Shown here: positions 1-64,000 of the stretch, in pieces
How positions within the stretch are numbered: position 1 is the stretch's first letter
Layout: each line of letters begins with the position of its first letter
Assembly (NCBI GenBank): GCA_002709835.1
Contig: PAQX01000019.1
Span: 46,197 to 110,196, forward strand
Direction of reading: 5' to 3'
DNA: 64,000 bases
DNA from: Deltaproteobacteria bacterium
Lineage (GTDB): Bacteria > Myxococcota_A > UBA9160 > UBA4427
Made by a program: the position numbers and the translations under genes
The notes under the pieces: model-generated
What the model was told of the DNA's origin: nothing
Databases searched by the model: none
Seen by the model: only the letters and a program-made list of their open reading frames with translations

Positions 1-1
1 G

Positions 2-322
2 AACTTCTTCTTCGGCTGCGAGGCGGACGATCCGCTGATCCACCACGCGTTCGACCCGAAAGGACTGCCGAAGGGCGTTCAGCTCTCGACGCTCTACGGG
101 TCGGACATCGGCCACTGGGACGTGCCCGACATGCGCGACGTTCTGCACGAAGCCTGGGAAGGCGTCGAGGAAGGTCGCCTTGATCGCGACCAGTTCCGCG
201 CCTTCACCTTCGAAAACGCGGTCCGGTTCTACACCGACACGAACCCCCGCTTCTTCGAGGGAACGCGGATCGAGGCGGAGGTCGATGCGTTCCGGGCGAG
301 CGATCAGATCTCGTCGACGTAG
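2..322 (+). CDS. amidohydrolase-family protein, C-terminal fragment (5' end lies outside the window)
   Basis: Frame 2 is open from the window edge to TAG at 320-322. The translation NFFFGCEADDPLIHHAFDP...GSDIGHWDVPDM...FTFENAVRFY looks like the C-terminal part of TIM-barrel metal-dependent hydrolases. The family call is from motif memory only. Confidence 0.55.
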   Translation, partial: NFFFGCEADDPLIHHAFDPKGLPKGVQLSTLYGSDIGHWDVPDMRDVLHEAWEGVEEGRLDRDQFRAFTFENAVRFYTDTNPRFFEGTRIEAEVDAFRASDQISST

Positions 323-1122
323 CGATCGGTGCCAGGAATCGTCGGAAGGAAGCCCGCGGCCATCGAGACCTCGCCCATCCCCGCCGCTTCCTGCGCGGCC
401 CCGAATTCCGCGAACGTCTCGGACCACACTGCGTCCGGCGTCTGGTCCAGGAAATAGATCTCGAGGGTCCGCCGGTCCGCCCCGTCTTCCGGCGGCACGT
501 AGACCGGCGAGGACTCCGGGAGCTGGAGCTGATCGAGGGAGAGACAAAGCGCGGCGCTCGAGCCGGGGAGCGTCCTCGGCAGGTACTCATCGACGAGCCA
601 AACCGATCTCGCTTCGCTCGTCACGCCCTCGGGAAGCTGGGACAAGACGAGCACCACGCCCGGAAAGGCATGATCCAGGGCGACTTCCGGCGGAATCCCG
701 TCGTCCTCCCTCGTCACGGCCAGACGATGGGCGTAGAAGCTCGCGTGCACGGCCTTGCGTGCCCCACCTCCATCCATTCGACCCTGGGCGTGCAACGAGA
801 GAACGCGCTCGAGGGACCAGTCCTCGGTCTTCTGGTGGTAGCCCCGCTCCATCCAGTAGAGCGCGAGAAAGGAACCGAGGGACGTGTCCGCGACCTGCCC
901 CGAGGATGCGGGATAGCGCAGCTTCTTCAGGTCCCGGGTCGCGACGAAGCGGCGCCCTGCGAAGAAGTGCTCGCCGGTCATGCAGCCCGCATAGAAATGA
1001 TCCCGCTCGTACCAGCGGTTGAAATCGCGGGCCTTCCCGGGCGCCGGCTCGAGCAGGCTGACCAGGATACTGCCGAGGCCGACACCGTATTCAGGCGCTT
1101 CGTCGGCGCGGATCACGTGCAT
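304..1122 (-). CDS. conserved hypothetical protein (272 aa)
   Basis: Long ORF with normal amino-acid composition (MHVIRADEAPEYGVGLGSILVSLLEPAPGKARDFNRWYERDHFYAG...), unlike the Arg/Pro/Gly-rich alternative frames. No family recognised. It converges on and overlaps the upstream gene end by 19 nt. Confidence 0.6.
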   Translation of the reverse strand: MHVIRADEAPEYGVGLGSILVSLLEPAPGKARDFNRWYERDHFYAGCMTGEHFFAGRRFVATRDLKKLRYPASSGQVADTSLGSFLALYWMERGYHQKTEDWSLERVLSLHAQGRMDGGGARKAVHASFYAHRLAVTREDDGIPPEVALDHAFPGVVLVLSQLPEGVTSEARSVWLVDEYLPRTLPGSSAALCLSLDQLQLPESSPVYVPPEDGADRRTLEIYFLDQTPDAVWSETFAEFGAAQEAAGMGEVSMAAGFLPTIPGTDRYVDEI

Positions 1123-1135
1123 GCCGTTGCTCCGC

Positions 1136-1543
1136 CTACCATCCGTCCGGAAACATCACGCGGCCGGCGAGGGCCGTGTCCATGTACTCCTTCCACTCGG
1201 TGACCTGCCCATCCCGGGCGCGCATCACGAAGTGGTACTGCTGCTCGTAGCGGTCGCCCCGGAAGGTCGTGCCCGCGCTGTGTGCCTCGATCGCGACGGT
1301 GTCGCCCTCCGCGGTCATCCGGTCGATCGTGAAGACGAGCCCCTCCGGGAAGAGATCGAGCACCGCAGGCATGCCCGCGACCGCGCTCGCCTTGTCGCCG
1401 TCGCCGCTGAACGGAAGGTCTCCGGCCGCCCAGATCTTGAAGTCCTCGGCGTAGTTCTTCTTGACCCATTCGACGTCGGCGCGGGTGAGCGCGTCGATCA
1501 TCTCCCTGGCGAGCTGCTTGTTGACTTCTTCCTGTTTACCCAT
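1136..1543 (-). CDS. SnoaL-like / NTF2-fold protein (135 aa)
   Basis: The plausible protein starts at the ATG at 1543 (MGKQEEVNKQLAREMIDALTRADVEWVKKNY...TAEGDTVAIEAHSAGTT...DGQVTEWKEYMD). The listed 312-aa ORF has an Arg-rich N-terminal extension that overlaps the next gene and is discarded. Confidence 0.75.
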   Translation of the reverse strand: MGKQEEVNKQLAREMIDALTRADVEWVKKNYAEDFKIWAAGDLPFSGDGDKASAVAGMPAVLDLFPEGLVFTIDRMTAEGDTVAIEAHSAGTTFRGDRYEQQYHFVMRARDGQVTEWKEYMDTALAGRVMFPDGW

Positions 1544-1596
1544 GACGGGGGACTCCTCGATTCGGTCGGGGTTCGGTTCTTCGGTCGGAGGCGAGC

Positions 1597-2496
1597 CTAG
1601 AGCAGTCGGCCCGTCTGGTGCTCGCCCTTCATCGTCGTACGATGGACGACGCGATCCAGTCCAGTGGGGACGCCGCGGGCGGTATGCATCGTTCGCCAGT
1701 TGTCCCAAAGGACCATGTCGCTCTCCTCCCAATCGTGGACATACGCGAAACGTTCGTCGAGGGTGTGTTCCACGAGGTGCTCGAGGATCGGATCGCCCTC
1801 TTCCCGAGACAGGCCGACCACGTCGATCAGGTGAACGGTCGAGAGGGAGAGCGACTTCCGAGCACTGATCGGATGGACCCAGACGAGCGGGTGCGCGACG
1901 TCGGGAAACTCGGGATACGGGACGCTGCCTTTGTCGACGAGAGCGACGCCCTCGGGCTTCCCGAAGCGCATGACCTCGAGATTCCAGACGAAATCGAAGC
2001 GCGCTTCGAGGCCGTCGATCCGTGCCTTCGTCTCGGCGTCGAGGGCATCGTAGGCGGCCGCGGTGTCGATCCAACCGGTCTCGCCACCGACCGCCGGCTT
2101 TTCGACCATCCGCAGGATCGCGCCCCGGTTCGGCGTCGTCGTGTAGATCAGGTCCGTGTGATACGGGATGCGACCCACGATGTCCTCTCCCGCGAAGCGG
2201 TAGGTCATCTGGTCCGTGTCCCCCGCCTTCTGCGCGAGGCGGATGATCTCGGGGGCGCCCTCGAGGCGGATGCTCTCGACGGGGTGGACTTCGAGCTCGC
2301 CGAAGGCCCGCGAGAGCCGCACGTGAGACTCGTTCGAGGTCCCGATCCCGCGAAACAGCACGATCGCGTATTCGAGCCAGACGGCGTTGAGCGCGTCTGC
2401 GGTCGCCGCGTCGATCTCGCGGTCCAGATCGAGCCCGATCACCTCCGCGCCGATCCCGCCTGCGAGCGGCTTCACGTCGAACGCTGCGCCCCCCAT
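1597..2496 (-). CDS. TauD/TfdA-family Fe(II)/2-oxoglutarate dioxygenase
   Basis: 299 aa. It has the typical family layout: GIGAEVIGLDL near the N-terminus, HTD in IPYHTDLIY (His-x-Asp iron ligands), and WDNWRTMHTA near the C-terminus (distal His/Arg region). Confidence 0.9.
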   Translation of the reverse strand: MGGAAFDVKPLAGGIGAEVIGLDLDREIDAATADALNAVWLEYAIVLFRGIGTSNESHVRLSRAFGELEVHPVESIRLEGAPEIIRLAQKAGDTDQMTYRFAGEDIVGRIPYHTDLIYTTTPNRGAILRMVEKPAVGGETGWIDTAAAYDALDAETKARIDGLEARFDFVWNLEVMRFGKPEGVALVDKGSVPYPEFPDVAHPLVWVHPISARKSLSLSTVHLIDVVGLSREEGDPILEHLVEHTLDERFAYVHDWEESDMVLWDNWRTMHTARGVPTGLDRVVHRTTMKGEHQTGRLL

Positions 2497-4203
2497 CTAA
2501 CGGGCCCCCGCGCCGCGGCGCAGGATACGCCCGGGCAGCGCCCCGGTGTGTCTCCCGTCGCGGAGGAGGACTCGGCCGTCGACGATCGTCGCCAGGAAAC
2601 CAGTGGCTTCCTGGACCAGGCGACGAGCCCCACCCGGGAGGTCATGTTCGATTCGCGGCACCGCCGGCGCGACCGTCTCCGGATCGAAGATCGCAAGATC
2701 CGCGACGAGCCCCTCCGCCACACGGCCCCGATCCGCGAACCCGAAGGCCACCGCCGGCTGAGCGGTCAGCATCGATACCGCCTCTTCCAGCCCGACCGCC
2801 TGCTGCTGACGAACCCAGTAGCCGAGCAGATGCGTCGCGATCGAGCAGTCGGAAATCTGGGACACGTGGGCGCCGGCATCGGAGAACGTGACGAGAGAAC
2901 GTGGATGCTTCATCAGGGCGAGGACCTGCTCCTCGACCTCGTTCGCGAAGGGCTGCAGGAAGTTCTGTTTCAGGTCGCTCTCGAGGGCGAGCTCGATCAT
3001 CAGCTCGACCGGATCGAGCCCCCGCGCCTTCGCGAGATCGCTCACCCGCTCGTGGGGCCCGAGCGGATCGCCCATGATCAGCACCCAATCGTAATCGGGC
3101 TTTCGCGCCTCGGCGCCGACTGCCTGCCCGTACTCTCCGTGATGCGCTTCGTGAACCAGCCTGGCCCGCCTCTCTGGATCCCGGAGCGCGGCAATCTGCT
3201 CTTCCCGAGAATGCGCCCGGAGGGCCTTCCAGCCCGGGAGCCCGTCGAAGGGCAGCTGGCCCTCGAAGTTGAGGACGATGTTGAACTGGCGCGAGTGGAC
3301 CTGCGCGAAAGCGCGCCCCCCGCCGTCGGAGACGCGATCCACGAGTCCCATCCAGGGACGCCAGCTCTCGGGTGCATGGCGGCTGCTGCCCACGCCGAAC
3401 ATGATCGTCGCGCCGCTGTCCTTCGCGAGCGCCTCCATCCGGGCGAAGTACTCAGGCTGAGCACTCGGGTCCTCGACCGCCGCGTCCTCGTTCGTGATCT
3501 CGAAGATCCCGCCGGCGCCCCCCGCCACATCGACCAGGGCGCGAACCTCTTCCCAGCTCGCGATTCGGCTCGCGACCGGACGGTCGTCGGACGTCTGGTG
3601 ATTCAGCGTGCGCGACGTCGTGAAGCCCATCGCGCCGGCGGCCATCCCGGCCGCGAGCTCCCGTTTCATGGCGGCGATGTCGTCGTCGCTGGCTTCCTCT
3701 TCGAAGGCGCGCTCGCCCATCACGTAGGTGCGAAGCGCCGAATGACCGACGTAGCCGCAGTAGTTGATGCCCTTCGGCAGCGCCTCGATCGCGTCGAGGT
3801 ACTCGGCATAGGTCTCGAAGCCCCAGCTGATCCCTTCGGCCATCGCCGCAGGGGAGATATCCTCGGCCCGCTCGAGGTTTCGCACGACGAGCTCGCGGGC
3901 CTCCGCCCGGGACGGTGCGAGAGTGAAGCCGCAGTTGCCCATGACCACGCTCGTGATGCCGTGGTAGGACGAGCAGGTCCCGAGCGGATCCCAGTAGACC
4001 TGGGCATCCATGTGGGTGTGGCCGTCGATGAAGCCAGGCGTGACGACGTGACCTTCGGCGTCGATCGTCTCCGAAGCGGCCTCGCCCGCGAGGTCGCCGA
4101 TCGCCGTGATCCTGCCGTCCGAGATCGCGACGTCGGCGCGCCGGCCGGGCTCACCGGTGCCGTCGATGACGGTGCCGTTCTGGATCAGGAGGTCATGGGC
4201 CAT
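2497..4203 (-). CDS. D-aminoacylase-type amidohydrolase (N-acyl-D-amino-acid deacylase family)
   Basis: 568 aa. The N-terminus DLLIQNGTVIDGTGEPGRRADVAISDGRITAIGDL...GFIDGHTHMD is the characteristic amidohydrolase_3 / D-aminoacylase beginning. The stop abuts the start of the TauD gene (2497/2496). Confidence 0.9.
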   Translation of the reverse strand: MAHDLLIQNGTVIDGTGEPGRRADVAISDGRITAIGDLAGEAASETIDAEGHVVTPGFIDGHTHMDAQVYWDPLGTCSSYHGITSVVMGNCGFTLAPSRAEARELVVRNLERAEDISPAAMAEGISWGFETYAEYLDAIEALPKGINYCGYVGHSALRTYVMGERAFEEEASDDDIAAMKRELAAGMAAGAMGFTTSRTLNHQTSDDRPVASRIASWEEVRALVDVAGGAGGIFEITNEDAAVEDPSAQPEYFARMEALAKDSGATIMFGVGSSRHAPESWRPWMGLVDRVSDGGGRAFAQVHSRQFNIVLNFEGQLPFDGLPGWKALRAHSREEQIAALRDPERRARLVHEAHHGEYGQAVGAEARKPDYDWVLIMGDPLGPHERVSDLAKARGLDPVELMIELALESDLKQNFLQPFANEVEEQVLALMKHPRSLVTFSDAGAHVSQISDCSIATHLLGYWVRQQQAVGLEEAVSMLTAQPAVAFGFADRGRVAEGLVADLAIFDPETVAPAVPRIEHDLPGGARRLVQEATGFLATIVDGRVLLRDGRHTGALPGRILRRGAGAR

Positions 4204-4386
4204 GAAGTGCTCCTCACGTGCGGGCTCTCCATGGTTCCAGGGTGGAACGAGGCTGTAAAGGCGAGCGGAGAAGCCCGGAGAGGCGCGAAAACGAGGCTTC
4301 CGCGGTCAGCCGGCGAGCCGCTGTCCCGAAAGGGACCTCGCCCTTCGAGTGGGCAGCGGCGGGGAGCACCGCGGGCGGCGGAGCGT

Positions 4387-4881
4387 TCAGCTCGCCCCCT
4401 GGGCTCGCTTCATGATCTCCTCCATCCAGCTTGCGGGAAGCTGGCTCGTAAAGGAGTTCATGTCCCAGAATTCGTGCCAGTCGGCGATCTTGCCGGCGCG
4501 GATTTCGTGGACGCACATCACGGGAAGCGCGAGGACCTCCCCGGTCGGGAAGTGCCATTCCTCGGCCCGCCGCGACATCACGCGGACGCCGTCGGCAACG
4601 ACCGTGTTCACGCACATCGGGAACGCGTTCAGCCCCGCGATGGCATTGTTCAGCTTGGCGGTGATCGCCGCCGGGCCCGTCGCGTCGGCATCGTGAGAGG
4701 GCTCGTCCCGATAGCGGGCGTCTTCGTGGAACATCGCGCCGACCGCCCCGAAGTCCATCTTCTCCATCTCTGCGAAGAATCGTTCGATCAGGTCGATGTT
4801 GGCGCGACCGGCGTCGGTCGCTTGCTCACGGGCAGCGTCGAAGGGATTCATCGGGGTCTCCATCTCTTTCAGTGCGGGCAT
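4387..4881 (-). CDS. limonene-1,2-epoxide-hydrolase-like / SnoaL-fold protein
   Basis: 164-aa ORF. The C-terminal VMCVHEIRAGKIADWHEFWDMNSF resembles the LEH family. The true start may be the ATG at 4851 (MNPFDAA...), which has GGAG 6 nt upstream. Confidence 0.7.
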   Translation of the reverse strand: MPALKEMETPMNPFDAAREQATDAGRANIDLIERFFAEMEKMDFGAVGAMFHEDARYRDEPSHDADATGPAAITAKLNNAIAGLNAFPMCVNTVVADGVRVMSRRAEEWHFPTGEVLALPVMCVHEIRAGKIADWHEFWDMNSFTSQLPASWMEEIMKRAQGAS

Positions 4882-4915
4882 CTAGCATAACGATCGGCGA
4901 TGACACTCGCTGCGA

Positions 4916-5788
4916 CTACGGCTGGGCCCGCGCGAAGTCGAGGAGCGCCTCCGCGAGGACAGCGCTGTTTGCGAGGGTGACGTCGTGCGCCATGCCGTCG
5001 ATCACGACGAGCGGCGCGCCGGCACGCTTCGCGGTGTCCTCACCGCAAGCGAGCGGGATCAGCGGATCCTCGCGACCGTGCACGACCTGAAACGGCACGC
5101 TGATCTCGGCGAGTCGCTCGGGCCGGTCTGTGTCCGTCAACACGGCCATCATCTGTCGCGTCGACCCATCCGGGCAATAGCACCGGTCGTAAGCGCCCTC
5201 GAAGTACGCGCGCAGTTCATCCTCCGTCATGGGGAAGCCCGGGCTCATGATGACGGCCTGCGTACGCATGTTGTGTTGAATCACGCCTTCCCGGTCGTCG
5301 GGATCCTCCGGGCGCTCCGTGAGCGCCGCAAGGGCCTCGGGTGTTCCACTCGGCAGGCCCGGTGCGCCGGAGCTCGACATGACGCTCGTGACGGAACGGA
5401 AGCGCTCGCCGTGATCGATCGCGAGGTGCTGCGCGACCATCCCGCCCAGGGAGATCCCGGCGACGTCCGCCCGGTCGATTCCGAGCGCGTCGAGGACGCC
5501 GACGACGTCCCGCGCCATGTCCGCAACGCCATAGAAGGGCGCGACCTTGCCGGTCACCACATCGCCCATGTCGGGCATCGGCTGGCGGTCGAATTTCGTC
5601 GACAAACCGCAATCCCGGTTGTCGAAGACGACCACGCGGTACCCGGCCGCGAGGAAGCGGTCCAGAAAGGCGTCCGGCCACTGGATCAGCTGGGTGGAGA
5701 GCCCGCGGATCAGGACGAAGGCAGGCGCGTCGTCGGGCCCGCGCGTCTCGACCTCGATCCGGATCCCGTTCGCCTCGATCTGTGCCAT
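4916..5788 (-). CDS. alpha/beta-fold hydrolase (290 aa)
   Basis: Starts at the ATG at 5788 (MAQIEANGIRIEVETRGPDDAPAFVLIRGL...). It has the nucleophile elbow GISLGG and HG in VVHGREDPLIP. The listed 423-aa ORF has an implausible Arg/Ser-rich N-terminal extension. Confidence 0.85.
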   Translation of the reverse strand: MAQIEANGIRIEVETRGPDDAPAFVLIRGLSTQLIQWPDAFLDRFLAAGYRVVVFDNRDCGLSTKFDRQPMPDMGDVVTGKVAPFYGVADMARDVVGVLDALGIDRADVAGISLGGMVAQHLAIDHGERFRSVTSVMSSSGAPGLPSGTPEALAALTERPEDPDDREGVIQHNMRTQAVIMSPGFPMTEDELRAYFEGAYDRCYCPDGSTRQMMAVLTDTDRPERLAEISVPFQVVHGREDPLIPLACGEDTAKRAGAPLVVIDGMAHDVTLANSAVLAEALLDFARAQP

Positions 5789-5900
5789 TTCCGTTCCCTC
5801 TCCGCGTGACGCTTCCACTCTACGCGGTAGCCTCCCGTCGGCGCCAGCCGGCCGAACGAACGAGGGTCTCCCGCGACCGGAAACCGGAGGATGAAGAGGC

Positions 5901-6575
5901 ATGAATTCCAGCCACCGCATTCGCGTAGGACTCACCTGTGCCCTTCTGATCCTCGCGACCTCGGGCTGCTCGGCTTCCGCCGACGGTGAATCCGCCGAGG
6001 GCCGCGTGGTCGATGCGAACACCGGTGAACCGATCGCCGGCGTATGGGTCTTCGAGGCCGTCCCCGCCGAACGACTCGCCGCCGACGTCCGCCGCTTCGG
6101 GCGCGTGCGCGAACAACAGACCGACGAGGACGGGCGCTTCCGTTTCGAGCCCGTTGCACGTGGCTTCCTCGAGCGCCTTTTCTCCAAGCCGAAGCCGCCG
6201 CGCTATCACGTCTATCACGAGAGCTACGGCTTCGTCTGGGGTCGCGCCGAAGCGGGCCGAATCGAAATCTCGCTATTCAACTCGAATCCGCAGTATCAGG
6301 ACGCGCTCCTCTTCTGCACGAGCAAGGAAGCAGACCGCCTCCGCGAAAGAGTGCGCTCCCTCCACTGCCCCCCGGCGCAGCCGGAACTCTTTGCCGACGG
6401 ATCACCGCGGACCCGCGGCACACACGATGTGCGGGGAGATCGAACCGGTGTCTGGCGCTTCTACCGAGAGGACGGCTCCGTAATCGCGGAAGGTTGGTTC
6501 GTCGGCGGGGCAGCGACGGGCAACTGGGTATATCGCACTAGACCGGGCAGTACGGGTTCTCGCGAAGGCAACTAA
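5901..6575 (+). CDS. putative lipoprotein with carboxypeptidase-regulatory-like and MORN-variant repeats
   Basis: The N-terminal signal peptide has a lipobox (LILATSGC). GRVVDANTGEPIAGVWV...TDEDGRFRFEPV is CarboxypepD_reg-like. The C-terminal GVWRFYREDGSVIAEGWFVGGAATGNWVY is MORN/YwqK-like. Confidence 0.7.
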   Translation: MNSSHRIRVGLTCALLILATSGCSASADGESAEGRVVDANTGEPIAGVWVFEAVPAERLAADVRRFGRVREQQTDEDGRFRFEPVARGFLERLFSKPKPPRYHVYHESYGFVWGRAEAGRIEISLFNSNPQYQDALLFCTSKEADRLRERVRSLHCPPAQPELFADGSPRTRGTHDVRGDRTGVWRFYREDGSVIAEGWFVGGAATGNWVYRTRPGSTGSREGN

Positions 6576-6891
6576 CAACGGAGATAGTACGGTCAGACAT
6601 CTGCTTCGGTGATCTGCACCGCATAATAACGGCTTCAACGACGAGGTGGAGGACAACCTCCGGAATAACCGCTTCCGCCTCCGCATCGGAATCGAGGTCG
6701 CCCCGCCCGGCCAGTCCCGAATCGCCCCGAACCTCTATCACCGCAATGACCGTCCGGTCGCGTTCGCTGCCCGCAAAGGCGAGCCCTCAGGGACTATCGA
6801 TTCGTGCCGATCGAGTTCCTCGGCTGTCTGCTCCGCGACGTCGGCGCGCGAAGATCGAGCAGATATTCACCGTGCAGACCGAAGACGCGGG

Positions 6892-8121
6892 CTAGACGCT
6901 CATCGCCGCGCAGTAGTCCGCGAAGCGGTCGCGCACGATCTCCCGGGACAAGCCAATCGTGTCGAGCGCGTGCTGATGGCGACCGCCCGGGGACGCCGCC
7001 CGCTGATCGAGAAAAGCGGTCATCGCCGCCCGCGCCGCATCAGTGAACTCGAGCCCGAGGATCTGGTAGATCGTCTGCGCCATCGCGACCGGGTCCGCGC
7101 GCAGGTCGGGATGCCGAACGTCGACGGCCCTGCCTTCCGGCAGTTCCGCACGAAACTTCCGAGCGGCTTCGAGCGCCGGAGGCCAGTACCCGTCGAGGAG
7201 CTCGCGACCGATCGCGCTCGCGTCGACGTCGTCGGTGAAGAGGGCTCGGGTGTACGCGATCAGGCTGCCTACGGACGAGAGCGCTTCGGCGGGATCCCGA
7301 TGGGTGAAGATGAACTTCGCGTTCGGGAAGAGCGCTGCGATCGTCTCGAGGTGGAGGATGTGGGTGGGATCCTTGAGCAGCAGCCGCGCGCCCGCCGGCC
7401 GGGACGCGGTCACGAGCTTCAGCTGCCGCAGGTACGCAGTGTAGGCGACGTCTGGATCCTGCTCGAGCAGCCAGTTCGCATATCCCGGCACACGGTATTG
7501 GAAATCGAACTGATGGGTACGGAATGCGTTCATGAAGAGCGCGACACACTCCTCTGGCGAGTCTGCGGTCATCGGATGGATCGCGTCGTACCCCGGTGCG
7601 AGGAAGCGCAACTGACCGAGCATCTTGTCGAGCCGGGGCGCACGCGTATCGGCTTCACCCTCCGGCGGCGGGACCGGATCGAAGCTCTCCCAGTACGGCA
7701 TCGTCCGGTTCGCCGGATCCTGCGCCAGGAGTTGATGCAAGAAGGTCGTCCCGGTCCGCGCCCACCCGATGATGAAGACCGGCGGTGGCAGCTCGATCGC
7801 CAGGGTCTCGGGACGCGCCGCGAGCGCCCGCTCGATCCGGAGATGGGTCCGCGCGATCCGCAGCGTGTCGTCGAGCGCGGAGAACGTACCGAGGGGAGTG
7901 AAGTCGACGTGACGCCGGAGGTCTTCGACGAGAACCGCGAGGGCCTCCTGGACGTCCGCCGAGGGTTCGGGACAGCCGGGCTCCTTCGCGATCGCTTCCG
8001 TCCAGATCTTCTCGCCGTCGAGGGAGGAGAGCGGCAGGAGTGCCCCGACCCGATTCATCGCGCGCACGAGCCAGGGATGACTCGCGCGGGCCGTCGTGAA
8101 GATCGGAACGTCGATCGGCAT
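6892..8121 (-). CDS. sulfotransferase-family protein (409 aa)
   Basis: Starts at the ATG at 8121 (MPIDVPIF...). It has the PAPS 5'-phosphosulfate-binding-loop-like IIGWARTGTTFLHQLL and FIFTHRDPAEAL (3'-phosphate-binding region). Confidence 0.85.
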   Translation of the reverse strand: MPIDVPIFTTARASHPWLVRAMNRVGALLPLSSLDGEKIWTEAIAKEPGCPEPSADVQEALAVLVEDLRRHVDFTPLGTFSALDDTLRIARTHLRIERALAARPETLAIELPPPVFIIGWARTGTTFLHQLLAQDPANRTMPYWESFDPVPPPEGEADTRAPRLDKMLGQLRFLAPGYDAIHPMTADSPEECVALFMNAFRTHQFDFQYRVPGYANWLLEQDPDVAYTAYLRQLKLVTASRPAGARLLLKDPTHILHLETIAALFPNAKFIFTHRDPAEALSSVGSLIAYTRALFTDDVDASAIGRELLDGYWPPALEAARKFRAELPEGRAVDVRHPDLRADPVAMAQTIYQILGLEFTDAARAAMTAFLDQRAASPGGRHQHALDTIGLSREIVRDRFADYCAAMSV

Positions 8122-8488
8122 CGCCACTCGACTCAGGCTCCCGTCGGATCCGAACAGGGACCGACCCGGGTCTCGCGCATCGGTCCGCCGCGGCCCCACG
8201 AAGCATCGTCGATGTGCGAGAGGGTCGCCCGGCTCATGTTTTCTCCCCGCGGTGTGCCGTCAGGGTAGCCCCGAACGAAGCCCCTCCCACCGCACGACTC
8301 GCCCAACGATCCCGCCGGATGGAGATCGGCCAGACAGCCGTCGACCTCGACCGCCACACGGGGCAAGCAGTCGCGATCGCGATCAGGAAGCGCGTCGTGA
8401 GAGGGCCCGCAGGACGCTACGATTCGGTGCGCCCGCGACGGCGGGCTCGGTCTATCCCTTCGCAGAGCCTTCCGGAGAATCCCCGCCC

Positions 8489-9268
8489 ATGGCCTCGCTC
8501 GACTCGTCCTCGCTCCCCGAGATCTGGCTCGCGACCTTCGCCTTCGCGGGCGTCGTCTCGCTCTTCTCGTCCGGCTTCGCCGTCTTCTTCGAGCGCGTCG
8601 CGACGCGCTACAAGATCTTCGACGTCGAGGTCCCGGCGGAGCAGCTCCGCCACGAACGCCGCGCCTATCTCCGGTTCCTGCTCCTGCTCGCGACCTGCGC
8701 CACGCCCTTCCTGGGGCTCGGCTGGATCCGCTTCGACGCCGAGGGCCCGCTCGCGATCGCCGCGACGTTCGGCGCAATATGGACGGGCTTCGAGATCTAC
8801 TACTACGGGCTTCACCGGTCGCTGCACACGAAGCCGCTCTACCGCTTCCACGTCTACCACCACGAATCCCGCGTCACGACCGCCTGGACCGGGCAATCCC
8901 TCTCCGTCCTGGAGTCCCTCGGCTGGATCGCAGGCCTTCTCGTGATCCCGGCGCTCCTCAGCCTCGTGATGCCGCTCAGCTGGGAAGGATTCCTCGTGTA
9001 CTTCGTGGCGAATACGTTCGTGAACGTCGCGGGGCACGCGAACGTCGAGCTGAACCCGATCTCGGCACGCGCGGCGACGTGGCTCGCCCACCCGTGGCTC
9101 TACCACTCGCTCCACCACGCGCGCTTCCGGAACCACTACGCCTTCGCCAGCACCTTCATGGACCGCCTCTTCGGGACGGAGTGGAAAGACTGGCACGAGC
9201 TGCACGGGCGAGTGGTCGCAGGCGATCCGCTGCCGAGCCTGAACGAGCGCGGTGCCTCGGAGCGCTAG
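8489..9268 (+). CDS. fatty acid hydroxylase / sterol desaturase-family membrane protein
   Basis: Starts at the ATG at 8489 (MASLDSSSLPEIWLATFAF...). It has several hydrophobic segments and three His boxes (HRSLH, HVYHH, HSLHH). The longer 390-aa ORF has an Arg/Pro-rich extension that was rejected. Confidence 0.85.
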   Translation: MASLDSSSLPEIWLATFAFAGVVSLFSSGFAVFFERVATRYKIFDVEVPAEQLRHERRAYLRFLLLLATCATPFLGLGWIRFDAEGPLAIAATFGAIWTGFEIYYYGLHRSLHTKPLYRFHVYHHESRVTTAWTGQSLSVLESLGWIAGLLVIPALLSLVMPLSWEGFLVYFVANTFVNVAGHANVELNPISARAATWLAHPWLYHSLHHARFRNHYAFASTFMDRLFGTEWKDWHELHGRVVAGDPLPSLNERGASER

Positions 9269-10170
9269 GACTCGCCAGGCTCGGCATCCTCGAAGAAGAC
9301 CGAGTAAGGCGTTTCGCTCCAGTCTTCCTGGAGATGGAACCCATCGAACCGGCTCATCGGATCGTGATGGGTCGGACGGAAGAGCGGCGTCTTCTGGAAC
9401 GAAGCCCCCCCGTCGATCGCGATGTTCTGGCCGGTCACGAAGGCCGATGCCGGTGACAGCAGGAAGGTGACGACCGCGGCGACCTCGCTCTCGGTCCCGA
9501 GCCGGCAGGCAGGGACGTGTCGGGCGCCCTTCACGGCACTCTCCTGGATCGGCTCCGGGTACGTCCGCATGCCGGATGAGAGGATCGTGCCCGGCGCGAC
9601 GCAGTTCATCCGGATGTCGTAGCGGGACCACTCGAGGGCGAGGGTGATGGTCATGTTCGCGATCCCGGCGCGAGCTGCGGCGCTGTGCACCATCCCGATG
9701 TAGCCGCTCCGGATGTCCGCAAGCATGTTCACGACGGAGCCGCCGTGCTCCTTCATCGACGCTTCAAAGACGGCCTTCGTCACCTGGAAGGTCCCGTTCA
9801 GGTTGAGGTCGACCACCTTCTTGAAGGCGCTCGTCGAGATCTTTTCGGCGGGGGCCGCGAACTGCCCTCCCGCGTTATTGAAGAGCCCGCGGATGGGCCC
9901 GGCGCGCTCGACGAGCTTCGCGACGGCCGCGGTCACCGACTCGTCGTCGCGAACGTCCATCGTCTCGAAGTCACACTCCCCCCCGTCGGCCCGGATCTCT
10001 TGAGCGGTCTCCGCGAGGACGTCTTCCCGACGCCCACAAATCGCCACCCGGGCGCCCAGGCTCGCGAGCTCGTGGGCCGTACACCGCCCGAGGCCGGTCC
10101 CGCCTCCAGTGATCAGGACGGTCTGCCCGTCGAAGAGGCCGGGTCGGAAGATGCTCGCGTAGCCGCCCAT
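9265..10170 (-). CDS. SDR-family oxidoreductase (enoyl/dienoyl-CoA reductase-like)
   Basis: 301 aa. It has the cofactor motif ITGGGTGLG, NNAG, and hydrophobic active-site regions typical of classical SDRs. It overlaps the preceding gene's stop by 4 nt. Confidence 0.9.
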   Translation of the reverse strand: MGGYASIFRPGLFDGQTVLITGGGTGLGRCTAHELASLGARVAICGRREDVLAETAQEIRADGGECDFETMDVRDDESVTAAVAKLVERAGPIRGLFNNAGGQFAAPAEKISTSAFKKVVDLNLNGTFQVTKAVFEASMKEHGGSVVNMLADIRSGYIGMVHSAAARAGIANMTITLALEWSRYDIRMNCVAPGTILSSGMRTYPEPIQESAVKGARHVPACRLGTESEVAAVVTFLLSPASAFVTGQNIAIDGGASFQKTPLFRPTHHDPMSRFDGFHLQEDWSETPYSVFFEDAEPGES

Positions 10171-10316
10171 TGCGCGTCGTCCCCTCGTGTCGTGGATCCG
10201 GACCAGCGTAGCCGAGTGAGCTCCGATTCGGCCGTCATCCCCCTGGAACCCGCCGGTTTTGATGGCGCACGGGGGCAGCCGCCTCTTGCCCGATCGAGCT
10301 AGCCTCCGGCTCCGTC

Positions 10317-11606
10317 ATGTCGAATCCGAACCTCACGATCGAAGGATCCGTCGCCCCAGGCTTCGAGTCCGTCCGCGACCTCTACGCCCGCAACATGCGA
10401 AAGCTGGAGGAGCGGAACACGCAGCTCTGCGTCTACCACCGCGGCGAGAAGGTCGTCGATCTCTGGGGGACCCAGATCGGCGACACCGACTTCACCCCCG
10501 ATACGCTGGTCAACATCTTCAGCAGCGGGAAGAGCATGGAGGCGATCGCGATCGCCTCTCTCCACGGTCGCGGCCTCCTCGACTACGACAAGAGGATCGC
10601 CGACTACTGGCCCGAGTTCGGTCAGCAGGGCAAGGAAGACCTGACGGTCGCGGACCTCATGCGCCACGAAGGCGGCCTCGCGAGCTTCGACCGCTCAATC
10701 GAGCCCGAGGCACTCTTTCCCGAGAACATCAAGAAGAACCAGGTCGCTCCGATCATCGAGACCCAGATCGCGCGCTTTCCGCAGCGTGAAGACACGAACC
10801 GGGAGTACCACGCGATCACTCGAGGCTGGGTGGCCAACGAGATCTTCCGACGGATCGACCCGGCGGGCCGGACGATCGGCGACTTCCTACGCGAAGAGGT
10901 GAGCACCCCGCTGAAGGTCGAGGCCTACGTCGGACTCAGGGAGAACGAGCTCCCCCGCGTATCCCCGGTGATCATCGTCTCCTTCCTTTTCATCCTCCTC
11001 CAGAGCCTGATCCCGAAATTCCTCGGCCGACGGATCGAGAAGAACATCTTCCAGCTCGGTGCGCGGATCTTCCGAATCCTTCGCAGCGCCCGGAACGGGT
11101 CGACCGCCCGCCGCGACGTCCCGCCGATCGCTGGCGGCGGCGGCCTCCCGGACTTCAATTCGCGCGAGGTCCGGATGGGTGAGACGCCCTCAGCCAACAC
11201 CCACTCGAACGCGCGCAGCCTGGCCAAGATCGCGGCGATGGTCGCGAACGGCGGGGCTTTGGACGGGCGCGAAGTACTCCCCCGCGCCGCCTGCGACGCC
11301 ATGCACGCCGAGACGATCGAAGCGGACATGATCATCATGCCATGCGCATTCTCTCAGGGCGGTGTGAACGCCTTCGGAAAGACGAGCGTCGGAAATCGCG
11401 ACTTCGGCGAGGCCCTGAACGAGGGCCGCGAGGGCTTCTTCGGCTGGATGGGCTTCGGCGGCTCGATCTTCCAGTGGAACCGAGAGCGCGAGATCGGCTT
11501 CGGCTACGTCCCGACCTCGCTCCACGCCCTCGATCTCTTCAACGAGCGGGGCAAGGAGTACCAGCGCGAAGTCCTGCGCTGCGTGGAGAAGCTCGGCGCG
11601 AGCTGA
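10317..11606 (+). CDS. beta-lactamase-fold serine hydrolase (esterase / class-C-related)
   Basis: 429 aa. It has an SxxK nucleophile motif (FSSGKSM) about 70 aa from the N-terminus, a conserved HEGGL, and a C-terminal GWMGFGGS (KTG-like region). No signal peptide is obvious. Confidence 0.85.
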   Translation: MSNPNLTIEGSVAPGFESVRDLYARNMRKLEERNTQLCVYHRGEKVVDLWGTQIGDTDFTPDTLVNIFSSGKSMEAIAIASLHGRGLLDYDKRIADYWPEFGQQGKEDLTVADLMRHEGGLASFDRSIEPEALFPENIKKNQVAPIIETQIARFPQREDTNREYHAITRGWVANEIFRRIDPAGRTIGDFLREEVSTPLKVEAYVGLRENELPRVSPVIIVSFLFILLQSLIPKFLGRRIEKNIFQLGARIFRILRSARNGSTARRDVPPIAGGGGLPDFNSREVRMGETPSANTHSNARSLAKIAAMVANGGALDGREVLPRAACDAMHAETIEADMIIMPCAFSQGGVNAFGKTSVGNRDFGEALNEGREGFFGWMGFGGSIFQWNREREIGFGYVPTSLHALDLFNERGKEYQREVLRCVEKLGAS

Positions 11607-11949
11607 TTCGCGATAGAGGGGGGCGCCGACGGCCTCGCCCTGGCCGCCTTCCCGGTCCTCGCGAACGTGGGCCGATCCTTGGGAAGGGGCACGCTTGAGC
11701 GCCGCTCAGGAGGGGGGCATACGCTCGAGATGCCCCTGATCGCGTGGCTCGTCGCCCCCCGTCGACTCTCAGGATCCTGGCCGTCGCGCTCTTCGTGAAC
11801 CTGAGGCGGGCCATCGCCGCATGACTCCAGGCGATTGCCCCGGCCCAAGGAATCCGTGTCCATCGAAGAGGCGGTCTGCTAGCTTCGGTGTGCCCTCGGG
11901 TCTTCGTGCTCGCACGAATTGCCTTTCTGCCTTGCCTTGCAAGGACCGC

Positions 11950-12026
11950 GCGCCGGTAGCTCAGCTGGATAGAGCATCAGGCTTCGAACCTGAGGGTCGG
12001 GGGTTCGAATCCCTCCCGGCGTGCCA
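11950..12026 (+). tRNA. tRNA-Arg (anticodon TCG)
   Basis: A 77-nt cloverleaf folded by hand. Acceptor GCGCCGG/CCGGCGT (G1-U72 wobble). D arm GCTC-AGCTGGATA-GAGC. Anticodon stem TCAGG/CCTGA with loop CTTCGAA. Variable loop GGGTC. T arm GGGGG-TTCGAAT-CCCTC. Discriminator G with an encoded CCA. Confidence 0.95.
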
Positions 12027-12036
12027 TTAATTCCGC

Positions 12037-12756
12037 CTACTTAGGCGGATCATCGCATTCGAATTCCTCGAATTGGGCCGTTTTGGGCCGTCCGGGGCCA
12101 CCGAAGTCGGCGAACGAGAGGTCGGTTTCCTCCTCTCGAAGCGCATGGGCGTAGACCCGAAGCGTGAACGCCGGGTCCGCATGGCCGAGTTGATCGGATG
12201 CCCAGCGAATGTTCTTGCCCGCGTGAAGCGCGAAGGTCGCCCACGTATGACGAGCGTCGTGGATGCGAAGCGGACGAACGCCGAGCGGCTGAGCGCGTCG
12301 ACGGATGCGGTTCCAGACGCGTGTGACGTTGCTCGGATCCAATGCGGTCCCAGCCTCGGAGCAGAACACCCACTTCGGCGGCTCAGCCCAGCCTCGAGTC
12401 ATCCCCTGAATGCGCCTCTTCGCCAGCAAGTCGAACAGATCCGAGGCAAGCGAGGCGGTCATCTGGGCCCGCCGCGACCGGCCGTTCTTCGGCGTACTCT
12501 CGCCCTGTGTGCCGACCGAGCGGCGAATCGAGCGGCCTCTTCCAGGCGACTTCGCACGTCACGGCCCCACGGCGTGCTGGAATTCATCCGCAGCAATCTG
12601 GATTTCGTCGTGACCACAGCGGCCACACGCAATCGCGAGCTTGATGTATCTCTCGGCGGCCCCGTTCAGCCCTTCAGAGACACCAGCCTCACTCAGCTGC
12701 TCGAAGTGCCGCCTCCAGCTCCTACGGCAGCGCCCTGCCGTGTGCTTTCGCTCTAA
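12037..12756 (-). pseudogene. tyrosine recombinase (phage-type integrase), truncated and interrupted
   Basis: The 141-aa ORF (12037-12462) carries only the C-terminal catalytic half: HDARHTWAT (the HxxR region) and LGHADPAFTLRVYAH (His and the Tyr nucleophile). In the same frame upstream, STPKNGRSRRAQ (the Lys/Arg beta-strand region) is readable, but an in-frame TGA sits at 12559-12561. Only about 240 codons exist before the AT-rich sequence begins. Confidence 0.7.
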
Positions 12757-12997
12757 TCCAAGGGAGTCGTCGCTGTCGCCGACGACTTGAGCTGACTAAC
12801 AGATGGGGCATTTGCATGATCACCGAAGCAGACCGTGAGCATTTCACCCCTCACCTTCCCTTTCATACCGTTTCGAATCCCCCTAACCCCTTTTTCTCCC
12901 TAGATCTGGCATGAGGGTGACTTGTTTTCACCTGCATTATGTGTATCAATTGTGTGTAGATCCTTGCCCAACGCAAGGAAATTTGGGGGGTTTATTG

Positions 12998-13231
12998 ATG
13001 CTGGATCAGGTTCGAACTTTCCTTAGAACGGCAACTGAACTCGGGCTGCTTTTAGTGGCACTAGCCGTCGTACTTCAAATTCTGTTCGGCTCTGCCGTTC
13101 CATTTGTCGGAGGGGATGTCGTCGGAAACATCACGAGTTTGATTGGCTCGTTGGGCCAGCAGGGTCTCGTCGGGCTTATTGCTCTCTTGGTCATCGTTTA
13201 CCTGTTTCAAAGACAGCCTAGGGCGGCCTGA
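12998..13231 (+). CDS. small membrane protein, 2 predicted TM helices (77 aa), unknown function
   Basis: The ATG at 12998 is preceded by a GGGGGG run. The translation MLDQVRTFLRTATELGLLLVALAVVLQILFG...GLVGLIALLVIVYLFQRQPRAA has two hydrophobic spans. A strong terminator lies about 45 nt downstream. It sits in the AT-richer islet. Confidence 0.45.
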   Translation: MLDQVRTFLRTATELGLLLVALAVVLQILFGSAVPFVGGDVVGNITSLIGSLGQQGLVGLIALLVIVYLFQRQPRAA

Positions 13232-13275
13232 ATGATCGCCGGGAAGCCCAATTGGAGCTGACCCGGAAGGCCATA

Positions 13276-13314
13276 AAAACGGGCATGCCTTTTAAGGCAT
13301 GCCCGTTTTCTTTG
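13276..13314. terminator. bidirectional rho-independent terminator
   Basis: A perfect stem CGGGCATGCC (13280-13289) / GGCATGCCCG (13296-13305) with loop TTTTAA. It is flanked by AAAA on the left and TTTTCTTT on the right, so either strand reads a GC stem followed by a U-run. Confidence 0.75.
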
Positions 13315-13763
13315 GAGGCCCGGCTTAGGCCCGCTGCGGAGCCGAGTCGTCGCTGAGGATCTTACGGAGCGCCTCGACCGCGTCCCGAGCGACGTTAAAA
13401 GTGGATGCGGGCACCGTCGAAGGCATTTTCTCCGCTGTGACTCTTCCCGTTCTCATTGAATGACTGAAATGGAAGAGTTCGGGGCTCCTCACTCAGGCCG
13501 TGCTCTAGGTATTGCCGGAGCCTGGCGTTGCGCTTTTGCTAGGACTCGGGGTTAGAGGTCTTTCGCTCAATCGGTCTTCGCGTCGACGGGGCCTCCCATG
13601 ACCAGAGGGGCCGACGGTCGCATCGGCCTTGAGCACTATTTCTATCCGGTCGATGGCACCTGTCAGGGATCCGAAGCCTATCGGGGCAGCTTCGGCTCTG
13701 GCGCGGTCTGCCCTTCGAGGTTTCCAGCCTCGAGCACCGCCCCTGAGTCGTCGAGGAGAGCAC

Positions 13764-14507
13764 ATGGCGAATAATATCTACCACGGGGTCGTTCGAACAC
13801 GCGACCAGATCACTCCCAACATGCTGCGCTTCTCGCTCGAGAGCGAAGCGTTAAGCGATTTCCCAGACGGCTTTGAAGGCGGCTACGTAAAACTCGTTTT
13901 CCCGCGACCCGAGGCGAAACGACCCGCCATGAGGTCCTATACCGTTCGCTCCTTCGATCGCGGTGCCCGACAAGTCACTCTTGAGATGGTCACGCATGGC
14001 GATCTCGGACCTGCGGGTCGTTGGGCCGAACGCGCGAAGCTCGGCGATTCCATCGTCTTCGCCGGGCCAGGGCCCTGCCGCTCCGCGGACCCGAGCGCTG
14101 ATTGGTTCCTGCTAGCGGGCGACATGACAGCTCTACCAGCGATCTCTGTTCAACTTGAGAACCTCCCGCCAAACGCCGTCGGCGATGCGGTGATCGAGGT
14201 CATCAGCGACGAAGACCGTCGAAAAATCATCCGACCCGACGGCATTGAGGTCCACTGGATCACGAATCCGGAGCCGGCGCGCCCGAACTCTTTGCTCGCC
14301 GATGCTGTGATGAATCTGCCCTGGCGATCCGGCAGAGTGTCTGCTTGGATCGCCAGCGAGTTCGCAAATGCACGCGCACTACGGCAGTACATGCGACACG
14401 ACCGGGCCGTCGACCGCGATTCGCTCTACGTGAGCTGCTACTGGAAGATTGGCGATACCGATGAGGGGATGAAGGCGGCGAAGGGCTCAGATTCGGAGTC
14501 CTGGTAG
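13764..14507 (+). CDS. siderophore-interacting protein (SIP/ViuB-type flavin reductase)
   Basis: The ATG at 13764 follows GGAGAG. It has the FAD-binding RxYT motif (MRSYTVRS), LLAGDMTALPAI, WIASEFANARALRQYM and YWKIG, which together give the FAD_binding_9 + SIP layout. The longer 292-aa ORF was rejected. Confidence 0.85.
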   Translation: MANNIYHGVVRTRDQITPNMLRFSLESEALSDFPDGFEGGYVKLVFPRPEAKRPAMRSYTVRSFDRGARQVTLEMVTHGDLGPAGRWAERAKLGDSIVFAGPGPCRSADPSADWFLLAGDMTALPAISVQLENLPPNAVGDAVIEVISDEDRRKIIRPDGIEVHWITNPEPARPNSLLADAVMNLPWRSGRVSAWIASEFANARALRQYMRHDRAVDRDSLYVSCYWKIGDTDEGMKAAKGSDSESW

Positions 14508-14543
14508 TCGCCACGTCGCACGGCCTCCGAAGCGAAGGGCGGT

Positions 14544-15935
14544 TCAGCTTGACACAGGCGGCTCGGAGAGCGTCCGCTCATCAGGGTTGAAGAAGCGCAA
14601 GAAGCGCCAAGCGATCACGATGGCTTTGAGCGCCTCTTCAAAGATCAGTACATACCAGAGGCCGATTACGCCGAGCTGCCGGTCGACACATAGCCACCAT
14701 GCGAGCGGAAGACTGATCCCCCACATCATGAGCTGGGTCGCGATCACCGGAACCCGAACGTCCCCCATCGTTTTGAGTGAGTGGAAGAGCACCGTGTTCA
14801 CTGCGCTGAGGGGCTGCACAAAAATGGTTAGCCAGAGCAGACGACTCGCCTCGGCGAGCACGACCGGGTCGTCAGTAAAAAGGCCGAGCAGCGGATCCGC
14901 GGAAAGATAGAGCGCGACAGCGAGCCCCGTCGTGAGCACCGTCGCAACCCAGGAAGCGTGGAATGCCGCCGCGAATACCGATTTTTTCCGACCTGCGCCG
15001 AACCGGTAGCCGACCATGACCTCGTTCGCCTGGCTGATCGCCATGAGTACGACGATCAGGAAAGAGCTCAGCGCGAGGGTGAACGAGCGCGCGAGAACCA
15101 TCGCGACGTCGAACCGCGCGATGAAGCTCACGAGAAACATCTGGTAGACGCCGTAGGCTAGATTGTCAGCAGTCGTTGGGAACGAGATTTCGAGGAGATC
15201 CTTCAGGGTCTGCTTGAGTTGCGCACCTTCGAGCCAATCCCGGATCCGAACGCCGAGACTGCGCCACAAGACGAAGAGCAGGACGAACATGCCCTGCACC
15301 CGGACGATCAGGGTGGCGATCGCCGAGCCCGCGACACCGAGTTCAGGAAAGGGGCCGAACCCGAAGATCAGGAGCGAGGCTGCCAGCAAGTAGAGGGCAT
15401 ACGCGAAGATGCCTAGGAAGAGCAGCATCCTCGTCCGCCCGAAGCCACGGAGCGTCGCGGTACCCGCCATCATGACGCCGTTGAAAACGATCGTCGCCGA
15501 CGCGATCTGGAGATAGAGGACCGTGTCCTCGAATATCTCCGCCGGTGTGTTGATCCACGCCGCCATCGTCCGACCGGCCAGCAAGAGCGCCGACCCGAGC
15601 ACGAGGCTGAGCACGAAGTTCGCCGCGACGGTCGTGAGCGCGATCGAACGCGCCGCGTCCGCGTCGCCACGCCCGAGGGCGCGCGAGATCAGCGCGACAC
15701 CTCCGACCGCAAAAAGGACCGACAGGTCGTAGGCGACCAGCAGAATCTGGTTCGCGAGGCTGACGGCCGCCGCTGCGTTCGCGGAGTAGGAGCTGATCAG
15801 GATCGTGTCGATCAGCGTCACGATCATGCCGATCCCGGCGTTCAACAGGAGCGGATAGCTCAGCTGGAAGAGCGTCTTGTCCACGGCCTCCCCGGCCGCG
15901 GCGCGCGCTTCCCCGGGCTCGGCATCGGCGCTCAT
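14544..15935 (-). CDS. MATE-family efflux transporter (463 aa)
   Basis: Starts at the ATG at 15935 (MSADAEPGEARAAAGEAVDKTLFQLSYPLLLNAGIGMIV...). About 12 hydrophobic segments are present. The start overlaps the NRPS stop as ATGA (15932-15935). The 623-aa version in the ORF track is an Arg/Gly-rich artefact. Confidence 0.9.
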   Translation of the reverse strand: MSADAEPGEARAAAGEAVDKTLFQLSYPLLLNAGIGMIVTLIDTILISSYSANAAAAVSLANQILLVAYDLSVLFAVGGVALISRALGRGDADAARSIALTTVAANFVLSLVLGSALLLAGRTMAAWINTPAEIFEDTVLYLQIASATIVFNGVMMAGTATLRGFGRTRMLLFLGIFAYALYLLAASLLIFGFGPFPELGVAGSAIATLIVRVQGMFVLLFVLWRSLGVRIRDWLEGAQLKQTLKDLLEISFPTTADNLAYGVYQMFLVSFIARFDVAMVLARSFTLALSSFLIVVLMAISQANEVMVGYRFGAGRKKSVFAAAFHASWVATVLTTGLAVALYLSADPLLGLFTDDPVVLAEASRLLWLTIFVQPLSAVNTVLFHSLKTMGDVRVPVIATQLMMWGISLPLAWWLCVDRQLGVIGLWYVLIFEEALKAIVIAWRFLRFFNPDERTLSEPPVSS

Positions 15936-18900
15936 TCTTCGTTCCCGAATCGGACCTGGGCCAGGACCGCGGCGAGCTCCGAGGCTTCCAGGTCGTGACC
16001 GGGCACGGGCGCGTCTCCACCCTCGAGACACGCCGCCACCAACGCCTTGAGCGCCTGAACGGCTTCGTCCGCCACGCGCTCGATCAAATCGGGAGCGAGA
16101 TCCGTCGCGACGAATTCCCATTCCATCGTGACTTCCCCGCCGGAGATCCAAGCATTCAAGTCGAGGCGATGGGGGCGCTCGTTCCCCGCCGCAGCGCGCG
16201 GGCCCGGGACCGGCTCCCGAGAGAGCCCCTGGTCGTTCCCGCGCCCCGCGTCGAGTTGGCCGAGGTAGTTGAACCCGACCGCGGGTCGAACCGCGAGTGC
16301 CTCGCCGCCTTCCGAATAGCGAAGCAAGCCGTAGCCGAGGCCCTCCGCGGGCACCGCCTCGAGGGCGGACCGGACGTGGCGAACCCGCTCGATCGGCGCG
16401 GCGTCCTCGGGCCACTCGGGAGTGAACGGATGGAGCGCGGTGAACCAGCCGACCGTGCGCGACGCGTCGTACAGGATCTCGAGATCGCGGGCGTCTCGCC
16501 CGTGGGTCTCGACGGCGAGCGTCGGGGGCGGCGCGCCCGTCGTCTCGGCGAGGGCCGTCGCGGCGGACGTGAGCAGGAGCGTATGCGGATCGAATTCCGT
16601 CGCCCGCGGAATCTCGCGGGTCAGCCGCTCGGTCTCCGCGACCGGGAGGCGGCGCGTGATCGTCTCGACATCGCCATATCGCGTCGGCGCCGGCTCGGGC
16701 GCGCCCGGCATCGCCGTCCGCGCTTCCGCCACGACCGCGCGCCAGTAGTCGCGCTCGGCCTCGACAAGGGGGCGTGCCGCGACGAGGGCCTCGCTCCAGG
16801 CGCGAAAGCTGACCCCGCCCTGCAAGACGGGCAGATCCGGGAAGCGATAGGCGTGGCTCAGATCGTCGAGCAGGATCCGCCAGGACACCCCGTCGACGAT
16901 CAGGTGGTGGACCACGAATACGAGCAGCGGCCCTGCGCGTTCACCGCGGTCGAAGAGCGCGGCGCGGACGAGCGGTCCCGCCGAGAGATCGAGGCCCGCG
17001 TGCATCGCCGCGATCGCCGCGTGGAGCTCTGCATTGGATGCTCCACGGACGCGCTCGATCTCGAACGTCCCGAGCGACTCGGCATGGAACTGGCGCCAGC
17101 CCTCGTCGGTTCGCTCGAAGCGGAGACGAAGCGCCCCATGGGCCTCGAAGGTACGACGCGTCGCCTCGGCGAGGGCATCCACGTCGACTTTCCGGGGCAA
17201 ACCGATCGCGACGGCCTGGTTGAAATGCGCGGGACGTTCGGCCGGCCGCTCCAGGAACCACGACTGGATCGGCGTGAGCGGTACTTCGCCTTCCGCCGGC
17301 GGGGCCTCGGCGGGGACCGGGTTCGCGCGCCCGGCGACGAGCGCGAGCTCTTCGACCGTCTGGTACTGGAAGACGTCCGCTGGCGTGAGTCCCAGTCCGG
17401 CGCGGGCCGCAGCGCTCACGATCTGAAGCGCGATGATCGAGTCGCCGCCCGCCTCGAAGAAGTTGGTCTCGCGCCCGAGCGTCGGCTCGGGGAGGAAGGC
17501 GCGCCAGATCCCGAGCAGCGCGTCTTCGGTCGGGCTCTCTCCCTCGCTCGCGCCGGCCTCGACCGCGGACTCGGAGAAGGTCGGTCGGGGGAGCGCCTCG
17601 ATATCGACCTTGCCGTTCGGACCGAGGGGGAACGCGTCGACCCAGGTAAAGGAAGCGGGCATCATCTGCCGCGGCAGACGCGCGAGCAATTCGACCCGGA
17701 GCGAAGCCGAGGACGGACGAACGGTGTCCTCCGCCGGCAAGAGCCAGGCGACGAGCCGCCGCTCCGAGGCGGAGTCGCCCTCCGCACGGACCACCGCGTC
17801 GGCGATCGCCTGGTTCGAGACGAGGGCGCTCTCGATCTCGCCGGGTTCGATCCGGAAGCCCCGGACCTTCACCTGGTCGTCGATCCGACCGAGGAATTCG
17901 ACCACGCCATCCCTTCCGAACCGAACCCGGTCGCCCGTTCGATAGAGCGTGAGCGCGGCATCGTCGATCGCGTCGCGGCGCGGATCCAGGAAGGGGTTCG
18001 GGACGAAACGCTCGGCGGTCAGGGCCGGGCGCCGATGATAGGCGCGCGCCAACCCGTCTCCGCCGAGATAGAGCTCGCCGGGCACGCCCGGCGGAACCGG
18101 CTGCATCGACTCGTCGAGCACATAGACCTGCGTGAACCCGATCGGTCGACCGATCGGCGCGCTCGGCAGATCCGAACCCGGCGCGAGCTCGCTCGGCTCG
18201 AACCGATGGCAGCAGGTGAACGTCGTCCCCTCGGTCGGCCCGTAGCCGTTGATCAGTCGCGTGTTCGGCAGCGCCGCCTGCGCACGCCGAAGATGATCGA
18301 CCGAGAGCACGTCGCCCCCGGCGAGCAACTGCCGGACCGTCGCGAAGCGCTCGAGTCCATCGTCGACGACGAGGTGGAAGAGGCCAGCGGTCAGCCAGAG
18401 CGTCGTCACGCCGTGGTTCTCGACCAGCCCGCCGAGGGTCTCTAGCGCGAGCGGGCCCGACGTCTCCGCGTCCGGCAGGACGAGACAGCCGCCGTTCAGG
18501 AGCGGGCCCCAGATCTCGAGCGTCGACGCGTCGAAACCCATCGGCGCGGCGCCCAGGAAGACCTCGTCCGGACCGAAGTCGACGAAGCGATCCTGCTTCA
18601 CGAGACGCGTCACGCCGCGGTGGGGCACGGCGACGCCCTTCGGCGTTCCGGTCGAGCCCGAGGTGTACATGAGATAGGCGAGTCGATCGGGGCCCGAGGA
18701 GACCGCGAGCAAGGCATCCGCCGCCGCGTCGCCCGTGGACGGAACCGACGCGAGACAGAGCCACTCCGCCGCGAACGCTTCGGGGGCCGAGGCCCGGGTC
18801 GCGGACACGATCGTGCGAAGGTCCGCGTCCTCGATCGTCCACGCGATCCGAGCGGTCGGAAGACTCGTGTCCAGGGGAACGTAGACGCCGCCGATCTGGA

Positions 18901-21900
18901 GGGTCGCGATCATCGCCGCGATCGAATCGACGTGCCGCTCGGCCCAGAGCCCGACCGCCTGCTCGGGCCCGACGCCGCGCTCCGCGAGCGTCCGAGCGAT
19001 CGCGTCGGCCCGCCCTGCAAGTGCGCGGTAGGAAACGACCGCGTCGCCCTGACGAAGCGCGACCGCGTCCGGGGCCCGGGCGACCTGCTCGGCGAAGAGC
19101 GCGTGGATCGATTCGCGCGGACCGCGCGCGGTCTCCGCCGACCCGCCCCAGCGCGCGAGGGTTTCGGTCGCGGCTTCGTTCAGCAGTCCGAGGTTCGAGA
19201 GTCGAAGATCGACCGCGCCCGGAAGCCGCTCGAGGAAGTCGCCGAAGAGCGACACGAAGCGTTCGATCGTGCGCCGCTCGAAGAGATCCGTCCGGTATTC
19301 CAACTGACCGGCCAGCGCCTCCGGCGTCTCGCTCATCGTGAGGGTCCAATCGAACTTCGCCGTTCCGCTCTCGAGAGGCAGTGGGCGCCATTCGAGCCCT
19401 CCGACCTCGACCGCCTCGAAGGGCGCGTTCTCGAGGGTGAAGAGCACCTGGAAGGCCGGCGCGTGGCTCGCGCTGCGCGGCACCTCGAGCGCCTCCAGGA
19501 CCTGCTCGAAGGGCGCGCTCGCATGTTCGAAGGCCGCCAGGGTCATCGACCGCACGCGCTCCAGGATCTCGGTGAAGGCGGGATCGCCGTCGAGGTCGAC
19601 CCGAAGGACGAGGGTGTTCACGAAGAGCCCGATCAGGGATTCGACGTCGGGATGATTCCGGTTCGCGACCGGCGTGCCGATCGCCAGGTCCGTCTCCCCG
19701 GTCATGCGGTGGAGCGCCGCGGCGAAGGCCGAGAGCAGCGTCATGAAGAGGGTCGTGCCCTCACGCCGGGCGAGCGCCTGCAGCGCGTCGCCGGTCTCGC
19801 GCGAGAGCGTGAATCGAACCGTGTCGCCCTCGCCCGACGCTTCGACCGGGGGCGTGAAATCCGTCGGGAGCGAGAGGCGCGCGGGCAGACCGGCGAGGTG
19901 TCCCCGCCAGTAGTCGACGTGGCCGGAAACGTCGGCGTCTCGCGCCCAGGCGGTGTAGTCCGCGTACTGGATCGGCAGCGGCGGGAGCGAGGCGGCGTTC
20001 CCCTGCGCGCGGAATCCGTCGTACAGCGTCGCGACTTCGCGCACGAGGATCCCGATCGACCACCCGTCGACGAGGATGTGATGACAGTGGAAGACGAGAA
20101 CGTGCCGCGTGTCCGAGAGAGACAGGACCGTCATCCGCCAGAGCGGCGGATTGGCCAGGTCGAAGGGCTCGCGCGCGGCGCGGACCATCCAGTCCCGAAG
20201 CGCCGTCTCCCGGGCTTCGTTCGTCTCGCCTTCGATGAACGTCCGCCCGACGCGCACGGGAGACGAGGACGAGAGGACCGACACGAGCTCCCCGCCGCGC
20301 TCCTCGAAGTGGGTGCGCAGCATCTCGTGCCGATCGACCACGGTCTGCATCGCGAAATCGAGCGCGGCGAAGTCGATCTCCCCGTCGATCGAGATCGCCG
20401 TGGGGATCCCGTAGAGCGGGCTCTCGGGCGCGAGCTCCGCGAGGAGCCACTGGCGACGCTGCGCGTCGGAGACGGGTCCGAGCCCCTCCGGTCGCTCCGT
20501 TCGCGGAATCGGCGTCTTCGCATCGACCCCGACGTCCAGGGTCTCGACCGCGTCGGCGAAATCGTCGAAGCGCGAGTGCTCGAAGAGAACGCGCAAGGGA
20601 ATCTCGGTTCCGAGGAGCTGGGAGAGGCGCGAGACCAGACGGGTCGCCGTCAGCGAGTGACCGCCCAGCTCGAAGAAGTCGTGGTCGGCGTCGACCTCCG
20701 GGACGTCGAGCAGCTCGCAGAAGACGCCGGCGATCAACTGCGCCCGCGGCGAGCGCTCGCGGGTCGAGGCCAGACCCTCGGCGGGCGCGCCGACCTCCGA
20801 CGCGCCATCCGCCTGGCCGAGGAGGGCCCGCCGGTCGATCTTTCGATTCGGCGTGAGCGGGAAGGCATCCACCGCGAGGAAGCGCGCGGGCACCATGTAG
20901 TCTGGCAAGCGTTCGCGCAGGTCCCGCCGAAGGGCGGCCGGGTCGAGGCGTTCGGAGGCGCGAAGGAACGCGACCAGGCGCGCACCTGACGTCCCCGCTT
21001 CCTGGAGCAGCACGACGGCCTCGTCGACGTCCGATCGCGCGAGCAGGACCGCTTCGATCTCGCCGAGCTCGATCCGGAAGCCGCGTAGCTTGACCTGCGA
21101 GTCCATGCGCCCCACGAAGTCGAGCAGGCCGTCTTCGCGACGCCGGACGAGATCCCCGGTCCGGTAGAGACGCGTCGGCGCCCCGTCCCCGGCTTCCACT
21201 TCGAGGAAGCGGTCGTCCGTCAGTTCGGCGCGCTGCCAGTAGCCCGCGCTCAGGCCTTCGCCGCCGATCAACAGCTCGCCCAGGGCGCCGACGGGCACGC
21301 GTCGAAGCGCGGGATCGACGACACGGAGTTCGGTCTCGGCGATCGGGGGACCGATCGGCACGAACTCGCCCGAGGCGAGCGTCTCCTCTATCCGGAGCGC
21401 CGCAGACCAGATCGTCGTCTCCGTCGGACCGTAGAGATTCCACAGTTCGGCGGATCGCTCGAGGAGCGATCGCGCCAGATCGCCCGGCAGGGCTTCGCCG
21501 CCACAGAGCACACGCAGAGACGCCCTTCCCTTCCAGCCGCTCTCGACGAGCAGCCGCCAGGTCGCGGGCGTGGCCTGCATGACGGTGACGGCCTCGCGGA
21601 CGAGCCCTTCGATCAGTCGCGGCCCGTCTCGCGCTTCCTCCGCACTCGCCAGCACGACGCGTGCGCCGACCGTGAGCGGAAGCAGAAGCTCGAGGATCGA
21701 GATGTCGAAGGAGATCGTCGTGACCGCGAGCAGCACATCGTCCGCGCCGAGCCCGGGTTCCCGCGCCATGGAAGCGAGGAAGTTCTCGAGCGCACCGTGG
21801 GAAATCGCGACACCCTTCGGCTTCCCCGTGCTGCCGCTCGTATAGAGGACGTACGCCAGCGCGGCGCGGTCGACGGTCGGCAAGGTCTCCACTCGCGGCG

Positions 21901-23698
21901 CGTCGGCCGTCTCTTCGGCCAGATCGAAGAGCGGAACGGCGCCCAGGGCAACCGCGGCCCGCGCCGTCTCCCCCTCGTGCAGGACGAGATCGAGGGCGGC
22001 GTCTTCCGCGATGAACGCCAGGCGATCCTCGGGGTGGTCGGGCGCGAGCGGGACGAAGGCCGCGCCCGTCTTCAAAACCGCGAGCATCGCCAGCGGGAGC
22101 GACGCCGTCCGTTCTAGAAAGAGACCGACGCGCTGGCCGGGGCCGATCCCGGCGACGTGCACGAGGTGCGCCGCGAGCCGCGTCGATTCACGGGCGAGCG
22201 TCGCGGAGCCGAGAGCGACCGAGGCCCCACCCTGCCCTTCGGCGACCACGGCGATCGCCTCTCCGCGCGACACGGCGATCGCGTCGACCTGTGCGAAGAC
22301 ACGGTCCCCGGACGCCGGCGCGGCCGCACCTTGCTCCCACGCCGCCAGTTGGCGCCGCTCTTCCGGCGCGAGCATCGAAAGCGTATCGAGGGCACGCTCC
22401 GGATCCTGCGCGAGCCCTTCGGCGATCGACGCGAGGAGGGTCTCGAGATGTCCGCACAAGCGCGCGACAGCCGAATCGCCCATACGCGCCCGCTCGAAGC
22501 GCGCCTCGACCCGAAGCCGCTCCCCGGGATGCACGAAGAGCGAGAGCGGGTAGTTCGTCCGCTCGAAGCCCCCCGGATCCTCGAGGGCGATCCCGAGATC
22601 GAGCCCCTGGATCGCCGCGTCGATCGAGACCGGATAGTTCTCGAAGACGAGCAGCGTGTCGAAGAGCGGCACGCCGGTCGGCACGTCGGTCAGACGCTGG
22701 AGATCGATCAGGGAGGCGTGGGCGTGTTCGTCGCGATGGGACTGCTCTGCGTGGAGCGCGCGCAGCCAGGGAAGCAGGGCTTGCCCGGTCCCGGTATCGA
22801 CCCGAACCGGAACCGTGTTGAGGAAGAGCCCGACGATCTGCTCCGCGCCGGGTAGCGCCGCGGGTCGCCCGGAGACCGCCGCGCCAAAGAGGACGTCTTC
22901 GGTTCCCGTCATGCGGCCGAGCAGGAGCGCGAGGGCCCCCTGGAAGAGCGTGCTCAACGTGAGTCGGTGCTCCTTTGCCGCTCGCTCGAGGGAAGCGCTC
23001 AGGTCGGCGTCGAGTTCGCGCGTCACGGTCGCGTAGCCCGACGACCCGTCGCCCCCGGGCAGGTCGAGGGCGCCCGGAGATTCGACGCCTTCGAGGGCGT
23101 GGCGCCAGTAGTCCTGCTCCCGAGCGGCGTCCCGACTGTGGAGCCAGTCCACAAAGCTTCGATAGGGAACCGGCGCGGGGAGCGTGACCGGCGCCCCCTG
23201 CGTCGTGCCCCGGTAGGCCTGCATGACCTCGCGCAGCAGGAGCCCGTTGCACCAACCGTCCATCAGCAGGTGATGATGTGTCCAGACGAATCGCCACCGA
23301 TCGTCGGCCAACCGGAAGAGCGCACAGCGCATGAGCGGCGCTCGATCGAGCTCGAATCCGCGCCGGCGATCGTCTTCGAGGAAGCGCTCCAGTCGTGCCG
23401 CCTGGCCCGCCCGGTCGTCGCGCCAGTCTTCTTCGAGCCAGGGAAGCGCCAGCGCGTCGAACACCGCCTGAAGCGGCTGCTCCATGTCCTGCCAGTGGAA
23501 CTCGGTCCGCAGGACGGCGTGCCGGTCGACGACTTCCTGCCAGGCCGCGTGGAACGCTTTCGTGTCGAGCGCGCCCGCGATCTCGCACCAACGCTGCTCG
23601 ACGTAGACGCCGCTCTCGGGCGAGAGCAGCGAATGGAAGAGCATTCCCGACTGCATGGGCGCCAGGGGATAAGCGTCGACCAGCGTGGATCCGGCCAT
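15932..23698 (-). CDS. NRPS, two modules: C(DCL)-A(Gly)-T-C(LCL)-A(Val-like)-T-E (2588 aa)
   Basis: Starts at the ATG at 23698 (a TGATG junction with the upstream stop). Motif order: YPLAPMQSGMLFH and HHLLMDGWC; LAYVLYTSGSTGKPKGV with hand-read code DILQLGLIWK; FFELGGHSLTATRL; SDAQRRQWLL and HHILVDGWS; LAYLMYTSGSTGTPKGV with code DALWLGGTFK; FFEAGGDSIIALQ; then the E-domain motifs PIQSWF, HHLIVDGVSW, ETHGRD, RTVGWFT, FNYLGQ. No TE or R domain. Confidence 0.95.
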   Translation of the reverse strand: MAGSTLVDAYPLAPMQSGMLFHSLLSPESGVYVEQRWCEIAGALDTKAFHAAWQEVVDRHAVLRTEFHWQDMEQPLQAVFDALALPWLEEDWRDDRAGQAARLERFLEDDRRRGFELDRAPLMRCALFRLADDRWRFVWTHHHLLMDGWCNGLLLREVMQAYRGTTQGAPVTLPAPVPYRSFVDWLHSRDAAREQDYWRHALEGVESPGALDLPGGDGSSGYATVTRELDADLSASLERAAKEHRLTLSTLFQGALALLLGRMTGTEDVLFGAAVSGRPAALPGAEQIVGLFLNTVPVRVDTGTGQALLPWLRALHAEQSHRDEHAHASLIDLQRLTDVPTGVPLFDTLLVFENYPVSIDAAIQGLDLGIALEDPGGFERTNYPLSLFVHPGERLRVEARFERARMGDSAVARLCGHLETLLASIAEGLAQDPERALDTLSMLAPEERRQLAAWEQGAAAPASGDRVFAQVDAIAVSRGEAIAVVAEGQGGASVALGSATLARESTRLAAHLVHVAGIGPGQRVGLFLERTASLPLAMLAVLKTGAAFVPLAPDHPEDRLAFIAEDAALDLVLHEGETARAAVALGAVPLFDLAEETADAPRVETLPTVDRAALAYVLYTSGSTGKPKGVAISHGALENFLASMAREPGLGADDVLLAVTTISFDISILELLLPLTVGARVVLASAEEARDGPRLIEGLVREAVTVMQATPATWRLLVESGWKGRASLRVLCGGEALPGDLARSLLERSAELWNLYGPTETTIWSAALRIEETLASGEFVPIGPPIAETELRVVDPALRRVPVGALGELLIGGEGLSAGYWQRAELTDDRFLEVEAGDGAPTRLYRTGDLVRRREDGLLDFVGRMDSQVKLRGFRIELGEIEAVLLARSDVDEAVVLLQEAGTSGARLVAFLRASERLDPAALRRDLRERLPDYMVPARFLAVDAFPLTPNRKIDRRALLGQADGASEVGAPAEGLASTRERSPRAQLIAGVFCELLDVPEVDADHDFFELGGHSLTATRLVSRLSQLLGTEIPLRVLFEHSRFDDFADAVETLDVGVDAKTPIPRTERPEGLGPVSDAQRRQWLLAELAPESPLYGIPTAISIDGEIDFAALDFAMQTVVDRHEMLRTHFEERGGELVSVLSSSSPVRVGRTFIEGETNEARETALRDWMVRAAREPFDLANPPLWRMTVLSLSDTRHVLVFHCHHILVDGWSIGILVREVATLYDGFRAQGNAASLPPLPIQYADYTAWARDADVSGHVDYWRGHLAGLPARLSLPTDFTPPVEASGEGDTVRFTLSRETGDALQALARREGTTLFMTLLSAFAAALHRMTGETDLAIGTPVANRNHPDVESLIGLFVNTLVLRVDLDGDPAFTEILERVRSMTLAAFEHASAPFEQVLEALEVPRSASHAPAFQVLFTLENAPFEAVEVGGLEWRPLPLESGTAKFDWTLTMSETPEALAGQLEYRTDLFERRTIERFVSLFGDFLERLPGAVDLRLSNLGLLNEAATETLARWGGSAETARGPRESIHALFAEQVARAPDAVALRQGDAVVSYRALAGRADAIARTLAERGVGPEQAVGLWAERHVDSIAAMIATLQIGGVYVPLDTSLPTARIAWTIEDADLRTIVSATRASAPEAFAAEWLCLASVPSTGDAAADALLAVSSGPDRLAYLMYTSGSTGTPKGVAVPHRGVTRLVKQDRFVDFGPDEVFLGAAPMGFDASTLEIWGPLLNGGCLVLPDAETSGPLALETLGGLVENHGVTTLWLTAGLFHLVVDDGLERFATVRQLLAGGDVLSVDHLRRAQAALPNTRLINGYGPTEGTTFTCCHRFEPSELAPGSDLPSAPIGRPIGFTQVYVLDESMQPVPPGVPGELYLGGDGLARAYHRRPALTAERFVPNPFLDPRRDAIDDAALTLYRTGDRVRFGRDGVVEFLGRIDDQVKVRGFRIEPGEIESALVSNQAIADAVVRAEGDSASERRLVAWLLPAEDTVRPSSASLRVELLARLPRQMMPASFTWVDAFPLGPNGKVDIEALPRPTFSESAVEAGASEGESPTEDALLGIWRAFLPEPTLGRETNFFEAGGDSIIALQIVSAAARAGLGLTPADVFQYQTVEELALVAGRANPVPAEAPPAEGEVPLTPIQSWFLERPAERPAHFNQAVAIGLPRKVDVDALAEATRRTFEAHGALRLRFERTDEGWRQFHAESLGTFEIERVRGASNAELHAAIAAMHAGLDLSAGPLVRAALFDRGERAGPLLVFVVHHLIVDGVSWRILLDDLSHAYRFPDLPVLQGGVSFRAWSEALVAARPLVEAERDYWRAVVAEARTAMPGAPEPAPTRYGDVETITRRLPVAETERLTREIPRATEFDPHTLLLTSAATALAETTGAPPPTLAVETHGRDARDLEILYDASRTVGWFTALHPFTPEWPEDAAPIERVRHVRSALEAVPAEGLGYGLLRYSEGGEALAVRPAVGFNYLGQLDAGRGNDQGLSREPVPGPRAAAGNERPHRLDLNAWISGGEVTMEWEFVATDLAPDLIERVADEAVQALKALVAACLEGGDAPVPGHDLEASELAAVLAQVRFGNEE

Positions 23699-26600
23699 CA
23701 GCGCGACCCCACGCGTGACAGGAGTTTGTCGAGGCTGCCGCGATCGACGCCCTTCGCATCGAGCTCCGGCGTCGGGCTCACCGCCACGGGTTCCGCGCGG
23801 ACGGACATCGAATGGAGCATCGCGCCGTGCCGCTCCGCCACCCGCTCGATCGTCGCGCGGGCGACCGCGTCGGAAGCGAAGCGCCAACGCAGCGTGAGTC
23901 GCCCCGCGTCGACGAGCGCCACCACCTCGACCCGAACGCCCGTCGGATTGCCGGCTGCGCGCAGAGAGGGCAGCGGTCGAGCGTCCAGCGCGCCGAAATC
24001 CTCGCCACCCGCGACGGCGGCCCCCGCGCGACCGAGATAGTTCAGCTGGACCTCGGCCGGGGATTGCACGCCCTCTCGGCCCTGCTTCGCCAACACACCG
24101 AAGCTCAGGCCCTGATGCGGTGCTTCCGCGATCTGCCTCCGCGCTTCACCGACCGGCGAGGCATCCGCCCCCCTCGGCACGCGCAGCCGGACGGGATGAC
24201 GGCTCGTGAACCATCCGGTCGTCCGCATGAGGTCGATTCCCGGATCGAAGGCGTGTCGACCGTGGCCCTCCACGTCGATCACGACCTCTTCGACGTCGGC
24301 CCACCGGCAGAGCGCATGCCCGAGCGTCGCGGTGAGGACCGCGTCGACCCCGTTCGGTCCCTGGGCCTCTGATGAGGCGAGAACGCCTTCCGTCCGATCC
24401 GACTCGAGGCTCACGACCACTTCTTCGATGCGCGCGTTCCCCGCCCCCTCCTTGGGCGCCGGGTCCCAGGGAAGCGCGGGGACCGGACGACAGACGTCCA
24501 CCCAGTGGCGCTGGGCCGCTTCGATTCCGTCGAGGCCTTCGTCCAGATGCTCGATCCAGGAGGCAAAGCTCGACGTCTTGGACGGAAGCGAGATCGCCTC
24601 GCCGCTTCCGAGCTGTGCGCACGCGAGCCGAAGGTCTTCGACGATCAGCTTCATCGACCACGCGTCGACCGCCCAGTGATGGGCGAGCAACAAGAGCCGA
24701 TCGGGCTCGCCGTCCGGCATCGCATAATGAAGCGCGCGGAAGACGCGGCCCGCCGCGAGATCGAACGTTCGCTGGGCCTCGGTGATGCGTGCCTCGAGCT
24801 CCGCAGCCGCCCGGGGCGACGCCGAAAGATCGAGGCCCTCGAAAACCGAACCGATCTCTTCCGTCGACCGATATCGCTGGCGCAGGGGCGACTCCCCGAC
24901 CCATTGCAAGCGGAGCGAATCGTGGTGGGCCACGATCGCCGCGACCGCCCGGTCGAGGATCTCGGGCGCAATCGGCGCAGTCAGGGAGAGCAGCACTCCG
25001 TGATTCTCGTGGTCGAGATCGCCGTCCGTCGCGTTTCGCACGCGCTCGAAGAACGCGGCCTGGATCGGCGACAAGGAGAAGGCGCCCTCCGGAAGCGCGA
25101 GCCCGAGGGTCACGTGCTCGTCGAGCGCCCGGGCGACCCGCGCCTGCCCGGCGACGGTCTGATTCTCGAAGAGTTGCCGCGGGGTGAGGTGGAGACCGGC
25201 TTCCCGTGCGAGGCCGATGATCTGGATCCCTGTGATCGAGTCGCCGCCGAGCTCGAAGAGATTCGCGTCGAGCGCAACGTCCTCGCGGCCGAGTGCTTCC
25301 TGCCAGCAGGCCAGCAGCTGCGCTTCCGCTTCGGTCTCCGGCGCCCGGGGCGCGCCCGCCGAGACCGTGGATACCGTCGGCAGAGCCTTTCGGTCGACCT
25401 TTCCGTTCGGCGTCAGGGGAATGTGATCGATCGCTTCGATCCGGTGTGGACGCATCGAGGTCGGCAGGGTCTCGGCCATCCAGTCCGGGAGGGCCGCTGC
25501 GACCGCTTCGGAATCCGCTTCGGACGCGAAGAACGCGACGAGCTGCGGAACGCTGGCCGGCGTCTGGACGACGACCGCCCCCGCGTCGACGTCCGGATGG
25601 GCGAGCAGCCGCGACTCGACCTCGGCCAACTCGACACGAACCCCGTTCAACTGGACCTGCTCGTCGAGCCGCCCGAGGTAGAGCAGGACGCCGTCCTCTC
25701 GCCAGACCACCCGGTCCCCGGTCCGGTAGAGCGTTTCGCTTCCCGCCCCCTCGGCGCCGCGGAACGGGTTCGGCACGAATCGCTCCGCCGAGAGCCGAGG
25801 ACGATCGAGATAGCCGCGGGCGACACCGGGCCCACCGATGTAGAGCTCGCCCGGCACGCCGATCGGACAGAGCTCCCCCCACCGATCTAGCACGTAGAGC
25901 GCCACCCCATCGATCGGTCGGCCGATCGGGAGGTTGCCCGTGTCCGCCGGCCCGACCTCGTGCACGCAACAGCCGACGACCGCTTCGGTCGGGCCGTACT
26001 CGTTGAGGAGCGCCGCGTCGGGCGCTTCGCGCCGCCACGTCTCGACATGGGCCGCGGTCAGCGCCTCGCCCCCGATCACGAAGGCGCGCGGCGCGCGTCC
26101 CGGATCGAGTCCGTCCGCGAGGAGCGGCGGCAGCGCTCGAAGATGGGCGGGCGTGAGCTTCACCACGCCCGGGCGACCGATCGGCGGATTCGCCAACTCG
26201 TCCGCAAGCGCCGCGAGGTCATCGTCGTCGGAGACGAGATGGACCATCGCCCCGGCGACGATCGGAGCGAAGAGCGCGGTCAAGGTCGCGTCGAATCCGA
26301 TCGACCCGTGGACGGGCGCGCCATAGCCCTCGTCGATCGGATAACGCCGCCGGCACCAGTCGAGGTAATGCGCGAGCCCCGCGTGGTGGATCATCGTGCC
26401 CTTCGGCCGACCACTCGAGCCCGACGTGTACATGACGTAGGCGAGTTGCTCCGGTCGCAGCGCCGGGAGGGCCTCGTCCTCCTCTACCGACGCCGCTTCG
26501 AGGTCCGCGAGGCCGACTGCGCCCTCCCCCATGACGAGACGACACCCCGCGTCCTCCGTCATGAACCGCAGGCGCGCCTCGGGCAGCTTCGGATCGAGCG

Positions 26601-28437
26601 GGACGAACGCGGCCCCTGCGCGCAGGACCCCGAGGAGCGCCACGAGCAGATCGACCCGCCGTGGCAGACGGATGCCGACCCGGTCTTCGGCGCCGATCCC
26701 CCGAGCGGCGAGCCCCCGGGCGACGCCGCGCGATCGCGCTTCGAGTTCCTCGTACGTGAGACTCTCCCCGTCCGCGTCCCGCGCCGCGATCGCCGAGGGC
26801 GTCCGTTCGGCCTGCGCGACGAAGGACTCGGGGAGCGTCGCCTGCGCGAGCGGCGGGGCCTCGTGTCCTTGCGCGAACGCGAGGAGCCGCGCTCGCTCGT
26901 CGGGCGAAACCGGCGTGAGGTCGGCGAGCCGCGCAGTCGGTGTCTCTGCGATCGCCTCCAGAAGACGCTCGAAATGCTTCGCCATCGTTTCGGCGAACGC
27001 TTCTTCGAAGAGCGAAGACCGGGTTTCGATCGCGACCAGTAGCCCGTCGTCCCGATCCAGCAGATGCCAGCTCATGTCGAACTTCGTCTGGTTCATCGTG
27101 ACCGCGTGCTGGGTGATCGCCAGATCACCGAGGGCGACTTCGGGCGTGGCGGCGTTCTGGGTCCGATACCCGTCCGTCTGCGCCTGGAACATGATCTCGA
27201 AGAAGGGATTACGGGCCCCCTGGCGCGGCGGCGCGCAGGCGTCGACGACGTCCGCGAAGGGCACCCGCTGGTGTTCGAGGGCGCCCACGACCGAGTCCTT
27301 TACCGCACCGAACCAATCCGAGAGGCGCCCCTCGTCCGCGATCTCGAAACGGGTCCGCACGACGAGGGTGTTCACGAAGAAGCCGACGAGAGAAAGCGCC
27401 CGCGGATCGGTGCGCCCGCCGACCGGGACGCCGACGGCGAGGTCCGTCTCGCCGGTGTAGCGGTGGAGCAGGAGCTTGAACGCCGCCAGCAGGAACATGA
27501 AGTAGGTGAGGCCCGAGCGGCGAGCGATCTCTTTGAGGGATTCGTTCAGGGCCGGCGGCAGGGTCGCGATGAACGTTTGGCTGCGGAAGCCGGCCTCCGC
27601 CGGGCGCGGACGGCCCGTCGCGAGTTCGAGGGGCTCCAGTCCCTCGAGCTGCTTCGCCCAGTAGTCGAGCTCTCGCTTCGCTTGAGGGGACTCCCGAAAG
27701 GCGCGCTCCGCGAGGACATGATCGGCGTAGTGCCACTCGAGCGGTGACAGGACCGCGCCTAGATCCTCCCCCTCGCCGCCGGTCGCCGCGCGGTAGTAGG
27801 CGGCGAGCTCCGTCATGAAGAGCCCCCGAGACCATCCGTCCGCGACCAGATGATGGAGCACGACGACCACCACCACGTGATCTTCCGCGACACGCATCGG
27901 GGCGATCCGCAGCAGCGGTCCCTGCGAGAGGTCGAAGGCGAGATCCGCCAGCGCGCACGCCCGGCCGCGAACCCATTCAGGAAGGCCTTCCACGCCCACC
28001 GAGCGGTCTGCGTGGCCCGGCACGTCCTCCCACTCCAGGGGAACCGCGACCTCCTGGTGCACATCCTGGTAGGGACGCCCCTCCTCTCCCATCGGGAACG
28101 CCGTGCGGAGCGATTCGTGTCGCGCAACGAGCGCCGCGAACGCACGCTCGAGTGCCGCTTCATCGAGGGCACCACGCAGGGACCAGGCGAAGGGAATGTG
28201 ATAGGCGGTGAGCCCGGGAATGATCTGATGGAGGACCCATACCCGAGACTGCGCCGCGGAGAGCGGAAGGCGCGCCGGTCTTTCGTGGACAGGCTCAGGC
28301 GCCGGTGCCTCTTCGGGCTCGAGCAGAGACGGATCGATCCCCTGCCCGATCAGCCGCTCTCGGAGCAGCTCACGTTGGGCCGGGGCGAGCGATGCAATTC
28401 GCTCCTGCAGTGCGGCGATCCTCTTCGGGTCCATCAT
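23698..28437 (-). CDS. NRPS, one module: C-A(Asn)-T-E (1579 aa)
   Basis: Has a helical N-terminal leader (MMDPKRIAALQERIASLAPAQRELLRERL). C domain: LPLSAAQSRVWVLHQ and HHLVADGWS. A domain: LAYVMYTSGSSGRPKGT with hand-read code DATKVGEVGK, the canonical Asn code. T domain: LFELGGDSITGIQ. E domain: SPIQAAFF, HHWAVDAWS, EGHGRH, RTTGWFT, LNYLGR. Confidence 0.95.
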   Translation of the reverse strand: MMDPKRIAALQERIASLAPAQRELLRERLIGQGIDPSLLEPEEAPAPEPVHERPARLPLSAAQSRVWVLHQIIPGLTAYHIPFAWSLRGALDEAALERAFAALVARHESLRTAFPMGEEGRPYQDVHQEVAVPLEWEDVPGHADRSVGVEGLPEWVRGRACALADLAFDLSQGPLLRIAPMRVAEDHVVVVVVLHHLVADGWSRGLFMTELAAYYRAATGGEGEDLGAVLSPLEWHYADHVLAERAFRESPQAKRELDYWAKQLEGLEPLELATGRPRPAEAGFRSQTFIATLPPALNESLKEIARRSGLTYFMFLLAAFKLLLHRYTGETDLAVGVPVGGRTDPRALSLVGFFVNTLVVRTRFEIADEGRLSDWFGAVKDSVVGALEHQRVPFADVVDACAPPRQGARNPFFEIMFQAQTDGYRTQNAATPEVALGDLAITQHAVTMNQTKFDMSWHLLDRDDGLLVAIETRSSLFEEAFAETMAKHFERLLEAIAETPTARLADLTPVSPDERARLLAFAQGHEAPPLAQATLPESFVAQAERTPSAIAARDADGESLTYEELEARSRGVARGLAARGIGAEDRVGIRLPRRVDLLVALLGVLRAGAAFVPLDPKLPEARLRFMTEDAGCRLVMGEGAVGLADLEAASVEEDEALPALRPEQLAYVMYTSGSSGRPKGTMIHHAGLAHYLDWCRRRYPIDEGYGAPVHGSIGFDATLTALFAPIVAGAMVHLVSDDDDLAALADELANPPIGRPGVVKLTPAHLRALPPLLADGLDPGRAPRAFVIGGEALTAAHVETWRREAPDAALLNEYGPTEAVVGCCVHEVGPADTGNLPIGRPIDGVALYVLDRWGELCPIGVPGELYIGGPGVARGYLDRPRLSAERFVPNPFRGAEGAGSETLYRTGDRVVWREDGVLLYLGRLDEQVQLNGVRVELAEVESRLLAHPDVDAGAVVVQTPASVPQLVAFFASEADSEAVAAALPDWMAETLPTSMRPHRIEAIDHIPLTPNGKVDRKALPTVSTVSAGAPRAPETEAEAQLLACWQEALGREDVALDANLFELGGDSITGIQIIGLAREAGLHLTPRQLFENQTVAGQARVARALDEHVTLGLALPEGAFSLSPIQAAFFERVRNATDGDLDHENHGVLLSLTAPIAPEILDRAVAAIVAHHDSLRLQWVGESPLRQRYRSTEEIGSVFEGLDLSASPRAAAELEARITEAQRTFDLAAGRVFRALHYAMPDGEPDRLLLLAHHWAVDAWSMKLIVEDLRLACAQLGSGEAISLPSKTSSFASWIEHLDEGLDGIEAAQRHWVDVCRPVPALPWDPAPKEGAGNARIEEVVVSLESDRTEGVLASSEAQGPNGVDAVLTATLGHALCRWADVEEVVIDVEGHGRHAFDPGIDLMRTTGWFTSRHPVRLRVPRGADASPVGEARRQIAEAPHQGLSFGVLAKQGREGVQSPAEVQLNYLGRAGAAVAGGEDFGALDARPLPSLRAAGNPTGVRVEVVALVDAGRLTLRWRFASDAVARATIERVAERHGAMLHSMSVRAEPVAVSPTPELDAKGVDRGSLDKLLSRVGSR

Positions 28438-28450
28438 CCGCCGCCGTGTC

Positions 28451-29524
28451 TCAGGCCGCGTCGTTCGCGGTCGGCCCCGCGCCCGCGTCGACGCGCTTCT
28501 TCAGCCCGGCGAGATGCGGGAGGGATGCCATCACGACGTCGTAGTCCTGGACGAAATCGATCAGACAACAGACTTCGTCGATCCCGATCGACTCCATCTC
28601 CCGAACGAAGGGCAGGCAGCCCTCGGGCGTCCCGATCAGGGAGCGGTTGCGCATGAAGCCTTCGACCCCGAAATCGAGGACCGCCGAAAGGTCGTCGTCG
28701 CTGAAGTCGTCCAGGCTCACGTCGAGCCCCATTCCTTTCGCGAGGTTCTCGAGGAGCCCGTAGTGGGTCTTCAGGTACTCCCGGAAGGGCTCGCGAATGT
28801 CGCGTTTCACGGTCTCTTCGTCGTCGCCCAGGAAGGTGTGCATCATGAGCGAGACCGTGCCCGCCGCCGGGTCGTGCCCCGCCGCGCTCCTCGCCTCCCG
28901 GTACTTTCCGATCTGCTCGGCCACGTTGTCGAGGCTTTCGCCGAGGACCGAGGTCAGGATGTTCACGCCGAGCCGCCCCGCTTCGACGAAAGTCTCAGCG
29001 GACTGACAGGTGATCCAGATCGGAAGCTCCGGCTGAATCGGTCGCGGCAGCGTCTTCGCTTCGACCAGACGTCCGGCCGCGTCTTCGAACTCGACCGCTT
29101 CGCCGCGCCAGAGCCGCCGGACTTCGTCGAGACTCCGCCACATGAGTCCACGACGGCTGCCGTGGGGCTCCGAAGAAAGGATGAACTCGTCCATCGTCCA
29201 CCCGGTCGCCGCGGCCATCGCGACGCGCCCTCCGGACAGGTTGTCGACCACCGCCCAGTCCTCCGCGACGCGCACGGGATGGTGGAGCGGCAGCACGACG
29301 CTGCCGGCGCGCAACTGCACGTTCTCCGTAATCATCGCGAGGGAAGCCGCCGTAAGAGCCGGGTTCGGATAGAGTCCGCCGAACGCATGAAAATGACGCT
29401 CGGGCGTCCAGATCGCGACGAGGCCTTCGCGATCAGCGAAGCGCGCGGCGTCCTGAATGAGTCGGTAGTGATCGTCCCCGACCGCGGATCCGTCGCCGTC
29501 GAAGAAGAAGAGGCTGAACTGCAT
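28451..29524 (-). CDS. LLM-class (luciferase-like) flavin-dependent monooxygenase, free-standing
   Basis: 357 aa, MQFSLFFFDGDG...WTPERHFHAFGGLYPNP...GRVAMAAATGW. It resembles the luciferase-like monooxygenase domain that is often embedded in PKS/NRPS proteins. It is wedged between the last PKS and the first NRPS with gaps of 11 and 13 nt. Confidence 0.9.
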   Translation of the reverse strand: MQFSLFFFDGDGSAVGDDHYRLIQDAARFADREGLVAIWTPERHFHAFGGLYPNPALTAASLAMITENVQLRAGSVVLPLHHPVRVAEDWAVVDNLSGGRVAMAAATGWTMDEFILSSEPHGSRRGLMWRSLDEVRRLWRGEAVEFEDAAGRLVEAKTLPRPIQPELPIWITCQSAETFVEAGRLGVNILTSVLGESLDNVAEQIGKYREARSAAGHDPAAGTVSLMMHTFLGDDEETVKRDIREPFREYLKTHYGLLENLAKGMGLDVSLDDFSDDDLSAVLDFGVEGFMRNRSLIGTPEGCLPFVREMESIGIDEVCCLIDFVQDYDVVMASLPHLAGLKKRVDAGAGPTANDAA

Positions 29525-29535
29525 GAAGTCTTCCG

Positions 29536-32500
29536 TCAGTCGTGCCCAGCCGCGTCTTCGACGGGCATGGCTTCGATTTCGCCGAGGAGATCCTCGAGGG
29601 TGTCGACCTCCTCTTCAGAGAGGCCGAAGTCGCCGCGCTCGATCGCAGCTGCGATCCCGGCGACGGTGGGTGTGCCATAGAGAAGGGAGCGCATGGAGAG
29701 CTCGACCCCGAACTCCTTGCGAAGTCGAGTGACCGCCTGGATGGCGAGCAGCGAGTTGCCGCCCAGCTCGAAAAAGTCGTCATCGACGCCGACGCGTTCC
29801 AGGCCGAGCAGTTCCGCGACCGCCGTCGCGACGGCCGTCTCCACCGGGGTGCGCGGCTCCGCGTAGGTCGTCGAAAGCTCCGGCCGGGCATGATTGCCGC
29901 CCATGCGACCGACGGCGTCTCCCGCTCGACCGAAGGCAAGCTCCATTCGCGCATCGAGGTCTCGGGCGCTGACGGCGGCGTAGGTGAGCCCGGGCTCCGC
30001 GAGCGCCCGGCACGTCGCCGCCCAGACATCGTCCGGCGAGAGCGCGGTGGCGAGGAGCGAGGTCATTCGCGTCGGTCCCTCTTCTTCCTCGCGGACCGCA
30101 TCCCATCCGAGACTCAACCACCGGACCGGGCCACGATGGAGCTGTGCCACGCCATCGAGATGACTGTTCGCCGCCGCGTAGGCTGAGAAGCCCACGCCCC
30201 CCACGACCGAGGAGAGCGACGACTGGAGCAGGACAAAGTCGAGGTCGATCCCTTCGAGCGCAGCCGCGAGCGCGCGAGTTCCGTCCACCTTGCTGCGCAT
30301 GATCCGTCGCCGTTCGCTGGGGTCGAGGTCGGGCAGTGCGCAGGCGGAGTCGTCGCCCATCAGATCACTCGTGAAGACCGCGGCCAAGCTACCGGAAGCG
30401 CTGCCCGCCGCGCGAATCGCCGCGCCGATCGCGCCCGCGTCCGTCAGGTCGAGGGAAGAAAGCGCCCACGCCTTGCCTTCTTCGCCGAGCGACCGGATCT
30501 GCTCGATCGTCGCGACGTGTGCCGGCGACGCATCGGGATCCGCCAGCACCGCATCCCAGGCGTGCGGTTCCGGAAAGTCCTGGCTCGCGAGGAAGACGAC
30601 CCGGGCATTCAACTCCTGGCGAAGGAACCGCGCGTAGAAGAGCGCGAGCCCGCCGGTCGGATCGCCCACGATCGCGTAGCTCGCGTCGCGGCGCAGACCG
30701 GGATCCCCCTCGGCAAGCGGCAGCCGCCGCTGACGACGCATCCATCGATAGGCGCCGCGGAGGGCGACGACCGGAACGAGCGCTTCCGGGGCCGCCTCGA
30801 TCGTGCGCGTGAAGGCCTCGGCCACCACGTCCCCGGAGAGGTCGATCGTGCGAAGCGCGAGACCGGGTACTTCCTGGGCGACGACCTGCATCAGGCCGAT
30901 CGCTTGTCCGCGATGAGCAACCGCCGCCTCGAGGCCCACGACTTCGAACGCATCGCGCGTCACCAGGTTGAATTCGACCTCGAGCCCCGTCGTGAGCAGC
31001 GCGCGACCGAGGGCCACGAGCACGTCGAGATCATGGGCGCCATGCTCGTCCGGCGCCTGGACCCAGAGGATCCGTGCCGCCTCTCGCCCAGCAAGGGACT
31101 CGAGTAGAAGCGTCCAGTCCGACTCGATCCTGGGATCGAGACGGAAGTCGAGATCCGACTGCGCGACGAAGGACGCTCCCCGCTCGACGCGAACGATGGA
31201 ACCAGCCGATCCACTTTCCACCAGATCGCCCAACGGTCGCGAGCCGAAGACGACCGCGATCGTGTCATGCCGCTCCGGATCGCTGCCATGAGCGCGAGAC
31301 TCCCCCCCTTCGAAGCGGAGGGCCGAACGTTCCCAGCGCGGAGCGTAGAACCAGTCACTCGGATCCGTCGCCTTCCGATTTGGATCGACCGAAGGCGTCC
31401 GGCTCGTTCCCGAGAGGTCGGGGTAGTAGCGCTTGCGCTCGAAGGGATAGGTCGGCAGCGAAACCGGAGGTGGCGGGGAAGCACCCTCCGCGCGGAGCAC
31501 GCTCCAGTCGACGTCGGCTCCCATCATCCAGAGGCGTCCGAAGGCCTGCGCGAAATAGCGCTCGGCGTGCCGCGCCTGCTGGACCCCGGGCAGGCTCGGA
31601 ATCGCGACGTTCGAGTTGCCCACGCACGCCACGACGGAGCGCGTCAGCGCGTCGCCAGGACCGATCTCCAGGAAGAGCGGCGCGTCGAGCTCCCCGACCT
31701 GCGCCACGCCATCCGCGAACCGGACCGGCTGGCGGAGATGCCGCGCCCAGTAGTCGGGGTTCGTCGCCTCCTCGTCGGTCAGCCATGCGCCGGTCACGTT
31801 CGAGATGATCGGGATCGTCGGCGGCGCGAGCGACGCGCCGCGCAGGTGCGCCGCGAGAGTCTCGGCCGCGTCGGCCATGCTCGCCGAGTGGAACGCGTGG
31901 GAAACGGCGAGACGCTTCATGGGCAGCTCGCGCTCCCGAAGCCAGGCCTCGGCCTGCGAGATTGCATCCTCGGGCCCGGCGACGGTCGTCGCCTGCGGCG
32001 CGTTGATCGCGGCCAGCTCGAGCCCGGGCGTAGCCGCGAGTAGCGCTTCGAGATCGTCGCCATCGGCAGCGACCGCGAGCATCGACCCGACCGGACAGGC
32101 CTGCATCGCGCGTCCCCGCTCGGCGACGGCCTCGAGGGCCGCTTCGAGCGTGAAGACGCCGGCGATCGCGGCGGCGACGTATTCCCCCAGGCTATGACCG
32201 ATCAGCGCATCCGGCTCGACGCCACGAGACTGCCAGAGCTGCGCGAGGGCATACTCGAAGGCGAAGAGGACGGGCTGGGTGTGATCCGTTCGGGCCAGCT
32301 CTTCCGGATCGGTCTGCGCATCGACCAGTCGCAAGAGATCGAGCTTCGGCGCGAGGTGAGCAGCGCAAGCGTCGAGGGCTTCGCGAAAAACGGGCTCGCT
32401 CACGTAGAGCCGCCGCGCCATCCCCGGATACTGGGTTCCCTGTCCGCTGAACACGAACACGATCGGCCGGGAGGCACCGGACGCCTGCCCCCGCTGACCC

Positions 32501-34158
32501 GGCAACGGAGGCGCGGAGAGGGTCGCGATCGCGTCCTCGCGTGACTTCACCACGCAGATTCGGCGCTCGCCGAGGGCGCGTCGCCCCTGCTGGAGTGTGC
32601 GCGCGACCGAATCGAGTTCGGCCTCGGGGTGCGCCGTCAGATGCCGGGCGAGGCGCTCGGCTACCTGGTCGAGGGCCGAGGGCGTGTGCGCGGAGAGCGG
32701 GAGGATCTCCCACGCGTCGGTGGCGGCGCGACGGGAAACGGGCGTGGCCGGCGCTTCTTCGAGCACGACGTGGGCGTTCGTTCCGCCCATTCCGAACGAA
32801 CTGACCCCCGCGCGACGCGGATCGTCGCCGCGCTTCCAAGGCGTCTTTTCGCGGACGACATCGAAAGGACTCGTTTCCAGACCGAGCTGCGGATTCGGCT
32901 GCGCGAAGTGCAGGCTCGGCGGAAGCGCTTCGTGGTGGAGGGCCAGCACCGCCTTGATGAGACCCGCGACCCCCGCCGCGGCGTCGAGATGACCGACGTT
33001 CGTCTTGACCGATCCAAGGGCGCAGGTCCGACCCGCGTCGCGAAGCTTGGCGCCGAGCGCCCGCTCGAGGGCGGCGAACTCGATGGGATCTCCCAGCTCC
33101 GTCGCGGTCCCGTGGGCTTCGACATACCCGACCGTGGAAGCGTCGAGGCCTGCACTCTCCCACGCCTTCTCGATCACTTCCGCCTGTCCGGTAACGCTCG
33201 GCGCGAGCAGGCCGACCTTTCCGGAGCCGTCGTTGTTGACCGCCGATCCCGCGACCACGGCCAGGATCCGGTCGCCGTCTCGCTCGGCCGCGGCGAGGGG
33301 CTTCAAGACGACGAGGCCGACGCCGTTTCCAAAGAGCGTCCCGCGTCCTTTCGCATCGAAGGCCCGACACATCCCGTCCGGCGATGCGATCCCGCCGGCT
33401 TCGAACACGTAGCCTTCCGGGTCGACGCGACCGATCGTGACGCCGCCGGCGAGCGCGATCTCGCAATCGCCCCGCATCAGCGCATGGCAGGCATCGTGGA
33501 CGGCGACCAGCGATGTCGAACAACCGGTCTGCACACCGCACGCCGGGCCTTTGAGATCGAGATGATAGGCAACCCGCGTCGGCATCAGGCCCATGACGTT
33601 GCCGACGACCGCTTGAACGGGATTCGACGGGTCTCGAAAGGCGGGGTCCGCATTCAGGGCGAGCAGGTAGCTGTTGAGCGCGGCTCCTCCGTACACGCCG
33701 ATCCGAGCACCCGAACGTGTCGAGTCGATCCCCGCATCTTCGAGTGCAACCCAGGCACACTCGAGAAAGACACGGTGCTGGGGATCGAGGATCGTCGCCT
33801 CGCGTGGCGCATACCCGAAGAGTCCCGCGTCGAAGGAGGCCGGATCCTCAAAGCTCGCATAAGCCCGGACATAGTCCGCGCTTGCCGCGACCTGCGGATC
33901 GACGCCCGCGGCTTCGAGCTCAGCGTCGTCGACATCGCGCACGCCGGAGCGGCCTGCGGCGAGCATCTCCCAGAACGCCTCGACGGACTCCGCCCCCGGC
34001 AACCGGGTCGCCATCCCGATCACCGCGACCCGGCGATCGCCGCCCTTCTTGAGCGTCTCGATCTGCAGGCGCGCCTCACGAAGCGCTTCCAGCATCCTCT
34101 GCTGCGAAGCGCGCGGCGGCGTCTGTTCTTCGGAATCACTCATCGGGTCGGGGTCCAT
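29536..34158 (-). CDS. type I PKS module: KS-AT-KR(like)-carrier protein (1540 aa)
   Basis: KS: TGCSTSLVAVH, EAHGTATELGD, NVGHLD. AT: GHSLGEY and HAFHS (malonyl-type). KR-like region: SKVDG, SSLSS, YAAAN, but a degenerate glycine-rich motif (VGDPTGGLA). C-terminal carrier: FFELGGNSLLAIQ. An alternative start at the second Met (MSDSEEQ) is possible. Confidence 0.95.
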   Translation of the reverse strand: MDPDPMSDSEEQTPPRASQQRMLEALREARLQIETLKKGGDRRVAVIGMATRLPGAESVEAFWEMLAAGRSGVRDVDDAELEAAGVDPQVAASADYVRAYASFEDPASFDAGLFGYAPREATILDPQHRVFLECAWVALEDAGIDSTRSGARIGVYGGAALNSYLLALNADPAFRDPSNPVQAVVGNVMGLMPTRVAYHLDLKGPACGVQTGCSTSLVAVHDACHALMRGDCEIALAGGVTIGRVDPEGYVFEAGGIASPDGMCRAFDAKGRGTLFGNGVGLVVLKPLAAAERDGDRILAVVAGSAVNNDGSGKVGLLAPSVTGQAEVIEKAWESAGLDASTVGYVEAHGTATELGDPIEFAALERALGAKLRDAGRTCALGSVKTNVGHLDAAAGVAGLIKAVLALHHEALPPSLHFAQPNPQLGLETSPFDVVREKTPWKRGDDPRRAGVSSFGMGGTNAHVVLEEAPATPVSRRAATDAWEILPLSAHTPSALDQVAERLARHLTAHPEAELDSVARTLQQGRRALGERRICVVKSREDAIATLSAPPLPGQRGQASGASRPIVFVFSGQGTQYPGMARRLYVSEPVFREALDACAAHLAPKLDLLRLVDAQTDPEELARTDHTQPVLFAFEYALAQLWQSRGVEPDALIGHSLGEYVAAAIAGVFTLEAALEAVAERGRAMQACPVGSMLAVAADGDDLEALLAATPGLELAAINAPQATTVAGPEDAISQAEAWLRERELPMKRLAVSHAFHSASMADAAETLAAHLRGASLAPPTIPIISNVTGAWLTDEEATNPDYWARHLRQPVRFADGVAQVGELDAPLFLEIGPGDALTRSVVACVGNSNVAIPSLPGVQQARHAERYFAQAFGRLWMMGADVDWSVLRAEGASPPPPVSLPTYPFERKRYYPDLSGTSRTPSVDPNRKATDPSDWFYAPRWERSALRFEGGESRAHGSDPERHDTIAVVFGSRPLGDLVESGSAGSIVRVERGASFVAQSDLDFRLDPRIESDWTLLLESLAGREAARILWVQAPDEHGAHDLDVLVALGRALLTTGLEVEFNLVTRDAFEVVGLEAAVAHRGQAIGLMQVVAQEVPGLALRTIDLSGDVVAEAFTRTIEAAPEALVPVVALRGAYRWMRRQRRLPLAEGDPGLRRDASYAIVGDPTGGLALFYARFLRQELNARVVFLASQDFPEPHAWDAVLADPDASPAHVATIEQIRSLGEEGKAWALSSLDLTDAGAIGAAIRAAGSASGSLAAVFTSDLMGDDSACALPDLDPSERRRIMRSKVDGTRALAAALEGIDLDFVLLQSSLSSVVGGVGFSAYAAANSHLDGVAQLHRGPVRWLSLGWDAVREEEEGPTRMTSLLATALSPDDVWAATCRALAEPGLTYAAVSARDLDARMELAFGRAGDAVGRMGGNHARPELSTTYAEPRTPVETAVATAVAELLGLERVGVDDDFFELGGNSLLAIQAVTRLRKEFGVELSMRSLLYGTPTVAGIAAAIERGDFGLSEEEVDTLEDLLGEIEAMPVEDAAGHD

Positions 34159-34191
34159 GCTCGCTCGCTCGGCTCATCGGCGCGTCGGGCT

Positions 34192-37100
34192 TCAGTCGTT
34201 CAAGAGTTCGCCGAGGGCATCGAGCTCCACCGCGAGAGCGGCCTCGAAGTCCTCTTCTTCGCCCGCAGAGTGCGGAATCGGTTGGCCCGGTGTTCCGACC
34301 GGAGTTTCTGTTCGCGGTTGTTCCGGATCTCGGCCGGGCTCGGGTTCGGTCGCGTTCGCAAAAACCAACGCGTCGAGATGGTCCGAGAGTTCGGCGATGT
34401 TCGGATACTCGAAAAGCGTGGTCGATGAGAATTCGAGACTCGCCGACGCCTCCAGGCGCGCGGTGAGATCGACGGCCATCAAGGAGTCCAGTCCCAGATC
34501 GAAGAACCCGTCGACCGCCGAAGGTAGCTCGCCTTCCGGCAGCCCCAGGACGAGTCCGATCTCACGCTGGAGCCGACGCCGGATCTCTCCGCGGCGACGC
34601 TTCTGAGGCATCCGGTCGAGCCCCGCGAAGACGCCCTCGTCCGGCGAAGTCGTAGGGCCTTTCGGAGCGGCGGCAGGGCGCGCCGGCGACTCGTTTGCGA
34701 AGAGAGAGAAGAACGGGTCACGGGCGAAGCCGGACGCCTTCGCCCAGTCGATCGGGACGACGCCGACGCGGGTCACGTCGGCCCGGCCGAGCAACGCGCC
34801 GAGCGCCGCCAGGCCCTGATTCGTTCGGATCGGTCCGATTCCGCGTCCACGCATCGCCGCCGCGACGTTCTCGTTCGCCGCCGAGCCGGTCTCCGACCAG
34901 GGCCCCCATCCGACACTGAGAGCCGGGAGCGCCCGTCGCCGGCGATGGAGCGCGAGCGCATCCAGAAAACCGTTCGCCGCCACGTGCGCGGCCTGGCCCG
35001 GAGAACCGAGCAGCGAAGCCGCCGACGAGTAGAGCACGAAGAAGTCGAGTGAGCGCGAACGCGTCGCGCGGTCGAGCTGGAGCGCGCCTTCGACCTTCGG
35101 CCGGAGAACGGTTCCGATCTTCTCCGCATCGAGCCCCTTCAACAGTCCGTCTTCGAGGACCCCTGCCGCGTGCACGACGCCCCGGAGCGGACCGCATCGC
35201 TCCGCGACTTCGATCGCCGAATCGACGTCCTCGGCGTGGGCGACGTCCCCGGCCGCGCACACGACCTCGACTCCGCGATCGACGAGTCCGTCCAGCTCGG
35301 CCGGCATTTCCTCCGGTACGCGTCGCCCCATCAATACGATCGAGCGCGCGCCGGCGTCGGCGAGCCACCGCGCGGTCGCAAGTCCCAGGCCACCGAAGCC
35401 TCCGGTGATCAGATAACTGGCCTCGGCGTCCACCGGCATCCCGGAGGCGCCGAAGTCGAGCACGATCTTCCCGGTGTGCCGCGCGTTTCGCATGAATCGA
35501 AGCGCCGCGCCCGCATGCCCGACCGCAAAGATCTGTCGGGGCAAGGGTCCCAGGTCCCCGCGCTCGAGTGCAGGGAGCCACGCGTCGAAGAGGTTCGCGA
35601 TTCGTTCCGGCTCGTCCGCGGCCATCGTCATCAGATCCACGATCCGATAGTCGACGTCGTCTCGGATCGCGCGGATGTCCTCTTCCCTCCGCAGGTCGCG
35701 CTTGCCGATCTCGAGGAAGGTCCCGCCCGGCGCGAGGGCGCGCAGGCCTTCGTCGATGAAGTCGCCAGTCAGGGAGTTCAGGATCACGTCGACGCCTCGC
35801 CCGTCCGTCGCAAGGCGAACCGCTTCTCCGAACCCGGGCCGACGGCTATCGAGAGGCGCCTCGACCCCCAACTCTCGAAGCGTCTCCCACTTCTCCCGAC
35901 TCGCGGTCGCGAAGACCCGTACACCGCGGGCCCGAGCCACCTGGATCGCCGCCATGCCCGTGCCGCCCGCCCCCGCATGCACCAGCACCGTCTGCCCCGG
36001 TTCGATTCCTGCGACTTCCACGAGCGCCTGCCAGGCCGTGAGGAAGGTCGCGGGGAGCGTCGCTCCCTCGAGCGCCGAGAACGCCCCGGGGAGCCGGGCG
36101 AGATGCAGGTCTCGCACGATCGCGCGGTCCCGGAAGCTCCCTTCGCAGAGCGCGATCACCCGATCTCCGACGGCGCATCTCTTCACACCTTCTCCGACTT
36201 CCAACACCCGCCCGCAGCACTCGACTCCGAGCCAACCGCGCTCGAAGGGCAGCATGCCCATCGAGTCGAGCACGTCGATGAAGTTGAGCCCCGCAGCGAG
36301 GACTTCTACGACGACCTCGCCCGGTCCGGGCGCGTCCGTCGTGGCCGGCACGAATCGGACGCCTCCCTCTTCACCGCGCGTCGCGGGTTCGATCCGATAG
36401 TCGGACGCCGGACGCGGATCCGGAGAGGCGAGCGGCAGACGTTCGAGTCGTTCGACCCGCGTCTTTCCGTCTCGCAGCCGCCGCGCCTCACGAACCGGGG
36501 ACGCAAGCGCCTCAAGCACCGCGGTCCGCTGCGCGTCGACGGCCGCGCTCGGATCGACGTCGATCCGCGCGCAGTCGAGCCCCGGGTGTTCCAGCCGCGC
36601 GACCTGAATGAGTCCGGCGAGCACGGCCTGCGTCGGCACTTCGTGCCCTTCCCCCGTCGCGCCGCGCGTCACCAGGGTCAGGCGAGGCCGAGAGGCGCGA
36701 TCGACGAGGTCCCGGATCGTCGAGAGAACGCGATCGATCTGCTGCGCGAGCGCCTTTGGATCGGCCGACGGAGTCGGCACGAGGAGCACGTGATCGCATT
36801 CCGCCTCACCCAGAATGGAGCTTGCTTCGAGCGTCGAAGTGAGCGCGTTCACCAGGGGCTCGTCTTCTCCGAGGACGACGGTTCTTCCCAGCACCACGGA
36901 AGGAGATTCGGGACGACGAGCGACGATCAGGCTCTGTGCCGCTTCGTGCGATTCGCTCGGCCTGAGCGCCGTCGCCTCGAATCCGGATTCGCGCAGCAAC
37001 TCGACCCAGGCGGCCGCCGACAGAAGTGGATGTGCCGGTCGGAGCGCCTCGTCCTCGAAGGCCCACCACCCCTCGGTCAGACCGAAGATCAGGTCGAGGA

Positions 37101-40100
37101 AGGGAACCACCGACGTCGACTCCAGCAAGAGCAGCGAGCCCCCGGGCGCGAGGAGTCCCCCGATTCGCTCGAGCGTCCTACGCAGGTCGGACGTTGCGTG
37201 GAGCACGTTCGCGGCCACCACCACATCATGGCTGCCCAGGGCGATCCCCTGGCCGACGGGCTCCGCGGTCACGTCGAAGCGTTCGAAGCGAAGCGACTCG
37301 TGTTCCCCGAATCGTTCGCGCGCGCGCTCGACGAGAAGCGGCGCGACGTCGCTCACCGTGTAGTCGACGCCGCCCAGCTGATCCAAGAGGAAGCGGGTCG
37401 TCGCCCCGGTTCCCGCACCAATCTCGAGGACCCGGAGCGGGCGCCTTTCCCCCCCGTTCTCGGCCACCTCTCGACGAAGCTGCGCGAACGCGGCCGCGAC
37501 CTGTTCATTCATCAGGCGCGCACCGGTCGAGCTCGCGTAGATCGCCTCGACCAGCGTCCCGTCTCCGTCCGGAAAGAGCAGGGACATCGGTGCGACTTCG
37601 CCCCGCAACACCCCGGCGAGCGAGCCTCCGCAGCGCTCGAGCAACGCGGCCTCGCTCGAGGCCGACGGCGTGCTCTCGACGAGCGCGGCCAGAGATGCCC
37701 CGAGTTCTTCGGCCGAAACGCCTCCTTCGCCTCGGGTCTCGGCTTCGCAAGCGAGCTCTCGAATCCGGCGCCAGAGACGTTCGAAGCGCGGGGGGACCGT
37801 CGCGTCTTCGCCCAGGCGCTCGCGACAGGACCAGGCATAGCCGCGGGCGGCCGCGTCGAGCTCTCCGAGCACTTCGGTGTAGGCGCGTTGTTCGTCACTC
37901 TCGGCTTCGCGACGAAAGGCCGGTGTGAGCGCTTCGACCACTTCTTCCGGGCGCGGCTGAGGGAGAGCGGTGACGACGCGTCGCTCGTCGACGCGGACGT
38001 GATAGAACCAGTCAGGATCGACCCGTTCGTGATGCCAGCGCGCTTCGCTGATCGGTCGCAGTCTGAGATCGACGAGAGAGAGAAGCGGTCGCCCCTCCCC
38101 GTCGTAGACGTCGATGGAGACCGAAACAGAGTCACGCACGATCTCGGTTCGCAGATGGGCGTGAACGAAGCCGCCCTCCCCTGGCAGACCGTGAACGACG
38201 ACCGTCCCCACGCTCGCAGGAAGGAAGGTCTCCGCTTCTGCCCGATCCAAGAAGAGTGCGGAACAAGCCTGGACGCAGGCATCCGCCACGATGGGGTCCC
38301 ATGCGAATCCGAAACCGACCCGCTCGGGACGACGGATCCGCGCGAGGGCTTCGTTTTCTCCGAGCTGAACTGCCTCGAGCAATCGCCACGCAGGTGCGTA
38401 CGTGACGGACTGCGCCGCGAGGCGCGCCCAGCAGTCTTCCGGATCGACACTGTTCGGACAGCGCCCACGAATCGCCTCCAGATCCGCGGAAGGCCGCGCG
38501 TCCGCCGCCGCCCCTGAATCGATCCGCCCGACGCAGTGCGTGTCCCAATCGCCGTTCGGCGTGCGGCTCAAGACGCGGAAACGACGACCGTTCGCGGCCG
38601 GCTCGACTTCGATCTGGGCATCTTCTGCCTGGTCCAGTCGAAGCGCGCCGGTAAAGTGCACGGCGGAAATCCTGAGTCGGGCGTCTTCGCCACCGAGTCG
38701 TCGTGCAGCCTCGAGGCCTAGGCCCCAGAGCCCCGCCGCGGGCAACACCGAGTCACCGAACACGCGATGTCCCTGCCAGATCGGCTGCGCGAGCACGTCG
38801 CGAGAAAGCGCGTGGATCGATCGGTCGCCGTCACCCGGATGGAGCGCGGGACCGAGCACCCCCTGTCGCCTCGGCTCGACCGTCGACTGCGCGAGCGCGG
38901 CGTGCCCCCTCTCGGACGCGTCCGGCGCGGCCCAATGCTCCCGACGCACGAAGCGATAGGTCGGCAGGTCCACAGCGGCTCCCGGCGCGTCTCCCCAATG
39001 GAGTCCCACGCCGGCTTCGAAAGCGGCCCCGAGCGCAGCCAGAAAGTCCTCGCCGTCTTCACTTCGTCCGCGGAGGCTTGGAATGCGGGGGCCCTGCCAT
39101 TCCGGTGCGATCCGAGACGAGAGTGGAATCAGCGTGGGACGCGATCCGATCTCGACCAGCAGATCGATCCCGTCCTCGACGAGCGCCGAGACGGCCTCCG
39201 CATAGCGGACGGGGGAGCGGATCTGCCGCGTCCAGTAGGCCGCGTCGAGTCGCTCTTCGAGAACCCGCGCTCCGGTGGCGGTGGAATAGAAGCGCAGACC
39301 GGGCGCGCTCGGCACCGCCCGGAAATCGCGCTCGAAGTCACCGAGAATCGGCGCCATCAAGTCCGAATGAAACGCATGGGAGACCGCGAGGCGCTGACTC
39401 TCGAAGCCGAGCGCCGAAAGGGCTTCAGTCGCCGCAGCGAGGTCCGCGTTCGTCCCCGCGATCACGGTGTTCCTCGGACCGTTCATCGCGGCGATCTCGA
39501 CGCCGGCGGGAAGCGCAGACCCGACCTTCTCCGGCTCCCCGAAGACCACGACCATCCCACCGTTCGGGGGGAGCGATCCCATCAATCGTCCCCGCAAGAC
39601 GACCGCCTCGAGCGCCTCTTCCACTCCGAGAACGCCTGCCGCGACGGCCGCCGCGTATTCGCCGATGCTGTGGCCCAGGACCGCGCTCGGCTCGACGCCC
39701 CAGGCGCGCCAGGCCTCGCAGAGCCCATAGGCGAGCGCAAAGAGTGCGGGCTGGGCGTGCTCGGTCTTCTCGAGTTCGCGGGCAGCTCGTTCTTCCCATC
39801 CTTCGCCCCCGGGCGCCGGATGGATCAGACCGAGAAGGTCGAGACCCGCGTTCGCCGAGAGCCAATCCGCACATCGATCGATCGCCGCCCGGAATGCCGG
39901 TTGAGTCGCGTAGAGCCCGCGCCCCATGCCGATGGCCTGGGAGCCCTGCCCGGTAAACAGGAACGCAACCCTCGGCTTGCGGTGGGCCGGCTGGCGGACG
40001 CCACCGTCCTCCGCCGCGAGTCGAGTCTGGACGCGCTCGATCGCCTCGAGTGCAGACGTACGATCGCGAGCAACGACGGCGACGCGCTCCTCGAAACACT

Positions 40101-41637
40101 CGCGATCGCGCAGGGCACTGAAACAGACGTCGGTCCACGGCGAGCCCCCCGCGATCGAGTCGCGGAGTGCGTCGAGCTGCGCCGCGAGAGCCGGACGTTC
40201 GCGGGCGGACACGCAGAGCAACGAAGCACGGTCCAGGGACGGCTCCGGAGCAGGCCGCGCATCGCCTGGAATCGCCTCGGGTCCCGCGAGGACCACGTGC
40301 GCGTTGGTTCCGCTGAACCCGAAGGAACTGACGCCGGCGTTGCGCGCGCGGTCCGACTTCCAGGCTTCGGGATCACGCAGGATCTGGATCGGCGTTTCGT
40401 CCCACGGAATTCGGGTGCTCGGGGCCTCGCAATGCAGATGTTTCGGAAGCGACTCGTGATCGAGCGCGAGAATCGTCTTGATCACACCCCCGATCCCCGC
40501 CGCGGCTTCCATGTGTCCGACGTTGGTCTTGAGCGACCCGACGCGTACGACTTCGTCGCGCGCGCCACCGAAGACTTCACCGAGGGCCCGCGCTTCGATC
40601 GGGTCGCCGAGCTCGGTCCCCGTCCCGTGCGCCTCGACATAGTCGACATCGGCGGGCTCGATCCCGGCGTCGGCCAGCGCGGCTCGGATCACGGCCTGCT
40701 GGGCGGGGCCGTTCGGAACCGTCAGCCCCCCGCTCCGGCCATCCTGATTGACGGCGGAGCCACGTACGATCGCGAGCACGCGATCGCCGTCTCGCCGGGC
40801 CTCGTCGAGCCGCTTGAGGACGAGGACCCCGCAGCCCTCGGCTCGGCCGAAGCCATCCGCTCCCTCTCCGAAGGCCTTGCAGCGCCCGTCGGGCGCGAGC
40901 ATTCGCGCGCTCGAGAAGTTCACGGTGAACTCGGGCGAGAGCAATCGATTCACGCCCCCGACGAGTGCCGCACGACACTCGCCCCGACGTAGACTCGCGA
41001 CCGCGAGGTGGAGAGCGACGAGCGACGAAGAGCAGGCCGTATCGACGGCCATCGCCGGCCCGTTGAAGCCCCACGTGTAGGCGAGCCGGCCCGCGGCGAC
41101 GCTATGCGAGTTGCCCGTCGCCAGATACGGATCGATCGACTCGAGGGGCCGCGACAGAAGTCGTTGGGAGTAGTCGTGGCCACTGATGCCGACGAACACA
41201 CCGATGGAGTCACCCTGCCACTCCGACGGAACGACACGCGCGTGCTCCATCGCTTCCCAACCGACTTCCAACAAGAGCCGCTGCTGCGGATCGAGGGTCG
41301 CGGCTTCCCTCGGCGACAAGCCGAAGAAGGAAGCGTCGAACTCTCGAGGCGAACCGATGAACCCGCCTTCGCGCGTGACGACCTTTCCCGGCGTCGCGGG
41401 GTTGGAATCGAAGAGCGCCTCGGCGTCCCAGCGATCGGTCGGCACGGGGCCGATCGCGTCGCCTCCGCGATCGAGAAGCTCCCAGAAGGCATCCGGATCC
41501 TCGCCCCCGGGAAAACGGCAACCGAGCCCGATCACCGCGACCGGGGCGCGCGAAGCTCGTTCGCTCGCCTCGAGTCGTGACTGCAGCCGCTCGATCGTCT
41601 TCATCGCGCGGAGGAGTCGTTCGCGATCCTGACTCAT
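34192..41637 (-). CDS. type I PKS module: KS-AT-DH-cMT-ER-KR-ACP (2481 aa)
   Basis: KS: DTACSSSLVALH, EAHGTGTELGD, NVGHME. AT: GHSIGEY, HAFHS. DH: HRVFGDSVLP, DPIVADACVQ. cMT: LRVLEIGAGTGATT. ER: VLVHAGAGGTGMAAIQ. KR: ITGGFGGLGLA, LED, PKVEG, YSSAAS, AAHVAAN. ACP: LGLDSLMAVDL. Joined to the upstream gene by an ATGA overlap (41634-41637). Confidence 0.95.
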   Translation of the reverse strand: MSQDRERLLRAMKTIERLQSRLEASERASRAPVAVIGLGCRFPGGEDPDAFWELLDRGGDAIGPVPTDRWDAEALFDSNPATPGKVVTREGGFIGSPREFDASFFGLSPREAATLDPQQRLLLEVGWEAMEHARVVPSEWQGDSIGVFVGISGHDYSQRLLSRPLESIDPYLATGNSHSVAAGRLAYTWGFNGPAMAVDTACSSSLVALHLAVASLRRGECRAALVGGVNRLLSPEFTVNFSSARMLAPDGRCKAFGEGADGFGRAEGCGVLVLKRLDEARRDGDRVLAIVRGSAVNQDGRSGGLTVPNGPAQQAVIRAALADAGIEPADVDYVEAHGTGTELGDPIEARALGEVFGGARDEVVRVGSLKTNVGHMEAAAGIGGVIKTILALDHESLPKHLHCEAPSTRIPWDETPIQILRDPEAWKSDRARNAGVSSFGFSGTNAHVVLAGPEAIPGDARPAPEPSLDRASLLCVSARERPALAAQLDALRDSIAGGSPWTDVCFSALRDRECFEERVAVVARDRTSALEAIERVQTRLAAEDGGVRQPAHRKPRVAFLFTGQGSQAIGMGRGLYATQPAFRAAIDRCADWLSANAGLDLLGLIHPAPGGEGWEERAARELEKTEHAQPALFALAYGLCEAWRAWGVEPSAVLGHSIGEYAAAVAAGVLGVEEALEAVVLRGRLMGSLPPNGGMVVVFGEPEKVGSALPAGVEIAAMNGPRNTVIAGTNADLAAATEALSALGFESQRLAVSHAFHSDLMAPILGDFERDFRAVPSAPGLRFYSTATGARVLEERLDAAYWTRQIRSPVRYAEAVSALVEDGIDLLVEIGSRPTLIPLSSRIAPEWQGPRIPSLRGRSEDGEDFLAALGAAFEAGVGLHWGDAPGAAVDLPTYRFVRREHWAAPDASERGHAALAQSTVEPRRQGVLGPALHPGDGDRSIHALSRDVLAQPIWQGHRVFGDSVLPAAGLWGLGLEAARRLGGEDARLRISAVHFTGALRLDQAEDAQIEVEPAANGRRFRVLSRTPNGDWDTHCVGRIDSGAAADARPSADLEAIRGRCPNSVDPEDCWARLAAQSVTYAPAWRLLEAVQLGENEALARIRRPERVGFGFAWDPIVADACVQACSALFLDRAEAETFLPASVGTVVVHGLPGEGGFVHAHLRTEIVRDSVSVSIDVYDGEGRPLLSLVDLRLRPISEARWHHERVDPDWFYHVRVDERRVVTALPQPRPEEVVEALTPAFRREAESDEQRAYTEVLGELDAAARGYAWSCRERLGEDATVPPRFERLWRRIRELACEAETRGEGGVSAEELGASLAALVESTPSASSEAALLERCGGSLAGVLRGEVAPMSLLFPDGDGTLVEAIYASSTGARLMNEQVAAAFAQLRREVAENGGERRPLRVLEIGAGTGATTRFLLDQLGGVDYTVSDVAPLLVERARERFGEHESLRFERFDVTAEPVGQGIALGSHDVVVAANVLHATSDLRRTLERIGGLLAPGGSLLLLESTSVVPFLDLIFGLTEGWWAFEDEALRPAHPLLSAAAWVELLRESGFEATALRPSESHEAAQSLIVARRPESPSVVLGRTVVLGEDEPLVNALTSTLEASSILGEAECDHVLLVPTPSADPKALAQQIDRVLSTIRDLVDRASRPRLTLVTRGATGEGHEVPTQAVLAGLIQVARLEHPGLDCARIDVDPSAAVDAQRTAVLEALASPVREARRLRDGKTRVERLERLPLASPDPRPASDYRIEPATRGEEGGVRFVPATTDAPGPGEVVVEVLAAGLNFIDVLDSMGMLPFERGWLGVECCGRVLEVGEGVKRCAVGDRVIALCEGSFRDRAIVRDLHLARLPGAFSALEGATLPATFLTAWQALVEVAGIEPGQTVLVHAGAGGTGMAAIQVARARGVRVFATASREKWETLRELGVEAPLDSRRPGFGEAVRLATDGRGVDVILNSLTGDFIDEGLRALAPGGTFLEIGKRDLRREEDIRAIRDDVDYRIVDLMTMAADEPERIANLFDAWLPALERGDLGPLPRQIFAVGHAGAALRFMRNARHTGKIVLDFGASGMPVDAEASYLITGGFGGLGLATARWLADAGARSIVLMGRRVPEEMPAELDGLVDRGVEVVCAAGDVAHAEDVDSAIEVAERCGPLRGVVHAAGVLEDGLLKGLDAEKIGTVLRPKVEGALQLDRATRSRSLDFFVLYSSAASLLGSPGQAAHVAANGFLDALALHRRRRALPALSVGWGPWSETGSAANENVAAAMRGRGIGPIRTNQGLAALGALLGRADVTRVGVVPIDWAKASGFARDPFFSLFANESPARPAAAPKGPTTSPDEGVFAGLDRMPQKRRRGEIRRRLQREIGLVLGLPEGELPSAVDGFFDLGLDSLMAVDLTARLEASASLEFSSTTLFEYPNIAELSDHLDALVFANATEPEPGRDPEQPRTETPVGTPGQPIPHSAGEEEDFEAALAVELDALGELLND

Positions 41638-44600
41638 GCCGGATCCTCGTTCCCGAGTGCGAGCAGCGCCTCGAGCTCATCGAGTTTCCGATCGATCGCG
41701 TCCTCGTCCGGCGCAGTAGTCGATTCGCCGCGCGGGTCGCCCGCACCCGACGTGGAGCCTTCCGGGGTGCGGACTGCGAGATCCGGCGTAGGCGCCGAAT
41801 CGGGGAACAGGCGCGCCTCCAGCAGATCGAGCAGAGCGACCGGCGTCGGATGATCGAAGAGCAGTGTTTCCGGAAGCGCGATCCCGAGGTCGGATTCGAT
41901 CCGGTTCCCCAGCTCGAGGGCCGTCAGGGAGTCGACGCCGAGATCGAAGAAGCCGAGACGCGGATCGATCGCATCCGGCGTGAGGTCGAGAACCCGCGCG
42001 AGATGTTCGATCACGTGCTCATCGAGTCGCTCACGACGTTCTCCGGGCGGGAGTGCCGCAAGGGTTTCGAGCAGACGCGCCGCTTCGACGCCGACCGGAG
42101 TCGCGCCGCTCTGGGCTGCGTCGGCTTCGGCGTCGGAGAGCACCTGCTCGAAGTAGGGAAGCGACGCGACCGCGGGAATCCGCGAGACCTGATCGAGGTC
42201 GGCCTCGATGATCCCGATCGTGCCCCGCCGCGCGTTCCACACGTGACCGAGATGATCGAGGGCCTCCTTCGGCGCAAGCATGCCGATCCCGGGCAGCGCG
42301 CCGAGCGCCTCTCGCCGCCCGAGCACCGCTTCCGACTCGTCTTCCACACCTTCTTCCGTATACGCGAGCGCGGCGCCGATCTCGCTCCAGGGGCCCCATG
42401 CGATACTCAAGGCGGGCAGGCCGAGAGCACGGCGATATTCCGCGAACCCATCGAGGAATCGATTGGCTGCCGCGTGGTTGGTCTGCCCGGGCGCGCCGAG
42501 CAGACCCGACGCCGACGAGAAGAGTACGAAGGCCTCGAGCGGGAGGTCCCGGGTCACGTTGTGGAGATGGACGGTCCCGTCGACCTTGGGCGCGAGGACC
42601 CGTTCGAAGTCCTCACGCTCGAGCCGACCGATCGCGCCGTCCGCGAGGGTCCCCGCAGCATGGATCACGCCCGCGAGCGGAACCCCACTCTGCTGCGTCG
42701 TCCACGGAGCCAACGCCTCGGCGAGGCCGGCTTCGTCCGTGACGTCGGCCTGGACGAGGGTGACCGAGGCGCCCAGGGCTTCGAGCGCGCGAAGGTCTTC
42801 TACCTGACGGCCCTCCGGTCGGGCGTTGCGTGCGAGGAGAACGAGATGTAGCGCCCCGCCATCCACGAGCCAACGCGCGACCGCGAGGCCCAGGCCACCG
42901 AGGCCACCCGTCACGAGATAGGCCGCGTCGTCGCGCAGTGAGAAAGGCACGGAATGGATCGCGGCCGCGTCCCCCGTGTCCCTGGAGAAGTCGAGAACGA
43001 GCTTTCCGACGTGCTGTCCGCGCTGCATCGTCCGGAACGCGCGGGTCGCCGCCGCGGCTTCGATCCGGCTCGTCGGCAGGGGGCGCCAATCGTGCTGGTC
43101 CACGCCCGAGACGACGCGTTTCAAAACGTCGGCCACTTCGCTCGGCGCCTCCGAGGACAGCGCCGCGAGATCGAGCACGAAATGGGAAAGGTCCGGGCGA
43201 CTCGCCGCGATCTCCTCGGGCGACGGTCCCTGGCCCTTGCCGATCTCGACGAAGCGACCGCCCGCGACCGTCACGTCGATCGAGCGCTGTCGCATTTCGC
43301 CAGGGAGTGCACTCAGGACGACGTCGACGCCCCGCCCGCCTGTCGCTTCGAGCACCGCCTCTGCAAATCCCGGATCCCGGGAGTCGAGCGCGAGTTCCAC
43401 GCCCAAAGCTTCGAGCGCGGCACGCTTCGAGGCGCTCGCGCTCCCGAAGACCCGAGCTCCCCGGGAACGCGCGATCTGGACCGCGGCCTGTCCCACCCCA
43501 CCCGTCGCGTTGTGGATGAGGACCGTCTCGCCCGGACCAAGCGCCGCGCGGTCGAGCAACCCGGCCACGGCGGTCGCGAACGCGACCGGAAGCGTCGCCG
43601 CTTCCACGAAGTCGAGGCCGCGCGGCAGACGCACGGCGAGCCCCGCACGGACGACGACCTCGGATGCGAAACAACCGGCCCCGAGCGCCATCACCGGATC
43701 GCCCACGGAAAGGCCCTCGACATCCGACCCGATTTCCGCGACGACCCCGACGCACTCGCAGCCCATCTCGCCCGGCTCCGGGTAGAGGTCGAGGGCGATC
43801 AGCACGTCGCGAAAATTCAGGCCTGCCGCACGCACGTCGACGCGGACCTCGTCGGACCCGAGCGACGGAACGCACTCGCCGGCTTCCATCGCAAGCTGGT
43901 CCAGCGTACCGACGGCACGATGAACCAAGCGCCGAGGCGCCTCCGCGCCGTGAACGGAGCCTACCCGAGCGAGACGGGCGACGCGACGGCGACCGCCTGC
44001 GTAGTTCACCTCGACCTCGTCGTTCGTCGAACGAAGTTCCGCGACGGCCTCGGACGAAGAATCCGCCACGATGAGCCGGGTCCGCCAGGTCGGGCGCTCG
44101 AGGGCGAGGGCCTGGAGGAAGCCTCGGATCGCAGACGCCGCGAGTCGGTCCTCCTTCGAGGGATCGATCACGACGACGGAGAGTTCGAGATGGGTCGAAC
44201 GCGCGGCCCGAGTAGTTTCCTCGAAGAGCGAGACGACCGGCTCACGGATCGAAGCGTCGAGCGAAGCTCCGGAGGGCGGAACGACGACGAGGTGCGCGTC
44301 CTCATCTTCAATGGAAAGAGACGAGCGCGACACGGGATGGCCCGCTTCGCGCAGCTTCGCCTCGAGCCTGTCGAGGGGATCGCCTTCGCCCACGAGCCGA
44401 ATGGGCCGAGCGACACGCGACTTGAACGCGACGAGCACACTCTGCGCAGGCGCCGCCGCCTCCTCCGGGAGCATCGGCGCACTGTCCACGAAACCCGCCT
44501 CGGCCAGTACCGAATCCCAGTCCGCGCCCGAGAGCAGCGGCGCGTGCGCGCGACGGGACGCATCGTCGAAACGCCACCATCCCTCCGTGACGCCGAAGAC

Positions 44601-47600
44601 GAGGTCGAGCCACGGCTGCGATCGCGTGCCCTCGAGCAGAACGAGAGCGCCGCCCGGTGCGAGAAGCGTCTCGATCTGCCGAAGAGAACCCACGACATCG
44701 GCCGTCGCATGCACGACGTTCGCCGCCAAGATCAGATCGAAGCGATCGTGACCGACCGCCGGGCGCTCGAGGTCGAGGGTCTCGAAGTCCATATTCGCGC
44801 GGTCGGCGAATCGGGCGCGGGCACGGGCGACGAGCTGCGGAGAGAGGTCGGTGAACGTATACGACGAGCCTTCGGCGCGATCGTCGAGAATCGACAGGAC
44901 GTGCTCGGTCGTCCCCCCGGTTCCGCCGCCGAGTTCGAGGACCCGGAGCGGTCGCCCGGCGGCGGCGTCCGATAGATGCGCGATCACCCGGCCGACCTGA
45001 GCGTTCATCGCGCGCGCTCCGACCGACTCGCCGTACAGCGCCTGGAGCCGACCGGCGTCGCCCTTCGGAAAGAGGACCGACAGCGGATCGACTTCTCCGC
45101 GTAGAATCCGCGGCAGCGCTTCGCCGACGCGATCGACGAACTCGGCTTCCGTCTCGAGCGCCGGGTACCGGTTCACCAACGCCGTCCCATCGCTGCCCGC
45201 CGCTCCAGACGAAACGCTGGCGGCCATCTCCTGGAGGCGCGCCACGAATCGCGCCGTCGTTCTCGACGATCCCAACGCCTCCAGGTCGACGTCCTCGAGT
45301 GCACGCTTCGCGTGTCCCGCGGCCACGTGGTCGAGTTCGGCCAGTCCTTTCTGATAGGCCTCGACCTGCGGGTCGCCCAAAGCGCGGTCGAAGTCCGGAG
45401 CGATGGCCTTCGCCAGGACCGAAGCAGCCGGGAACGACGGGGGCGCTTCGATGGCCGTGCCTGACGCTTCGACGTACTCGACGTCGAAGTAGGGGAGCAG
45501 ACGATCCCCCGCGAGCGCGGCCCCGGGGCCCGAGAAACGACCGAGAATCAGACGATCGAGGGTCGCGACGACCTGGCCTTCCAGACCGAGCCAGCGAACA
45601 CACGCGCTGCCATCCTCGGACCGGGAGGCCTTGATCCTGCGCGCACGATCCAGCGCGCTCTCGATCCTCAACCCCCGTAGCGCGATCGGGACGAGCGTCT
45701 CGTCTTCACGCGACGGACCGAGATTCGTCTCGAAGAGCGGCCCCGCCGCCTGGAGTCCGAGGTCGAGCAACTGGACCGGATCCGCGCCGACATCGGCGTG
45801 AAGGCTCGCCAGCACCTCGTCGTCCTGAATCACGATCCCGTCGATCCCCTGGAAGCGGGCTCCGTACGCGAGCCCCCGATCGGCGAGCTTCGAGTAGAAC
45901 TCGGAAGCCGAGACCGAAGGGACCGCGTGCCAATCGGCGTCCGGACCGTCGATCCCTGCTGTGATCGATGACGCGACCCGTTCCAGGCGTCCATGCGCAT
46001 GGAGCACGAATTCATCGTCGGCCCGCGACCAGATTTCGAAGCGATGCCCTCCCTCCTTCTCGGGCTGGAGTTGGGTCTGGATCTCACGGCGGCACGAAGC
46101 CGGAAGCACGAGCGGTGCGCGCAGGGTCAGCTCCGAGACACAGGCGGTCGCGTCGGCGCGGATGTAACCGGCCGCCCGAGCCGCCGCGAGCGCGAGTTCC
46201 ACGAATCCAGTCGCCGGCCACCAGACCTCGCCCTGGACGACGTGATCCGCGACACGGCGATCGCCCCCGTCCACCTCCATCGAGAAGCAGCGAACGAGGT
46301 CGCCCGCGATGGGAACGCGACGCCCGGGCCATGCGCTCGTCGTGAGGGGCCGTGCCAACTCCGCGGAAGCCGGATCGATCCAATAGCGCTCGCGCAGGAA
46401 GGGCTGGTTCGGGAGACGAGATCGCACGGCCCCCGCGGCTCCCGCGACGCCTCCCCAATCGACGTCGACTCCGGCGTCATAGAGGCTGGTCAGCGCCGAA
46501 TCGATCGCCAGCACGCGCGCCGCCCCCGGCCGAGCGGGGCGTAGACTCGGCGCGCCGAAGAAGGGACTGCCGAGCATCGCGCGCGACAGCCCGAGCAGCG
46601 TCGAGCGGGGTCCGATCTCGACGAACCGCGTCGACGGCGCATCCTCCGCGACGCCGAGGGCGCCGAGGGCCTCGCGGAATCGAACGGGCTCCGTCAGCTG
46701 CCGCACCCAATGCGCGGCGCCGAGCGACGCCCCATCGACTCGGCTCCCCGTCACCGTCGAGGCCCAGCGTGTCGCAGCCGGCGCGAACCGGATCGAGGCG
46801 CCGGCCTCCGCGAACGCCCCCGCCATCGGCGCCATCATGCGTCCGTGGAACGCGTGGGAGACGCTCAGCCGCGTCGCGCGAATCGATCTTTCGGACGCGC
46901 GCGCTGCGATCCGTTCGATCGCGTCAGGCGGACCGGCGACGACGGATTCGGCCCCATTGTCAGCCGCAAGGTCGACGGGCTCCCCTTCGAGAAGCGCTTC
47001 GATTTCGCTTGCCGGACGGGAGAGCGCCAACATTGCGCCGCCGGGAAGCGCCTGCATCATTCGTCCGCGCTCCGCGACCCAGAGGAGCGCTTCGTCCCAG
47101 TCGAGCGCGCCCGCGACGCAGGCCGCGGCGAACTCGCCGACGCTATGTCCGAGAACGGCGTCCGGCTCGATGCCCCACGATCGCCAGAGCGCGACCAGCG
47201 CGCGTTGGAGCGAGAAGATCAGGGGCTGCGCGAGCCCCGTCTGCTCCAGCACCGCTTCCGAGACCGCGTCCGTCTCGCCTGAGAACACGGCGAGCAGGTC
47301 GGGACCACCGGCTTCGCGAAGTCGCGACGCGCAGCGCTCGATCGTTTCCCGGAACACGGGCTCACGTTCGAAGAGTTCGTGACCGAGGGCCGGGTAGAGC
47401 CCACCCTGCCCCGAGAACAGAAAGACGACACGGGGGGACGACGAGACCCGCCCGACGTCCGTGGTCGCCAGGGCCTCGAGCTCGTGAACGAGGGTTTGGG
47501 GATCCGCGGCCGCGATCGCGCGGCGATAGGGCCCCTGACTTCGACGTTCGTTGTGGAAGGCGCATCGCTCGGCCAGGTCGCCGCGAAGGCCCTCGCCCCA

Positions 47601-49157
47601 GCGCGCATAGGCGCGCGCGAGCACGTTCAGGTGGGAGGCGCTCTTCGCCGAGAGCGCGAGGACGGCTGGCCGGGTCTCGTTTCCCGCGGCTTCACGCGGA
47701 TCGCCTCGGACCTCGGTCGAAAGCCCTGTCACGAGTCGACTCGCCTCCGAGTCGACGGATTCGACGACGAGATGCGCGTTCGTGCCGCTCATCCCGAAGC
47801 TGCTGATCCCGGCGCGACGCGGTCGATCCGCCTCGGGCCACGCGAGGGTCTCGGTCGGAACGGTGAAGCCGAGTCGGTCGAAGTCGATCCGCGGCGACGG
47901 TCGGTCGCAGTGGAGGTGACTCGGAATCCGAGCGGCCGAGAGCGCGAGGACCAGTTTCAGCAGGCCCGCAGCGCCCGCCGCGGATTCGAGATGGCCGAGA
48001 TTCGTCTTGACCGATCCGACATAACAAGGCGCCTCTCGCGGACCGAGCGCGTCGTGCAGCGCATCGAGCTCGATCGGGTCTCCGAGCGGCGTCCCCGTCC
48101 CGTGCGCCTCGACGTAGTCGAGGTCGCGACCGGACCAGCCAGCGTCCTGGAGCGCGGCGCGAACGACCTCCGTCTGGGCCGATCGGCTGGGCGCCGTTAG
48201 GCCGTTGCTCCGTCCGTCGTGGTTGATCCCCGAGCCACGGATCAACGCGAGCGTGTCCTGAGGGTCCGCCTCGCCCGCTCGCTCGAGAACGAATGCCGCG
48301 CAGCCCTCACCGCGTCCATAGCCGTCGGCGTCTTCCGAGAAGGTCTTGCAGCGCCCGTCGGGCGAGAGCGCCCGCAACTTGCAACACGCGACCGTGGACT
48401 CCGGCGTGAGCACCAGGTTCACGCCGGCGACGAGTGCCCGATCGATCTCGCGCCGACGAAGCGCCTGGAGAGCGAGGTGGATCGCAACGAGTGAGGAGGA
48501 GCAGGTCGTGTCGATCTGGAGCGCCGGTCCGTTCAGGCCGAACGTGTACGCGATCCGACCCGCCGCGATCGCCCGCTGTGAACCCAGCGCGCTGTGGGCG
48601 TCGATCCGCGCCGGATCGCCTGATCGAACGGTGCGATTGGCGTAGTCGTCGAGACTGAGTCCGACGTAGACGCCCGTTCGCGAGCCACGCAACGAGTCGA
48701 TCGGGATTCCTGCGTTCTCGAAGGCTTCGTGGGCACACTCGAGAAGCAGTCTCTGCTGTGGATCGAGGTTCCGCGCCTCGCGCGGTGAGATCCCGAAGAA
48801 CCCCGGATCGAACCCGGCAGGATCTTCGACGAACGCGCCGCGTCGCGTGTACATCCGTCCGGGCACGTCGGGGTCCGGGTCGTACCAGGCTTCTACGTCC
48901 CAGCGCTCGGGCGGAACCTCGCTCGTCGCATCAAAGCCGCGTTCCAGGGCGGACCAGAACGCTTCGGGGGATTCGATTCCACCGGGAAGACGGCAAGCCA
49001 GACCCGTGATCGCGACGGGGGCGCGCTCCGCTGCGTCCCGCGCCTCCAGTTCACCCCGAAGCGCGCGCAGTTCGAGGGCGGCTTCGCGCAGGAGTGCATC
49101 CCGGTCGTCGACCGACCGCGCGCCCGATTCGGGCCCGGCACTCTTGCGCGACGTCAC
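41634..49157 (-). CDS. type I PKS module: KS-AT-DH-cMT-ER-KR-ACP (2507 aa)
   Basis: KS: DTTCSSSLVAIH, EAHGTGTPLGD, NLGHLE. AT: GHSVGEF, HAFHG. DH: HVVQGEVWWP, LLDLGLQ. cMT: LRVLELGGGTGGTT. ER: VLIHNATGGVGQAAVQ. KR: VTGGLGGLGLA, LAD, PKVDG, FSSASG, TNHAAAN. ACP: LGVDSLTALEL. Has a coiled-coil-like N-terminal leader. Confidence 0.95.
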   Translation of the reverse strand: MTSRKSAGPESGARSVDDRDALLREAALELRALRGELEARDAAERAPVAITGLACRLPGGIESPEAFWSALERGFDATSEVPPERWDVEAWYDPDPDVPGRMYTRRGAFVEDPAGFDPGFFGISPREARNLDPQQRLLLECAHEAFENAGIPIDSLRGSRTGVYVGLSLDDYANRTVRSGDPARIDAHSALGSQRAIAAGRIAYTFGLNGPALQIDTTCSSSLVAIHLALQALRRREIDRALVAGVNLVLTPESTVACCKLRALSPDGRCKTFSEDADGYGRGEGCAAFVLERAGEADPQDTLALIRGSGINHDGRSNGLTAPSRSAQTEVVRAALQDAGWSGRDLDYVEAHGTGTPLGDPIELDALHDALGPREAPCYVGSVKTNLGHLESAAGAAGLLKLVLALSAARIPSHLHCDRPSPRIDFDRLGFTVPTETLAWPEADRPRRAGISSFGMSGTNAHLVVESVDSEASRLVTGLSTEVRGDPREAAGNETRPAVLALSAKSASHLNVLARAYARWGEGLRGDLAERCAFHNERRSQGPYRRAIAAADPQTLVHELEALATTDVGRVSSSPRVVFLFSGQGGLYPALGHELFEREPVFRETIERCASRLREAGGPDLLAVFSGETDAVSEAVLEQTGLAQPLIFSLQRALVALWRSWGIEPDAVLGHSVGEFAAACVAGALDWDEALLWVAERGRMMQALPGGAMLALSRPASEIEALLEGEPVDLAADNGAESVVAGPPDAIERIAARASERSIRATRLSVSHAFHGRMMAPMAGAFAEAGASIRFAPAATRWASTVTGSRVDGASLGAAHWVRQLTEPVRFREALGALGVAEDAPSTRFVEIGPRSTLLGLSRAMLGSPFFGAPSLRPARPGAARVLAIDSALTSLYDAGVDVDWGGVAGAAGAVRSRLPNQPFLRERYWIDPASAELARPLTTSAWPGRRVPIAGDLVRCFSMEVDGGDRRVADHVVQGEVWWPATGFVELALAAARAAGYIRADATACVSELTLRAPLVLPASCRREIQTQLQPEKEGGHRFEIWSRADDEFVLHAHGRLERVASSITAGIDGPDADWHAVPSVSASEFYSKLADRGLAYGARFQGIDGIVIQDDEVLASLHADVGADPVQLLDLGLQAAGPLFETNLGPSREDETLVPIALRGLRIESALDRARRIKASRSEDGSACVRWLGLEGQVVATLDRLILGRFSGPGAALAGDRLLPYFDVEYVEASGTAIEAPPSFPAASVLAKAIAPDFDRALGDPQVEAYQKGLAELDHVAAGHAKRALEDVDLEALGSSRTTARFVARLQEMAASVSSGAAGSDGTALVNRYPALETEAEFVDRVGEALPRILRGEVDPLSVLFPKGDAGRLQALYGESVGARAMNAQVGRVIAHLSDAAAGRPLRVLELGGGTGGTTEHVLSILDDRAEGSSYTFTDLSPQLVARARARFADRANMDFETLDLERPAVGHDRFDLILAANVVHATADVVGSLRQIETLLAPGGALVLLEGTRSQPWLDLVFGVTEGWWRFDDASRRAHAPLLSGADWDSVLAEAGFVDSAPMLPEEAAAPAQSVLVAFKSRVARPIRLVGEGDPLDRLEAKLREAGHPVSRSSLSIEDEDAHLVVVPPSGASLDASIREPVVSLFEETTRAARSTHLELSVVVIDPSKEDRLAASAIRGFLQALALERPTWRTRLIVADSSSEAVAELRSTNDEVEVNYAGGRRRVARLARVGSVHGAEAPRRLVHRAVGTLDQLAMEAGECVPSLGSDEVRVDVRAAGLNFRDVLIALDLYPEPGEMGCECVGVVAEIGSDVEGLSVGDPVMALGAGCFASEVVVRAGLAVRLPRGLDFVEAATLPVAFATAVAGLLDRAALGPGETVLIHNATGGVGQAAVQIARSRGARVFGSASASKRAALEALGVELALDSRDPGFAEAVLEATGGRGVDVVLSALPGEMRQRSIDVTVAGGRFVEIGKGQGPSPEEIAASRPDLSHFVLDLAALSSEAPSEVADVLKRVVSGVDQHDWRPLPTSRIEAAAATRAFRTMQRGQHVGKLVLDFSRDTGDAAAIHSVPFSLRDDAAYLVTGGLGGLGLAVARWLVDGGALHLVLLARNARPEGRQVEDLRALEALGASVTLVQADVTDEAGLAEALAPWTTQQSGVPLAGVIHAAGTLADGAIGRLEREDFERVLAPKVDGTVHLHNVTRDLPLEAFVLFSSASGLLGAPGQTNHAAANRFLDGFAEYRRALGLPALSIAWGPWSEIGAALAYTEEGVEDESEAVLGRREALGALPGIGMLAPKEALDHLGHVWNARRGTIGIIEADLDQVSRIPAVASLPYFEQVLSDAEADAAQSGATPVGVEAARLLETLAALPPGERRERLDEHVIEHLARVLDLTPDAIDPRLGFFDLGVDSLTALELGNRIESDLGIALPETLLFDHPTPVALLDLLEARLFPDSAPTPDLAVRTPEGSTSGAGDPRGESTTAPDEDAIDRKLDELEALLALGNEDPA

Positions 49158-49160
49158 GCC

Positions 49161-51368
49161 TCACGACCTCCTGCGTCGCGCCCGGTCGAGTTCCGCCGCA
49201 AGCAGATCGGCCGCATCGCCCCCGGCGTCGGCGTCTGCGTTCGCGCCCCCCGGTTCCTCGCTGGAGACCATCGCTTCCTCGATCGCGCCTTCGCCCGTCA
49301 GGAAGCGAGCCACGTCTGCCGCCGTCGGGTGTTCCCAGGCGAGCGTCTCCGAGACTTCGTCCTCACGTTCGAGCCAGGAACCGAGCGCCGTCGCCAACTC
49401 GATCGCGCCCACGGAATCGAGCCCCAGCTCGCTCATTGGCCGGTCCGGATCGAGTTCAGATGGCGCGAGCCCCAATCTGCGCCCGACCCAATCGAGCATG
49501 AAGCGCTCGATCTCCTGCACATTGGCATCCGGCCGCGAATCGAGTCCCCGATCTTCGGCACTGCTTGGCGTCTCCGCTTCTGTCGGTCGCGACCACCGCG
49601 CAACTTCGCTGAGCGCGCCTGCTTGGAAGAGATCGCGGCATGCGACCCGCTGAACCTTACCGCTCGGGGTCATCGGCAGACTGCCCGGCTCAAGGAGCAC
49701 GATCGTATGGGGCGAGACCTCGAACGCTTCAACGACGGCGCGACGGATCGATCCGAAGACCGAATCGGTCGAGTCGAGATCGAAACGCCGCGACACCTCG
49801 TGCACGATCACGAGCATGTCACCAAACTCCGATTCGACCGCGAACGCGGCGGTGACGTTAGTGGCCGCGACCTCGCTCGCTTCCTCAATCGCGCGCTCGA
49901 GATCGCTCGGAAAGAGGTTTCGACCTCGCAAGACGATCAGATCCTTGAGGCGCCCGCTGACGTAGAGCCGACCTTCCCGAAGAAAACCGAGATCGCCTGT
50001 TCGCACGAAGGGGCCGTCCCCCTCAGCCGTTCGGGCCCCGAAGGTCTCTTCGGTCGCCTTTTCGTTCTGCCAGTAGCCGCGCGCCACGCTCGGTCCTTGA
50101 ATCCAGATTTCTCCGGTTTGACCTTCACCCTGCGTCTGCTTGGTCTCCGGATCGACGCAGCGAACATCGTGACCGGCCACGGCGCTCCCGCTCGAGACCC
50201 GCGCCAGTGAGCCCGACCCGTTCGTCTCGGAGGCCTCGGCCCGTCCGGCCTCAAGGGCTTCCCGGTCGACACGCAGATGCGTCGCCCCATCACCGGCGAA
50301 GCCGCCCGTCGCCATCAACGTCGCCTCCGCGAGGCCATAACAAGGCAACCAGGCTTCCCGACGGAACCCGGCCGGCGCAAAAGTCTCGGCAAAGCGTTCG
50401 AGTGTGAGGGACGAAACGGCCTCTGCACCGTTGAAGGCGACCTTCCAGGACGAAAGGTCGAGCTGGGCACGCTCCTCTTCCGAGATCCGCATGAGGCAGT
50501 GTTCGTAGGCGAAATTCGGACCGCCGCTCGTGGTCGCACGGAACGCGCTGATCGCCTTGAGCCAGCGCACGGGGCTCCGGATGAACGCGCCCGGCGCCAT
50601 CAGGGTGACTGGGAAGCCGACGTAGAGCGGTTGCAACAGGCCACCGATCAGGCCCATGTCGTGATAGGGCGGGAGCCAGATCACACCGCGCGAATCTTCG
50701 TCGTGGCCAAAGCGTTCGCAAATGTGAGCCAGATTGTCCCCGAGGTTCGCGCAGCTGACCTGCACACCACGGGGGATGCCGGTCGAACCCGACGTGTACT
50801 GGAGGAAAGCCAGTCGGTCCGGATCGAAGGGACTCGCAGGCGGCGGCGCCCCCCCTTCCAGCGGCGCATCACTGACGACCGTCGCAGGCGCCTTGCCATT
50901 CGAGGCCCGTTCGTCCTCGAGCAGGTCGCCCAGATGACGGGTGACGCTCTCGGGCGCGAGCAGCGCGACTGCGTCGGAGTCGCGAATGACCCAACGGAGG
51001 CGCTCTTGCCTACGACGCCCGGGAGGCGGCAGAGGCACTGCGGTCACCCCCAGATGCAGGCACGCGAAGAACGCGGCTACGAACTCCAGCCCCGGGGGGA
51101 AAACGAGGATGACCCGGTGAGGCGCTTGCCTATCCGTTCGTTCGGGAAGGATCGGCGCAAGGCGCGTCGCGATCTCAGAGACCCAGCGTTCCAGTTCCGC
51201 GTAGGTCAGCGTGTCCTGACGGGCGGATTCGACCGGCTCGCCGTCATCCGCCAGGAATCGATAGGCAAGCTGATTCTGCTGATGAGTCGCACGATGTGAA
51301 AGGACATCGACGAGATTGCTAGAGAGAGACGGGCCCGATCGAACCGGCTCAGCTTCGGAGGGACACAA
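49161..51368 (-). CDS. fatty acyl-AMP ligase (FAAL) fused to an ACP, loading module (735 aa)
   Basis: A TTG start at 51368 has AAGGAG 8 nt upstream, and there is no in-frame ATG/GTG before the conserved N-terminus. Motifs FLQYTSGSTGIPRGV, PPYHDMGLIGG, TGDLGF and GRLKDLIVLRGRN are FadD32/FAAL-like. C-terminal ACP: LGLDSVGAIEL. The stop lies 3 nt before the next start. Confidence 0.9.
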   Translation of the reverse strand: MCPSEAEPVRSGPSLSSNLVDVLSHRATHQQNQLAYRFLADDGEPVESARQDTLTYAELERWVSEIATRLAPILPERTDRQAPHRVILVFPPGLEFVAAFFACLHLGVTAVPLPPPGRRRQERLRWVIRDSDAVALLAPESVTRHLGDLLEDERASNGKAPATVVSDAPLEGGAPPPASPFDPDRLAFLQYTSGSTGIPRGVQVSCANLGDNLAHICERFGHDEDSRGVIWLPPYHDMGLIGGLLQPLYVGFPVTLMAPGAFIRSPVRWLKAISAFRATTSGGPNFAYEHCLMRISEEERAQLDLSSWKVAFNGAEAVSSLTLERFAETFAPAGFRREAWLPCYGLAEATLMATGGFAGDGATHLRVDREALEAGRAEASETNGSGSLARVSSGSAVAGHDVRCVDPETKQTQGEGQTGEIWIQGPSVARGYWQNEKATEETFGARTAEGDGPFVRTGDLGFLREGRLYVSGRLKDLIVLRGRNLFPSDLERAIEEASEVAATNVTAAFAVESEFGDMLVIVHEVSRRFDLDSTDSVFGSIRRAVVEAFEVSPHTIVLLEPGSLPMTPSGKVQRVACRDLFQAGALSEVARWSRPTEAETPSSAEDRGLDSRPDANVQEIERFMLDWVGRRLGLAPSELDPDRPMSELGLDSVGAIELATALGSWLEREDEVSETLAWEHPTAADVARFLTGEGAIEEAMVSSEEPGGANADADAGGDAADLLAAELDRARRRRS

Positions 51369-51541
51369 GGGCTACGCTCCTTCCGCCGCCCCGCAGGGAT
51401 GCGGAGTCAAGAGCGCAGCAGCTCGGCCGGACTCCGGTCGAGGAAGTGCTCGTACGGGCACCTTGGGAATTCCTCGCACCGGACGGACGCAGACTGCCGG
51501 AAATGAGAGGCAGGATGGGTGAACCGCCACTCTACAAAACG

Positions 51542-51562
51542 CTGTTGCGCGAAACGCAACAG
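51542..51562. promoter_or_regulatory. perfect inverted repeat CTGTTGCG-N5-CGCAACAG in the divergent intergenic region (candidate operator)
   Basis: Read directly: ctgttgcg cgaaa cgcaacag. The core TGCG-N5-CGCA also fits a T-N11-A pattern. A related half-copy GCTGTTCGCAAC occurs at 51589-51600. Confidence 0.3.
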
Positions 51563-51604
51563 GGGCTTGAGTCTACTCGGGCCGGCCCGCTGTTCGCAAC
51601 CCGA

Positions 51605-51632
51605 TTGCATACTAATCTCGGCATGTTATATC
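51605..51632 (+). promoter_or_regulatory. candidate sigma70-type promoter for the plus-strand operon
   Basis: TTGCAT (51605-51610), a 16-nt spacer, then TATATC (51627-51632). It lies in the most AT-rich patch of the intergenic region, about 240 nt upstream of the ATG at 51874. Pattern match only. Confidence 0.25.
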
Positions 51633-51873
51633 ATTCTCACACCCACGGCGCTCGCCATTAGACATCCACTAAGAGACCAGTCCTCGGCGTCTCGGCGTCG
51701 AGCCTCGTCTTGAGTCTTCCGAACATCTCCGTCCTCGCGAGCGCACCCGCGCCGAGGGTCTGCATGTTGGTGTTGCGGCGACTTTTCGCCCTTACGCTGC
51801 TTCTGACGCTCAGCGATTTGCTCTCGTGCTCGCGTTGATTCGCGCCGCGGTGGCGGACTGATGTCCTCTTTTC

Positions 51874-54800
51874 ATGAGCCAATCCGAAGACATCGACCGC
51901 CTGCTCGCTCAACTCTTCCGTCTCGGCGTCCGCCTCGAGGCCAAGGGCGACAGCCTGAGGGCTTTTGGGCCCAAAAGTGCGCTGGACGGAAAACTCCGCC
52001 AGGAGATCCAGGATCGGAAGGCCGAGATCCTCGCGACCCTGGCCGCGCGAAAGCATAGTGCGGGTTCGGCCGCGTCGGCTTCGATCGGCACCAGTGACCG
52101 ACCGACTAACCCTCCTCTCTCCTTCGCCCAGCAACGACTCTGGTTTCTCGAGCAGCTCCAACCCGGGACTTCGGCGTACAACCTTCCCCTTGGTTTCACG
52201 ATCCAGGGCCAGCTCGAGCCGAAAGCCCTGATCGCCACGCTCGACGAACTCATCGCTCGCCACGAGATCCTGCGGACTCGCTACGTCCTCGACGAGGGCG
52301 AAGCCATTCAAGTCATCGATGAGGAAGTCCAACTCACCGTCCCCGTCCTCGATCTCCGGGACCAGGTCGACCGCGAACGCGCCGTCATCGCTGAGATCCG
52401 CTCCGCCGCGGCGCGCCCCTTCGATCTCGCGGCCGAACATCCGGTACGCGCCGCGATCCACCGAGTCGGCGACGCCCATTGGGTTGTGCTCTTCACCCTC
52501 CATCACATAGCCGCCGACGGCTGGTCCCTTGAGATCCTGCTGCGAGAGATCTCGACGATCTATCCTGCGAAACTCCTCGGGACGGAAGCCTCGCTGCCTG
52601 ATCTACCTGTCCAATACGCGGACTTCGCGGTTTGGCAGCGATCCGACGCGCACGCGCAGACACTCGACCAACAGCTCCGCTACTGGCGCAAACAGCTCGA
52701 CGGTCACATCCCCCGACTCCAACTTCCGACCGACCACACGCGTCCGCGCAGCCAGAACTTCAACGGGGACTTCGTAGAGTTCGAGATCGACCGCCACGTA
52801 GCCGACCGACTCCGGCAGATTGGAAAGACGCGCGGCGCAACGCTGTACATGACGTTGCTCGCCGCACTGAACGTCCAACTCCTCCGGTATACCGGCCAGC
52901 GCGACATCCTGGTCGGGTCTCCGATCGCGAATCGCCAACATGCCGAGGTCGAATCCCTCGTCGGGCTCTTCGTGAATACGCTGGTCATCCGTTCGCGCCT
53001 CGACCCCAAGGATCGTTTCGAAACCCTGGTCGACCAGGTCCGGGAGACGACCCTCGCGGCCTACGACCACCAGGACCTTCCTTTCGAGCTGCTCGTCGAG
53101 GCCCTCGCGCCCGATCGCGACCCTGGCATACACCCACTCTTCCAGGTGAAGTTCCGCCTTGAGAACGCGCCTGCCCAACGCCTCGAGATGCCAGGCCTGA
53201 CCCTCGAGCGCCTTCGCCAGGAAACCGTGTCCGCCAAGCTCGACCTGAGCGTCGACGTCTATGAGACGGATGGAGGCCTGGCCGGCGCCTTCGAATACGA
53301 TCGCGACCTCTTCGATCGCACAACGATCGAACGTATGAGCGCACAGTATGCAGCGCTCCTCGAAGTCATCGCGAGCCAACCAACAGCGGCGATCGGCTCG
53401 CTGTCCGCGCTGACCGAAGCAGAGATCACCCGACAGCAGCGCGAGTGGAACGACTCAACGAAGTCCTATCGCGACGACGCCTGCTACCACCACCTCTTCG
53501 AAGACCAGGCCGCCGCCCATCCCGACACGCTCGCGGTCCGATTCGACGACGGCTGCACGCATACGGATCTCACCTACGACGCGTTGAACGCACGCGCGAA
53601 TCGGCTCGCGCGCCGATTGATCGACGAAGGCGTCGGCCCCGAGTGCGTGGTCGCGATCTGCCTGGACCGATCGCCGGAGATGGTCGTCGCCATGCTGGGC
53701 GTCCTGAAGGCCGGAGGCGCCTACCTTCCCCTCGATGCGGAGTACCCCGCCGAGCGGCTCGAGTACATGATCGAGGACGCCGCCGTCCAGCTACTGGTCG
53801 GCGGCGGTCAAGCGCCAAAACTCTCAGGCGCGAAGATGATCGACCTCGATCGTTTCGACTGGAGCGGCGATGACCCGGGCAATCCGGATGTCGCGTTGTC
53901 CCCCGACAATCTGGCCTACCTGATTTACACGTCGGGTTCGACCGGACGACCGAAGGGGGTCACGATCGCCCACCGTGGCCTCGTGAACCTGACCGAAGAC
54001 AAGATCAGGAAGTGCGACGTCCGCCACGGCGACTGCGTTCTCCAGTTCTTCTCGTTCAGCTTCGACGGGTCCGTCCCGGAGTTCGTGATGACCCTCGCGA
54101 CCGGCGCGCACTTACTGATGGCGCCGGCGGAAACGATGCTGCCCGGGCCGGAACTCGCGGACCTCCTCCGACGCAATGACGTCACGCACATCACGCTCAC
54201 CCCGTCGGCACTCACCGCGCTCCCGTCTGGGGACTACCCCGCGCTCCGGATGGCACTCGTCGGCGGCGAAGCACCTTCTCCCGAGCTGATCCGGGAGTGG
54301 AGTCAGGGTCGGAACTTCATCAACGCCTATGGGCCGACCGAGACCACGGTCAACGCGAGCATGGTCTATTGCGGGAACGAGCACCCCGTCGAACCGACAA
54401 TCCTGCCTAGCGCGAACAAGCAGCTTTACGTCCTCGACCCCGATCTCCAGATCACACCGGTCGGCGTCGTCGGCGAGCTGCACATCGGCGGGGTCGGTCT
54501 CGCGCGCGGCTACCACAACCAACCTGCGCTGACCGCAGAACGCTTCATCCCGAACCCATTCGCGACCGGCGAGACGGGCGAGCATGGCATCGGCGCACCG
54601 CCGCTCCTGTACAAGAGCGGCGACCTCGCCGCCTATCTCCATGACGGTCGGATCAAGATCCTGGGACGCGTCGACCACCAGACCAAGCTGCGCGGCTTTC
54701 GGATCGAACTCGGCGAGATCGAGCGCAATCTCGAGGCCCATCCGGCCGTCCGCGCCGGCGTCGTGGCGATCCGGGAGTTCGGCGACGATCGGCGTTTGGT

Positions 54801-55284
54801 CGCCTATGCCGTACCAAAGGACGCCCCGGTCGACCCGGCCGAAATCCGACAGTTCCTCGCATCGAAGCTGCCCCACTTCATGCTCCCGACGACGTGCGTA
54901 TGGATCCCGGAGCTGCCGCGAACGAGCAATGACAAGCTCGACAGCGACGCGCTCCCCATGCCGAACTTCACGAAGGCCGAGCGCCGAGAGCCGCGGACGG
55001 AGACCGAGGCTCTCCTCGTCGAGACTTTCGCATCCGTCCTCGCGCTCGATCGTGTCGGAATCGACGACGATTTCTTCGACCTCGGCGGGCACTCGCTCCT
55101 CGTCACCCGGCTCGTAGCGCTCCTCAAGAATCGATTCGACGTCGAGGTCACGGTCATGGATCTCTTCGACGCGCCGAGCGCCTCGTCCCTTGCGCAGCGG
55201 ATCGAACAAAAGCAGGTGATCGGTCGGCTCGTCGAATCCGACGTCGAAGGCGCAGACGACGACCGAGAGGAGATGGCGCTGTGA
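51874..55284 (+). CDS. NRPS, one module with an N-terminal docking domain: DD-C(LCL)-A-T (1136 aa)
   Basis: Residues 4-58 form a TubC_N-type docking domain (DIDRLLAQLFRLGVRLEAKGDSLRAFGPKSALDGKLRQEIQDRKAEILATL). C domain: LSFAQQRLWFLEQL, HHIAADGWS. A domain: LAYLIYTSGSTGRPKGV, YKSGDL, hand-read code DGPTLGAVNK. T domain: FFDLGGHSLLVTRL. No E/TE. Acidic C-terminal tail ...VESDVEGADDDREEMAL. Confidence 0.95.
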   Translation: MSQSEDIDRLLAQLFRLGVRLEAKGDSLRAFGPKSALDGKLRQEIQDRKAEILATLAARKHSAGSAASASIGTSDRPTNPPLSFAQQRLWFLEQLQPGTSAYNLPLGFTIQGQLEPKALIATLDELIARHEILRTRYVLDEGEAIQVIDEEVQLTVPVLDLRDQVDRERAVIAEIRSAAARPFDLAAEHPVRAAIHRVGDAHWVVLFTLHHIAADGWSLEILLREISTIYPAKLLGTEASLPDLPVQYADFAVWQRSDAHAQTLDQQLRYWRKQLDGHIPRLQLPTDHTRPRSQNFNGDFVEFEIDRHVADRLRQIGKTRGATLYMTLLAALNVQLLRYTGQRDILVGSPIANRQHAEVESLVGLFVNTLVIRSRLDPKDRFETLVDQVRETTLAAYDHQDLPFELLVEALAPDRDPGIHPLFQVKFRLENAPAQRLEMPGLTLERLRQETVSAKLDLSVDVYETDGGLAGAFEYDRDLFDRTTIERMSAQYAALLEVIASQPTAAIGSLSALTEAEITRQQREWNDSTKSYRDDACYHHLFEDQAAAHPDTLAVRFDDGCTHTDLTYDALNARANRLARRLIDEGVGPECVVAICLDRSPEMVVAMLGVLKAGGAYLPLDAEYPAERLEYMIEDAAVQLLVGGGQAPKLSGAKMIDLDRFDWSGDDPGNPDVALSPDNLAYLIYTSGSTGRPKGVTIAHRGLVNLTEDKIRKCDVRHGDCVLQFFSFSFDGSVPEFVMTLATGAHLLMAPAETMLPGPELADLLRRNDVTHITLTPSALTALPSGDYPALRMALVGGEAPSPELIREWSQGRNFINAYGPTETTVNASMVYCGNEHPVEPTILPSANKQLYVLDPDLQITPVGVVGELHIGGVGLARGYHNQPALTAERFIPNPFATGETGEHGIGAPPLLYKSGDLAAYLHDGRIKILGRVDHQTKLRGFRIELGEIERNLEAHPAVRAGVVAIREFGDDRRLVAYAVPKDAPVDPAEIRQFLASKLPHFMLPTTCVWIPELPRTSNDKLDSDALPMPNFTKAERREPRTETEALLVETFASVLALDRVGIDDDFFDLGGHSLLVTRLVALLKNRFDVEVTVMDLFDAPSASSLAQRIEQKQVIGRLVESDVEGADDDREEMAL
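51883..52047 (+). other. TubC_N-type (beta-hairpin) docking domain, copy 1 (N-terminus of the NRPS)
   Basis: Pattern L..L...GV.L...G..L....PK.AL...L...L...KAEIL..L, as in the N-terminal docking domains of myxobacterial-type NRPS subunits. Assigned from memory of the family consensus. Confidence 0.7.
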
Positions 55285-58200
55285 ATGTGCGCTCCTCCGG
55301 ACGTTTGAACCCGACGACGACCTTCGAGCCGCTGTGGAATCAGTGGTACGCGTGGAGCTATCTGATCCCGCCCGCCTCCGCGTCGCGGTATCTGACCGAA
55401 TCCCATCTCGCGACGCTGCAGTCCTTCGCGGATGCGCCCGAAATACACGTCGAGGCGCTCCGCGATCCGGCGATGCGCGGCGGTCCCTTCATCGAATACG
55501 GCGTCGATCGCGCGGACGAGATCCGGGCGTTGTTCACCCGCACGACCGCGAAAACCACAGCCTTGGCGAACCTGAGTCTCGCAATCCGTAATCTCGAGGC
55601 GAAGCTGTCGGCCTATCCGCGCGGCATGTCCCTCGAACCGCTCTACGACGAGATCCCCGAACCCCTTCGCGGCTTCGTCGAACTCGTCTATGACGCCCGG
55701 GACAGCGCTGCCATCCGCTTCATCGAGCCGATGCTCTACCGGAGCGAGTTCTACGACCCCTCGCTCCAGACGATCGCGCTGCAGCGAATGGACGATCCCG
55801 ACACCCGCGGCTTCGTGCTGAGCACGCCGCGCCTCGAGGCCGACCTCGACTGCCATCTGCCGATCCCCTTCGACGACGCGCGCATCGATGCCCTCGCGCG
55901 TACCCGTCGCGAAGCGCGGGTGATCGGCGAACTCGCCGAAGAACTCGGGATCGGCGCCGCTGAACTTGATCGTTTCGCAGCACTCTTCACCGAGACGAAG
56001 GCGCCCGAAGCCGGCGTCCGTGCCGAAGGCGTCCGCGTCCGATACCTGGGTCATGCTTGCGTTCTCCTCGAGACCCGAGACGTCACGATCCTCGTCGACC
56101 CGCTGATTCCCTACGCAAGCGCAACCGGAATCGATCGAATCTCGTACGACGATCTGCCGGAGCGGCTAGATTACGTTCTGATCACTCACAACCATCAGGA
56201 CCACGTGATGCTGGAGACCCTTCTCCAGCTGCGCCACCGGATCGGCACGGTCGTCGTCCCGCGTTCCCAGAAGGGCTCGATCCTCGACCCGTCGATGCGT
56301 CTATGCCTGAAGCGGATCGGCTTCCGGAGCGTTCGGGAGATAGACGAGCTGGACGCAATCGACCTCCCCGATGGTGAGATCGTTTCGCTTCCCGTACTCG
56401 GGGAACACGGAGACCTGAACATCGGGGCGAAGAGCGCCTACTGGATCCGCGTCCTAGGACGATCGATCGTGTGCGCCGCCGACTCGAACAGCATCGACGA
56501 CCGACTCTACGCCCACTTCCGCCAGCTACTCGGCCGACCGGATCTCCTCTTCATCGGCATGGAGTGCGACGGCGCCCCCTTTACCTGGTCCTATGGGCCG
56601 ATCCTGCCCACGCCGGTGCCCCAGCGGATCGCGAAGTCCCGCCGCCTCGACGGCTCGGACGCCGAGCGCGCTCTGCGGATCGTCGACGCGCTCGATCCGA
56701 GCGCCGTCTACGTTTACGCGATGGGCGGCGAACCGTGGCTGACCTTCATCACATCGATCGCTTATACCGAAACGTCGCGCCCGATCGTCGCGTCGAACCG
56801 ATTCGTCGAAGCCTGCCACGAGCGCGGCCTCGACAGCGCGCGCCTCCTCGGGCGACGGGACTTCCACTTGACGCCCGGCAACGGGACCACCGCCCCCTCC
56901 GCGGCCCCGCTCCCGGCTCGGCTCGACCCGAACCTCGAGGCGTCGCCGCAGCCGGTCGCCGCGTCTAAGCGCCCCTCGGAAACCGCCAGTGCAGTCTCGG
57001 CCCGTCGCGATGGCAAAGGTCAGAAGCTAACGGCGCTCCTCGCGGAGCTCGAGTCTCTGGACGTCCGCTTACACGTCGACGGCGAGCAGCTGAAGGTGAA
57101 CTCGCCGAAGGGCGCGCTGACCGACACGCTCAAAGCCGCGCTGAAGGAGCACAAGGCGGCGATCGTGGCGCTCATCTCGGGCGGCCGCGATAGCGAGGCG
57201 AAGGCCGGACCGGAAGATGAGCGCCCCGCGCACGAGGGTGCCGAAGACGTTCGTCTTGCCGCGGACCTCGTCGTCGCGAGTTCGCGCACCCCGCGCCACG
57301 ACACCACGCCGAGCGAGATCCTCCTGACGGGCGCCACGGGTTTCCTCGGCGCCTATCTCATGGACGCGCTGCTCGAACGGACCGACGCCCGCATCACCTG
57401 CCTCGTCCGATCGGACTCCACCGAAGCCGGACTCGAGCGGATCGCGGAGGCCTTCTCGCTCTACGCCCTGGACTCCGGGCGCCTTGAAGCGCGGATCGAC
57501 GTGCTCCCGAGCGACCTCACGAAGCCCCGCCTTGGGCTCGACGAAGCGACCTTCGATCGACTCGCGTGCGAAATCGACGTGATCCATCACGCCGGCGCCA
57601 TGGTGCACCACGCTTCACCCTACTCGCAGCTCCGCGACGCGAACGTCGACGGCACCCGTCGGATCCTCGAACTCGCGGCGGCGGGCGGCGGCCTCCCGGT
57701 CCACTACGTCTCGACCCTGAGCGTCCTCCCGCCCCGTCCATTCCCCGGGAAGACCCGCTTCCACGAGCACGATCCGATCGACGCGTTTCCGGTACCGGCC
57801 GGCGGCTACAACCTGAGCAAGTGGGTCGCGGAGCATCTCGTCGTCGACGCCCGCCGCGCAGGGATTCCGGTCTCGGTCTACCGGCCCGGTCCGGTTTCCG
57901 GCGACCAGCGCACGGGCGCCTTCAATCGCGACGACTTCCTCTACCGCTTGATGTCGGGATACCTGCAGTCGGGCCTCGCGCCGGACGGCGAGACCTCCCT
58001 CGACATGCTGCCTGTCGACTTCGTTGCCGAGACGATCGTCGCGCTGGCGGACGATCCGGATTCCCTTGGACAGACCTTCCACCTTCTCCACCCGAATCCC
58101 GCCTCCTCGGAGATCCTCTTCGAGGTCTGCCGTGAAGCGGGTCATCCGATCAAACGCGTGCCCTATCAGCGCTGGTTCGAACACCTGACCGAAATCGCGA

Positions 58201-58451
58201 AGCACGACGAGAACCATCCGCTCTATCCGCTCGTAGGGCTCTTCTCGTCGCGCTCCGGACGAAGCGATTCGGCCCCAGCGCCGGAAGGGCCGCCTGAGCT
58301 GCCATTCGAGACGGCGAACCTGCACGCGGGCCTTCTCCGCGTCGGTCTCGAGATCCCGCCCCTCGATCACGCGCTCTTCCATACCTACGTGGGCGCGATG
58401 CTCCCCGCCGAGGGCGAAGACGTGCGGCGCGCGATCGGAGGCGAGCGATGA
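55281..58451 (+). CDS. three-part fusion: CmlA-type non-heme diiron beta-hydroxylase (MBL fold), internal docking domain, thioester reductase (R) domain (1056 aa)
   Basis: One uninterrupted ORF. The GTG start overlaps the upstream stop (GTGA). The MBL core has THNHQDH (nt 56184-56204; H303, H305, D307, H308), LGEHGD (E375) and CAADSN (D401). Then a Pro/Ala/Ser linker and a docking domain at aa 581-634. The R domain runs from aa 680: LLTGATGFLGAYL, RITCLVR, HHAGAMV, YNLSK. No T, C or A domain. Confidence 0.85.
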   Translation: MNVRSSGRLNPTTTFEPLWNQWYAWSYLIPPASASRYLTESHLATLQSFADAPEIHVEALRDPAMRGGPFIEYGVDRADEIRALFTRTTAKTTALANLSLAIRNLEAKLSAYPRGMSLEPLYDEIPEPLRGFVELVYDARDSAAIRFIEPMLYRSEFYDPSLQTIALQRMDDPDTRGFVLSTPRLEADLDCHLPIPFDDARIDALARTRREARVIGELAEELGIGAAELDRFAALFTETKAPEAGVRAEGVRVRYLGHACVLLETRDVTILVDPLIPYASATGIDRISYDDLPERLDYVLITHNHQDHVMLETLLQLRHRIGTVVVPRSQKGSILDPSMRLCLKRIGFRSVREIDELDAIDLPDGEIVSLPVLGEHGDLNIGAKSAYWIRVLGRSIVCAADSNSIDDRLYAHFRQLLGRPDLLFIGMECDGAPFTWSYGPILPTPVPQRIAKSRRLDGSDAERALRIVDALDPSAVYVYAMGGEPWLTFITSIAYTETSRPIVASNRFVEACHERGLDSARLLGRRDFHLTPGNGTTAPSAAPLPARLDPNLEASPQPVAASKRPSETASAVSARRDGKGQKLTALLAELESLDVRLHVDGEQLKVNSPKGALTDTLKAALKEHKAAIVALISGGRDSEAKAGPEDERPAHEGAEDVRLAADLVVASSRTPRHDTTPSEILLTGATGFLGAYLMDALLERTDARITCLVRSDSTEAGLERIAEAFSLYALDSGRLEARIDVLPSDLTKPRLGLDEATFDRLACEIDVIHHAGAMVHHASPYSQLRDANVDGTRRILELAAAGGGLPVHYVSTLSVLPPRPFPGKTRFHEHDPIDAFPVPAGGYNLSKWVAEHLVVDARRAGIPVSVYRPGPVSGDQRTGAFNRDDFLYRLMSGYLQSGLAPDGETSLDMLPVDFVAETIVALADDPDSLGQTFHLLHPNPASSEILFEVCREAGHPIKRVPYQRWFEHLTEIAKHDENHPLYPLVGLFSSRSGRSDSAPAPEGPPELPFETANLHAGLLRVGLEIPPLDHALFHTYVGAMLPAEGEDVRRAIGGER
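57021..57183 (+). other. TubC_N-type docking domain, copy 2 (internal to the fusion protein)
   Basis: QKLTALLAELESLDVRLHVDGEQLKVNSPKGALTDTLKAALKEHKAAIVALISG. Hand alignment with copy 1 gives 19 identical positions over 51 ungapped residues, including VRL, PK.AL and KA.I. Confidence 0.7.
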
Positions 58452-59302
58452 GCGCGCGCTATGACCGATACGACGGTTGGGCCTCGCTCTACAACGCCAC
58501 GATGGGGCCCGAGTACGGGCACGCGCAGTTCGAGATCGTCGAGAGACTGATCCTTCCGTCGATTCCCGCGCGCGCGACGATCCTCGACCTCTGCTGTGGG
58601 ACCGGCCAGCTTCTTACCCCACTCGCGGAAGCAGGCTACGCGGTCACCGGTCTCGACGGCTCGACCGAGATGCTCCGCTTCGCCGCGGAGAACGCCCCCG
58701 ACGCGAAGCTCGTCGCGGAAGACGCTCGGGAGTTCCGTAATCCCGAAGCGTTCGACGCAGTGGTGTCGACGAGCGCCTCGCTCAATCACGTGGGCTCTCT
58801 CGATGATCTCCAGTGCGTGTTCGGAAACGTCTTCGCCTCCCTCCGTCCGGGCGGCGGCTTCCTCTTCGACCTGAATCACCCCGCCCAGCTCGAACGCTGG
58901 TGGAACGGTCGCCCCACCGAAGGCGAGATCGACCGACACCTGGCCTGGATGATCACCCCCGAGTACGACGCCGCCCGGAGTGAGGGCCGCTTCACGGTCA
59001 CCGTCTACAGCGCACCCGAAGCCTCAATCCGCCCCTGGAAGACCCCGCTCTACCGACTCCTATCGCTTCCACGCTTCATCGGGCTCCGCCTGTGCGCAAT
59101 CGGCCGCTTCGATCGACTCGAACCTGAATGGGCGCGAGATTCCATGGCTTTCCCCGTTTTCGGCCACTCCATCGACGGCGTCCGCGAACGACTGGAGCGT
59201 GTCGGGTTCGATGATATTTGCGTCGAGACCGCCGACGGCATGCCTCTCGACGAAAACCACTCCGCGCATTTCGTCTGTCGGAAGCCTTCGGAGGACGCGT
59301 AG
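58448..59302 (+). CDS. class I SAM-dependent methyltransferase (284 aa)
   Basis: Motif I ILDLCCGTGQL, post-I VTGLDGS, motif II FDAVVS, and LRPGGGFLF. Joined to the upstream gene by an ATGA overlap. Confidence 0.85.
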   Translation: MSARYDRYDGWASLYNATMGPEYGHAQFEIVERLILPSIPARATILDLCCGTGQLLTPLAEAGYAVTGLDGSTEMLRFAAENAPDAKLVAEDAREFRNPEAFDAVVSTSASLNHVGSLDDLQCVFGNVFASLRPGGGFLFDLNHPAQLERWWNGRPTEGEIDRHLAWMITPEYDAARSEGRFTVTVYSAPEASIRPWKTPLYRLLSLPRFIGLRLCAIGRFDRLEPEWARDSMAFPVFGHSIDGVRERLERVGFDDICVETADGMPLDENHSAHFVCRKPSEDA

Positions 59303-60774
59303 TGAGCAAGGCGACGAAGCAGAACCGCGAACCGGGCGCGGCACAGCTCCGCGCGCAGCTGATCTCCGAGCTCGGCGCGCGCACGAGCAAGTCGAAGGCC
59401 TACGCCGAAGAGCACCGACTGCACCACGCGGACAAGAGCTCGATCGGCGCGGACTTCGACCCGCGCCTCAAGGAGATCTTCTACCCGATTGTGACGACAC
59501 GGGCCGAGGGTGCCCACTTGTGGGACCTCGATGGCAATCGCTACGTCGACATACTCCAGGGGCTCGGGGCAAACCTCTTCGGACACAACCCTGACTTCGT
59601 CCGCGAGGCGATCGCCAGCCAGCTCGAGGACGGTTTCCCAGTGGGACCCCAGACACCGCTCGCCGGCGAAGTCGCCCGCCAGGCGGCTCGCCTAACCGGA
59701 GCCGATCGCGTCTGCTTCAGCGTGACCGGGACAGAAGCCGTGATGACAGCGATCCGTCTCGCGCGAACCTCGACCGGCCGCAACAAGATCGTAGTGTTCA
59801 CCGACTCCTATCATGGCCATTCCGACGCCGTGCTTAATCGAGCTTCGATCGTCGAGTACGCACGCCGCAAGGTTCAGGGTGCTCTCGCCAGCCGCGGGGC
59901 GCCCGGAGCGATCGTCGAAGCGCTTCGCCGCCCCCTGCGGACCCGCGGCGTCCCCGCGGTGCCGGGCATCCCCGGTTCCGTCGCTCGTGACGCCCTCGTA
60001 CTCGAATACGACAACCCGCGTTCCCTCGACGTGATTCGACGCAACCGGAAAAAAATCGCGGCGGTGATAGTCGAACCCGTTCAGAGCCGCTGCCCCGAAC
60101 GCCAGCCCGTCGAGTTCCTCAGGGATCTGCGAGCGGTCACCCGAGAACACGACATCGCCCTCGTCTTCGACGAAATGGTGACCGGATTTCGAACCCACCC
60201 CGCCGGTGCACACGGCCTCTTCGAGATCGAGCCCGATATCGCAACCTACAGCAAGGTCGCGGGAGGAGGGCTTCCGCTTTCCCTGATCGCGGGTTCCGCG
60301 CGCTACCTCGACGCCATCGACGGCGGCGCCTGGCGCTTCGGCGACGAGTCTGCGCCGGAGGTCCAAACCACCTTCTTCGCCGGCACCTTCGCGAAGCATC
60401 CACTCTCCCTGCGCGCCGCTCACGCGGTTTTCTCGCGCTTGCTCGATGAAGGACCGGCCTTCCAGGCAGGTCTGACCGAAAAGACGGCGGCACTGGTAGA
60501 GCGGATCAACCACACGACCAAGGCTGAGGGTCTGCCGGTCCGGTTCACGCACTTCGGATCCTTCTTCGCGATCGCGCTGAGCGAAAGCCGCATGGATCCG
60601 CACGCCGTGGTGCTTCTCTCTTATTGGCTTCTTCGCGAGGGAATCTTCCTTCGCCCCGGAGACAAAGGCGGCTTTCTGACCACTGCACATGACGAGCAGG
60701 ACACCCACGCGATCGCGACGGCCTTCGAAGGTGGGATTCGAGCCTTGCGAGACGCACACGTATTGCCGGCTTGA
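59302..60774 (+). CDS. class-III PLP-dependent aminotransferase (glutamate-1-semialdehyde aminomutase-like)
   Basis: A GTG start at 59302 (TAGTG junction with the methyltransferase stop) gives 490 aa. Motifs: HLWDLDGNRYVD, GFPVGPQTPLAGEVA, SVTGTEAVMTAIRLAR, VIVEPVQ, LVFDEMVTGFR, and the PLP lysine in ATYSKVAGGGLP. The upstream part of the listed 518-aa ORF overlaps the methyltransferase. Confidence 0.9.
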   Translation: MSKATKQNREPGAAQLRAQLISELGARTSKSKAYAEEHRLHHADKSSIGADFDPRLKEIFYPIVTTRAEGAHLWDLDGNRYVDILQGLGANLFGHNPDFVREAIASQLEDGFPVGPQTPLAGEVARQAARLTGADRVCFSVTGTEAVMTAIRLARTSTGRNKIVVFTDSYHGHSDAVLNRASIVEYARRKVQGALASRGAPGAIVEALRRPLRTRGVPAVPGIPGSVARDALVLEYDNPRSLDVIRRNRKKIAAVIVEPVQSRCPERQPVEFLRDLRAVTREHDIALVFDEMVTGFRTHPAGAHGLFEIEPDIATYSKVAGGGLPLSLIAGSARYLDAIDGGAWRFGDESAPEVQTTFFAGTFAKHPLSLRAAHAVFSRLLDEGPAFQAGLTEKTAALVERINHTTKAEGLPVRFTHFGSFFAIALSESRMDPHAVVLLSYWLLREGIFLRPGDKGGFLTTAHDEQDTHAIATAFEGGIRALRDAHVLPA

Positions 60775-60831
60775 CGCCGGTCGACTGACCAAATGCTGCC
60801 CGATTGGGCGCACGCAACCTGAAAGACGAAC

Positions 60832-61056
60832 ATGAGTGAAACGAATACGACGGACAGCGCGATCTTTTCGGTCGTCGTCAGCGAAGAAGGTCGTTACTCC
60901 ATCTGGCCAGAATACAAGGAGATCCCCTGGGGTTGGCGGGCAGATGGCAAGCGCGGATCGAAGGCTGAATGCCTCGACTACATCGAAACCGTGTGGACGG
61001 ATATGCGCCCCTTGAGCCTTCGCCGTGCGATGGACAAAGACACCTCGAGCAACTAG
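60832..61056 (+). CDS. MbtH-like protein (74 aa)
   Basis: Signature [13 protein letters not shown] ... [14 protein letters not shown] (three conserved Trp and the PxGW motif). Confidence 0.9.
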
Positions 61057-61077
61057 CGGCGAACGAGCAGAGTCACG

Positions 61078-61563
61078 ATGGAACCCATGCCCGAAGAGCG
61101 CGATAAGACGACCGAGGAACCGCAGGTTCTCGATCTAGTCGCACCGTGGAATCTTCCGCTCGCGCTCGACCTCGGCGATCGTGAGCGCGAGACGATCGCG
61201 GCTACGCTCACGGAGCTCAACGCGGAGCTCGCGTCCGAGCAGCCTCGCTCGCAAGCCCTCGAGAAGCTGATCGAGCGCTTCCCAACGCCAACTGTCCAGA
61301 GGCACTCGATCACGGACACCAAGTCGAACCTCACGTCCGAAGACGTCGAGTCGTACGACCGCTACTTCGAGGTTCGGCACGTCGATACAGAATCGCCCGC
61401 GCGCTCGATCGTGCGCAGTCTGCTCATGACCTGCCATTCTTTCCTTTCACTGCGTGAGACCGGCTTCTCGTTCGATTCCGAACAAGTCGCCCTGCAGACG
61501 ACGGGTTTCCGCGAGCATGCGCGTCTGATCGCGCGGATCTGCGGAATCGCACTGGAGCGCTGA
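61078..61563 (+). CDS. hypothetical protein (161 aa), acidic N-terminal half
   Basis: The ORF has ordinary composition and sits in operon context. Its stop overlaps the next start (TGATG). No family recognised. Confidence 0.5.
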   Translation: MEPMPEERDKTTEEPQVLDLVAPWNLPLALDLGDRERETIAATLTELNAELASEQPRSQALEKLIERFPTPTVQRHSITDTKSNLTSEDVESYDRYFEVRHVDTESPARSIVRSLLMTCHSFLSLRETGFSFDSEQVALQTTGFREHARLIARICGIALER

Positions 61564-62192
61564 TGTCGACTTTCGCTCCGAACATGTCGACACCGTCGGC
61601 AATTGAGCTCTGGAAGCGTTTCCACTGGGCGTTCTTCGTGAACACCCAGGGGCTCCTCATGGCGCTCTCTCGATTCGAGCGTTTCGTGGAAACGGAAGAC
61701 TTCGAGGGTGCTCGGCGAGAGATGGCCGCTGCCGCGACGCTCATGCGGGCCTCGGGCGCGTCGATGCAGTTGGCAGGCAGCTTCACCCGGCAGGAATACA
61801 AGGACCAAGTCCGACCATCGATGATGCCCCCGGAGCTGGAGGTCGCGGGATTCAGCGGCCTCATGTCCTGGGATCACGCGAGCTTGATCGAACTCTGGCG
61901 ACGACTCAGCCCGATCTTCGCTTCGCTGCCTGACGTACTCAAGCACGAGTATGAGGACTTCGTAGCCGCCTACGGCACGCTTGCTGACTCGCATAGTGCA
62001 GTCTGCTCACGCTTCGTCGCGAAGGGCGAGGGCTCGATCCGCTACGAGGGCGATGAAGCCATCGAGTCCTTGTCCCGATTCCGCAAGGGACGGGAGGCGA
62101 TGATCGCTCCGCAGGGACGCGTGAGTGGCTGCCCCGCCCACGGCGCACCGGCGACGCACCGCGACGAAGCGGACGACGACATCGAGAGCTGA
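61563..62192 (+). CDS. hypothetical helical protein (209 aa), possible distant tryptophan-2,3-dioxygenase-superfamily (heme) fold
   Basis: Translationally coupled ORF. By-eye resemblance to TDO landmarks: ELWKRF (the ELW helix), YKDQVRP...AGFSGLMSWDHASLIE (compare F.xFR..L.P.SGFQS.QfR.lE), and SHSAVCSRFVAKGEGS (compare the proximal-His region H...V.R.iG.K.GTGGSS). The functional call has low confidence. Confidence 0.5.
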   Translation: MSTFAPNMSTPSAIELWKRFHWAFFVNTQGLLMALSRFERFVETEDFEGARREMAAAATLMRASGASMQLAGSFTRQEYKDQVRPSMMPPELEVAGFSGLMSWDHASLIELWRRLSPIFASLPDVLKHEYEDFVAAYGTLADSHSAVCSRFVAKGEGSIRYEGDEAIESLSRFRKGREAMIAPQGRVSGCPAHGAPATHRDEADDDIES

Positions 62193-62194
62193 AG

Positions 62195-64000
62195 ATGTCG
62201 CGCGAAGCCATCCCTCACGACCGTATCGAAGATGTCTATCCGCTGACCCCGACTCAGCAAGGCATGCTCTTCCACGACCTGATGCATCCGAACTCCGGTG
62301 TCTACGTCGTGCAGGTTTCATTCACGGTTTACGGCGCGATAAACGAAGCGGCCTTCGCCGAGACCTGGCGTGCGCTCCAGAAACGGCATCCCGTCCTCCG
62401 GACCGCCTTCGCGTGGGAAGGACTAGCCCGCCCGATGCAGGTCGTTGGACGCGAGGCGCCGGTCGGGATCACGGACGTCGATGCGCGAGGAACGAGCGAG
62501 CGCGAACGGAACTCGTTGCTCGAGGGCTGGCTGGCCGAGGACCTCTCGCAGGGCTTCGACCCGAGCCGCGCGCCGCTCATGCGCGTCGCACGGATCCGGT
62601 TGGACGAGAGAACGACCCGTATCGTCTGGACCTATCATCATCTCCTCCTCGACGGCTGGTCTCTTCCTCTCCTGCTCGGCGAGTGGATCGCCTGTTACCA
62701 GGCCGCGGCCCGAAACGAGTCACCGCCCCTGGGTGAAGCGCCGCGCTACCGGGAGTTCGTCGACTGGCTGGAGGCGCAGGACCAGGCGGCAAGCCGTGCC
62801 TACTGGACGGAAGCTCTCGAAGGTTGCACCCCTACCCACGTGAGCGGCGGCCATCGCGACCCGAAGGAGACGCGTCAGGCGCGAACGATCCGAACCCTCA
62901 AACCCGAGACGACCGCGCGGCTCCGGGCCTTTGCCCGAGCCGAACGCGTCACCCAGAGCACCGTCCTTCAGGCCGCCTACGGTCTCGTACTGGGACGCCA
63001 CTGCGAGCAGGACGACGTTCTATTCGGCCTCGCCCGATCGGGCCGTCCCCACGCCCTCGATCGGATCGACGAACGCATCGGTCTCTTCCTCAATCTGCTG
63101 CCGACACGAGTGGAACGGCACGAGGTGGCGACGATCGGGGACTGGCTGCGCGCGCTCCAGGCACGCTTCGTCGAGCAGCAACGCTTCGAATACTCCTCGC
63201 TCCGCGACGTCCACGTCGCGAGCGGGGTCGCGGCGGATCAGCAGCTCTTTTCGTCGATTCTCGTCTTCGAGAACTACCCGACCCTTGAGGGGGGAAGCGA
63301 GGATGTCCCGAGCGACGGCCTCAGGATCTGCGACGTCGACGTCCGCGAGCACACGAACTACCCGCTCAATCTCTACATCTCGGGCACCGACGCCCTTGAG
63401 CTTCGACTGCTCTATGGACTCGGCCACTTCACTTCCTCGGAAGCAGACCGCCTCGTCGGCCAGATCGCTTCGACGTTAGACGCGATCATCCAGGACGGCT
63501 CGCGCCAAGTCGGCTCGCTGACTGCCGCCTCCCTCGCGGAGATCCACGAGGCGCACGTCGCCCCAAACTCGACACGTAGGGACTCTCAGCCCGAGTCCGT
63601 TCTCGAGTCGTTTCGGAAGCAGGTCACCAGCGGGCCGACACATCCCGCGCTCGTCTGCGGGGATACGCGACTCGACTACACCACGCTCGCGCGAGAAGTA
63701 GCCGCTATCGCTGAACGCTTGCGCGCCACGGGGATCGGCGAAGGCCGCCTCGTCGGAATCTGTCTTCCGCGAACGGCCCGCCTCCCGATCGCTCTCCTCG
63801 CGGTACTTTCAACCGGCGCCGCTTACGTTCCGCTCGACCCGTCGTTCCCCGAACAGCGCCTGCGCCAGATCGTAGAAGACTCCGGGATCGCCTCGGTGCT
63901 CGTCGACGACGCAACTGAAGCGCTCGCACGATCTCTCGGCGCGGCGCCGGTCCGCGTGGACGCGGACAACGAAGCGCCCTGCTTCGAGCTCGGCGAGGCT
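62195..64000 (+). CDS. NRPS, partial: C(DCL-type)-A... (3' end lies outside the window)
   Basis: Not in the ORF track because it has no stop. Frame 2 is open from the ATG at 62195 to the window edge (602 codons, checked by hand at both ends). MSREAIPHDRIEDVYPLTPTQQGMLFH, YHHLLLDGWS, then the start of an A domain (LVCGDTRLDYTTLAREV...LLAVLSTGAAYVPLDPSFPEQRL). Confidence 0.9.
   Translation, partial: MSREAIPHDRIEDVYPLTPTQQGMLFHDLMHPNSGVYVVQVSFTVYGAINEAAFAETWRALQKRHPVLRTAFAWEGLARPMQVVGREAPVGITDVDARGTSERERNSLLEGWLAEDLSQGFDPSRAPLMRVARIRLDERTTRIVWTYHHLLLDGWSLPLLLGEWIACYQAAARNESPPLGEAPRYREFVDWLEAQDQAASRAYWTEALEGCTPTHVSGGHRDPKETRQARTIRTLKPETTARLRAFARAERVTQSTVLQAAYGLVLGRHCEQDDVLFGLARSGRPHALDRIDERIGLFLNLLPTRVERHEVATIGDWLRALQARFVEQQRFEYSSLRDVHVASGVAADQQLFSSILVFENYPTLEGGSEDVPSDGLRICDVDVREHTNYPLNLYISGTDALELRLLYGLGHFTSSEADRLVGQIASTLDAIIQDGSRQVGSLTAASLAEIHEAHVAPNSTRRDSQPESVLESFRKQVTSGPTHPALVCGDTRLDYTTLAREVAAIAERLRATGIGEGRLVGICLPRTARLPIALLAVLSTGAAYVPLDPSFPEQRLRQIVEDSGIASVLVDDATEALARSLGAAPVRVDADNEAPCFELGEA

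Follow-up and report, generated by a model that had tools for sequence, protein, structure and literature searches.

The window, by which we mean the whole 64,000-nucleotide stretch of DNA analysed, carries a locus that we interpret, with a probability of roughly 0.8, as the biosynthetic gene cluster of a siderophore, a lipidated polyketide-peptide that belongs to the fabrubactin/anachelin (Dmaq) family. A preliminary description had reported a FAAL-PKS-NRPS locus of about 50 kb in two divergent operons that runs off the window edge, and all of the genes it listed and nearly all of the domains are present. It had also not recognised the combination as a characterised pathway, a view that is not supported in the light of a Dmaq cassette on the plus strand and of synteny with a fabrubactin-type cluster of Agrobacterium. 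This characterised relative does not have the same content, since the window exceeds it by about six modules and has a hydroxylase fusion besides. Judged by its genes and domains, the window cluster is a variant of the fabrubactin-type cluster and not a copy of it.

Genes and modules of the two operons

The minus-strand operon and the region from which both operons diverge comprise the following features:

15932-23698, minus: NRPS_B, C(DCL)-A(Gly)-T-C(LCL)-A(Val)-T-E (Pfam; start ATG at 23698)
23698-28437, minus: NRPS_A, coiled-coil docking region-C-A(Asn)-T-E (Pfam; A code DATKVGEVGK)
28451-29524, minus: FMN-dependent luciferase-like monooxygenase (LLM), FbnE/Atu3671 ortholog (NCBIfam TIGR04020)
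29536-34158, minus: PKS3, KS-AT(malonyl)-KR-like-ACP (Pfam)
34192-41637, minus: PKS2, KS-AT(malonyl)-DH-cMT-ER-KR(Tyr to His)-ACP (Pfam, motifs, KR alignment)
41634-49157, minus: PKS1, KS-AT(malonyl)-DH-cMT-ER-KR(Tyr to His)-ACP (Pfam, motifs, KR aligned to EryKR1)
49161-51368, minus: FAAL-ACP loading didomain (Pfam AMP-binding and PP-binding; NCBIfam fatty-acid--AMP ligase families)
51369-51873, no strand: divergent promoter region between the operons (sequence)

Alignment of the FAAL-ACP showed the FAAL-specific insertion, and GHSxG...HAFH was found in the ATs of PKS1-PKS3 (3/3), in support of the domain logic proposed earlier: a FAAL start, malonyl-type ATs throughout and methyl branches from SAM. 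Of the claim that two modules are C-methylating and fully reducing, the domain set was borne out. Full reduction is not secure because the catalytic Tyr of the KR is replaced by His in both PKS1 and PKS2. The third module is of the KS-AT-KR-like type, as described; the NADPH loop of its KR-like domain is degenerate in the KR alignment, and its KS active-site motif is QTGCSTS. The LLM scored 491.9 bits against TIGR04020 (cutoff 244). The residues previously assigned to the NRPS proteins, epimerised Asn, Gly and an epimerised Val-like residue, agree with the Stachelhaus codes (in NRPS_B, DILQLGLIWK for Gly and DALWLGGTFK for Val) and with the E motifs in both C-terminal condensation-like domains. 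These motifs are PIQ, HHWAVDAWS, EGHGR, RTTGWFT and LNYLGR in NRPS_A, and HHLIVDGVSW, RTVGWF and FNYLGQ in NRPS_B; both proteins terminate in E domains with COM-like tails. The C domain of NRPS_A is nearest to that of Agrobacterium NRPS1128, and the first C domain of NRPS_B starts with YPLAPMQSGMLFH.

The plus-strand operon is made up as follows:

51874-55284, plus: NRPS_C, Dmaq (L-DOPA-type) module, TubC_N docking domain-C(LCL)-A-T (Pfam)
55281-58451, plus: single-ORF fusion of a CmlA/FrsH-like diiron beta-hydroxylase, a TubC_N docking domain and a thioester reductase (Pfam)
58448-59302, plus: class I SAM methyltransferase, predicted Dmaq-pathway N,N-dimethylase (Pfam)
59302-60774, plus: class III (HemL/MxcL-like) aminotransferase (Pfam Aminotran_3; NCBIfam)
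60832-61056, plus: MbtH-like protein (Pfam MbtH, E 7e-20)
61078-61563, plus: FbnL-like subunit of a two-protein heme tyrosine hydroxylase (Agrobacterium protein in equivalent position; weak PF27188 match)
61563-62192, plus: FbnM-like subunit, equivalent to the C-terminal half of SfmD (PDB 6VDP; PF27188)
62195-64000, plus: NRPS_D, C(DCL)-A(Gly)-T, cut by the window end (Pfam)

The accessory genes named before are all there, except that the diiron hydroxylase is not a gene of its own: it is fused to the reductase (hydroxylase at ~55302-56864, TubC_N at ~57034-57174, thioester reductase at ~57319-58394). The presence of this reductase upholds the proposal of reductive release, and, as stated previously, the window has no TE domain. 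The expected continuation through at least two more plus-strand modules is real, although only one complete module (NRPS_C) and one truncated module (NRPS_D) lie within the window. The fusion protein scored 326.9 bits against TIGR01746; the best full-protein NCBIfam model for its R region was MxcG, at 258 bits, far under the equivalog cutoff of 2300. The CmlA-like part matched PDB 8A90 (E 9e-133) and CmlA (4JO0, E 1e-117) over its full length, with HNHQDH kept. CmlA, from chloramphenicol biosynthesis, and 8A90, a non-heme diiron monooxygenase that we take to be the FR900359 enzyme FrsH, are carrier-protein-dependent beta-hydroxylases that share with the window domain the CmlA_N plus metallo-beta-lactamase architecture and HxHxDH. 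Both are stand-alone enzymes, whereas the window domain shares one polypeptide with a docking domain and the terminal thioester reductase. The CmlA-R fusion is kept across at least 120 sequence clusters, mostly cyanobacterial, at 44-56% identity. The best NCBIfam match of the methyltransferase was the daptide amine methyltransferase, under cutoff.

The two small ORFs that had been listed as unknowns are predicted to encode a split heme tyrosine hydroxylase of the FbnL/FbnM type, on the strength of a match to SfmD and of Agrobacterium synteny. The FbnM-like protein aligns with residues 182-354 of SfmD, the saframycin 3-methyl-L-tyrosine peroxygenase (6VDP, E 7e-15), and the two His and the Cys of the heme site are kept. 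The FbnL-like protein is 26% identical to the Agrobacterium protein in the equivalent position (E 1.5e-11); its family alignment gave no match in the PDB, and no similarity of FbnL-type proteins to the N-terminal half of SfmD was detectable. The pathway setting, too, differs from that of SfmD. Together with NRPS_C, the reductase, the methyltransferase, the aminotransferase and the MbtH-like protein, the FbnL/FbnM-like pair makes up the gene set that is known to build the Dmaq catechol chelator in fabrubactins and anachelins.

Comparison with fabrubactin- and anachelin-type clusters

Fabrubactin (fbn, Agrobacterium fabrum C58) was compared by way of the syntenic A. tumefaciens AF1/95 pAtAF1_95 cluster (NZ_CP124965), which we call fabrubactin-type by inference from its annotation. 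Its first strand reads MATE<NRPS<LLM<PKS<FAAL-ACP, and its second strand NRPS(C-A-T-R)>MT>AT>MbtH>two siderophore-biosynthesis proteins>PKS>NRPS>NRPS. The window has the same divergent two-operon layout, a split also kept in a further locus (L011), and the same gene order as Agrobacterium; in the window and Agrobacterium clusters alike, the plus-side cassette leads on to a second KS-AT-KR*-ACP PKS and then to a large NRPS. That continuation was read from a contig (L014) that is 99.92% identical over the overlap, where NRPS_D is followed by PKSx (45% to PKS1477) and then NRPS_E (48% to NRPS2399). Identities to the Agrobacterium counterparts were 62% for the LLM, 56% for the aminotransferase and for MbtH, 47% for FbnM, 44% for R, 42% for the methyltransferase and 37% for the FAAL; PKS3 is 42% identical to PKS1520 over its full length, and NRPS_C is 44.5% identical to the C-A-T part of the C-A-T-R NRPS.

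The window cluster differs in several respects. After the FAAL, it has two additional DH-cMT-ER-KR PKS modules; the single Gly NRPS of Agrobacterium is replaced by D-Asn/Gly/D-Val modules, and an extra (relocated) Gly module, NRPS_D, precedes the second PKS. The C-A-T-R protein is split, with the CmlA-like hydroxylase and a docking domain inserted before the reductase. The CmlA domain is absent from the Agrobacterium and Acaryochloris clusters, and the hydroxylase is evidently not needed for Dmaq in Agrobacterium, since Dmaq is made there without CmlA according to the literature cited here. The window also differs in its tRNA-Arg and integrase-remnant border and in its host, a marine Myxococcota-type MAG as against a rhizobial alpha-proteobacterium.

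We also examined the anachelin-type clusters of Anabaena sp. CCY 9402-a (L017) and a TARA contig (L009). These have an identical split Dmaq cassette (TubC_N-C-A-T, CmlA-docking-R, MT, AT, FbnL, FbnM), with matching A codes and C-terminal docking tails. The upstream layout differs, the NRPS genes being collinear with the cassette, and neither FAAL nor LLM was seen in the 10-kb flanks. The A code D[A/G]PTLGAVNK is common to the Dmaq modules of six clusters from four phyla: NRPS_C has DGPTLGAVNK, as against DAPTLGAVNK in the Agrobacterium, Anabaena, Acaryochloris and TARA relatives, so that it agrees with Agrobacterium at 9/10 positions. These modules end in ...REE(I/M/F)x(L/I) tails, that of NRPS_C being ...REEMAL. 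In the published anachelin-type cluster, that of Anabaena cylindrica PCC 7122, salicylate is the starter and the Red, MT, AmT and TyrH genes were assigned to Dmaq formation (PMC4247773). On the basis of published accounts, the plus-strand gene set is the cassette that builds Dmaq in fabrubactin/anachelin siderophores (PMC12971057, PMC4247773).

Genomic setting and probable role in iron uptake

The host is an uncultured marine Myxococcota-type (myxobacterium-like) bacterium, the nearest genome relative of the source being a Myxococcota MAG. The cluster sits on a tRNA-Arg-associated island, the left side of which shows these features:

11950-12026, plus: tRNA-Arg(TCG), left border of the cluster-bearing island (Rfam tRNA match, 68.7 bits; ARAGORN call)
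12037-12462, minus: truncated tyrosine recombinase (integrase remnant), directly after tRNA-Arg (Pfam Phage_integrase, E 3.5e-12, profile positions 90-170 of 172)
13764-14507, plus: siderophore-interacting protein (SIP), ViuB-type ferric-siderophore reductase family (Pfam SIP, E 1.4e-33; FAD_binding_9, E 1e-24); the ORF opens at TTG 13629
14544-15935, minus: MATE efflux pump (Pfam MatE, E 2.8e-38)

GC falls to 0.55-0.59 across 12-14 kb, near the tRNA and the integrase remnant. The SIP and MATE genes adjoin the cluster; the MATE start and the stop codon of NRPS_B overlap (ATGA), and the Agrobacterium cluster has a MATE gene at the equivalent position. The SIP gene stands first in the range given in the preliminary description and was left unnamed there. 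The promoter region between the operons contains a perfect 8-bp inverted repeat near 51543-51563.

A fabrubactin-like scaffold could also serve a purpose other than iron uptake: it might, for example, chelate a different metal, or be a toxin or a catechol-bearing antibiotic of the lipopeptide class. Neither a TonB-dependent receptor nor a convincing Fur box lies in the window (best Fur-consensus match 11/19), the D-amino acids and the long lipid with its methyl branches recall membrane-active lipopeptides, and the island is mobile. On the other hand, a siderophore-interacting reductase adjoins the exporter, each of the three ligand-forming systems predicted for fabrubactin is kept, and uptake genes may lie in the rest of the source contig (112,484 bp in total against 64 kb). 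Amphiphilic siderophores are, moreover, common in marine bacteria. We therefore regard a non-iron role as unlikely.

Proposed chain order and termination chemistry

C-domain typing grouped the first C domain of NRPS_B and that of NRPS_D as DCL and the other C domains as LCL. NRPS_D, the N-terminus of which is IEDVYPLTPTQQGMLFH, opens with a DCL-type C domain and should therefore come after the E domain at the end of NRPS_B. A tail of the ...KEI(E/S)L type, expected to dock onto NRPS_C, is on no protein in the window, and the Dmaq module and the reductase stand last in the collinear relatives L009 and L017. These findings suggest that the chain would run from the minus operon to NRPS_D and on to modules past 64 kb, with NRPS_C and the reductase final. 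The module order given earlier, with NRPS_C directly after the minus operon, is probably wrong in view of the DCL domain of NRPS_D and of NRPS_C plus the reductase as termination module. The assembly line ends outside the available sequence, and we infer the hand-over to NRPS_C.

That earlier order belongs to a reading of the locus as an orphan lipopeptide pathway, collinear from the minus operon through NRPS_C and NRPS_D to further modules and leading to an aldehyde or amine of no characterised family. Its domain inventory is correct, no characterised cluster of identical content was found, and reductive release followed by transamination occurs outside siderophore pathways too. It is nevertheless quite improbable, given the gene-by-gene synteny with the Agrobacterium fabrubactin-type cluster at 42-62% identity, the conservation of the Dmaq cassette, a reductase that docks on the NRPS_C tail, and C-domain types that make NRPS_D (DCL), and not NRPS_C (LCL), a sensible successor to the E domain that ends NRPS_B. 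Two independent back-to-back pathways, a lipopeptide on the minus strand and a separate Dmaq-containing peptide on the plus strand, might be read into operons that diverge from one promoter region, the minus one starting with its own loading module. This is very improbable: a release domain is missing from the minus operon, whose terminal E requires a DCL partner, and NRPS_D offers the only DCL domain that is free; the plus operon lacks a loading module, and the split layout recurs in Agrobacterium and L011.

Under the siderophore reading, the FAAL-ACP would load a fatty acid, and PKS1 and PKS2 would each extend it by a malonyl unit with SAM C-methylation, reduction to the alkane being complete only if their Tyr-to-His KRs are active. 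PKS3 would add a third malonyl unit, and its beta-keto intermediate is proposed, by analogy with fabrubactin, to be turned into an alpha-hydroxycarboxylate ligand by the FbnE-type flavin monooxygenase. For fabrubactin itself, the chemistry of FbnE and Dmaq is taken from secondary citations and as the abstract of the original study reportedly gives it. NRPS_A and NRPS_B would then add D-Asn, Gly and D-Val, the chain would move across to NRPS_D for Gly, and PKSx, a second FbnE-type unit, would act before NRPS_E, further modules outside the window and, finally, NRPS_C. In fabrubactin, FbnE is proposed to make both alpha-hydroxycarboxylates (PMC12971057).

For termination, the FbnL/FbnM-like proteins would oxidise Tyr to L-DOPA, which NRPS_C would load. 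The tethered residue would probably be beta-hydroxylated by the docked CmlA-like domain, its substrate being a guess; in published anachelin, the carbon that a beta-hydroxylase could target carries no hydroxyl. The fused reductase would release an aldehyde and the aminotransferase convert it to an amine, as in myxochelin (MxcG and MxcL), where the reductase-released aldehyde is also aminated by a HemL-like class III enzyme. Unlike in myxochelin, the amine is predicted to be dimethylated by the methyltransferase and, after catechol oxidation, cyclised onto the ring to give a Dmaq-type quinolinium catechol. A saframycin-type tetrahydroisoquinoline, for which a cryptic fatty-acyl primer and a reductive Pictet-Spengler module would combine with a methyltransferase and an SfmD hydroxylase, is scarcely credible despite the SfmD match and the joint presence of FAAL, R domain and MT, since the hydroxylase is two small FbnL/M proteins and not the single 336-365 aa SfmD form, the only MT is orthologous to that of the Dmaq cassette, THIQ pathways have no role for the aminotransferase, LLM and PKS modules, and the NRPS_C A code fits Dmaq modules.

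The siderophore product would carry three bidentate iron ligands, with export by the MATE pump and iron release by the SIP reductase. The predicted structure is an iron chelator with a lipid tail and a DOPA-derived catechol end. The cluster is an enlarged relative of those for fabrubactin and anachelin, probably acquired horizontally by this marine bacterium.

Module content of the two divergent operons

The long open reading frames of the window were scanned with Pfam and NCBIfam, and the scans bore out the gene and domain inventory of the preliminary description. The features of the assembly line are as follows.

49161-51368, minus strand: FAAL-ACP, with the FAAL-specific insertion; 37% identity to the Agrobacterium protein
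Minus strand: PKS1, KS-AT-DH-cMT-ER-KR-ACP (cMT, C-methylating domain)
34192-41637, minus strand: PKS2, KS-AT-DH-cMT-ER-KR-ACP
29536-34158, minus strand: PKS3, KS-AT-KR-like-ACP
After PKS3, minus strand: LLM, a luciferase-like monooxygenase
Minus strand: NRPS_A, C-A-T-E
Minus strand: NRPS_B, C-A-T-C-A-T-E
Last of the run from 51368 down to 14544, minus strand: MATE pump
13764-14507, adjoining the MATE gene: siderophore-interacting protein (SIP)
From 51874, plus strand: NRPS_C, TubC_N docking domain-C-A-T
55281-58451, plus strand: CmlA-docking-R fusion, one 1056-aa ORF with a CmlA-like diiron hydroxylase, a second TubC_N domain and a thioester reductase (R)
3' of the fusion ORF, plus strand: methyltransferase, class III aminotransferase and MbtH-like protein
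61078-61563, plus strand: FbnL-like ORF, precomputed PF27188; 26% identity (E 1.5e-11) to the Agrobacterium protein in the same position
61563-62192, plus strand: FbnM-like ORF, PF27188; 47% identity to Agrobacterium FbnM; SfmD match at E 7e-15
Plus strand: NRPS_D, incomplete, cut by the window end

At several junctions on the minus strand, neighbouring genes share 1-4 nt. The adenylation-domain codes were obtained by alignment to a GrsA reference, which reproduced the canonical code DAWTIAAICK, and were confirmed by motif-anchored extraction. The codes DATKVGEVGK, DILQLGLIWK and DALWLGGTFK agree with the earlier assignments of Asn, Gly and Val, respectively, and that of NRPS_C is DGPTLGAVNK. 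The terminal E domains proposed for NRPS_A and NRPS_B were confirmed by their motifs (PIQ, HHWAVDAWS, EGHGR, RTTGWFT and LNYLGR in NRPS_A). Likewise, all AT domains carry the HAFH motif, the FAAL-specific insertion is seen in the alignment, and NRPS_D runs past 64 kb, as expected of a cluster said to be incomplete at the window edge.

The two methylating PKS modules had also been called fully reducing. Their DH-cMT-ER-KR sets are present, but alignments to EryKR1 and 8G7W showed that the ketoreductases of both PKS1 (window 42258-42980) and PKS2 (about residues 2055-2295) have His in place of the catalytic SDR Tyr, in the motifs GQTNHAAAN and GQAAHVAAN; the term is therefore plausible but unproven. 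Such a substitution is rare: in the 150 best library matches, 283 of 288 ketoreductase motifs have Tyr and only four have His, two or three of which adjoin a cMT. The activity of ketoreductases with His for the catalytic Tyr is thus raised as a question of enzymology.

Relation to the Agrobacterium fabrubactin-type cluster

A tblastn search of plasmids with the FbnM-like protein matched Agrobacterium and Allorhizobium megaplasmids as well as cyanobacterial plasmids. The cluster on plasmid pAtAF1_95 of A. tumefaciens AF1/95 has the same divergent layout as the window. One strand encodes MATE, NRPS, LLM, type I PKS and AMP-binding proteins; the other encodes a 1522-aa NRPS (C-A-T-R), a methyltransferase, an aminotransferase, MbtH, two "siderophore biosynthesis proteins", a PKS and two further NRPSs. 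Identities to the AF1/95 proteins were 62% for LLM, 56% for the aminotransferase and for MbtH, 47% for FbnM, 44.5% for NRPS_C (full length), 44% for R, 42% for the methyltransferase and for PKS3 (full length, against PKS1520), 37% for FAAL and 26% for FbnL.

The region past 64 kb was viewed on a 14.8-kb contig, L014, which is 99.92% identical to the window over a 2506-nt overlap and ends inside NRPS_E. On it NRPS_D is complete, with 1094 aa, the organization C-A(Gly, DILQLGVIWK)-T and a basic C-terminal tail. It is accompanied by NRPS_E, of at least 2112 aa, whose N-terminus is 48% identical to Agrobacterium NRPS2399, and by the following gene.

L014 3982-8520: PKSx, an FbnE-associated PKS module of 1512 aa, KS(VQTACSSS)-AT(HAFH)-KR-like-ACP; 45% identity to Agrobacterium PKS1477

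The identities of PKSx and NRPS_E to PKS1477 and NRPS2399 indicate that the predicted plus operon is still collinear with the Agrobacterium cluster past the window, save for the inserted NRPS_D.

LLM matches the family TIGR04020, "MupA/Atu3671", with 491.9 bits (cutoff 244), and we take Atu3671 to be FbnE. The literature locates the fabrubactin genes at Atu3663-Atu3691. In PMC12971057, FbnE is a flavin monooxygenase proposed to make both alpha-hydroxycarboxylate ligands of fabrubactin, and in PMC11837247 FbnG is the FAAL-ACP starter, which used C10:0 in vitro. The counterparts of both are found here: an FbnE-type FMN monooxygenase is paired with KS-AT-KR*-ACP modules (PKS3 and PKSx), as in a fabrubactin cluster, and a predicted FAAL-ACP starter is present in the window. 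In all four KR-like domains of this kind (PKS3, PKSx, and PKS1520 and PKS1477 of AF1/95) the Tyr/Asn motif is kept and the TGGxGxxG NADPH loop is lost. This loss in the FbnE-associated modules fits a beta-keto group that would be kept as the substrate of the flavin monooxygenase.

The window differs from the fabrubactin cluster in having the extra PKS1, PKS2, NRPS_A, NRPS_B and NRPS_D, and in a CmlA-docking insertion that separates C-A-T from R. The C domains of the first module of NRPS_B and of NRPS_D start with YPL(A/T)P(M/T)Q(S/Q)GMLFH and score 253 bits against each other, compared with about 100 against others. We take C domains of this type to be DCL domains, which follow E domains, and the remaining C domains of the window to be LCL. 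COM-like tails lie behind the terminal E domains of NRPS_A and NRPS_B. From these features, we infer that the natural chain path would run from NRPS_A to NRPS_B to NRPS_D.

Overall, the cluster is recognisable from its predicted genes as a larger form of the fabrubactin-type cluster and a member of the family of siderophores with Dmaq, the DOPA-derived catechol chelator of fabrubactin and anachelin. The preliminary description had recognised no characterised pathway. This holds in that no cluster with identical gene and domain content was encountered, but not for the family, whose siderophores and biosynthetic logic are already published. What is new is the host lineage, the added modules and two unexplained features, namely the Tyr-to-His change in the ketoreductases and what the CmlA-docking-R fusion does.

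The Dmaq cassette and the hydroxylase-reductase fusion

The two accessory ORFs previously listed as unknowns proved to be an FbnL/FbnM-like pair, by the SfmD match, PF27188 and their Agrobacterium counterparts. The FbnM-like ORF aligns to residues 182-354 of SfmD (PDB 6VDP) with the two heme His and the Cys kept; its matches to heme tyrosine hydroxylases are weaker. FbnL gave no PDB match to the N-terminal half of SfmD, either as a single sequence or as a 7-sequence profile. The antiSMASH rule for NRP metallophores, as given in PMC12971057, requires genes for FbnL and FbnM to occur as a pair alongside an NRPS; judged by homology, such a pair lies next to the NRPS genes here, as in a Dmaq-type metallophore cluster.

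Reductase, methyltransferase, aminotransferase and tyrosine-hydroxylase genes have been assigned to Dmaq formation in anachelin (PMC4247773). The cassette of the window holds a class III aminotransferase and a SAM methyltransferase of this kind (56% and 42% identity to the Agrobacterium genes), together with the two parts of a Dmaq terminal module, a predicted DOPA-type A domain and a thioester reductase (TIGR01746, 326.9 bits). The NRPS_C code is shared with locus L011, and is DAPTLGAVNK in Agrobacterium, Acaryochloris, Anabaena and the TARA contig L009. On the basis of this shared D(A/G)PTLGAVNK code and the fabrubactin literature, NRPS_C is predicted to be an L-DOPA-type module. The cassette gene order of the window was also found in L009, L011, L013 and Anabaena sp. 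CCY 9402-a (L017). A saframycin-type THIQ pathway, for which we looked for a single-chain SfmD, C- and O-methyltransferases and a Pictet-Spengler C-A-T-R module without finding this set, is very unlikely in view of the split hydroxylase, the single methyltransferase orthologous to that for Dmaq and the Dmaq-type A code.

In all relatives the Dmaq module ends in a ...REE(I/M/F)x(L/I) tail, and where the cluster is collinear the module before it has ...KEIEL or ...KEISL at its C-terminus. No protein of the window has a tail of the latter type, so whatever docks onto the N-terminal domain of NRPS_C has to be encoded past 64 kb. L009 and L017, which are collinear relatives, both finish with the Dmaq module and the reductase. 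The docking tail of NRPS_C and the docking domain of the fusion ORF are predicted to join NRPS_C to the reductase.

The CmlA-like part of the fusion contains CmlA_N (PF18456, E 3e-73), and over residues 9-528 it aligns along its full length with CmlA (PDB 4JO0) and with PDB 8A90, a non-heme diiron monooxygenase. CmlA_N is thus accompanied by a diiron domain of metallo-beta-lactamase (MBL) fold in which HxHxDH is kept as HNHQDH. The complete architecture, CmlA_N-MBL fold-TubC_N-reductase, occurs in at least 120 sequence clusters, defined at 90% identity, with 44-56% identity (relatives P0122-P0240). Its carriers are mostly cyanobacterial, with a few Burkholderiales, Pseudomonadales and Aquincola. 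The fusion was located in a Dmaq cassette each time (L009, L011 and L017), including the Anabaena cluster with an anachelin-like NRPS layout. In contrast, Agrobacterium and Acaryochloris marina have an unsplit C-A-T-R without the hydroxylase. Because Agrobacterium makes Dmaq, according to the fabrubactin literature, the CmlA-like hydroxylase is evidently not required for Dmaq as such.

We infer, as the simplest reading, that the CmlA-like domain may beta-hydroxylate the residue tethered on NRPS_C. The docking domain would be expected to bind the NRPS_C tail, which is suggestive of hydroxylation of a T-domain-bound residue. Our literature searches returned no paper linking CmlA-type enzymes with anachelin or Dmaq pathways. 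Fused to the reductase through a beta-hairpin docking domain, the CmlA-like domain might perform an undescribed on-line step in chelator formation, either giving beta-hydroxylated DOPA that leads to a 4-hydroxy-Dmaq or aromatised quinolinium ligand class, or acting as a cryptic oxidation for ring closure in split-type cassettes. In that case, and given the methyl branches of its lipid tail, the compound would represent a novel type of amphiphilic siderophore from the sea, made in a phylum for which few metallophores are known. We hold this combined reading only tentatively, at a probability of roughly three in ten. The job of the widespread hydroxylase-docking-reductase fusion in Dmaq pathways is a second question of enzymology raised by the cluster.

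Genomic setting and occurrence

The G+C content of the window is about 66-70%, down to 0.59 near 12-14 kb. What looks like the border of an island carrying the cluster lies here.

11950-12026: tRNA-Arg(TCG), directly 5' of a truncated tyrosine recombinase

The tRNA is directly followed by a 141-aa C-terminal tyrosine recombinase fragment and low-GC DNA (window 11950-12462), and then by the SIP gene and the cluster, so that the cluster start looks like a genomic-island border. This border and the kinship of the cassette genes with cyanobacterial and alpha-proteobacterial ones point to horizontal acquisition of the cluster. A search of the window and L014 for an att repeat of the tRNA-Arg gave none. 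A second, 96-nt tRNA-Arg called by ARAGORN at 44622-44717 lies inside the PKS1 coding sequence, lacks Rfam support and is almost certainly a false positive. The stretch that separates the integrase remnant from SIP contains a 106-aa hydrophobic candidate ORF without a family match (12911-13231). The genes 5' of the tRNA (1597-11606) encode a TauD-family dioxygenase, an amidohydrolase, SnoaL-like, alpha/beta hydrolase, sulfotransferase, fatty-acid hydroxylase, SDR and beta-lactamase-family proteins, and are probably a separate host metabolic locus.

Of the genes for uptake, reduction and export that would mark a siderophore locus, SIP and MATE are present, and no TonB-dependent receptor is encoded within the 64-kb window. 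In the divergent promoter between FAAL and NRPS_C, the best match to the Fur box consensus was 11/19, not above background. An inverted repeat with perfect 8-bp arms, CTGTTGCG-cgaaa-CGCAACAG, is present in the same promoter near 51543-51563 and may be bound by a regulator.

Several proteins of the window recur unchanged among the NCBI MAG proteins MBB82890-MBB82916, where LLM and the FbnM-like protein are annotated "siderophore biosynthesis protein". Fragments of nearly the same sequence turn up in several assemblies from Tara Oceans and other marine sources. Within the GTDB set, the nearest genome is that of a Myxococcota MAG in which the plus operon is syntenic (69-81% protein identity). With partial NRPS_D as query, the scan of genome contigs gave a 69%-identical Myxococcota MAG as the sole match, metagenome contigs gave none, and the protein search returned only generic NRPSs of at most 41% identity.

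To our knowledge, marine Myxococcota have almost no characterised metallophores. The apparent orphan cluster is turned into a testable natural-product target, with a predicted product that has three ligand groups, a D-Asn-Gly-D-Val-Gly stretch and a branched lipid, and that is probably more lipophilic. Over large parts of the ocean, growth is limited by iron, and the population was found in several Tara Oceans samples; the product could thus be an ecologically relevant amphiphilic siderophore.

Follow-up and report, generated by a model that had tools for sequence, protein, structure and literature searches.

NRPS1, the Asn-specific synthetase of this gene cluster of an uncultured marine bacterium (most likely Myxococcota), probably serves as a normal elongation module where the polyketide part of a single large, split hybrid line gives way to the peptide part, and its acyl-D-Asn is probably retained. 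It looks like an internal step of a much larger marine lipopeptide line. A colibactin-style prodrug tag has no support in what is visible, because the C domain of NRPS1 is not of the starter type, the S12-fold protein is esterase-like and lies off the cluster, ClbP gave no match in the DNA searched and the MATE transporter shares just 23% identity with ClbM. The window analysed is the whole stretch of 64 000 nucleotides. Its minus-strand operon contains:

49161..51368, minus strand: FAAL-ACP loading protein (fatty acyl-AMP ligase and carrier; Pfam AMP-binding, PP-binding)
41634..49157, minus strand: PKS1, KS-AT-DH-cMT-ER-KR-ACP, malonyl-type AT (HAFH)
34192..41637, minus strand: PKS2, KS-AT-DH-cMT-ER-KR-ACP, malonyl-type AT
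29536..34158, minus strand: PKS3, KS-AT-KR-ACP, which would leave a beta-hydroxyl on the chain
28451..29524, minus strand: MupA/Atu3671-family FMN-dependent luciferase-like monooxygenase (TIGR04020, E 9e-148)
23698-28437, minus strand: NRPS1, N-terminal docking helix, C-A(Asn)-T-E, COM-donor-like tail (approximate domains: C 26881-28269, A 25399-26817, T 25141-25320, E 23803-25095)
15932..23698, minus strand: NRPS2, C(D-specific)-A(Gly)-T-C-A(Val-like)-T-E
14544-15935, minus strand: MATE efflux transporter (Pfam MatE; TIGR00797, E 4.5e-48)

The loading protein was matched by NCBIfam fatty-acid--AMP ligase models (E 1e-121), and the HAFH motif was found in every AT of the PKS modules. With FAAL-ACP and three PKS modules upstream, NRPS1 does follow the lipid/PKS part, as the preliminary description stated. 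The monooxygenase is kept in two relatives (L095, 92% identity; L096, 75%). The PKS2 start overlaps the PKS1 stop (ATGA) and the NRPS2 ATG overlaps the stop of NRPS1. The start of the MATE gene overlaps the NRPS2 stop as ATGA, which indicates translational coupling of the two.

Two Condensation stretches, AMP-binding, AMP-binding_C and PP-binding were returned by Pfam for NRPS1. The second condensation-family stretch carries the full epimerase motif set (PIQAAFF, HHWAVDAWS, EGHGR, RTTGWFT, GLSFG, LNYLG). The A-domain code, DATKVGEVGK, was read by alignment to GrsA-PheA, whose own code (DAWTIAAICK) was recovered as a control. Pfam, motifs and alignment agree on the C-A-T-E order and Asn code already proposed for NRPS1. 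The ClbN code of E. coli CFT073 (DLTKVGEVGK, ungapped motif reading) is identical at nine of the ten positions, and NRPS1 orthologues (51-76% identity) conserve DATK(V/I)GEVGK. The E2 motif has HHxxxDA instead of HHxxxDG, a variant present in all orthologues; both His, the Asp and the Glu of EGHGR are intact. The first C domain of NRPS2 matched C domains located after E domains (McyB, PvdL, bacitracin synthase 3, SrfA-C, TycB) with E values of 1e-112 to 1e-68, and more weakly those of TycC and LgrA (about 1e-18 to 1e-21), which we take to be of the LCL type. Because of this resemblance, the Asn at NRPS1 is expected to be converted to D-Asn, which upholds the N-acyl-D-Asn product suggested earlier. 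The starter C domain of ClbN scored at most 84 bits against any C domain of the cluster. The NRPS1 C domain grouped with the elongation C domains of the cluster, far from that of ClbN; on this grouping it is of the elongation type, fed by a PKS ACP.

The codes of NRPS2 were DILQLGLIWK (Gly) and DALWLGGTFK (Val-like). The protein ends in T-E, and neither a TE or R domain nor a C domain at its end came up in the domain scan. The line most likely continues in the divergent, plus-strand operon and past the right end of the window. The operon does end at the MATE gene, as described previously, but the assembly line most likely does not. The plus-strand genes are:

51874..55284, plus strand: NRPS3, TubC_N docking domain, C-A(DGPTLGAVNK)-T, probably the last module
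55281..58451, plus strand: CmlA-like diiron beta-hydroxylase, TubC_N and thioester reductase in one fused ORF
58448..59302, plus strand: SAM-dependent methyltransferase (top NCBIfam model a daptide-type methyltransferase, far under the model cut-off)
59218..60774, plus strand: class III (GSA-like) aminotransferase, true start codon uncertain
60832..61056, plus strand: MbtH-like protein (PF03621, 7e-20)
61078-61563 and 61563-62192, plus strand: two adjoining SfmD-like haem peroxidase genes (PF27188, precomputed annotation only)
62195..64000, plus strand: NRPS4, cut by the right window end

The NRPS3 gene is divergent from the FAAL gene. The fused ORF matched CmlA_N (3e-73), TubC_N, NAD_binding_4 (8e-63) and TIGR01746 (1.8e-97), and the same fusion occurs in L007 (75% identity); its reductase is predicted to be the release domain, working in trans. 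Neither SfmD-like gene gave a match in the local Pfam search; both are kept in L007, L015, L017 and L020. Full NRPS4 was read on TARA scaffold L008 as C(D-specific type)-A(Gly, DILQLGVIWK)-T, followed by PKS4 (KS-AT-KR-ACP) and then NRPS5. NRPS5 of this organism was seen in part, and its Ala-Cys(thiazole) content was read from a relative at ~51% identity. The N-terminal helices of NRPS1 and NRPS5 are alike and a PKS ACP precedes both. NRPS4 and NRPS2 module 1 have C domains that are mutual best matches (253 bits); the other four of the cluster form a group apart. No loading module was found in the plus-strand operon. Every NRPS in it begins with a C domain, and each therefore needs an upstream donor.

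Both halves of the cluster are present in a second Myxococcota MAG (GCA_039187915.1, 69-92% identity). Five or more further marine contigs have the cassette C-A(Asn)-T-E / C-A-T-C-A-T-E / MATE, and no ClbP-type gene lies near it in any of them. Several relatives display the NRPS1-NRPS2-MATE cassette alone, and in L099 additional NRPS genes point towards the MATE gene. A cyanobacterial locus, L016, has an NRPS that ends in E and has a tail resembling that of NRPS2; the next protein on that strand is C-A-T and begins with the same YPLSPTQQGMLFH.

The one-line reading, further backed by the tightness of the minus-strand operon and by the docking-domain reductase in the divergent one, would operate as follows. 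FAAL-ACP would supply a fatty acid as starter. Extension by one malonyl unit, with C-methylation and full reduction, would follow on PKS1 and again on PKS2, and PKS3 would add a malonyl unit and leave the beta-hydroxyl, giving about a 3-hydroxy-4,6-dimethyl fatty acyl chain. NRPS1 would join this chain to Asn and epimerize the latter, and NRPS2 would add Gly and then D-Val. Past NRPS2 the module order is deduced from C-domain type, tail motifs and the gene order of one relative. The chain would pass to NRPS4 (Gly) by a COM-like E-to-C contact, then to PKS4 and to NRPS5 (in relatives, Ala followed by a Cys-derived thiazole), and finally, by a TubC-type docking domain, to NRPS3, whose substrate is probably an aromatic residue. 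The hydroxylase-reductase fusion would dock on NRPS3, beta-hydroxylate the tethered residue and release an aldehyde. The succession of an MxcG-like reductase, a class III aminotransferase and a methyltransferase suggests conversion of this aldehyde into an amine and then an N-methylated amine. The finished product would be exported by the MATE protein, with acyl-D-Asn kept as lipid anchor and first residue; this retention is deduced solely from the fact that no peptidase was found.

The left side of the cluster contains:

10317-11606, plus strand: S12-fold family VIII-type carboxylesterase, outside the cluster and not ClbP-like
11950-12026, plus strand: tRNA-Arg(TCG) (ARAGORN)
12037-12462, minus strand: tyrosine-recombinase remnant (R..HxxR..Y C-terminus in the translation)

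The recombinase remnant directly follows the tRNA gene, GC falls to 0.59 at this site (11950..12462), and the two probably bound the gene cluster, or an island, on its left. The carboxylesterase lies on the far side of this boundary. It was the sole Beta-lactamase-fold match among all coding-looking ORFs scanned in the window, and has neither signal peptide nor C-terminal TM triad; its earlier description as the only S12-fold hydrolase, off the cluster and without these features, was borne out in full. The left flank also encodes an alpha/beta hydrolase (4916-6187) and a D-aminoacylase-like amidohydrolase (2497-4203).

Four other readings were weighed. The two strands could encode separate pathways, an acyl-D-Asn-Gly-D-Val lipotripeptide with unseen or spontaneous release on the minus strand and another product on the plus strand. 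Divergent operons could be regulated separately and the cassette occurs alone in several relatives, but NRPS2 has no release domain, the plus strand has no loading module, the C domain of NRPS4 and the first of NRPS2 are of the same D-specific type, both halves are together in the second MAG and further NRPS genes converge on the MATE gene in L099; this reading is unlikely. It is very doubtful that the building block is something other than D-Asn, through a misread code or an inactive E domain. Specificity codes are predictions and HHWAVDAWS has A in place of G; against this, the code nearly equals that of ClbN, which generates the N-acyl-D-Asn motif in vitro (PMC8264950), it is kept in the orthologues, the catalytic residues and the shared DA variant are in place and the next C domain is D-specific.

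A true N-acyl-D-Asn prodrug, cut after D-Asn once exported by a ClbP-family peptidase encoded past NRPS5 or at an unlinked site, is improbable. For it speak the ClbN-like code, the E domain with a D-specific C domain downstream, a MATE gene that is coupled to the NRPS genes and accompanies them in relatives too, and the right end of the cluster, which lies outside the DNA covered; repeated tight pairing of the acyl-D-Asn NRPS pair with MATE would also be expected of a prodrug system. Against it, E. coli ClbP used as query matched nothing in the window, where the preliminary description had seen no such peptidase either, nor in the 8.2 kb extension (L008) or ~1.1 Mb of fetched loci, which included five cassette relatives with 10 kb past the MATE gene; the peptidase that might lie outside the window did not turn up in this DNA. 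Here the acyl group comes from three PKS modules and is no plain fatty acyl; costly as it is, such a group could still be removed later. The elongation-type C domain and the distance of the MATE protein from ClbM also count against this reading, as does the distribution of known ClbP homologues, reported mostly in Firmicutes with some in Proteobacteria (PMC9889268). Least probable of all is removal of lipid-D-Asn by an unrelated hydrolase, CAAX-protease-like or otherwise membrane-bound or secreted. There is precedent in other prodrug pathways, such as DidK in didemnin (PMC10811503), and the left flank holds the two hydrolases named above. These lie past the tRNA/integrase boundary and have no homologues beside the cassette in any relative. 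D-aminoacylases cut free N-acyl-D-amino acids and not internal peptide bonds, and the scanned genes of the cluster included neither a CAAX-like protein nor any other membrane hydrolase. Of the two outcomes foreseen earlier, an ordinary lipopeptide or a prodrug with an outside peptidase, the evidence favours the former. What stands of the prodrug echo is the Asn A domain, the E domain, the D-specific next C domain and the MATE gene; the starter C domain and, where searched, the ClbP-type peptidase are absent.

Colibactin (ClbN/ClbP/ClbM), xenocoumacin (XcnA/XcnG), zwittermicin (ZmaO/ZmaM), amicoumacin, paenilamicin and edeine share with this cluster an A(Asn)-T-E making N-acyl-D-Asn and, within its operon, a gene of the MATE family. 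They differ in the visible S12 peptidase with a three-helix TMD, in a transporter only distantly like the one here, and in their hosts (Firmicutes or Proteobacteria; here probably Myxococcota). ClbN is an initiating module whose starter C domain uses fatty acyl-CoA (PMC8264950), whereas that of NRPS1 would be fed by a PKS ACP.

FAAL-primed PKS-NRPS lipopeptides of cyanobacteria and myxobacteria have in common with this cluster a FAAL-ACP, cis-AT PKS modules extending a fatty acid, lipid-retaining NRPS modules, MbtH and tailoring genes. In such hybrids, of puwainaphycin-type logic, the lipid is kept in the product. Here the line is split across two divergent operons and a separate reductase would release the chain. 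No characterised cluster with this gene set and module order was identified, and the assembly line looks like that of an uncharacterised marine lipopeptide.

SfmD, the haem peroxidase of saframycin, performs tyrosine 3-hydroxylation. The two SfmD-like genes adjoin MbtH and NRPS genes, a likeness drawn from precomputed Pfam annotation only; no Pictet-Spengler-type module or other saframycin gene was evident, without a dedicated search. Myxochelin uses the MxcG reductase and the MxcL aminotransferase, and daptides acquire a C-terminal amine. The reductase of the fused ORF matches the MxcG model (1e-76) and is followed by the class III aminotransferase and methyltransferase (a sub-threshold daptide match), all scores being well under equivalog cut-offs. 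In chloramphenicol biosynthesis, CmlP (A-T-R) is used with the beta-hydroxylase CmlA; a CmlA-family diiron enzyme acting on a carrier-tethered amino acid, then reductive release, would be common to both. Here, unlike in CmlP/CmlA, a single protein comprises hydroxylase, TubC-type docking domain and reductase, in that order, and would work in trans on the carrier domain of NRPS3.

The window was GC-rich (about 0.59-0.71) and was matched at 99.8-99.9% DNA identity by six marine metagenome contigs, TARA Oceans assemblies among them. Its minus-strand biosynthetic genes were closely packed into a single operon, in which no gap exceeded 33 nt and stop and start codons overlapped several times. The genes were as follows.

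49161-51368 (-): FAAL-ACP
41634-49157 (-): PKS1, KS-AT-DH-cMT-ER-KR-ACP
34192-41637 (-): PKS2, KS-AT-DH-cMT-ER-KR-ACP
29536-34158 (-): PKS3, KS-AT-KR-ACP
28451-29524 (-): MupA-family luciferase-like monooxygenase
23698-28437 (-): NRPS1, C-A-T-E
15932-23698 (-): NRPS2, C-A(Gly)-T-C-A(Val-like)-T-E
14544-15935 (-): MATE gene

Lipid loading, a cis-AT PKS and NRPS modules with carrier domains were thus found in colinear operons, as in a hybrid type I PKS-NRPS lipopeptide cluster. The HAFH motif, which marks malonyl specificity, was present in every AT. The methyl branches are therefore supplied by the two cMT domains, in agreement with the methyl-branched chain from three PKS modules proposed in the preliminary description. 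The gene table of one matching contig (L001) seemed discordant after NRPS1, but blastn showed colinearity with the window at 99.9% and the odd calls were shadow ORFs. The 'tRNA-Arg' reported by ARAGORN at 44622-44717 (-) is almost certainly a false positive, because it is 96 nt long and lies within the PKS1 coding sequence.

The A-domain code of NRPS1 was extracted by alignment to GrsA-PheA and read DATKVGEVGK (Asn). As a control, the GrsA sequence gave back its own code DAWTIAAICK. For comparison, ClbN, the colibactin Asn module, was taken from the E. coli CFT073 clb island; an ungapped motif reading gave DLTKVGEVGK, identical to NRPS1 at 9/10 positions. The Asn code was kept as DATK(V/I)GEVGK in three NRPS1 orthologues (51-76% identity), which also retained the HHxxxDA motif of the epimerase domain and the tail at the C-terminus. 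All epimerase motifs were present in the second condensation-family region of NRPS1. For the C domain that opens NRPS2, the best PDB matches were C domains located downstream of an E domain (McyB, PvdL, bacitracin synthase 3, SrfA-C and TycB; E 1e-112 to 1e-68), against only about 1e-18 to 1e-21 for TycC and LgrA, whose C domains we take to be of the LCL type. An E domain predicted to give D-Asn is followed here by a D-specific C domain, as in the prodrug pathways. An NCBIfam search of the NRPS proteins returned generic models only, none of them ClbN-specific. The formation of an acyl-D-Asn intermediate by NRPS1 is well supported at the sequence level because of the epimerase motifs, the Asn code, the ClbN match, the relationships of the NRPS2 first C domain and the conservation in orthologues. 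The earlier assignment of NRPS1 as an Asn-activating C-A-T-E module, with a chain expected to begin as N-acyl-D-Asn, was upheld on these grounds.

The minus-strand operon ends with the MATE gene, as previously noted, but the pathway most likely does not end there: NRPS2 is devoid of a release domain, and a plus-strand operon lies divergent from the FAAL gene. The plus-strand genes, including those on a TARA scaffold overlapping the right end of the window (L008), were as follows.

plus strand: NRPS3, TubC_N docking domain then C-A-T
55281-58451 (+): CmlA-like diiron beta-hydroxylase, second TubC_N docking domain and thioester reductase in one ORF (reductase TIGR01746, 1.8e-97)
plus strand, after the fused ORF: methyltransferase, class III aminotransferase and MbtH protein
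61078-62192 (+), after the MbtH gene: two adjacent SfmD-like haem peroxidases (PF27188, precomputed Pfam annotation only)
L008 701-10698: continuation of NRPS4 (C-A(Gly)-T), PKS4 (KS-AT-KR-ACP) and NRPS5

The domain available for chain release was the thioester reductase carried by the separate TubC_N-docked protein, and we infer that this trans-acting reductase serves the chain studied here. The same hydroxylase-TubC-reductase fusion was found in L007 (75% identity). We know of no described example of such a trans-acting tailoring-plus-release fusion. The PF27188 match of the SfmD-like pair was absent when the local Pfam copy was used. SfmD-like homologues were located just upstream of an NRPS4-like gene in L007, L015, L017 and L020. 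This conserved position and the presence of the two genes after the MbtH gene hint at a hydroxylated tyrosine-type building block.

Six-frame translation placed the start of NRPS4 at 62195 (+), the gene being cut by the window end and for that reason missing from the ORF list. The L008 scaffold was 99.9% identical over a 2.5 kb overlap and extended 8.2 kb past the window. The cluster continues for at least 12 kb beyond the window (NRPS4, PKS4 and NRPS5). The window alone is misleading as to where the pathway ends. NRPS5, at least 2112 aa long, is truncated where the contig stops; the assemblies of this organism all break inside this gene. Its counterpart in relatives reads C-A(Ala)-T-Cy-A(Cys)-Ox-T and comes last in the operon. 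A protein search with the NRPS5 fragment returned mainly generic NRPS matches, the 2112-aa product not among them, and led to two relatives. A scan of JGI metagenomes yielded 71 loci, six of which were looked at further (L017-L022, 48-52% identity). All six were lower-GC marine contigs; those with upstream sequence shared PKS4 ahead of NRPS5, with an SfmD-like gene in two.

To order the modules, the six C domains of the cluster were compared all-against-all. The first C domain of NRPS2 and that of NRPS4 paired at 253 bits, and the other four formed an elongation group. The two E-terminated proteins have short C-terminal tails similar to COM donor helices, and their partner C domains both begin with YPL(A/T)P(M/T)Q.GMLFH. 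We take this to be the start also found in GrsB, TycB and SrfA-C, in line with the PDB matches of the NRPS2 first C domain. Cyanobacterial locus L016 has such a C-A-T protein directly after an E-terminated NRPS, and a PKS and an NRPS come next. The N-terminal helices of NRPS1 and NRPS5, both placed after a PKS ACP, resemble each other. Judged from these sequence features, the likely order would be FAAL, PKS1-3, NRPS1, NRPS2, NRPS4, PKS4, NRPS5, NRPS3 and the docked hydroxylase-reductase, with possible transamination and methylation after the reductase step.

Both halves of the cluster were recovered on two contigs of a Myxococcota MAG (GCA_039187915.1) at 69-92% identity. Homologues of the MATE protein (50-65% identity) occurred in the same [C-A-T-E][C-A-T-C-A-T-E][MATE] cassette. 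At least five other marine contigs carried it; their GC contents ranged from 40% to about 67%, and one belonged to a MAG under the label Verrucomicrobiales. In one relative (L097/L098 11375-21356), the MATE gene is followed by genes for an Asp/Asn beta-hydroxylase, an MFS protein and TonB/ExbB/ExbD, and one MATE homologue was named 'siderophore biosynthesis protein' by NCBI. In view of these genes and of the siderophore-interacting protein gene beside the MATE gene in the window, the products of this family might be amphiphilic siderophores.

On the left side of the cluster, the following features were found.

2497-4203 (-): amidohydrolase nearest to N-acyl-D-amino-acid deacylases (1M7J, E 5e-43)
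11950-12026 (+): tRNA-Arg(TCG), ARAGORN
12911-13231 (+): 106-aa ORF, strongly hydrophobic in its C-terminal half
13629-14507 (+): siderophore-interacting protein (SIP) gene, adjoining the MATE gene

A truncated tyrosine recombinase directly follows the tRNA-Arg (element 11950-12462), and GC dips to 0.59 over 12-14 kb. These three features suggest that the cluster is part of an integrated island, and they separate it from the S12-fold ORF at 10317-11606. The 106-aa ORF occupies the GC-poor stretch that separates the integrase remnant from the SIP gene; the latter was not conserved in relatives, and none of the left-flank genes of the window recurred next to the cassette there. The region 1597-10170 contains a tailoring-like run (TauD dioxygenase, SnoaL-like protein, macrolide-esterase-like alpha/beta hydrolase, sulfotransferase, fatty-acid hydroxylase and SDR) that looks like a separate small-molecule locus. 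It is curious to find the amidohydrolase near an acyl-D-Asn pathway. This enzyme was considered as a processing enzyme together with the alpha/beta hydrolase, and both were rejected because they lie outside the tRNA/integrase boundary and are absent beside the cassette in relatives.

The S12-fold ORF was compared with ClbP, the S12 prodrug peptidase of the colibactin pathway, using the defining features of ClbP, including the SxxK and Y-x-S/T motifs (PMC9889268). The ORF has SSGK at residues 69-72 and no Y-x-[NST] anywhere in the protein; in the ClbP control, S95-x-x-K and Y186-A-S were found. A hydropathy scan revealed one central hydrophobic stretch (residues 210-237) and nothing at either end, hence neither an N-terminal export signal nor three C-terminal TM helices, whereas the same scan on ClbP recovered residues 7-33 and three C-terminal segments. 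No tblastn match to ClbP was obtained at E<=10. The best PDB matches were the esterases EstA (5GKV, 2e-40) and 5GMX, with no ClbP among the matches at an E-value cut-off of 0.001, and the best NCBIfam match was the LipL esterase. The ORF is thus closest to family VIII carboxylesterases and failed all the ClbP tests run. A Pfam scan of every ORF with coding-like GC3 in both flanks detected no further S12 protein. With CFT073 ClbP as the tblastn query, nothing with E<1 was found in the window and 87 loci (1.1 Mb). Among the cassette relatives, the best match covered 24 residues in L090 (E 0.029 alone, 0.43 pooled), PF00144 was absent from the gene tables, and no Beta-lactamase-fold gene was present within 10 kb past the MATE gene. 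No ClbP-family peptidase was found in the window or the fetched loci. The preliminary description had found no ClbP-like peptidase in the window and had placed the S12 hydrolase outside the cluster, without an obvious signal peptide or TM triad; both observations stand.

An acyl-D-Asn start combined with a MATE exporter had been regarded as the hallmark of a prodrug pathway. An acyl-D-Asn-forming module and a MATE gene coupled to the NRPS genes are present here, but neither a starter C domain in NRPS1 nor, in the window and the fetched loci, a ClbP-type peptidase was found. MATE exporters are common across many kinds of clusters. NRPS1 is not an initiating module: FAAL-ACP and three PKS modules precede it in the same operon. 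The NRPS1 C domain falls within the elongation group and has 23% identity (51-68 bits) to the ClbN starter C domain, which was far from all six cluster C domains in the all-against-all comparison. Because neither of these two separating features was found, the prodrug reading is disfavoured. The lipid-D-Asn head is most likely kept on a large uncharacterised lipopeptide-polyketide; no named natural product fitting the cluster was found in literature searches. It is very improbable that the cassette is instead a pro-moiety system made of a branched beta-hydroxyacyl-D-Asn, Gly-D-Val and a coupled MATE exporter, from which the lipid-D-Asn would be cut after export by an unlinked or non-S12 hydrolase. 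If real, such a system would carry the acyl-D-Asn prodrug strategy into marine Myxococcota, Verrucomicrobiota and further phyla, and its cap would be a polyketide instead of a fatty acid.

If the head is retained on the lipopeptide, no new biosynthetic principle is involved. The locus then represents an uncharacterised lipopeptide-polyketide cluster family with an unusual fused hydroxylase-docking-reductase release protein, and heterologous expression of it would be reasonable. A prodrug pathway cannot be recognised from an acyl-D-Asn start by itself; what discriminates is a starter C domain together with a ClbP-type peptidase. The ClbN module shares nine of ten code positions with NRPS1 but differs in being an initiating module whose starter C domain uses a fatty acyl thioester. 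ClbP combines SxxK, a YxS motif, a signal and three C-terminal helices, whereas the S12-fold ORF of the window has SSGK only. ClbM and the MATE protein encoded in the window have only 23% identity (E 4e-4).

Follow-up and report, generated by a model that had tools for sequence, protein, structure and literature searches.

Histidine-type ketoreductases in two C-methylating polyketide synthase modules of an uncultured marine bacterium

The window, a stretch of 64,000 nucleotides, encodes two polyketide synthase (PKS) modules, PKS1 and PKS2, whose ketoreductase (KR) domains carry His at the position of the catalytic Tyr. Both KRs are very probably working NADPH-dependent B-type β-ketoreductases, belonging to a His-type variant typical of those cis-AT PKS modules that contain a C-methyltransferase (cMT). 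The His-type KR, found also in working pathways such as that of yersiniabactin, is an ordinary, widespread and already noted variant, not a defect.

PKS1 and PKS2 share one domain layout, in which the cMT precedes the KR. Their AT domains carry the malonyl-specific motif HAFH, so SAM would be the source of the methyl branches. The modules, their domains outside the KR, and the Tyr-type KR of a third PKS are as follows.

41634..49157 (-), PKS1, KS-AT-DH-cMT-ER-KR-ACP, 2507 aa, follows the FAAL-ACP loader as first extension module (ORF list, translation, Pfam)
45528..46319 (-), PKS1 dehydratase (DH), aa 947-1210, HVVQGEVWWP (Pfam and motif)
44490..45005 (-), PKS1 C-methyltransferase core, aa 1385-1556, SAM motif LELGGGTG (Pfam and motif; query of the KR-blind survey)
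42993..43856 (-), PKS1 enoylreductase (ER), aa 1768-2055, HNATGGVG (Pfam and motif)
34192..41637 (-), PKS2, KS-AT-DH-cMT-ER-KR-ACP, 2481 aa, second extension module (ORF list, translation, Pfam)
38041..38790 (-), PKS2 dehydratase, aa 950-1199, HRVFGDSVLP (Pfam and motif)
36970..37488 (-), PKS2 C-methyltransferase core, aa 1384-1556, SAM motif LEIGAGTG (Pfam and motif)
35458..36327 (-), PKS2 enoylreductase, aa 1771-2060, HAGAGGTG (Pfam and motif)
30091..30681 (-), PKS3 KR, in a KS-AT-KR-ACP module without cMT (Tyr1327, TAC, 30178-30180; internal control)

The initial annotation had called the DH and ER domains of both modules apparently functional, and their motifs are consistent with this: the DH HxxxGxxxxP motif is intact in both, as are the ER motifs GGVG (PKS1) and GGTG (PKS2). 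Two word-seeded homolog searches, in which all proteins returned were shorter than about 1820 aa, yielded no close ortholog (best identities 57% and 46%). In a scan of species-representative genomes, the best match among the matches listed was 59% identical.

Histidine in the catalytic tyrosine column of both ketoreductases

The KR features of the two modules are listed below.

42381..42926 (-), PKS1 KR catalytic subdomain, aa 2078-2259, His-type, B-type (LAD) (PF08659, PDB alignment, AF2/Foldseek)
42474..42476 (-), PKS1 His2228 (CAC), catalytic Tyr column (PDB alignment, multiple alignment, codon position)
42372..42374 (-), PKS1 Ala2262, lid position co-varying with His (KR alignment; helix after the last strand of the model, low confidence)
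34891..35421 (-), PKS2 KR catalytic subdomain, aa 2073-2249, His-type, B-type (LED) (PF08659, alignment)
34984..34986 (-), PKS2 His2218 (CAC), catalytic Tyr column (phmmer multiple alignment, codon position)
34882..34884 (-), PKS2 Ser2252, co-varying lid position (KR alignment)

In the translations, the active-site stretch reads PGQTNHAAANRFLD in PKS1 (core GQTNHAAAN) and PGQAAHVAANGFLD in PKS2 (core GQAAHVAAN). Both domains match PF08659 over its full length (profile positions 1-180), with scores of 212.9 bits for PKS1 and 206.9 bits for PKS2 against a cut-off of 22.6 bits. When the PKS1 KR was aligned with solved KRs by phmmer (E = 1.6e-38 for EryKR1), its His paired with the catalytic Tyr of EryKR1 (GAPGLGGYAPGN) and of 8g7w (GSPGQGNYSAAN), gap-free around the site in each case. 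The PKS2 His shares this column in the phmmer multiple alignment. Where Type I PKS and FAS KRs are usually recognized by the Tyr of YxxxN, these two domains therefore have His2228 and His2218, as the initial annotation had proposed. On these alignments, the assignment of His to the column is secure for both KRs. The claim that the third PKS keeps Tyr also held, its KR reading SAYAAAN in translation.

The remainder of the active site is complete, in agreement with the earlier reading of the translations. The catalytic Lys, Ser and Asn are K2191, S2215 and N2232 in PKS1 and K2181, S2205 and N2222 in PKS2. Lys lies in APKVDG (PKS1) or RPKVEG (PKS2), Ser in LFSSASG or LYSSAAS, and Asn in HAAAN or HVAAN. 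The LxD motif is LAD or LED, and the NADPH-binding TGGxGxxG motif is TGGLGGLG or TGGFGGLG.

An AF2 model of the PKS1 KR (pLDDT 83) gave EryKR1, Lsd14 and a MAS-like KR as its best Foldseek matches, and places the His at the N-terminus of model helix 161-180, the usual place of the SDR catalytic Tyr. The fold is that of canonical B-type Tyr KRs such as EryKR1 (PDB 2FR0/6W7S; Foldseek probability 1.0, TM 0.74-0.77). These canonical domains share with the window KRs the Rossmann motif, the Lys/Ser/Asn set and the LDD-type Asp, at 39-44% identity. They differ in the general-acid position, which is occupied by Tyr, and in the lid, where the motif WGxWxxxGMA has Met; their modules use methylmalonyl extender units where PKS1 and PKS2 have a cMT.

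The lid difference extends beyond these examples. At the last position of the motif W-G-x-W-x-x-x-G-X, Tyr-type KRs have Met or Leu and His-type KRs have Ala, Ser or Glu; Met/Leu was found in 0/80 His-KRs versus 102/157 Tyr-KRs. Ala2262 and Ser2252 give PKS1 and PKS2 the small or polar residue typical of His-type KRs.

Spread of the His-type variant and its association with C-methylation

His-type KRs are widespread. The species-representative genome scan returned at least 600 matches, the best of them mostly His-type and drawn from more than ten phyla. The family consensus at the site is GQANHAAAN. Across many phyla, His-type KRs retain Lys (81/81), Ser (80/81), Asn (76/81) and the LDD Asp (76/81), and those of a set seeded by cMT similarity retain Lys in 31/31, Ser in 31/31 and Asn in 26/31. 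This conservation lends comparative support to the earlier suggestion that the change reflects selection and not decay.

A survey of public PKS KRs with their module context, proposed in the initial annotation, found His to be common and concentrated in cMT modules. In 79 genome loci, a sample partly selected on the His motif, cMT modules carried 60 His and 2 Tyr, and modules without cMT, often in the same assembly line, carried 5 His, 35 Tyr and 3 Phe; 60 of the 65 His-KRs thus sat in cMT modules, and His was present in 40/40 cMT-ER-KR modules. A KR-blind survey used 147 representatives picked solely by similarity to the PKS1 cMT core. Here 28/31 His-KRs lay in cMT modules, compared with 26/209 Tyr-KRs (Fisher p = 1.4e-17, His versus non-His). 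The cMT-ER-KR modules of this set had 12 His and 0 Tyr, the cMT-KR modules without ER had 16 His and 26 Tyr, and modules without cMT had His in 3/187 KRs.

Because His is so rare in modules without cMT, its presence in both KRs here is not a coincidence. With His in all cMT-ER-KR modules of the two module-level surveys (12/12 and 40/40, or 52/52 combined), any module of this type would be expected to have it, and the pattern is not peculiar to the locus. The initial annotation had described a change shared by two paralogous modules. Both do carry His, but at 37% identity over the full length PKS1 and PKS2 are not close paralogs with a recent common mutation; each therefore appears to have inherited the residue from the cMT-module lineage.

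The association is a strong tendency and not a rule, since Tyr occurs in some cMT modules: the 26 cMT-KR modules without ER mentioned above, and 25/72 cMT-ER-KR proteins of a word-seeded set. Among His-type modules whose AT motif could be read, a small sample, 10/10 had HAFH, and AT specificity was compared between His-type and Tyr-type cMT modules on very few modules.

Characterized pathways and competing explanations

The variant is also present in pathways with known products. HMWP1 (irp1) of yersiniabactin assembly, with the PKS module KS-AT-cMT-KR-ACP, resembles PKS1 and PKS2 in having His in the Tyr column (GAPGQSAHALAC), a cMT upstream in the same module, the conserved Lys and Ser, and a lid residue, Arg, that is not Met/Leu. 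It differs from them in that no DH or ER was detected and Cys replaces the catalytic Asn, and its KR scored only 78.5 bits against the PKS1 KR by phmmer. The HMWP1 substrate is gem-dimethylated. The NAD(P)H-dependent keto reduction step in yersiniabactin assembly is assigned to this KR (PMC9547227). GphF, the gephyronic acid PKS of Archangium violaceum Cb vi76, has two KS-AT-DH-cMT-KR-ACP modules with cMT-derived methyl branches. Their KRs are His-type like those of PKS1 and PKS2, both with GQANHAAAN, a lid Ala and the LDD motif; unlike in the window, the cMT and KR are not separated by an ER. The host of GphF is a myxobacterium in culture whose product is known, whereas the window comes from an uncultured marine bacterium. 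Since the products of the HMWP1 and GphF pathways need the reduction, these cases give comparative support to the proposal of a KR subclass in which His occupies the general-acid position.

The novelty implied by the initial annotation fails. The variant is widespread, and a 2020 review already states that the KR Tyr is at times replaced by His, crediting the remark to Keatinge-Clay 2012 (PMC7327777); these are the grounds on which the annotation itself had said that its claim should be given up. In keyword searches of the literature, this single sentence was the sole mention of the replacement, and the motif strings NHAAAN, HAAAN and YAAAN, looked up as text, led to nothing relevant. E. coli ClbB, tried as a Tyr control, gave no detectable KR with a single-sequence query. 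A PDB search with the His-type consensus returned only Tyr-type KRs as its best matches, so that no structure of a His-type KR appears to exist, and the keyword searches brought up no biochemical, mutational or structural work on such a domain. The role of His as proton donor is for this reason one that we infer from its position.

Could the two KRs be reductase-dead, C-type-like remnants, with α-methyl-β-keto intermediates released and the DH and ER idle? The canonical Tyr is indeed missing from both, as it is from some C-type KRs, and a Tyr-to-Phe mutation abolishes the activity of canonical KRs (PMC7327777). C-type KRs, however, are described as lacking the active-site Asn, and the C1 types Ser and Tyr too (PMC7327777); the class is defined by a degenerate cofactor site or by loss of Asn, Ser or both, and PKS1 and PKS2 retain Asn, Ser, Lys and the NADPH motif, all of them conserved. 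The His state is moreover conserved together with Lys, Ser and Asn across many phyla, HMWP1 and GphF need reduction yet have His, and dead KRs in 52/52 cMT-ER-KR modules would demand the systematic keeping of useless DH, ER and KR domains. We consider this reading very improbable. Still less probable is the earlier suggestion that a separate reductase acts in trans on embedded KRs that serve as mere scaffolds. The window does encode one stand-alone SDR, at 9265-10170 (-), but it is the only one, it lies about 24 kb from PKS2 with unrelated genes between, and its pattern TGGGTGLG ... MVHSAAARAG is one that we take to resemble dienoyl-/enoyl-CoA reductases and not FabG or 3-oxoacyl reductase. 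A purely structural KR would need neither the conserved NADPH motif nor the Lys/Ser/Asn set, and His-type KRs occur in many unrelated clusters, where no partner would be needed. Decay and reduction in trans are both poorly supported.

A different question is whether the association of His with cMT reflects anything beyond common descent of a cMT-(ER)-KR cassette, His being a neutral substitute for Tyr with no tie to methylation chemistry. We hold this to be possible, although on balance unlikely. The nearest neighbour of a His-type KR is usually another His-type KR (57/80), Tyr is found in some cMT modules, and a cMT-KR at one locus (L058) that combines Tyr with the His-type lid residue Glu suggests that the residues can be swapped on one scaffold. 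Against this, a crude NJ tree of 237 KR domains, too weakly resolved to carry much weight, implied 32 parsimony state changes and contained no large pure His clade, and the tight covariation with the lid points to a coordinated change of the active site and not to a neutral swap.

Predicted reaction order and significance

Our preferred reading is that both KRs most likely act as B-type reductases after α-methylation. Extension of the FAAL-primed acyl chain would fall to the KS and the malonyl-specific AT (HAFH) of each module, after which the cMT would methylate the α-carbon of the β-ketoacyl-ACP. The His-type KR would next reduce the ketone, with His in the general-acid position of Tyr and with Lys, Ser and Asn unchanged, before dehydration by the DH and saturation by the ER. 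Together, PKS1 and PKS2 would add two saturated α-methyl C2 units to the fatty-acyl starter. For the locus itself nothing unusual is implied; the predicted product segment is a 2,4-dimethyl-branched saturated acyl.

In practice, the finding matters chiefly for annotation. Under rules that demand the S-Y-N triad, His-type KRs would be labelled inactive, and product predictions would then be wrong for many cMT clusters in cyanobacteria, myxobacteria and uncultured phyla. On the evidence given here, His-type cMT modules are better read as reducing.

The link between His and cMT, together with a single co-varying lid residue, also provides a concrete mutational handle on the ordering of KR and cMT within a module. 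We tentatively raise the possibility, speculative at this stage, that Tyr-to-His and lid Met/Leu-to-Ala/Ser/Glu form a single co-adapted remodelling of the KR active site that enforces reaction order: the His-type KR would be poor on unmethylated and efficient on α-methylated β-ketoacyl-ACP, with the smaller lid admitting the methyl. If so, reduction would never pre-empt methylation; the His/lid pair would mark, at sequence level, kinetic gating between two domains within a single module, and would offer a handle for placing SAM-derived methyl branches in engineered PKSs.

Histidine in the catalytic tyrosine column of two KR domains

Pfam analysis resolved a hybrid cluster on the minus strand of contig PAQX01000019.1, with further NRPS and tailoring genes of the region encoded on the plus strand. 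Exact matches of its monooxygenase were found in marine metagenome contigs, including those of TARA Oceans, indicating that the host organism is uncultured.

Minus-strand genes of the hybrid cluster, in order, with Pfam domain assignments
49161-51368, minus: FAAL-ACP loader
41634-49157, minus: PKS1, 2507 aa, KS-AT-DH-cMT-ER-KR-ACP
34192-41637, minus: PKS2, 2481 aa, KS-AT-DH-cMT-ER-KR-ACP, adjoining PKS1
29536-34158, minus: PKS3, KS-AT-KR-ACP, without a C-methyltransferase (cMT) domain
28451-29524, minus: luciferase-like monooxygenase
23698-28437, minus: first of two NRPS genes
15932-23887, minus: second of two NRPS genes
14544-16415, minus: MatE exporter, last in the order

The initial annotation had placed a histidine at the catalytic tyrosine position of the PKS1 and PKS2 KRs, and this was borne out in every detail, motif strings included, by the translations, phmmer and a 241-domain alignment. 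Both KR matches to Pfam are full-length (212.9 bits for PKS1, 206.9 bits for PKS2). In a phmmer comparison with solved structures, the PKS1 histidine aligns on the catalytic tyrosine of EryKR1 and of 8g7w, a type I reducing region, with the site region ungapped; the PKS2 histidine falls in the same column of the 241-domain alignment. Both residues are encoded by CAC (42474-42476 and 34984-34986, respectively). The remaining motifs are intact in the two modules: Lys, Ser, Asn, the B-type LxD Asp, TGGxGxxG, the DH HxxxGxxxxP and the ER glycine motif. PKS3, which lacks a cMT, retains the tyrosine (SAYAAAN). AlphaFold modeled the PKS1 KR with confidence (pLDDT 83), and the closest structures by Foldseek are PKS KRs; in the model, His2228 lies at a helix N-terminus, the usual place of SDR catalytic tyrosines.

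The Tyr-type KR of PKS3 (30091-30681, minus) matches PF08659 with only 71 bits. Although it carries Lys, Ser, Tyr and Asn, its cofactor motif is atypical (IVGDPTGGLA instead of TGGxGxxG) and it has no WGxW lid motif; its competence is more open to doubt than that of the His-type KRs of PKS1 and PKS2.

Neighboring genes encode a TauD-family dioxygenase (1597-2496, minus), a fatty-acid hydroxylase (8096-9268, plus), a siderophore-interacting protein (SIP/FAD_binding_9; 13629-14507, plus) and a CmlA-like diiron β-hydroxylase (55281-58451, plus). Together with the MatE exporter and the FAAL-ACP loader, they suggest that the product is a peptide siderophore, acylated and β-hydroxylated, whose lipid tail is methyl-branched. 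The CmlA-like gene, an ORF of 1056 aa, joins a CmlA-type diiron β-hydroxylase N-domain to a metallo-β-lactamase fold and ends in an NAD_binding_4 reductase. Its docking domain, of the TubC N-terminal type, lies mid-protein (aa 585-631), which suggests that genes have fused or that a boundary between them was overlooked.

Distribution of His-type KRs and their association with cMT domains

The survey of public KRs recovered the histidine across many phyla, mostly in cMT modules. Two word-seeded searches returned 241 KR domains (81 His, 159 Tyr, 1 Asn), a His share inflated by the preference of such searches for candidates sharing words with the query. A scan of one genome per species with the His-type KR alignment, using [PAR]GQxNH[AVS]AAN as one of two search patterns, gave at least 600 matches, and at least 573 stretches were confirmed as relatives. 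Its best 79 loci span Cyanobacteria, Myxococcota, Acidobacteriota, Chloroflexota, Alpha- and Gammaproteobacteria, Verrucomicrobiota, Bacteroidota, Latescibacterota and other phyla, and the variant is widespread.

The variant is also already known, and the novelty implied by the initial annotation therefore fails by that annotation's own test. A review (PMC7327777), crediting Keatinge-Clay 2012, describes the KR tyrosine as "sometimes replaced by histidine", and characterized pathways contain it. E. coli UTI89 irp1 (L084:30201-39692) encodes HMWP1, the PKS-NRPS of yersiniabactin, a pathway that has been reconstituted in vitro. The PKS module of HMWP1 has the layout KS-AT-cMT-KR-ACP, and the KR sequence, GAPGQSAHALAC, carries His at the position where PKS1 and PKS2 do. 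This KR is credited with the assembly line's NAD(P)H-dependent keto reduction (PMC9547227). It has Cys for the catalytic Asn (HALAC), which PKS1 and PKS2 keep, and Arg as lid residue; its departure from the canonical triad exceeds that of the window KRs, though it is part of a working pathway. One representative from the cMT-seeded search falls in the cluster of GphF, the gephyronic acid PKS, both of whose KS-AT-DH-cMT-KR-ACP modules read GQANHAAAN.

At the 79 genome loci, where cMT and non-cMT modules often adjoin in one assembly line, cMT modules carried 60 His and 2 Tyr, and modules without cMT carried 5 His, 35 Tyr and 3 Phe. Because these loci were chosen partly via the His motif, a KR-blind control was run, in which the PKS1 cMT domain alone was searched exhaustively against 1.84 billion representatives. 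In the resulting 147 representatives, cMT modules carried 28 His, 26 Tyr and 1 Phe, against 3 His and 183 Tyr in modules without cMT (Fisher p = 1.4e-17); most of the latter have no detectable AT and so largely represent trans-AT systems. All 12 cMT+ER modules were His-type, and cMT-KR modules without ER were mixed (16 His, 26 Tyr). Histidine thus forecasts a cMT very well, while a cMT forecasts histidine in about half of cases overall. In the cMT-ER-KR layout of PKS1 and PKS2, histidine is the norm, and their KRs are ordinary for this architecture.

The two Tyr exceptions among cMT modules of the genome loci come from a Vicinamibacteria MAG (L058), whose Tyr accompanies a His-type lid Glu, apparently a His-type scaffold that reverted to Tyr, and a delta proteobacterium MAG (L040), with Tyr and the canonical Met lid residue. 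More than 20 MAGs share one layout, in which KS-AT-cMT-ER-KR(His)-ACP precedes KS-AT (L012, L014, L019, L020, L022, L031, L032, L035, L039, L042, L044, L046, L048, L049, L051, L062, L063, L065, L066, L070, L072, L074), many with Glu as lid residue. The MAGs come from widely separated phyla (Alphaproteobacteria, Tepidiformaceae, Latescibacterota, Acidobacteriota, Binatia, Opitutales, Acidimicrobiia and others), and the shared layout looks like one conserved small PKS locus with a wide spread across uncultured bacteria.

A co-varying lid residue and the proposed role of histidine

His-type and Tyr-type KRs were compared column by column by total variation distance. Only one other column differed strongly (0.89; all remaining columns ≤0.41), the X of W-G-x-W-x-x-x-G-X-A past the last β-strand, which is Met/Leu in Tyr-type KRs versus Ala/Ser/Glu in His-type KRs. 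Met/Leu occurred there in 102 of 157 Tyr-type KRs versus none of 80 His-type KRs. The residue is Ala2262 in PKS1 and Ser2252 in PKS2; in the PKS1 model, Ala2262 sits in a low-confidence helix that forms the flexible lid above the active site, where it may touch the histidine. Elsewhere, His-type KRs conserve Lys in 81/81 domains, Ser in 80/81, and Asn and the LDD Asp in 76/81 each, which marks their active site as constrained and working.

Best supported is the reaction order usual for this type of module. From the observed sequence features and comparative pattern, we infer that PKS1 and PKS2 would each condense, α-methylate the β-ketoacyl-ACP through the cMT, carry out a B-type reduction with histidine as proton donor, dehydrate through DH and finally saturate through ER. 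Jointly they would extend the fatty-acyl starter by a saturated 2,4-dimethyl segment, after which PKS3 would add a β-hydroxy unit using its Tyr-type KR. Since all three ATs carry the malonyl signature HAFH, the methyl branches must derive from the cMT domains.

That the KRs have instead decayed to an inactive state is very improbable: Asn, Ser, Lys and the cofactor site are intact, the His state is conserved across phyla, the downstream DH and ER are intact, and HMWP1 and GphF carry the same residue. The initial preference for selection over decay was right on these grounds. Reduction supplied in trans, which it also raised, is harder still to credit, as the single candidate reductase in the window, a stand-alone SDR (9265-10170, minus), is distant and resembles dienoyl-/enoyl-CoA reductases. 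This SDR (adh_short, 153.8 bits; TGGGTGLG) has MVHSAAARAG in place of the YxxxK of classical SDRs and lacks the canonical Tyr/Lys spacing.

Common descent, in which a cMT-(ER)-KR cassette spread with histidine as a neutral equivalent of tyrosine, is unlikely but deserves more weight than either. In its favor, the nearest neighbor of a His-type KR is also His-type in 57 of 80 cases, and the Vicinamibacteria KR appears to have reverted; however, the tight lid covariation and the failure of a crude tree to give a clean His clade both argue for functional coupling. A tentative form of such coupling is that histidine and a small lid residue adapt the KR to await or prefer an α-methylated substrate.

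A literature search found no structure, mutagenesis or kinetics of any His-type KR, and a PDB search with the His-type consensus gave only Tyr-type KRs as top matches. The value of the finding rests on this lack of mechanistic work, the His-cMT rule and the co-varying lid residue, rather than on the locus itself. If true, a KR preference for the α-methylated substrate would enforce methylation ahead of reduction.
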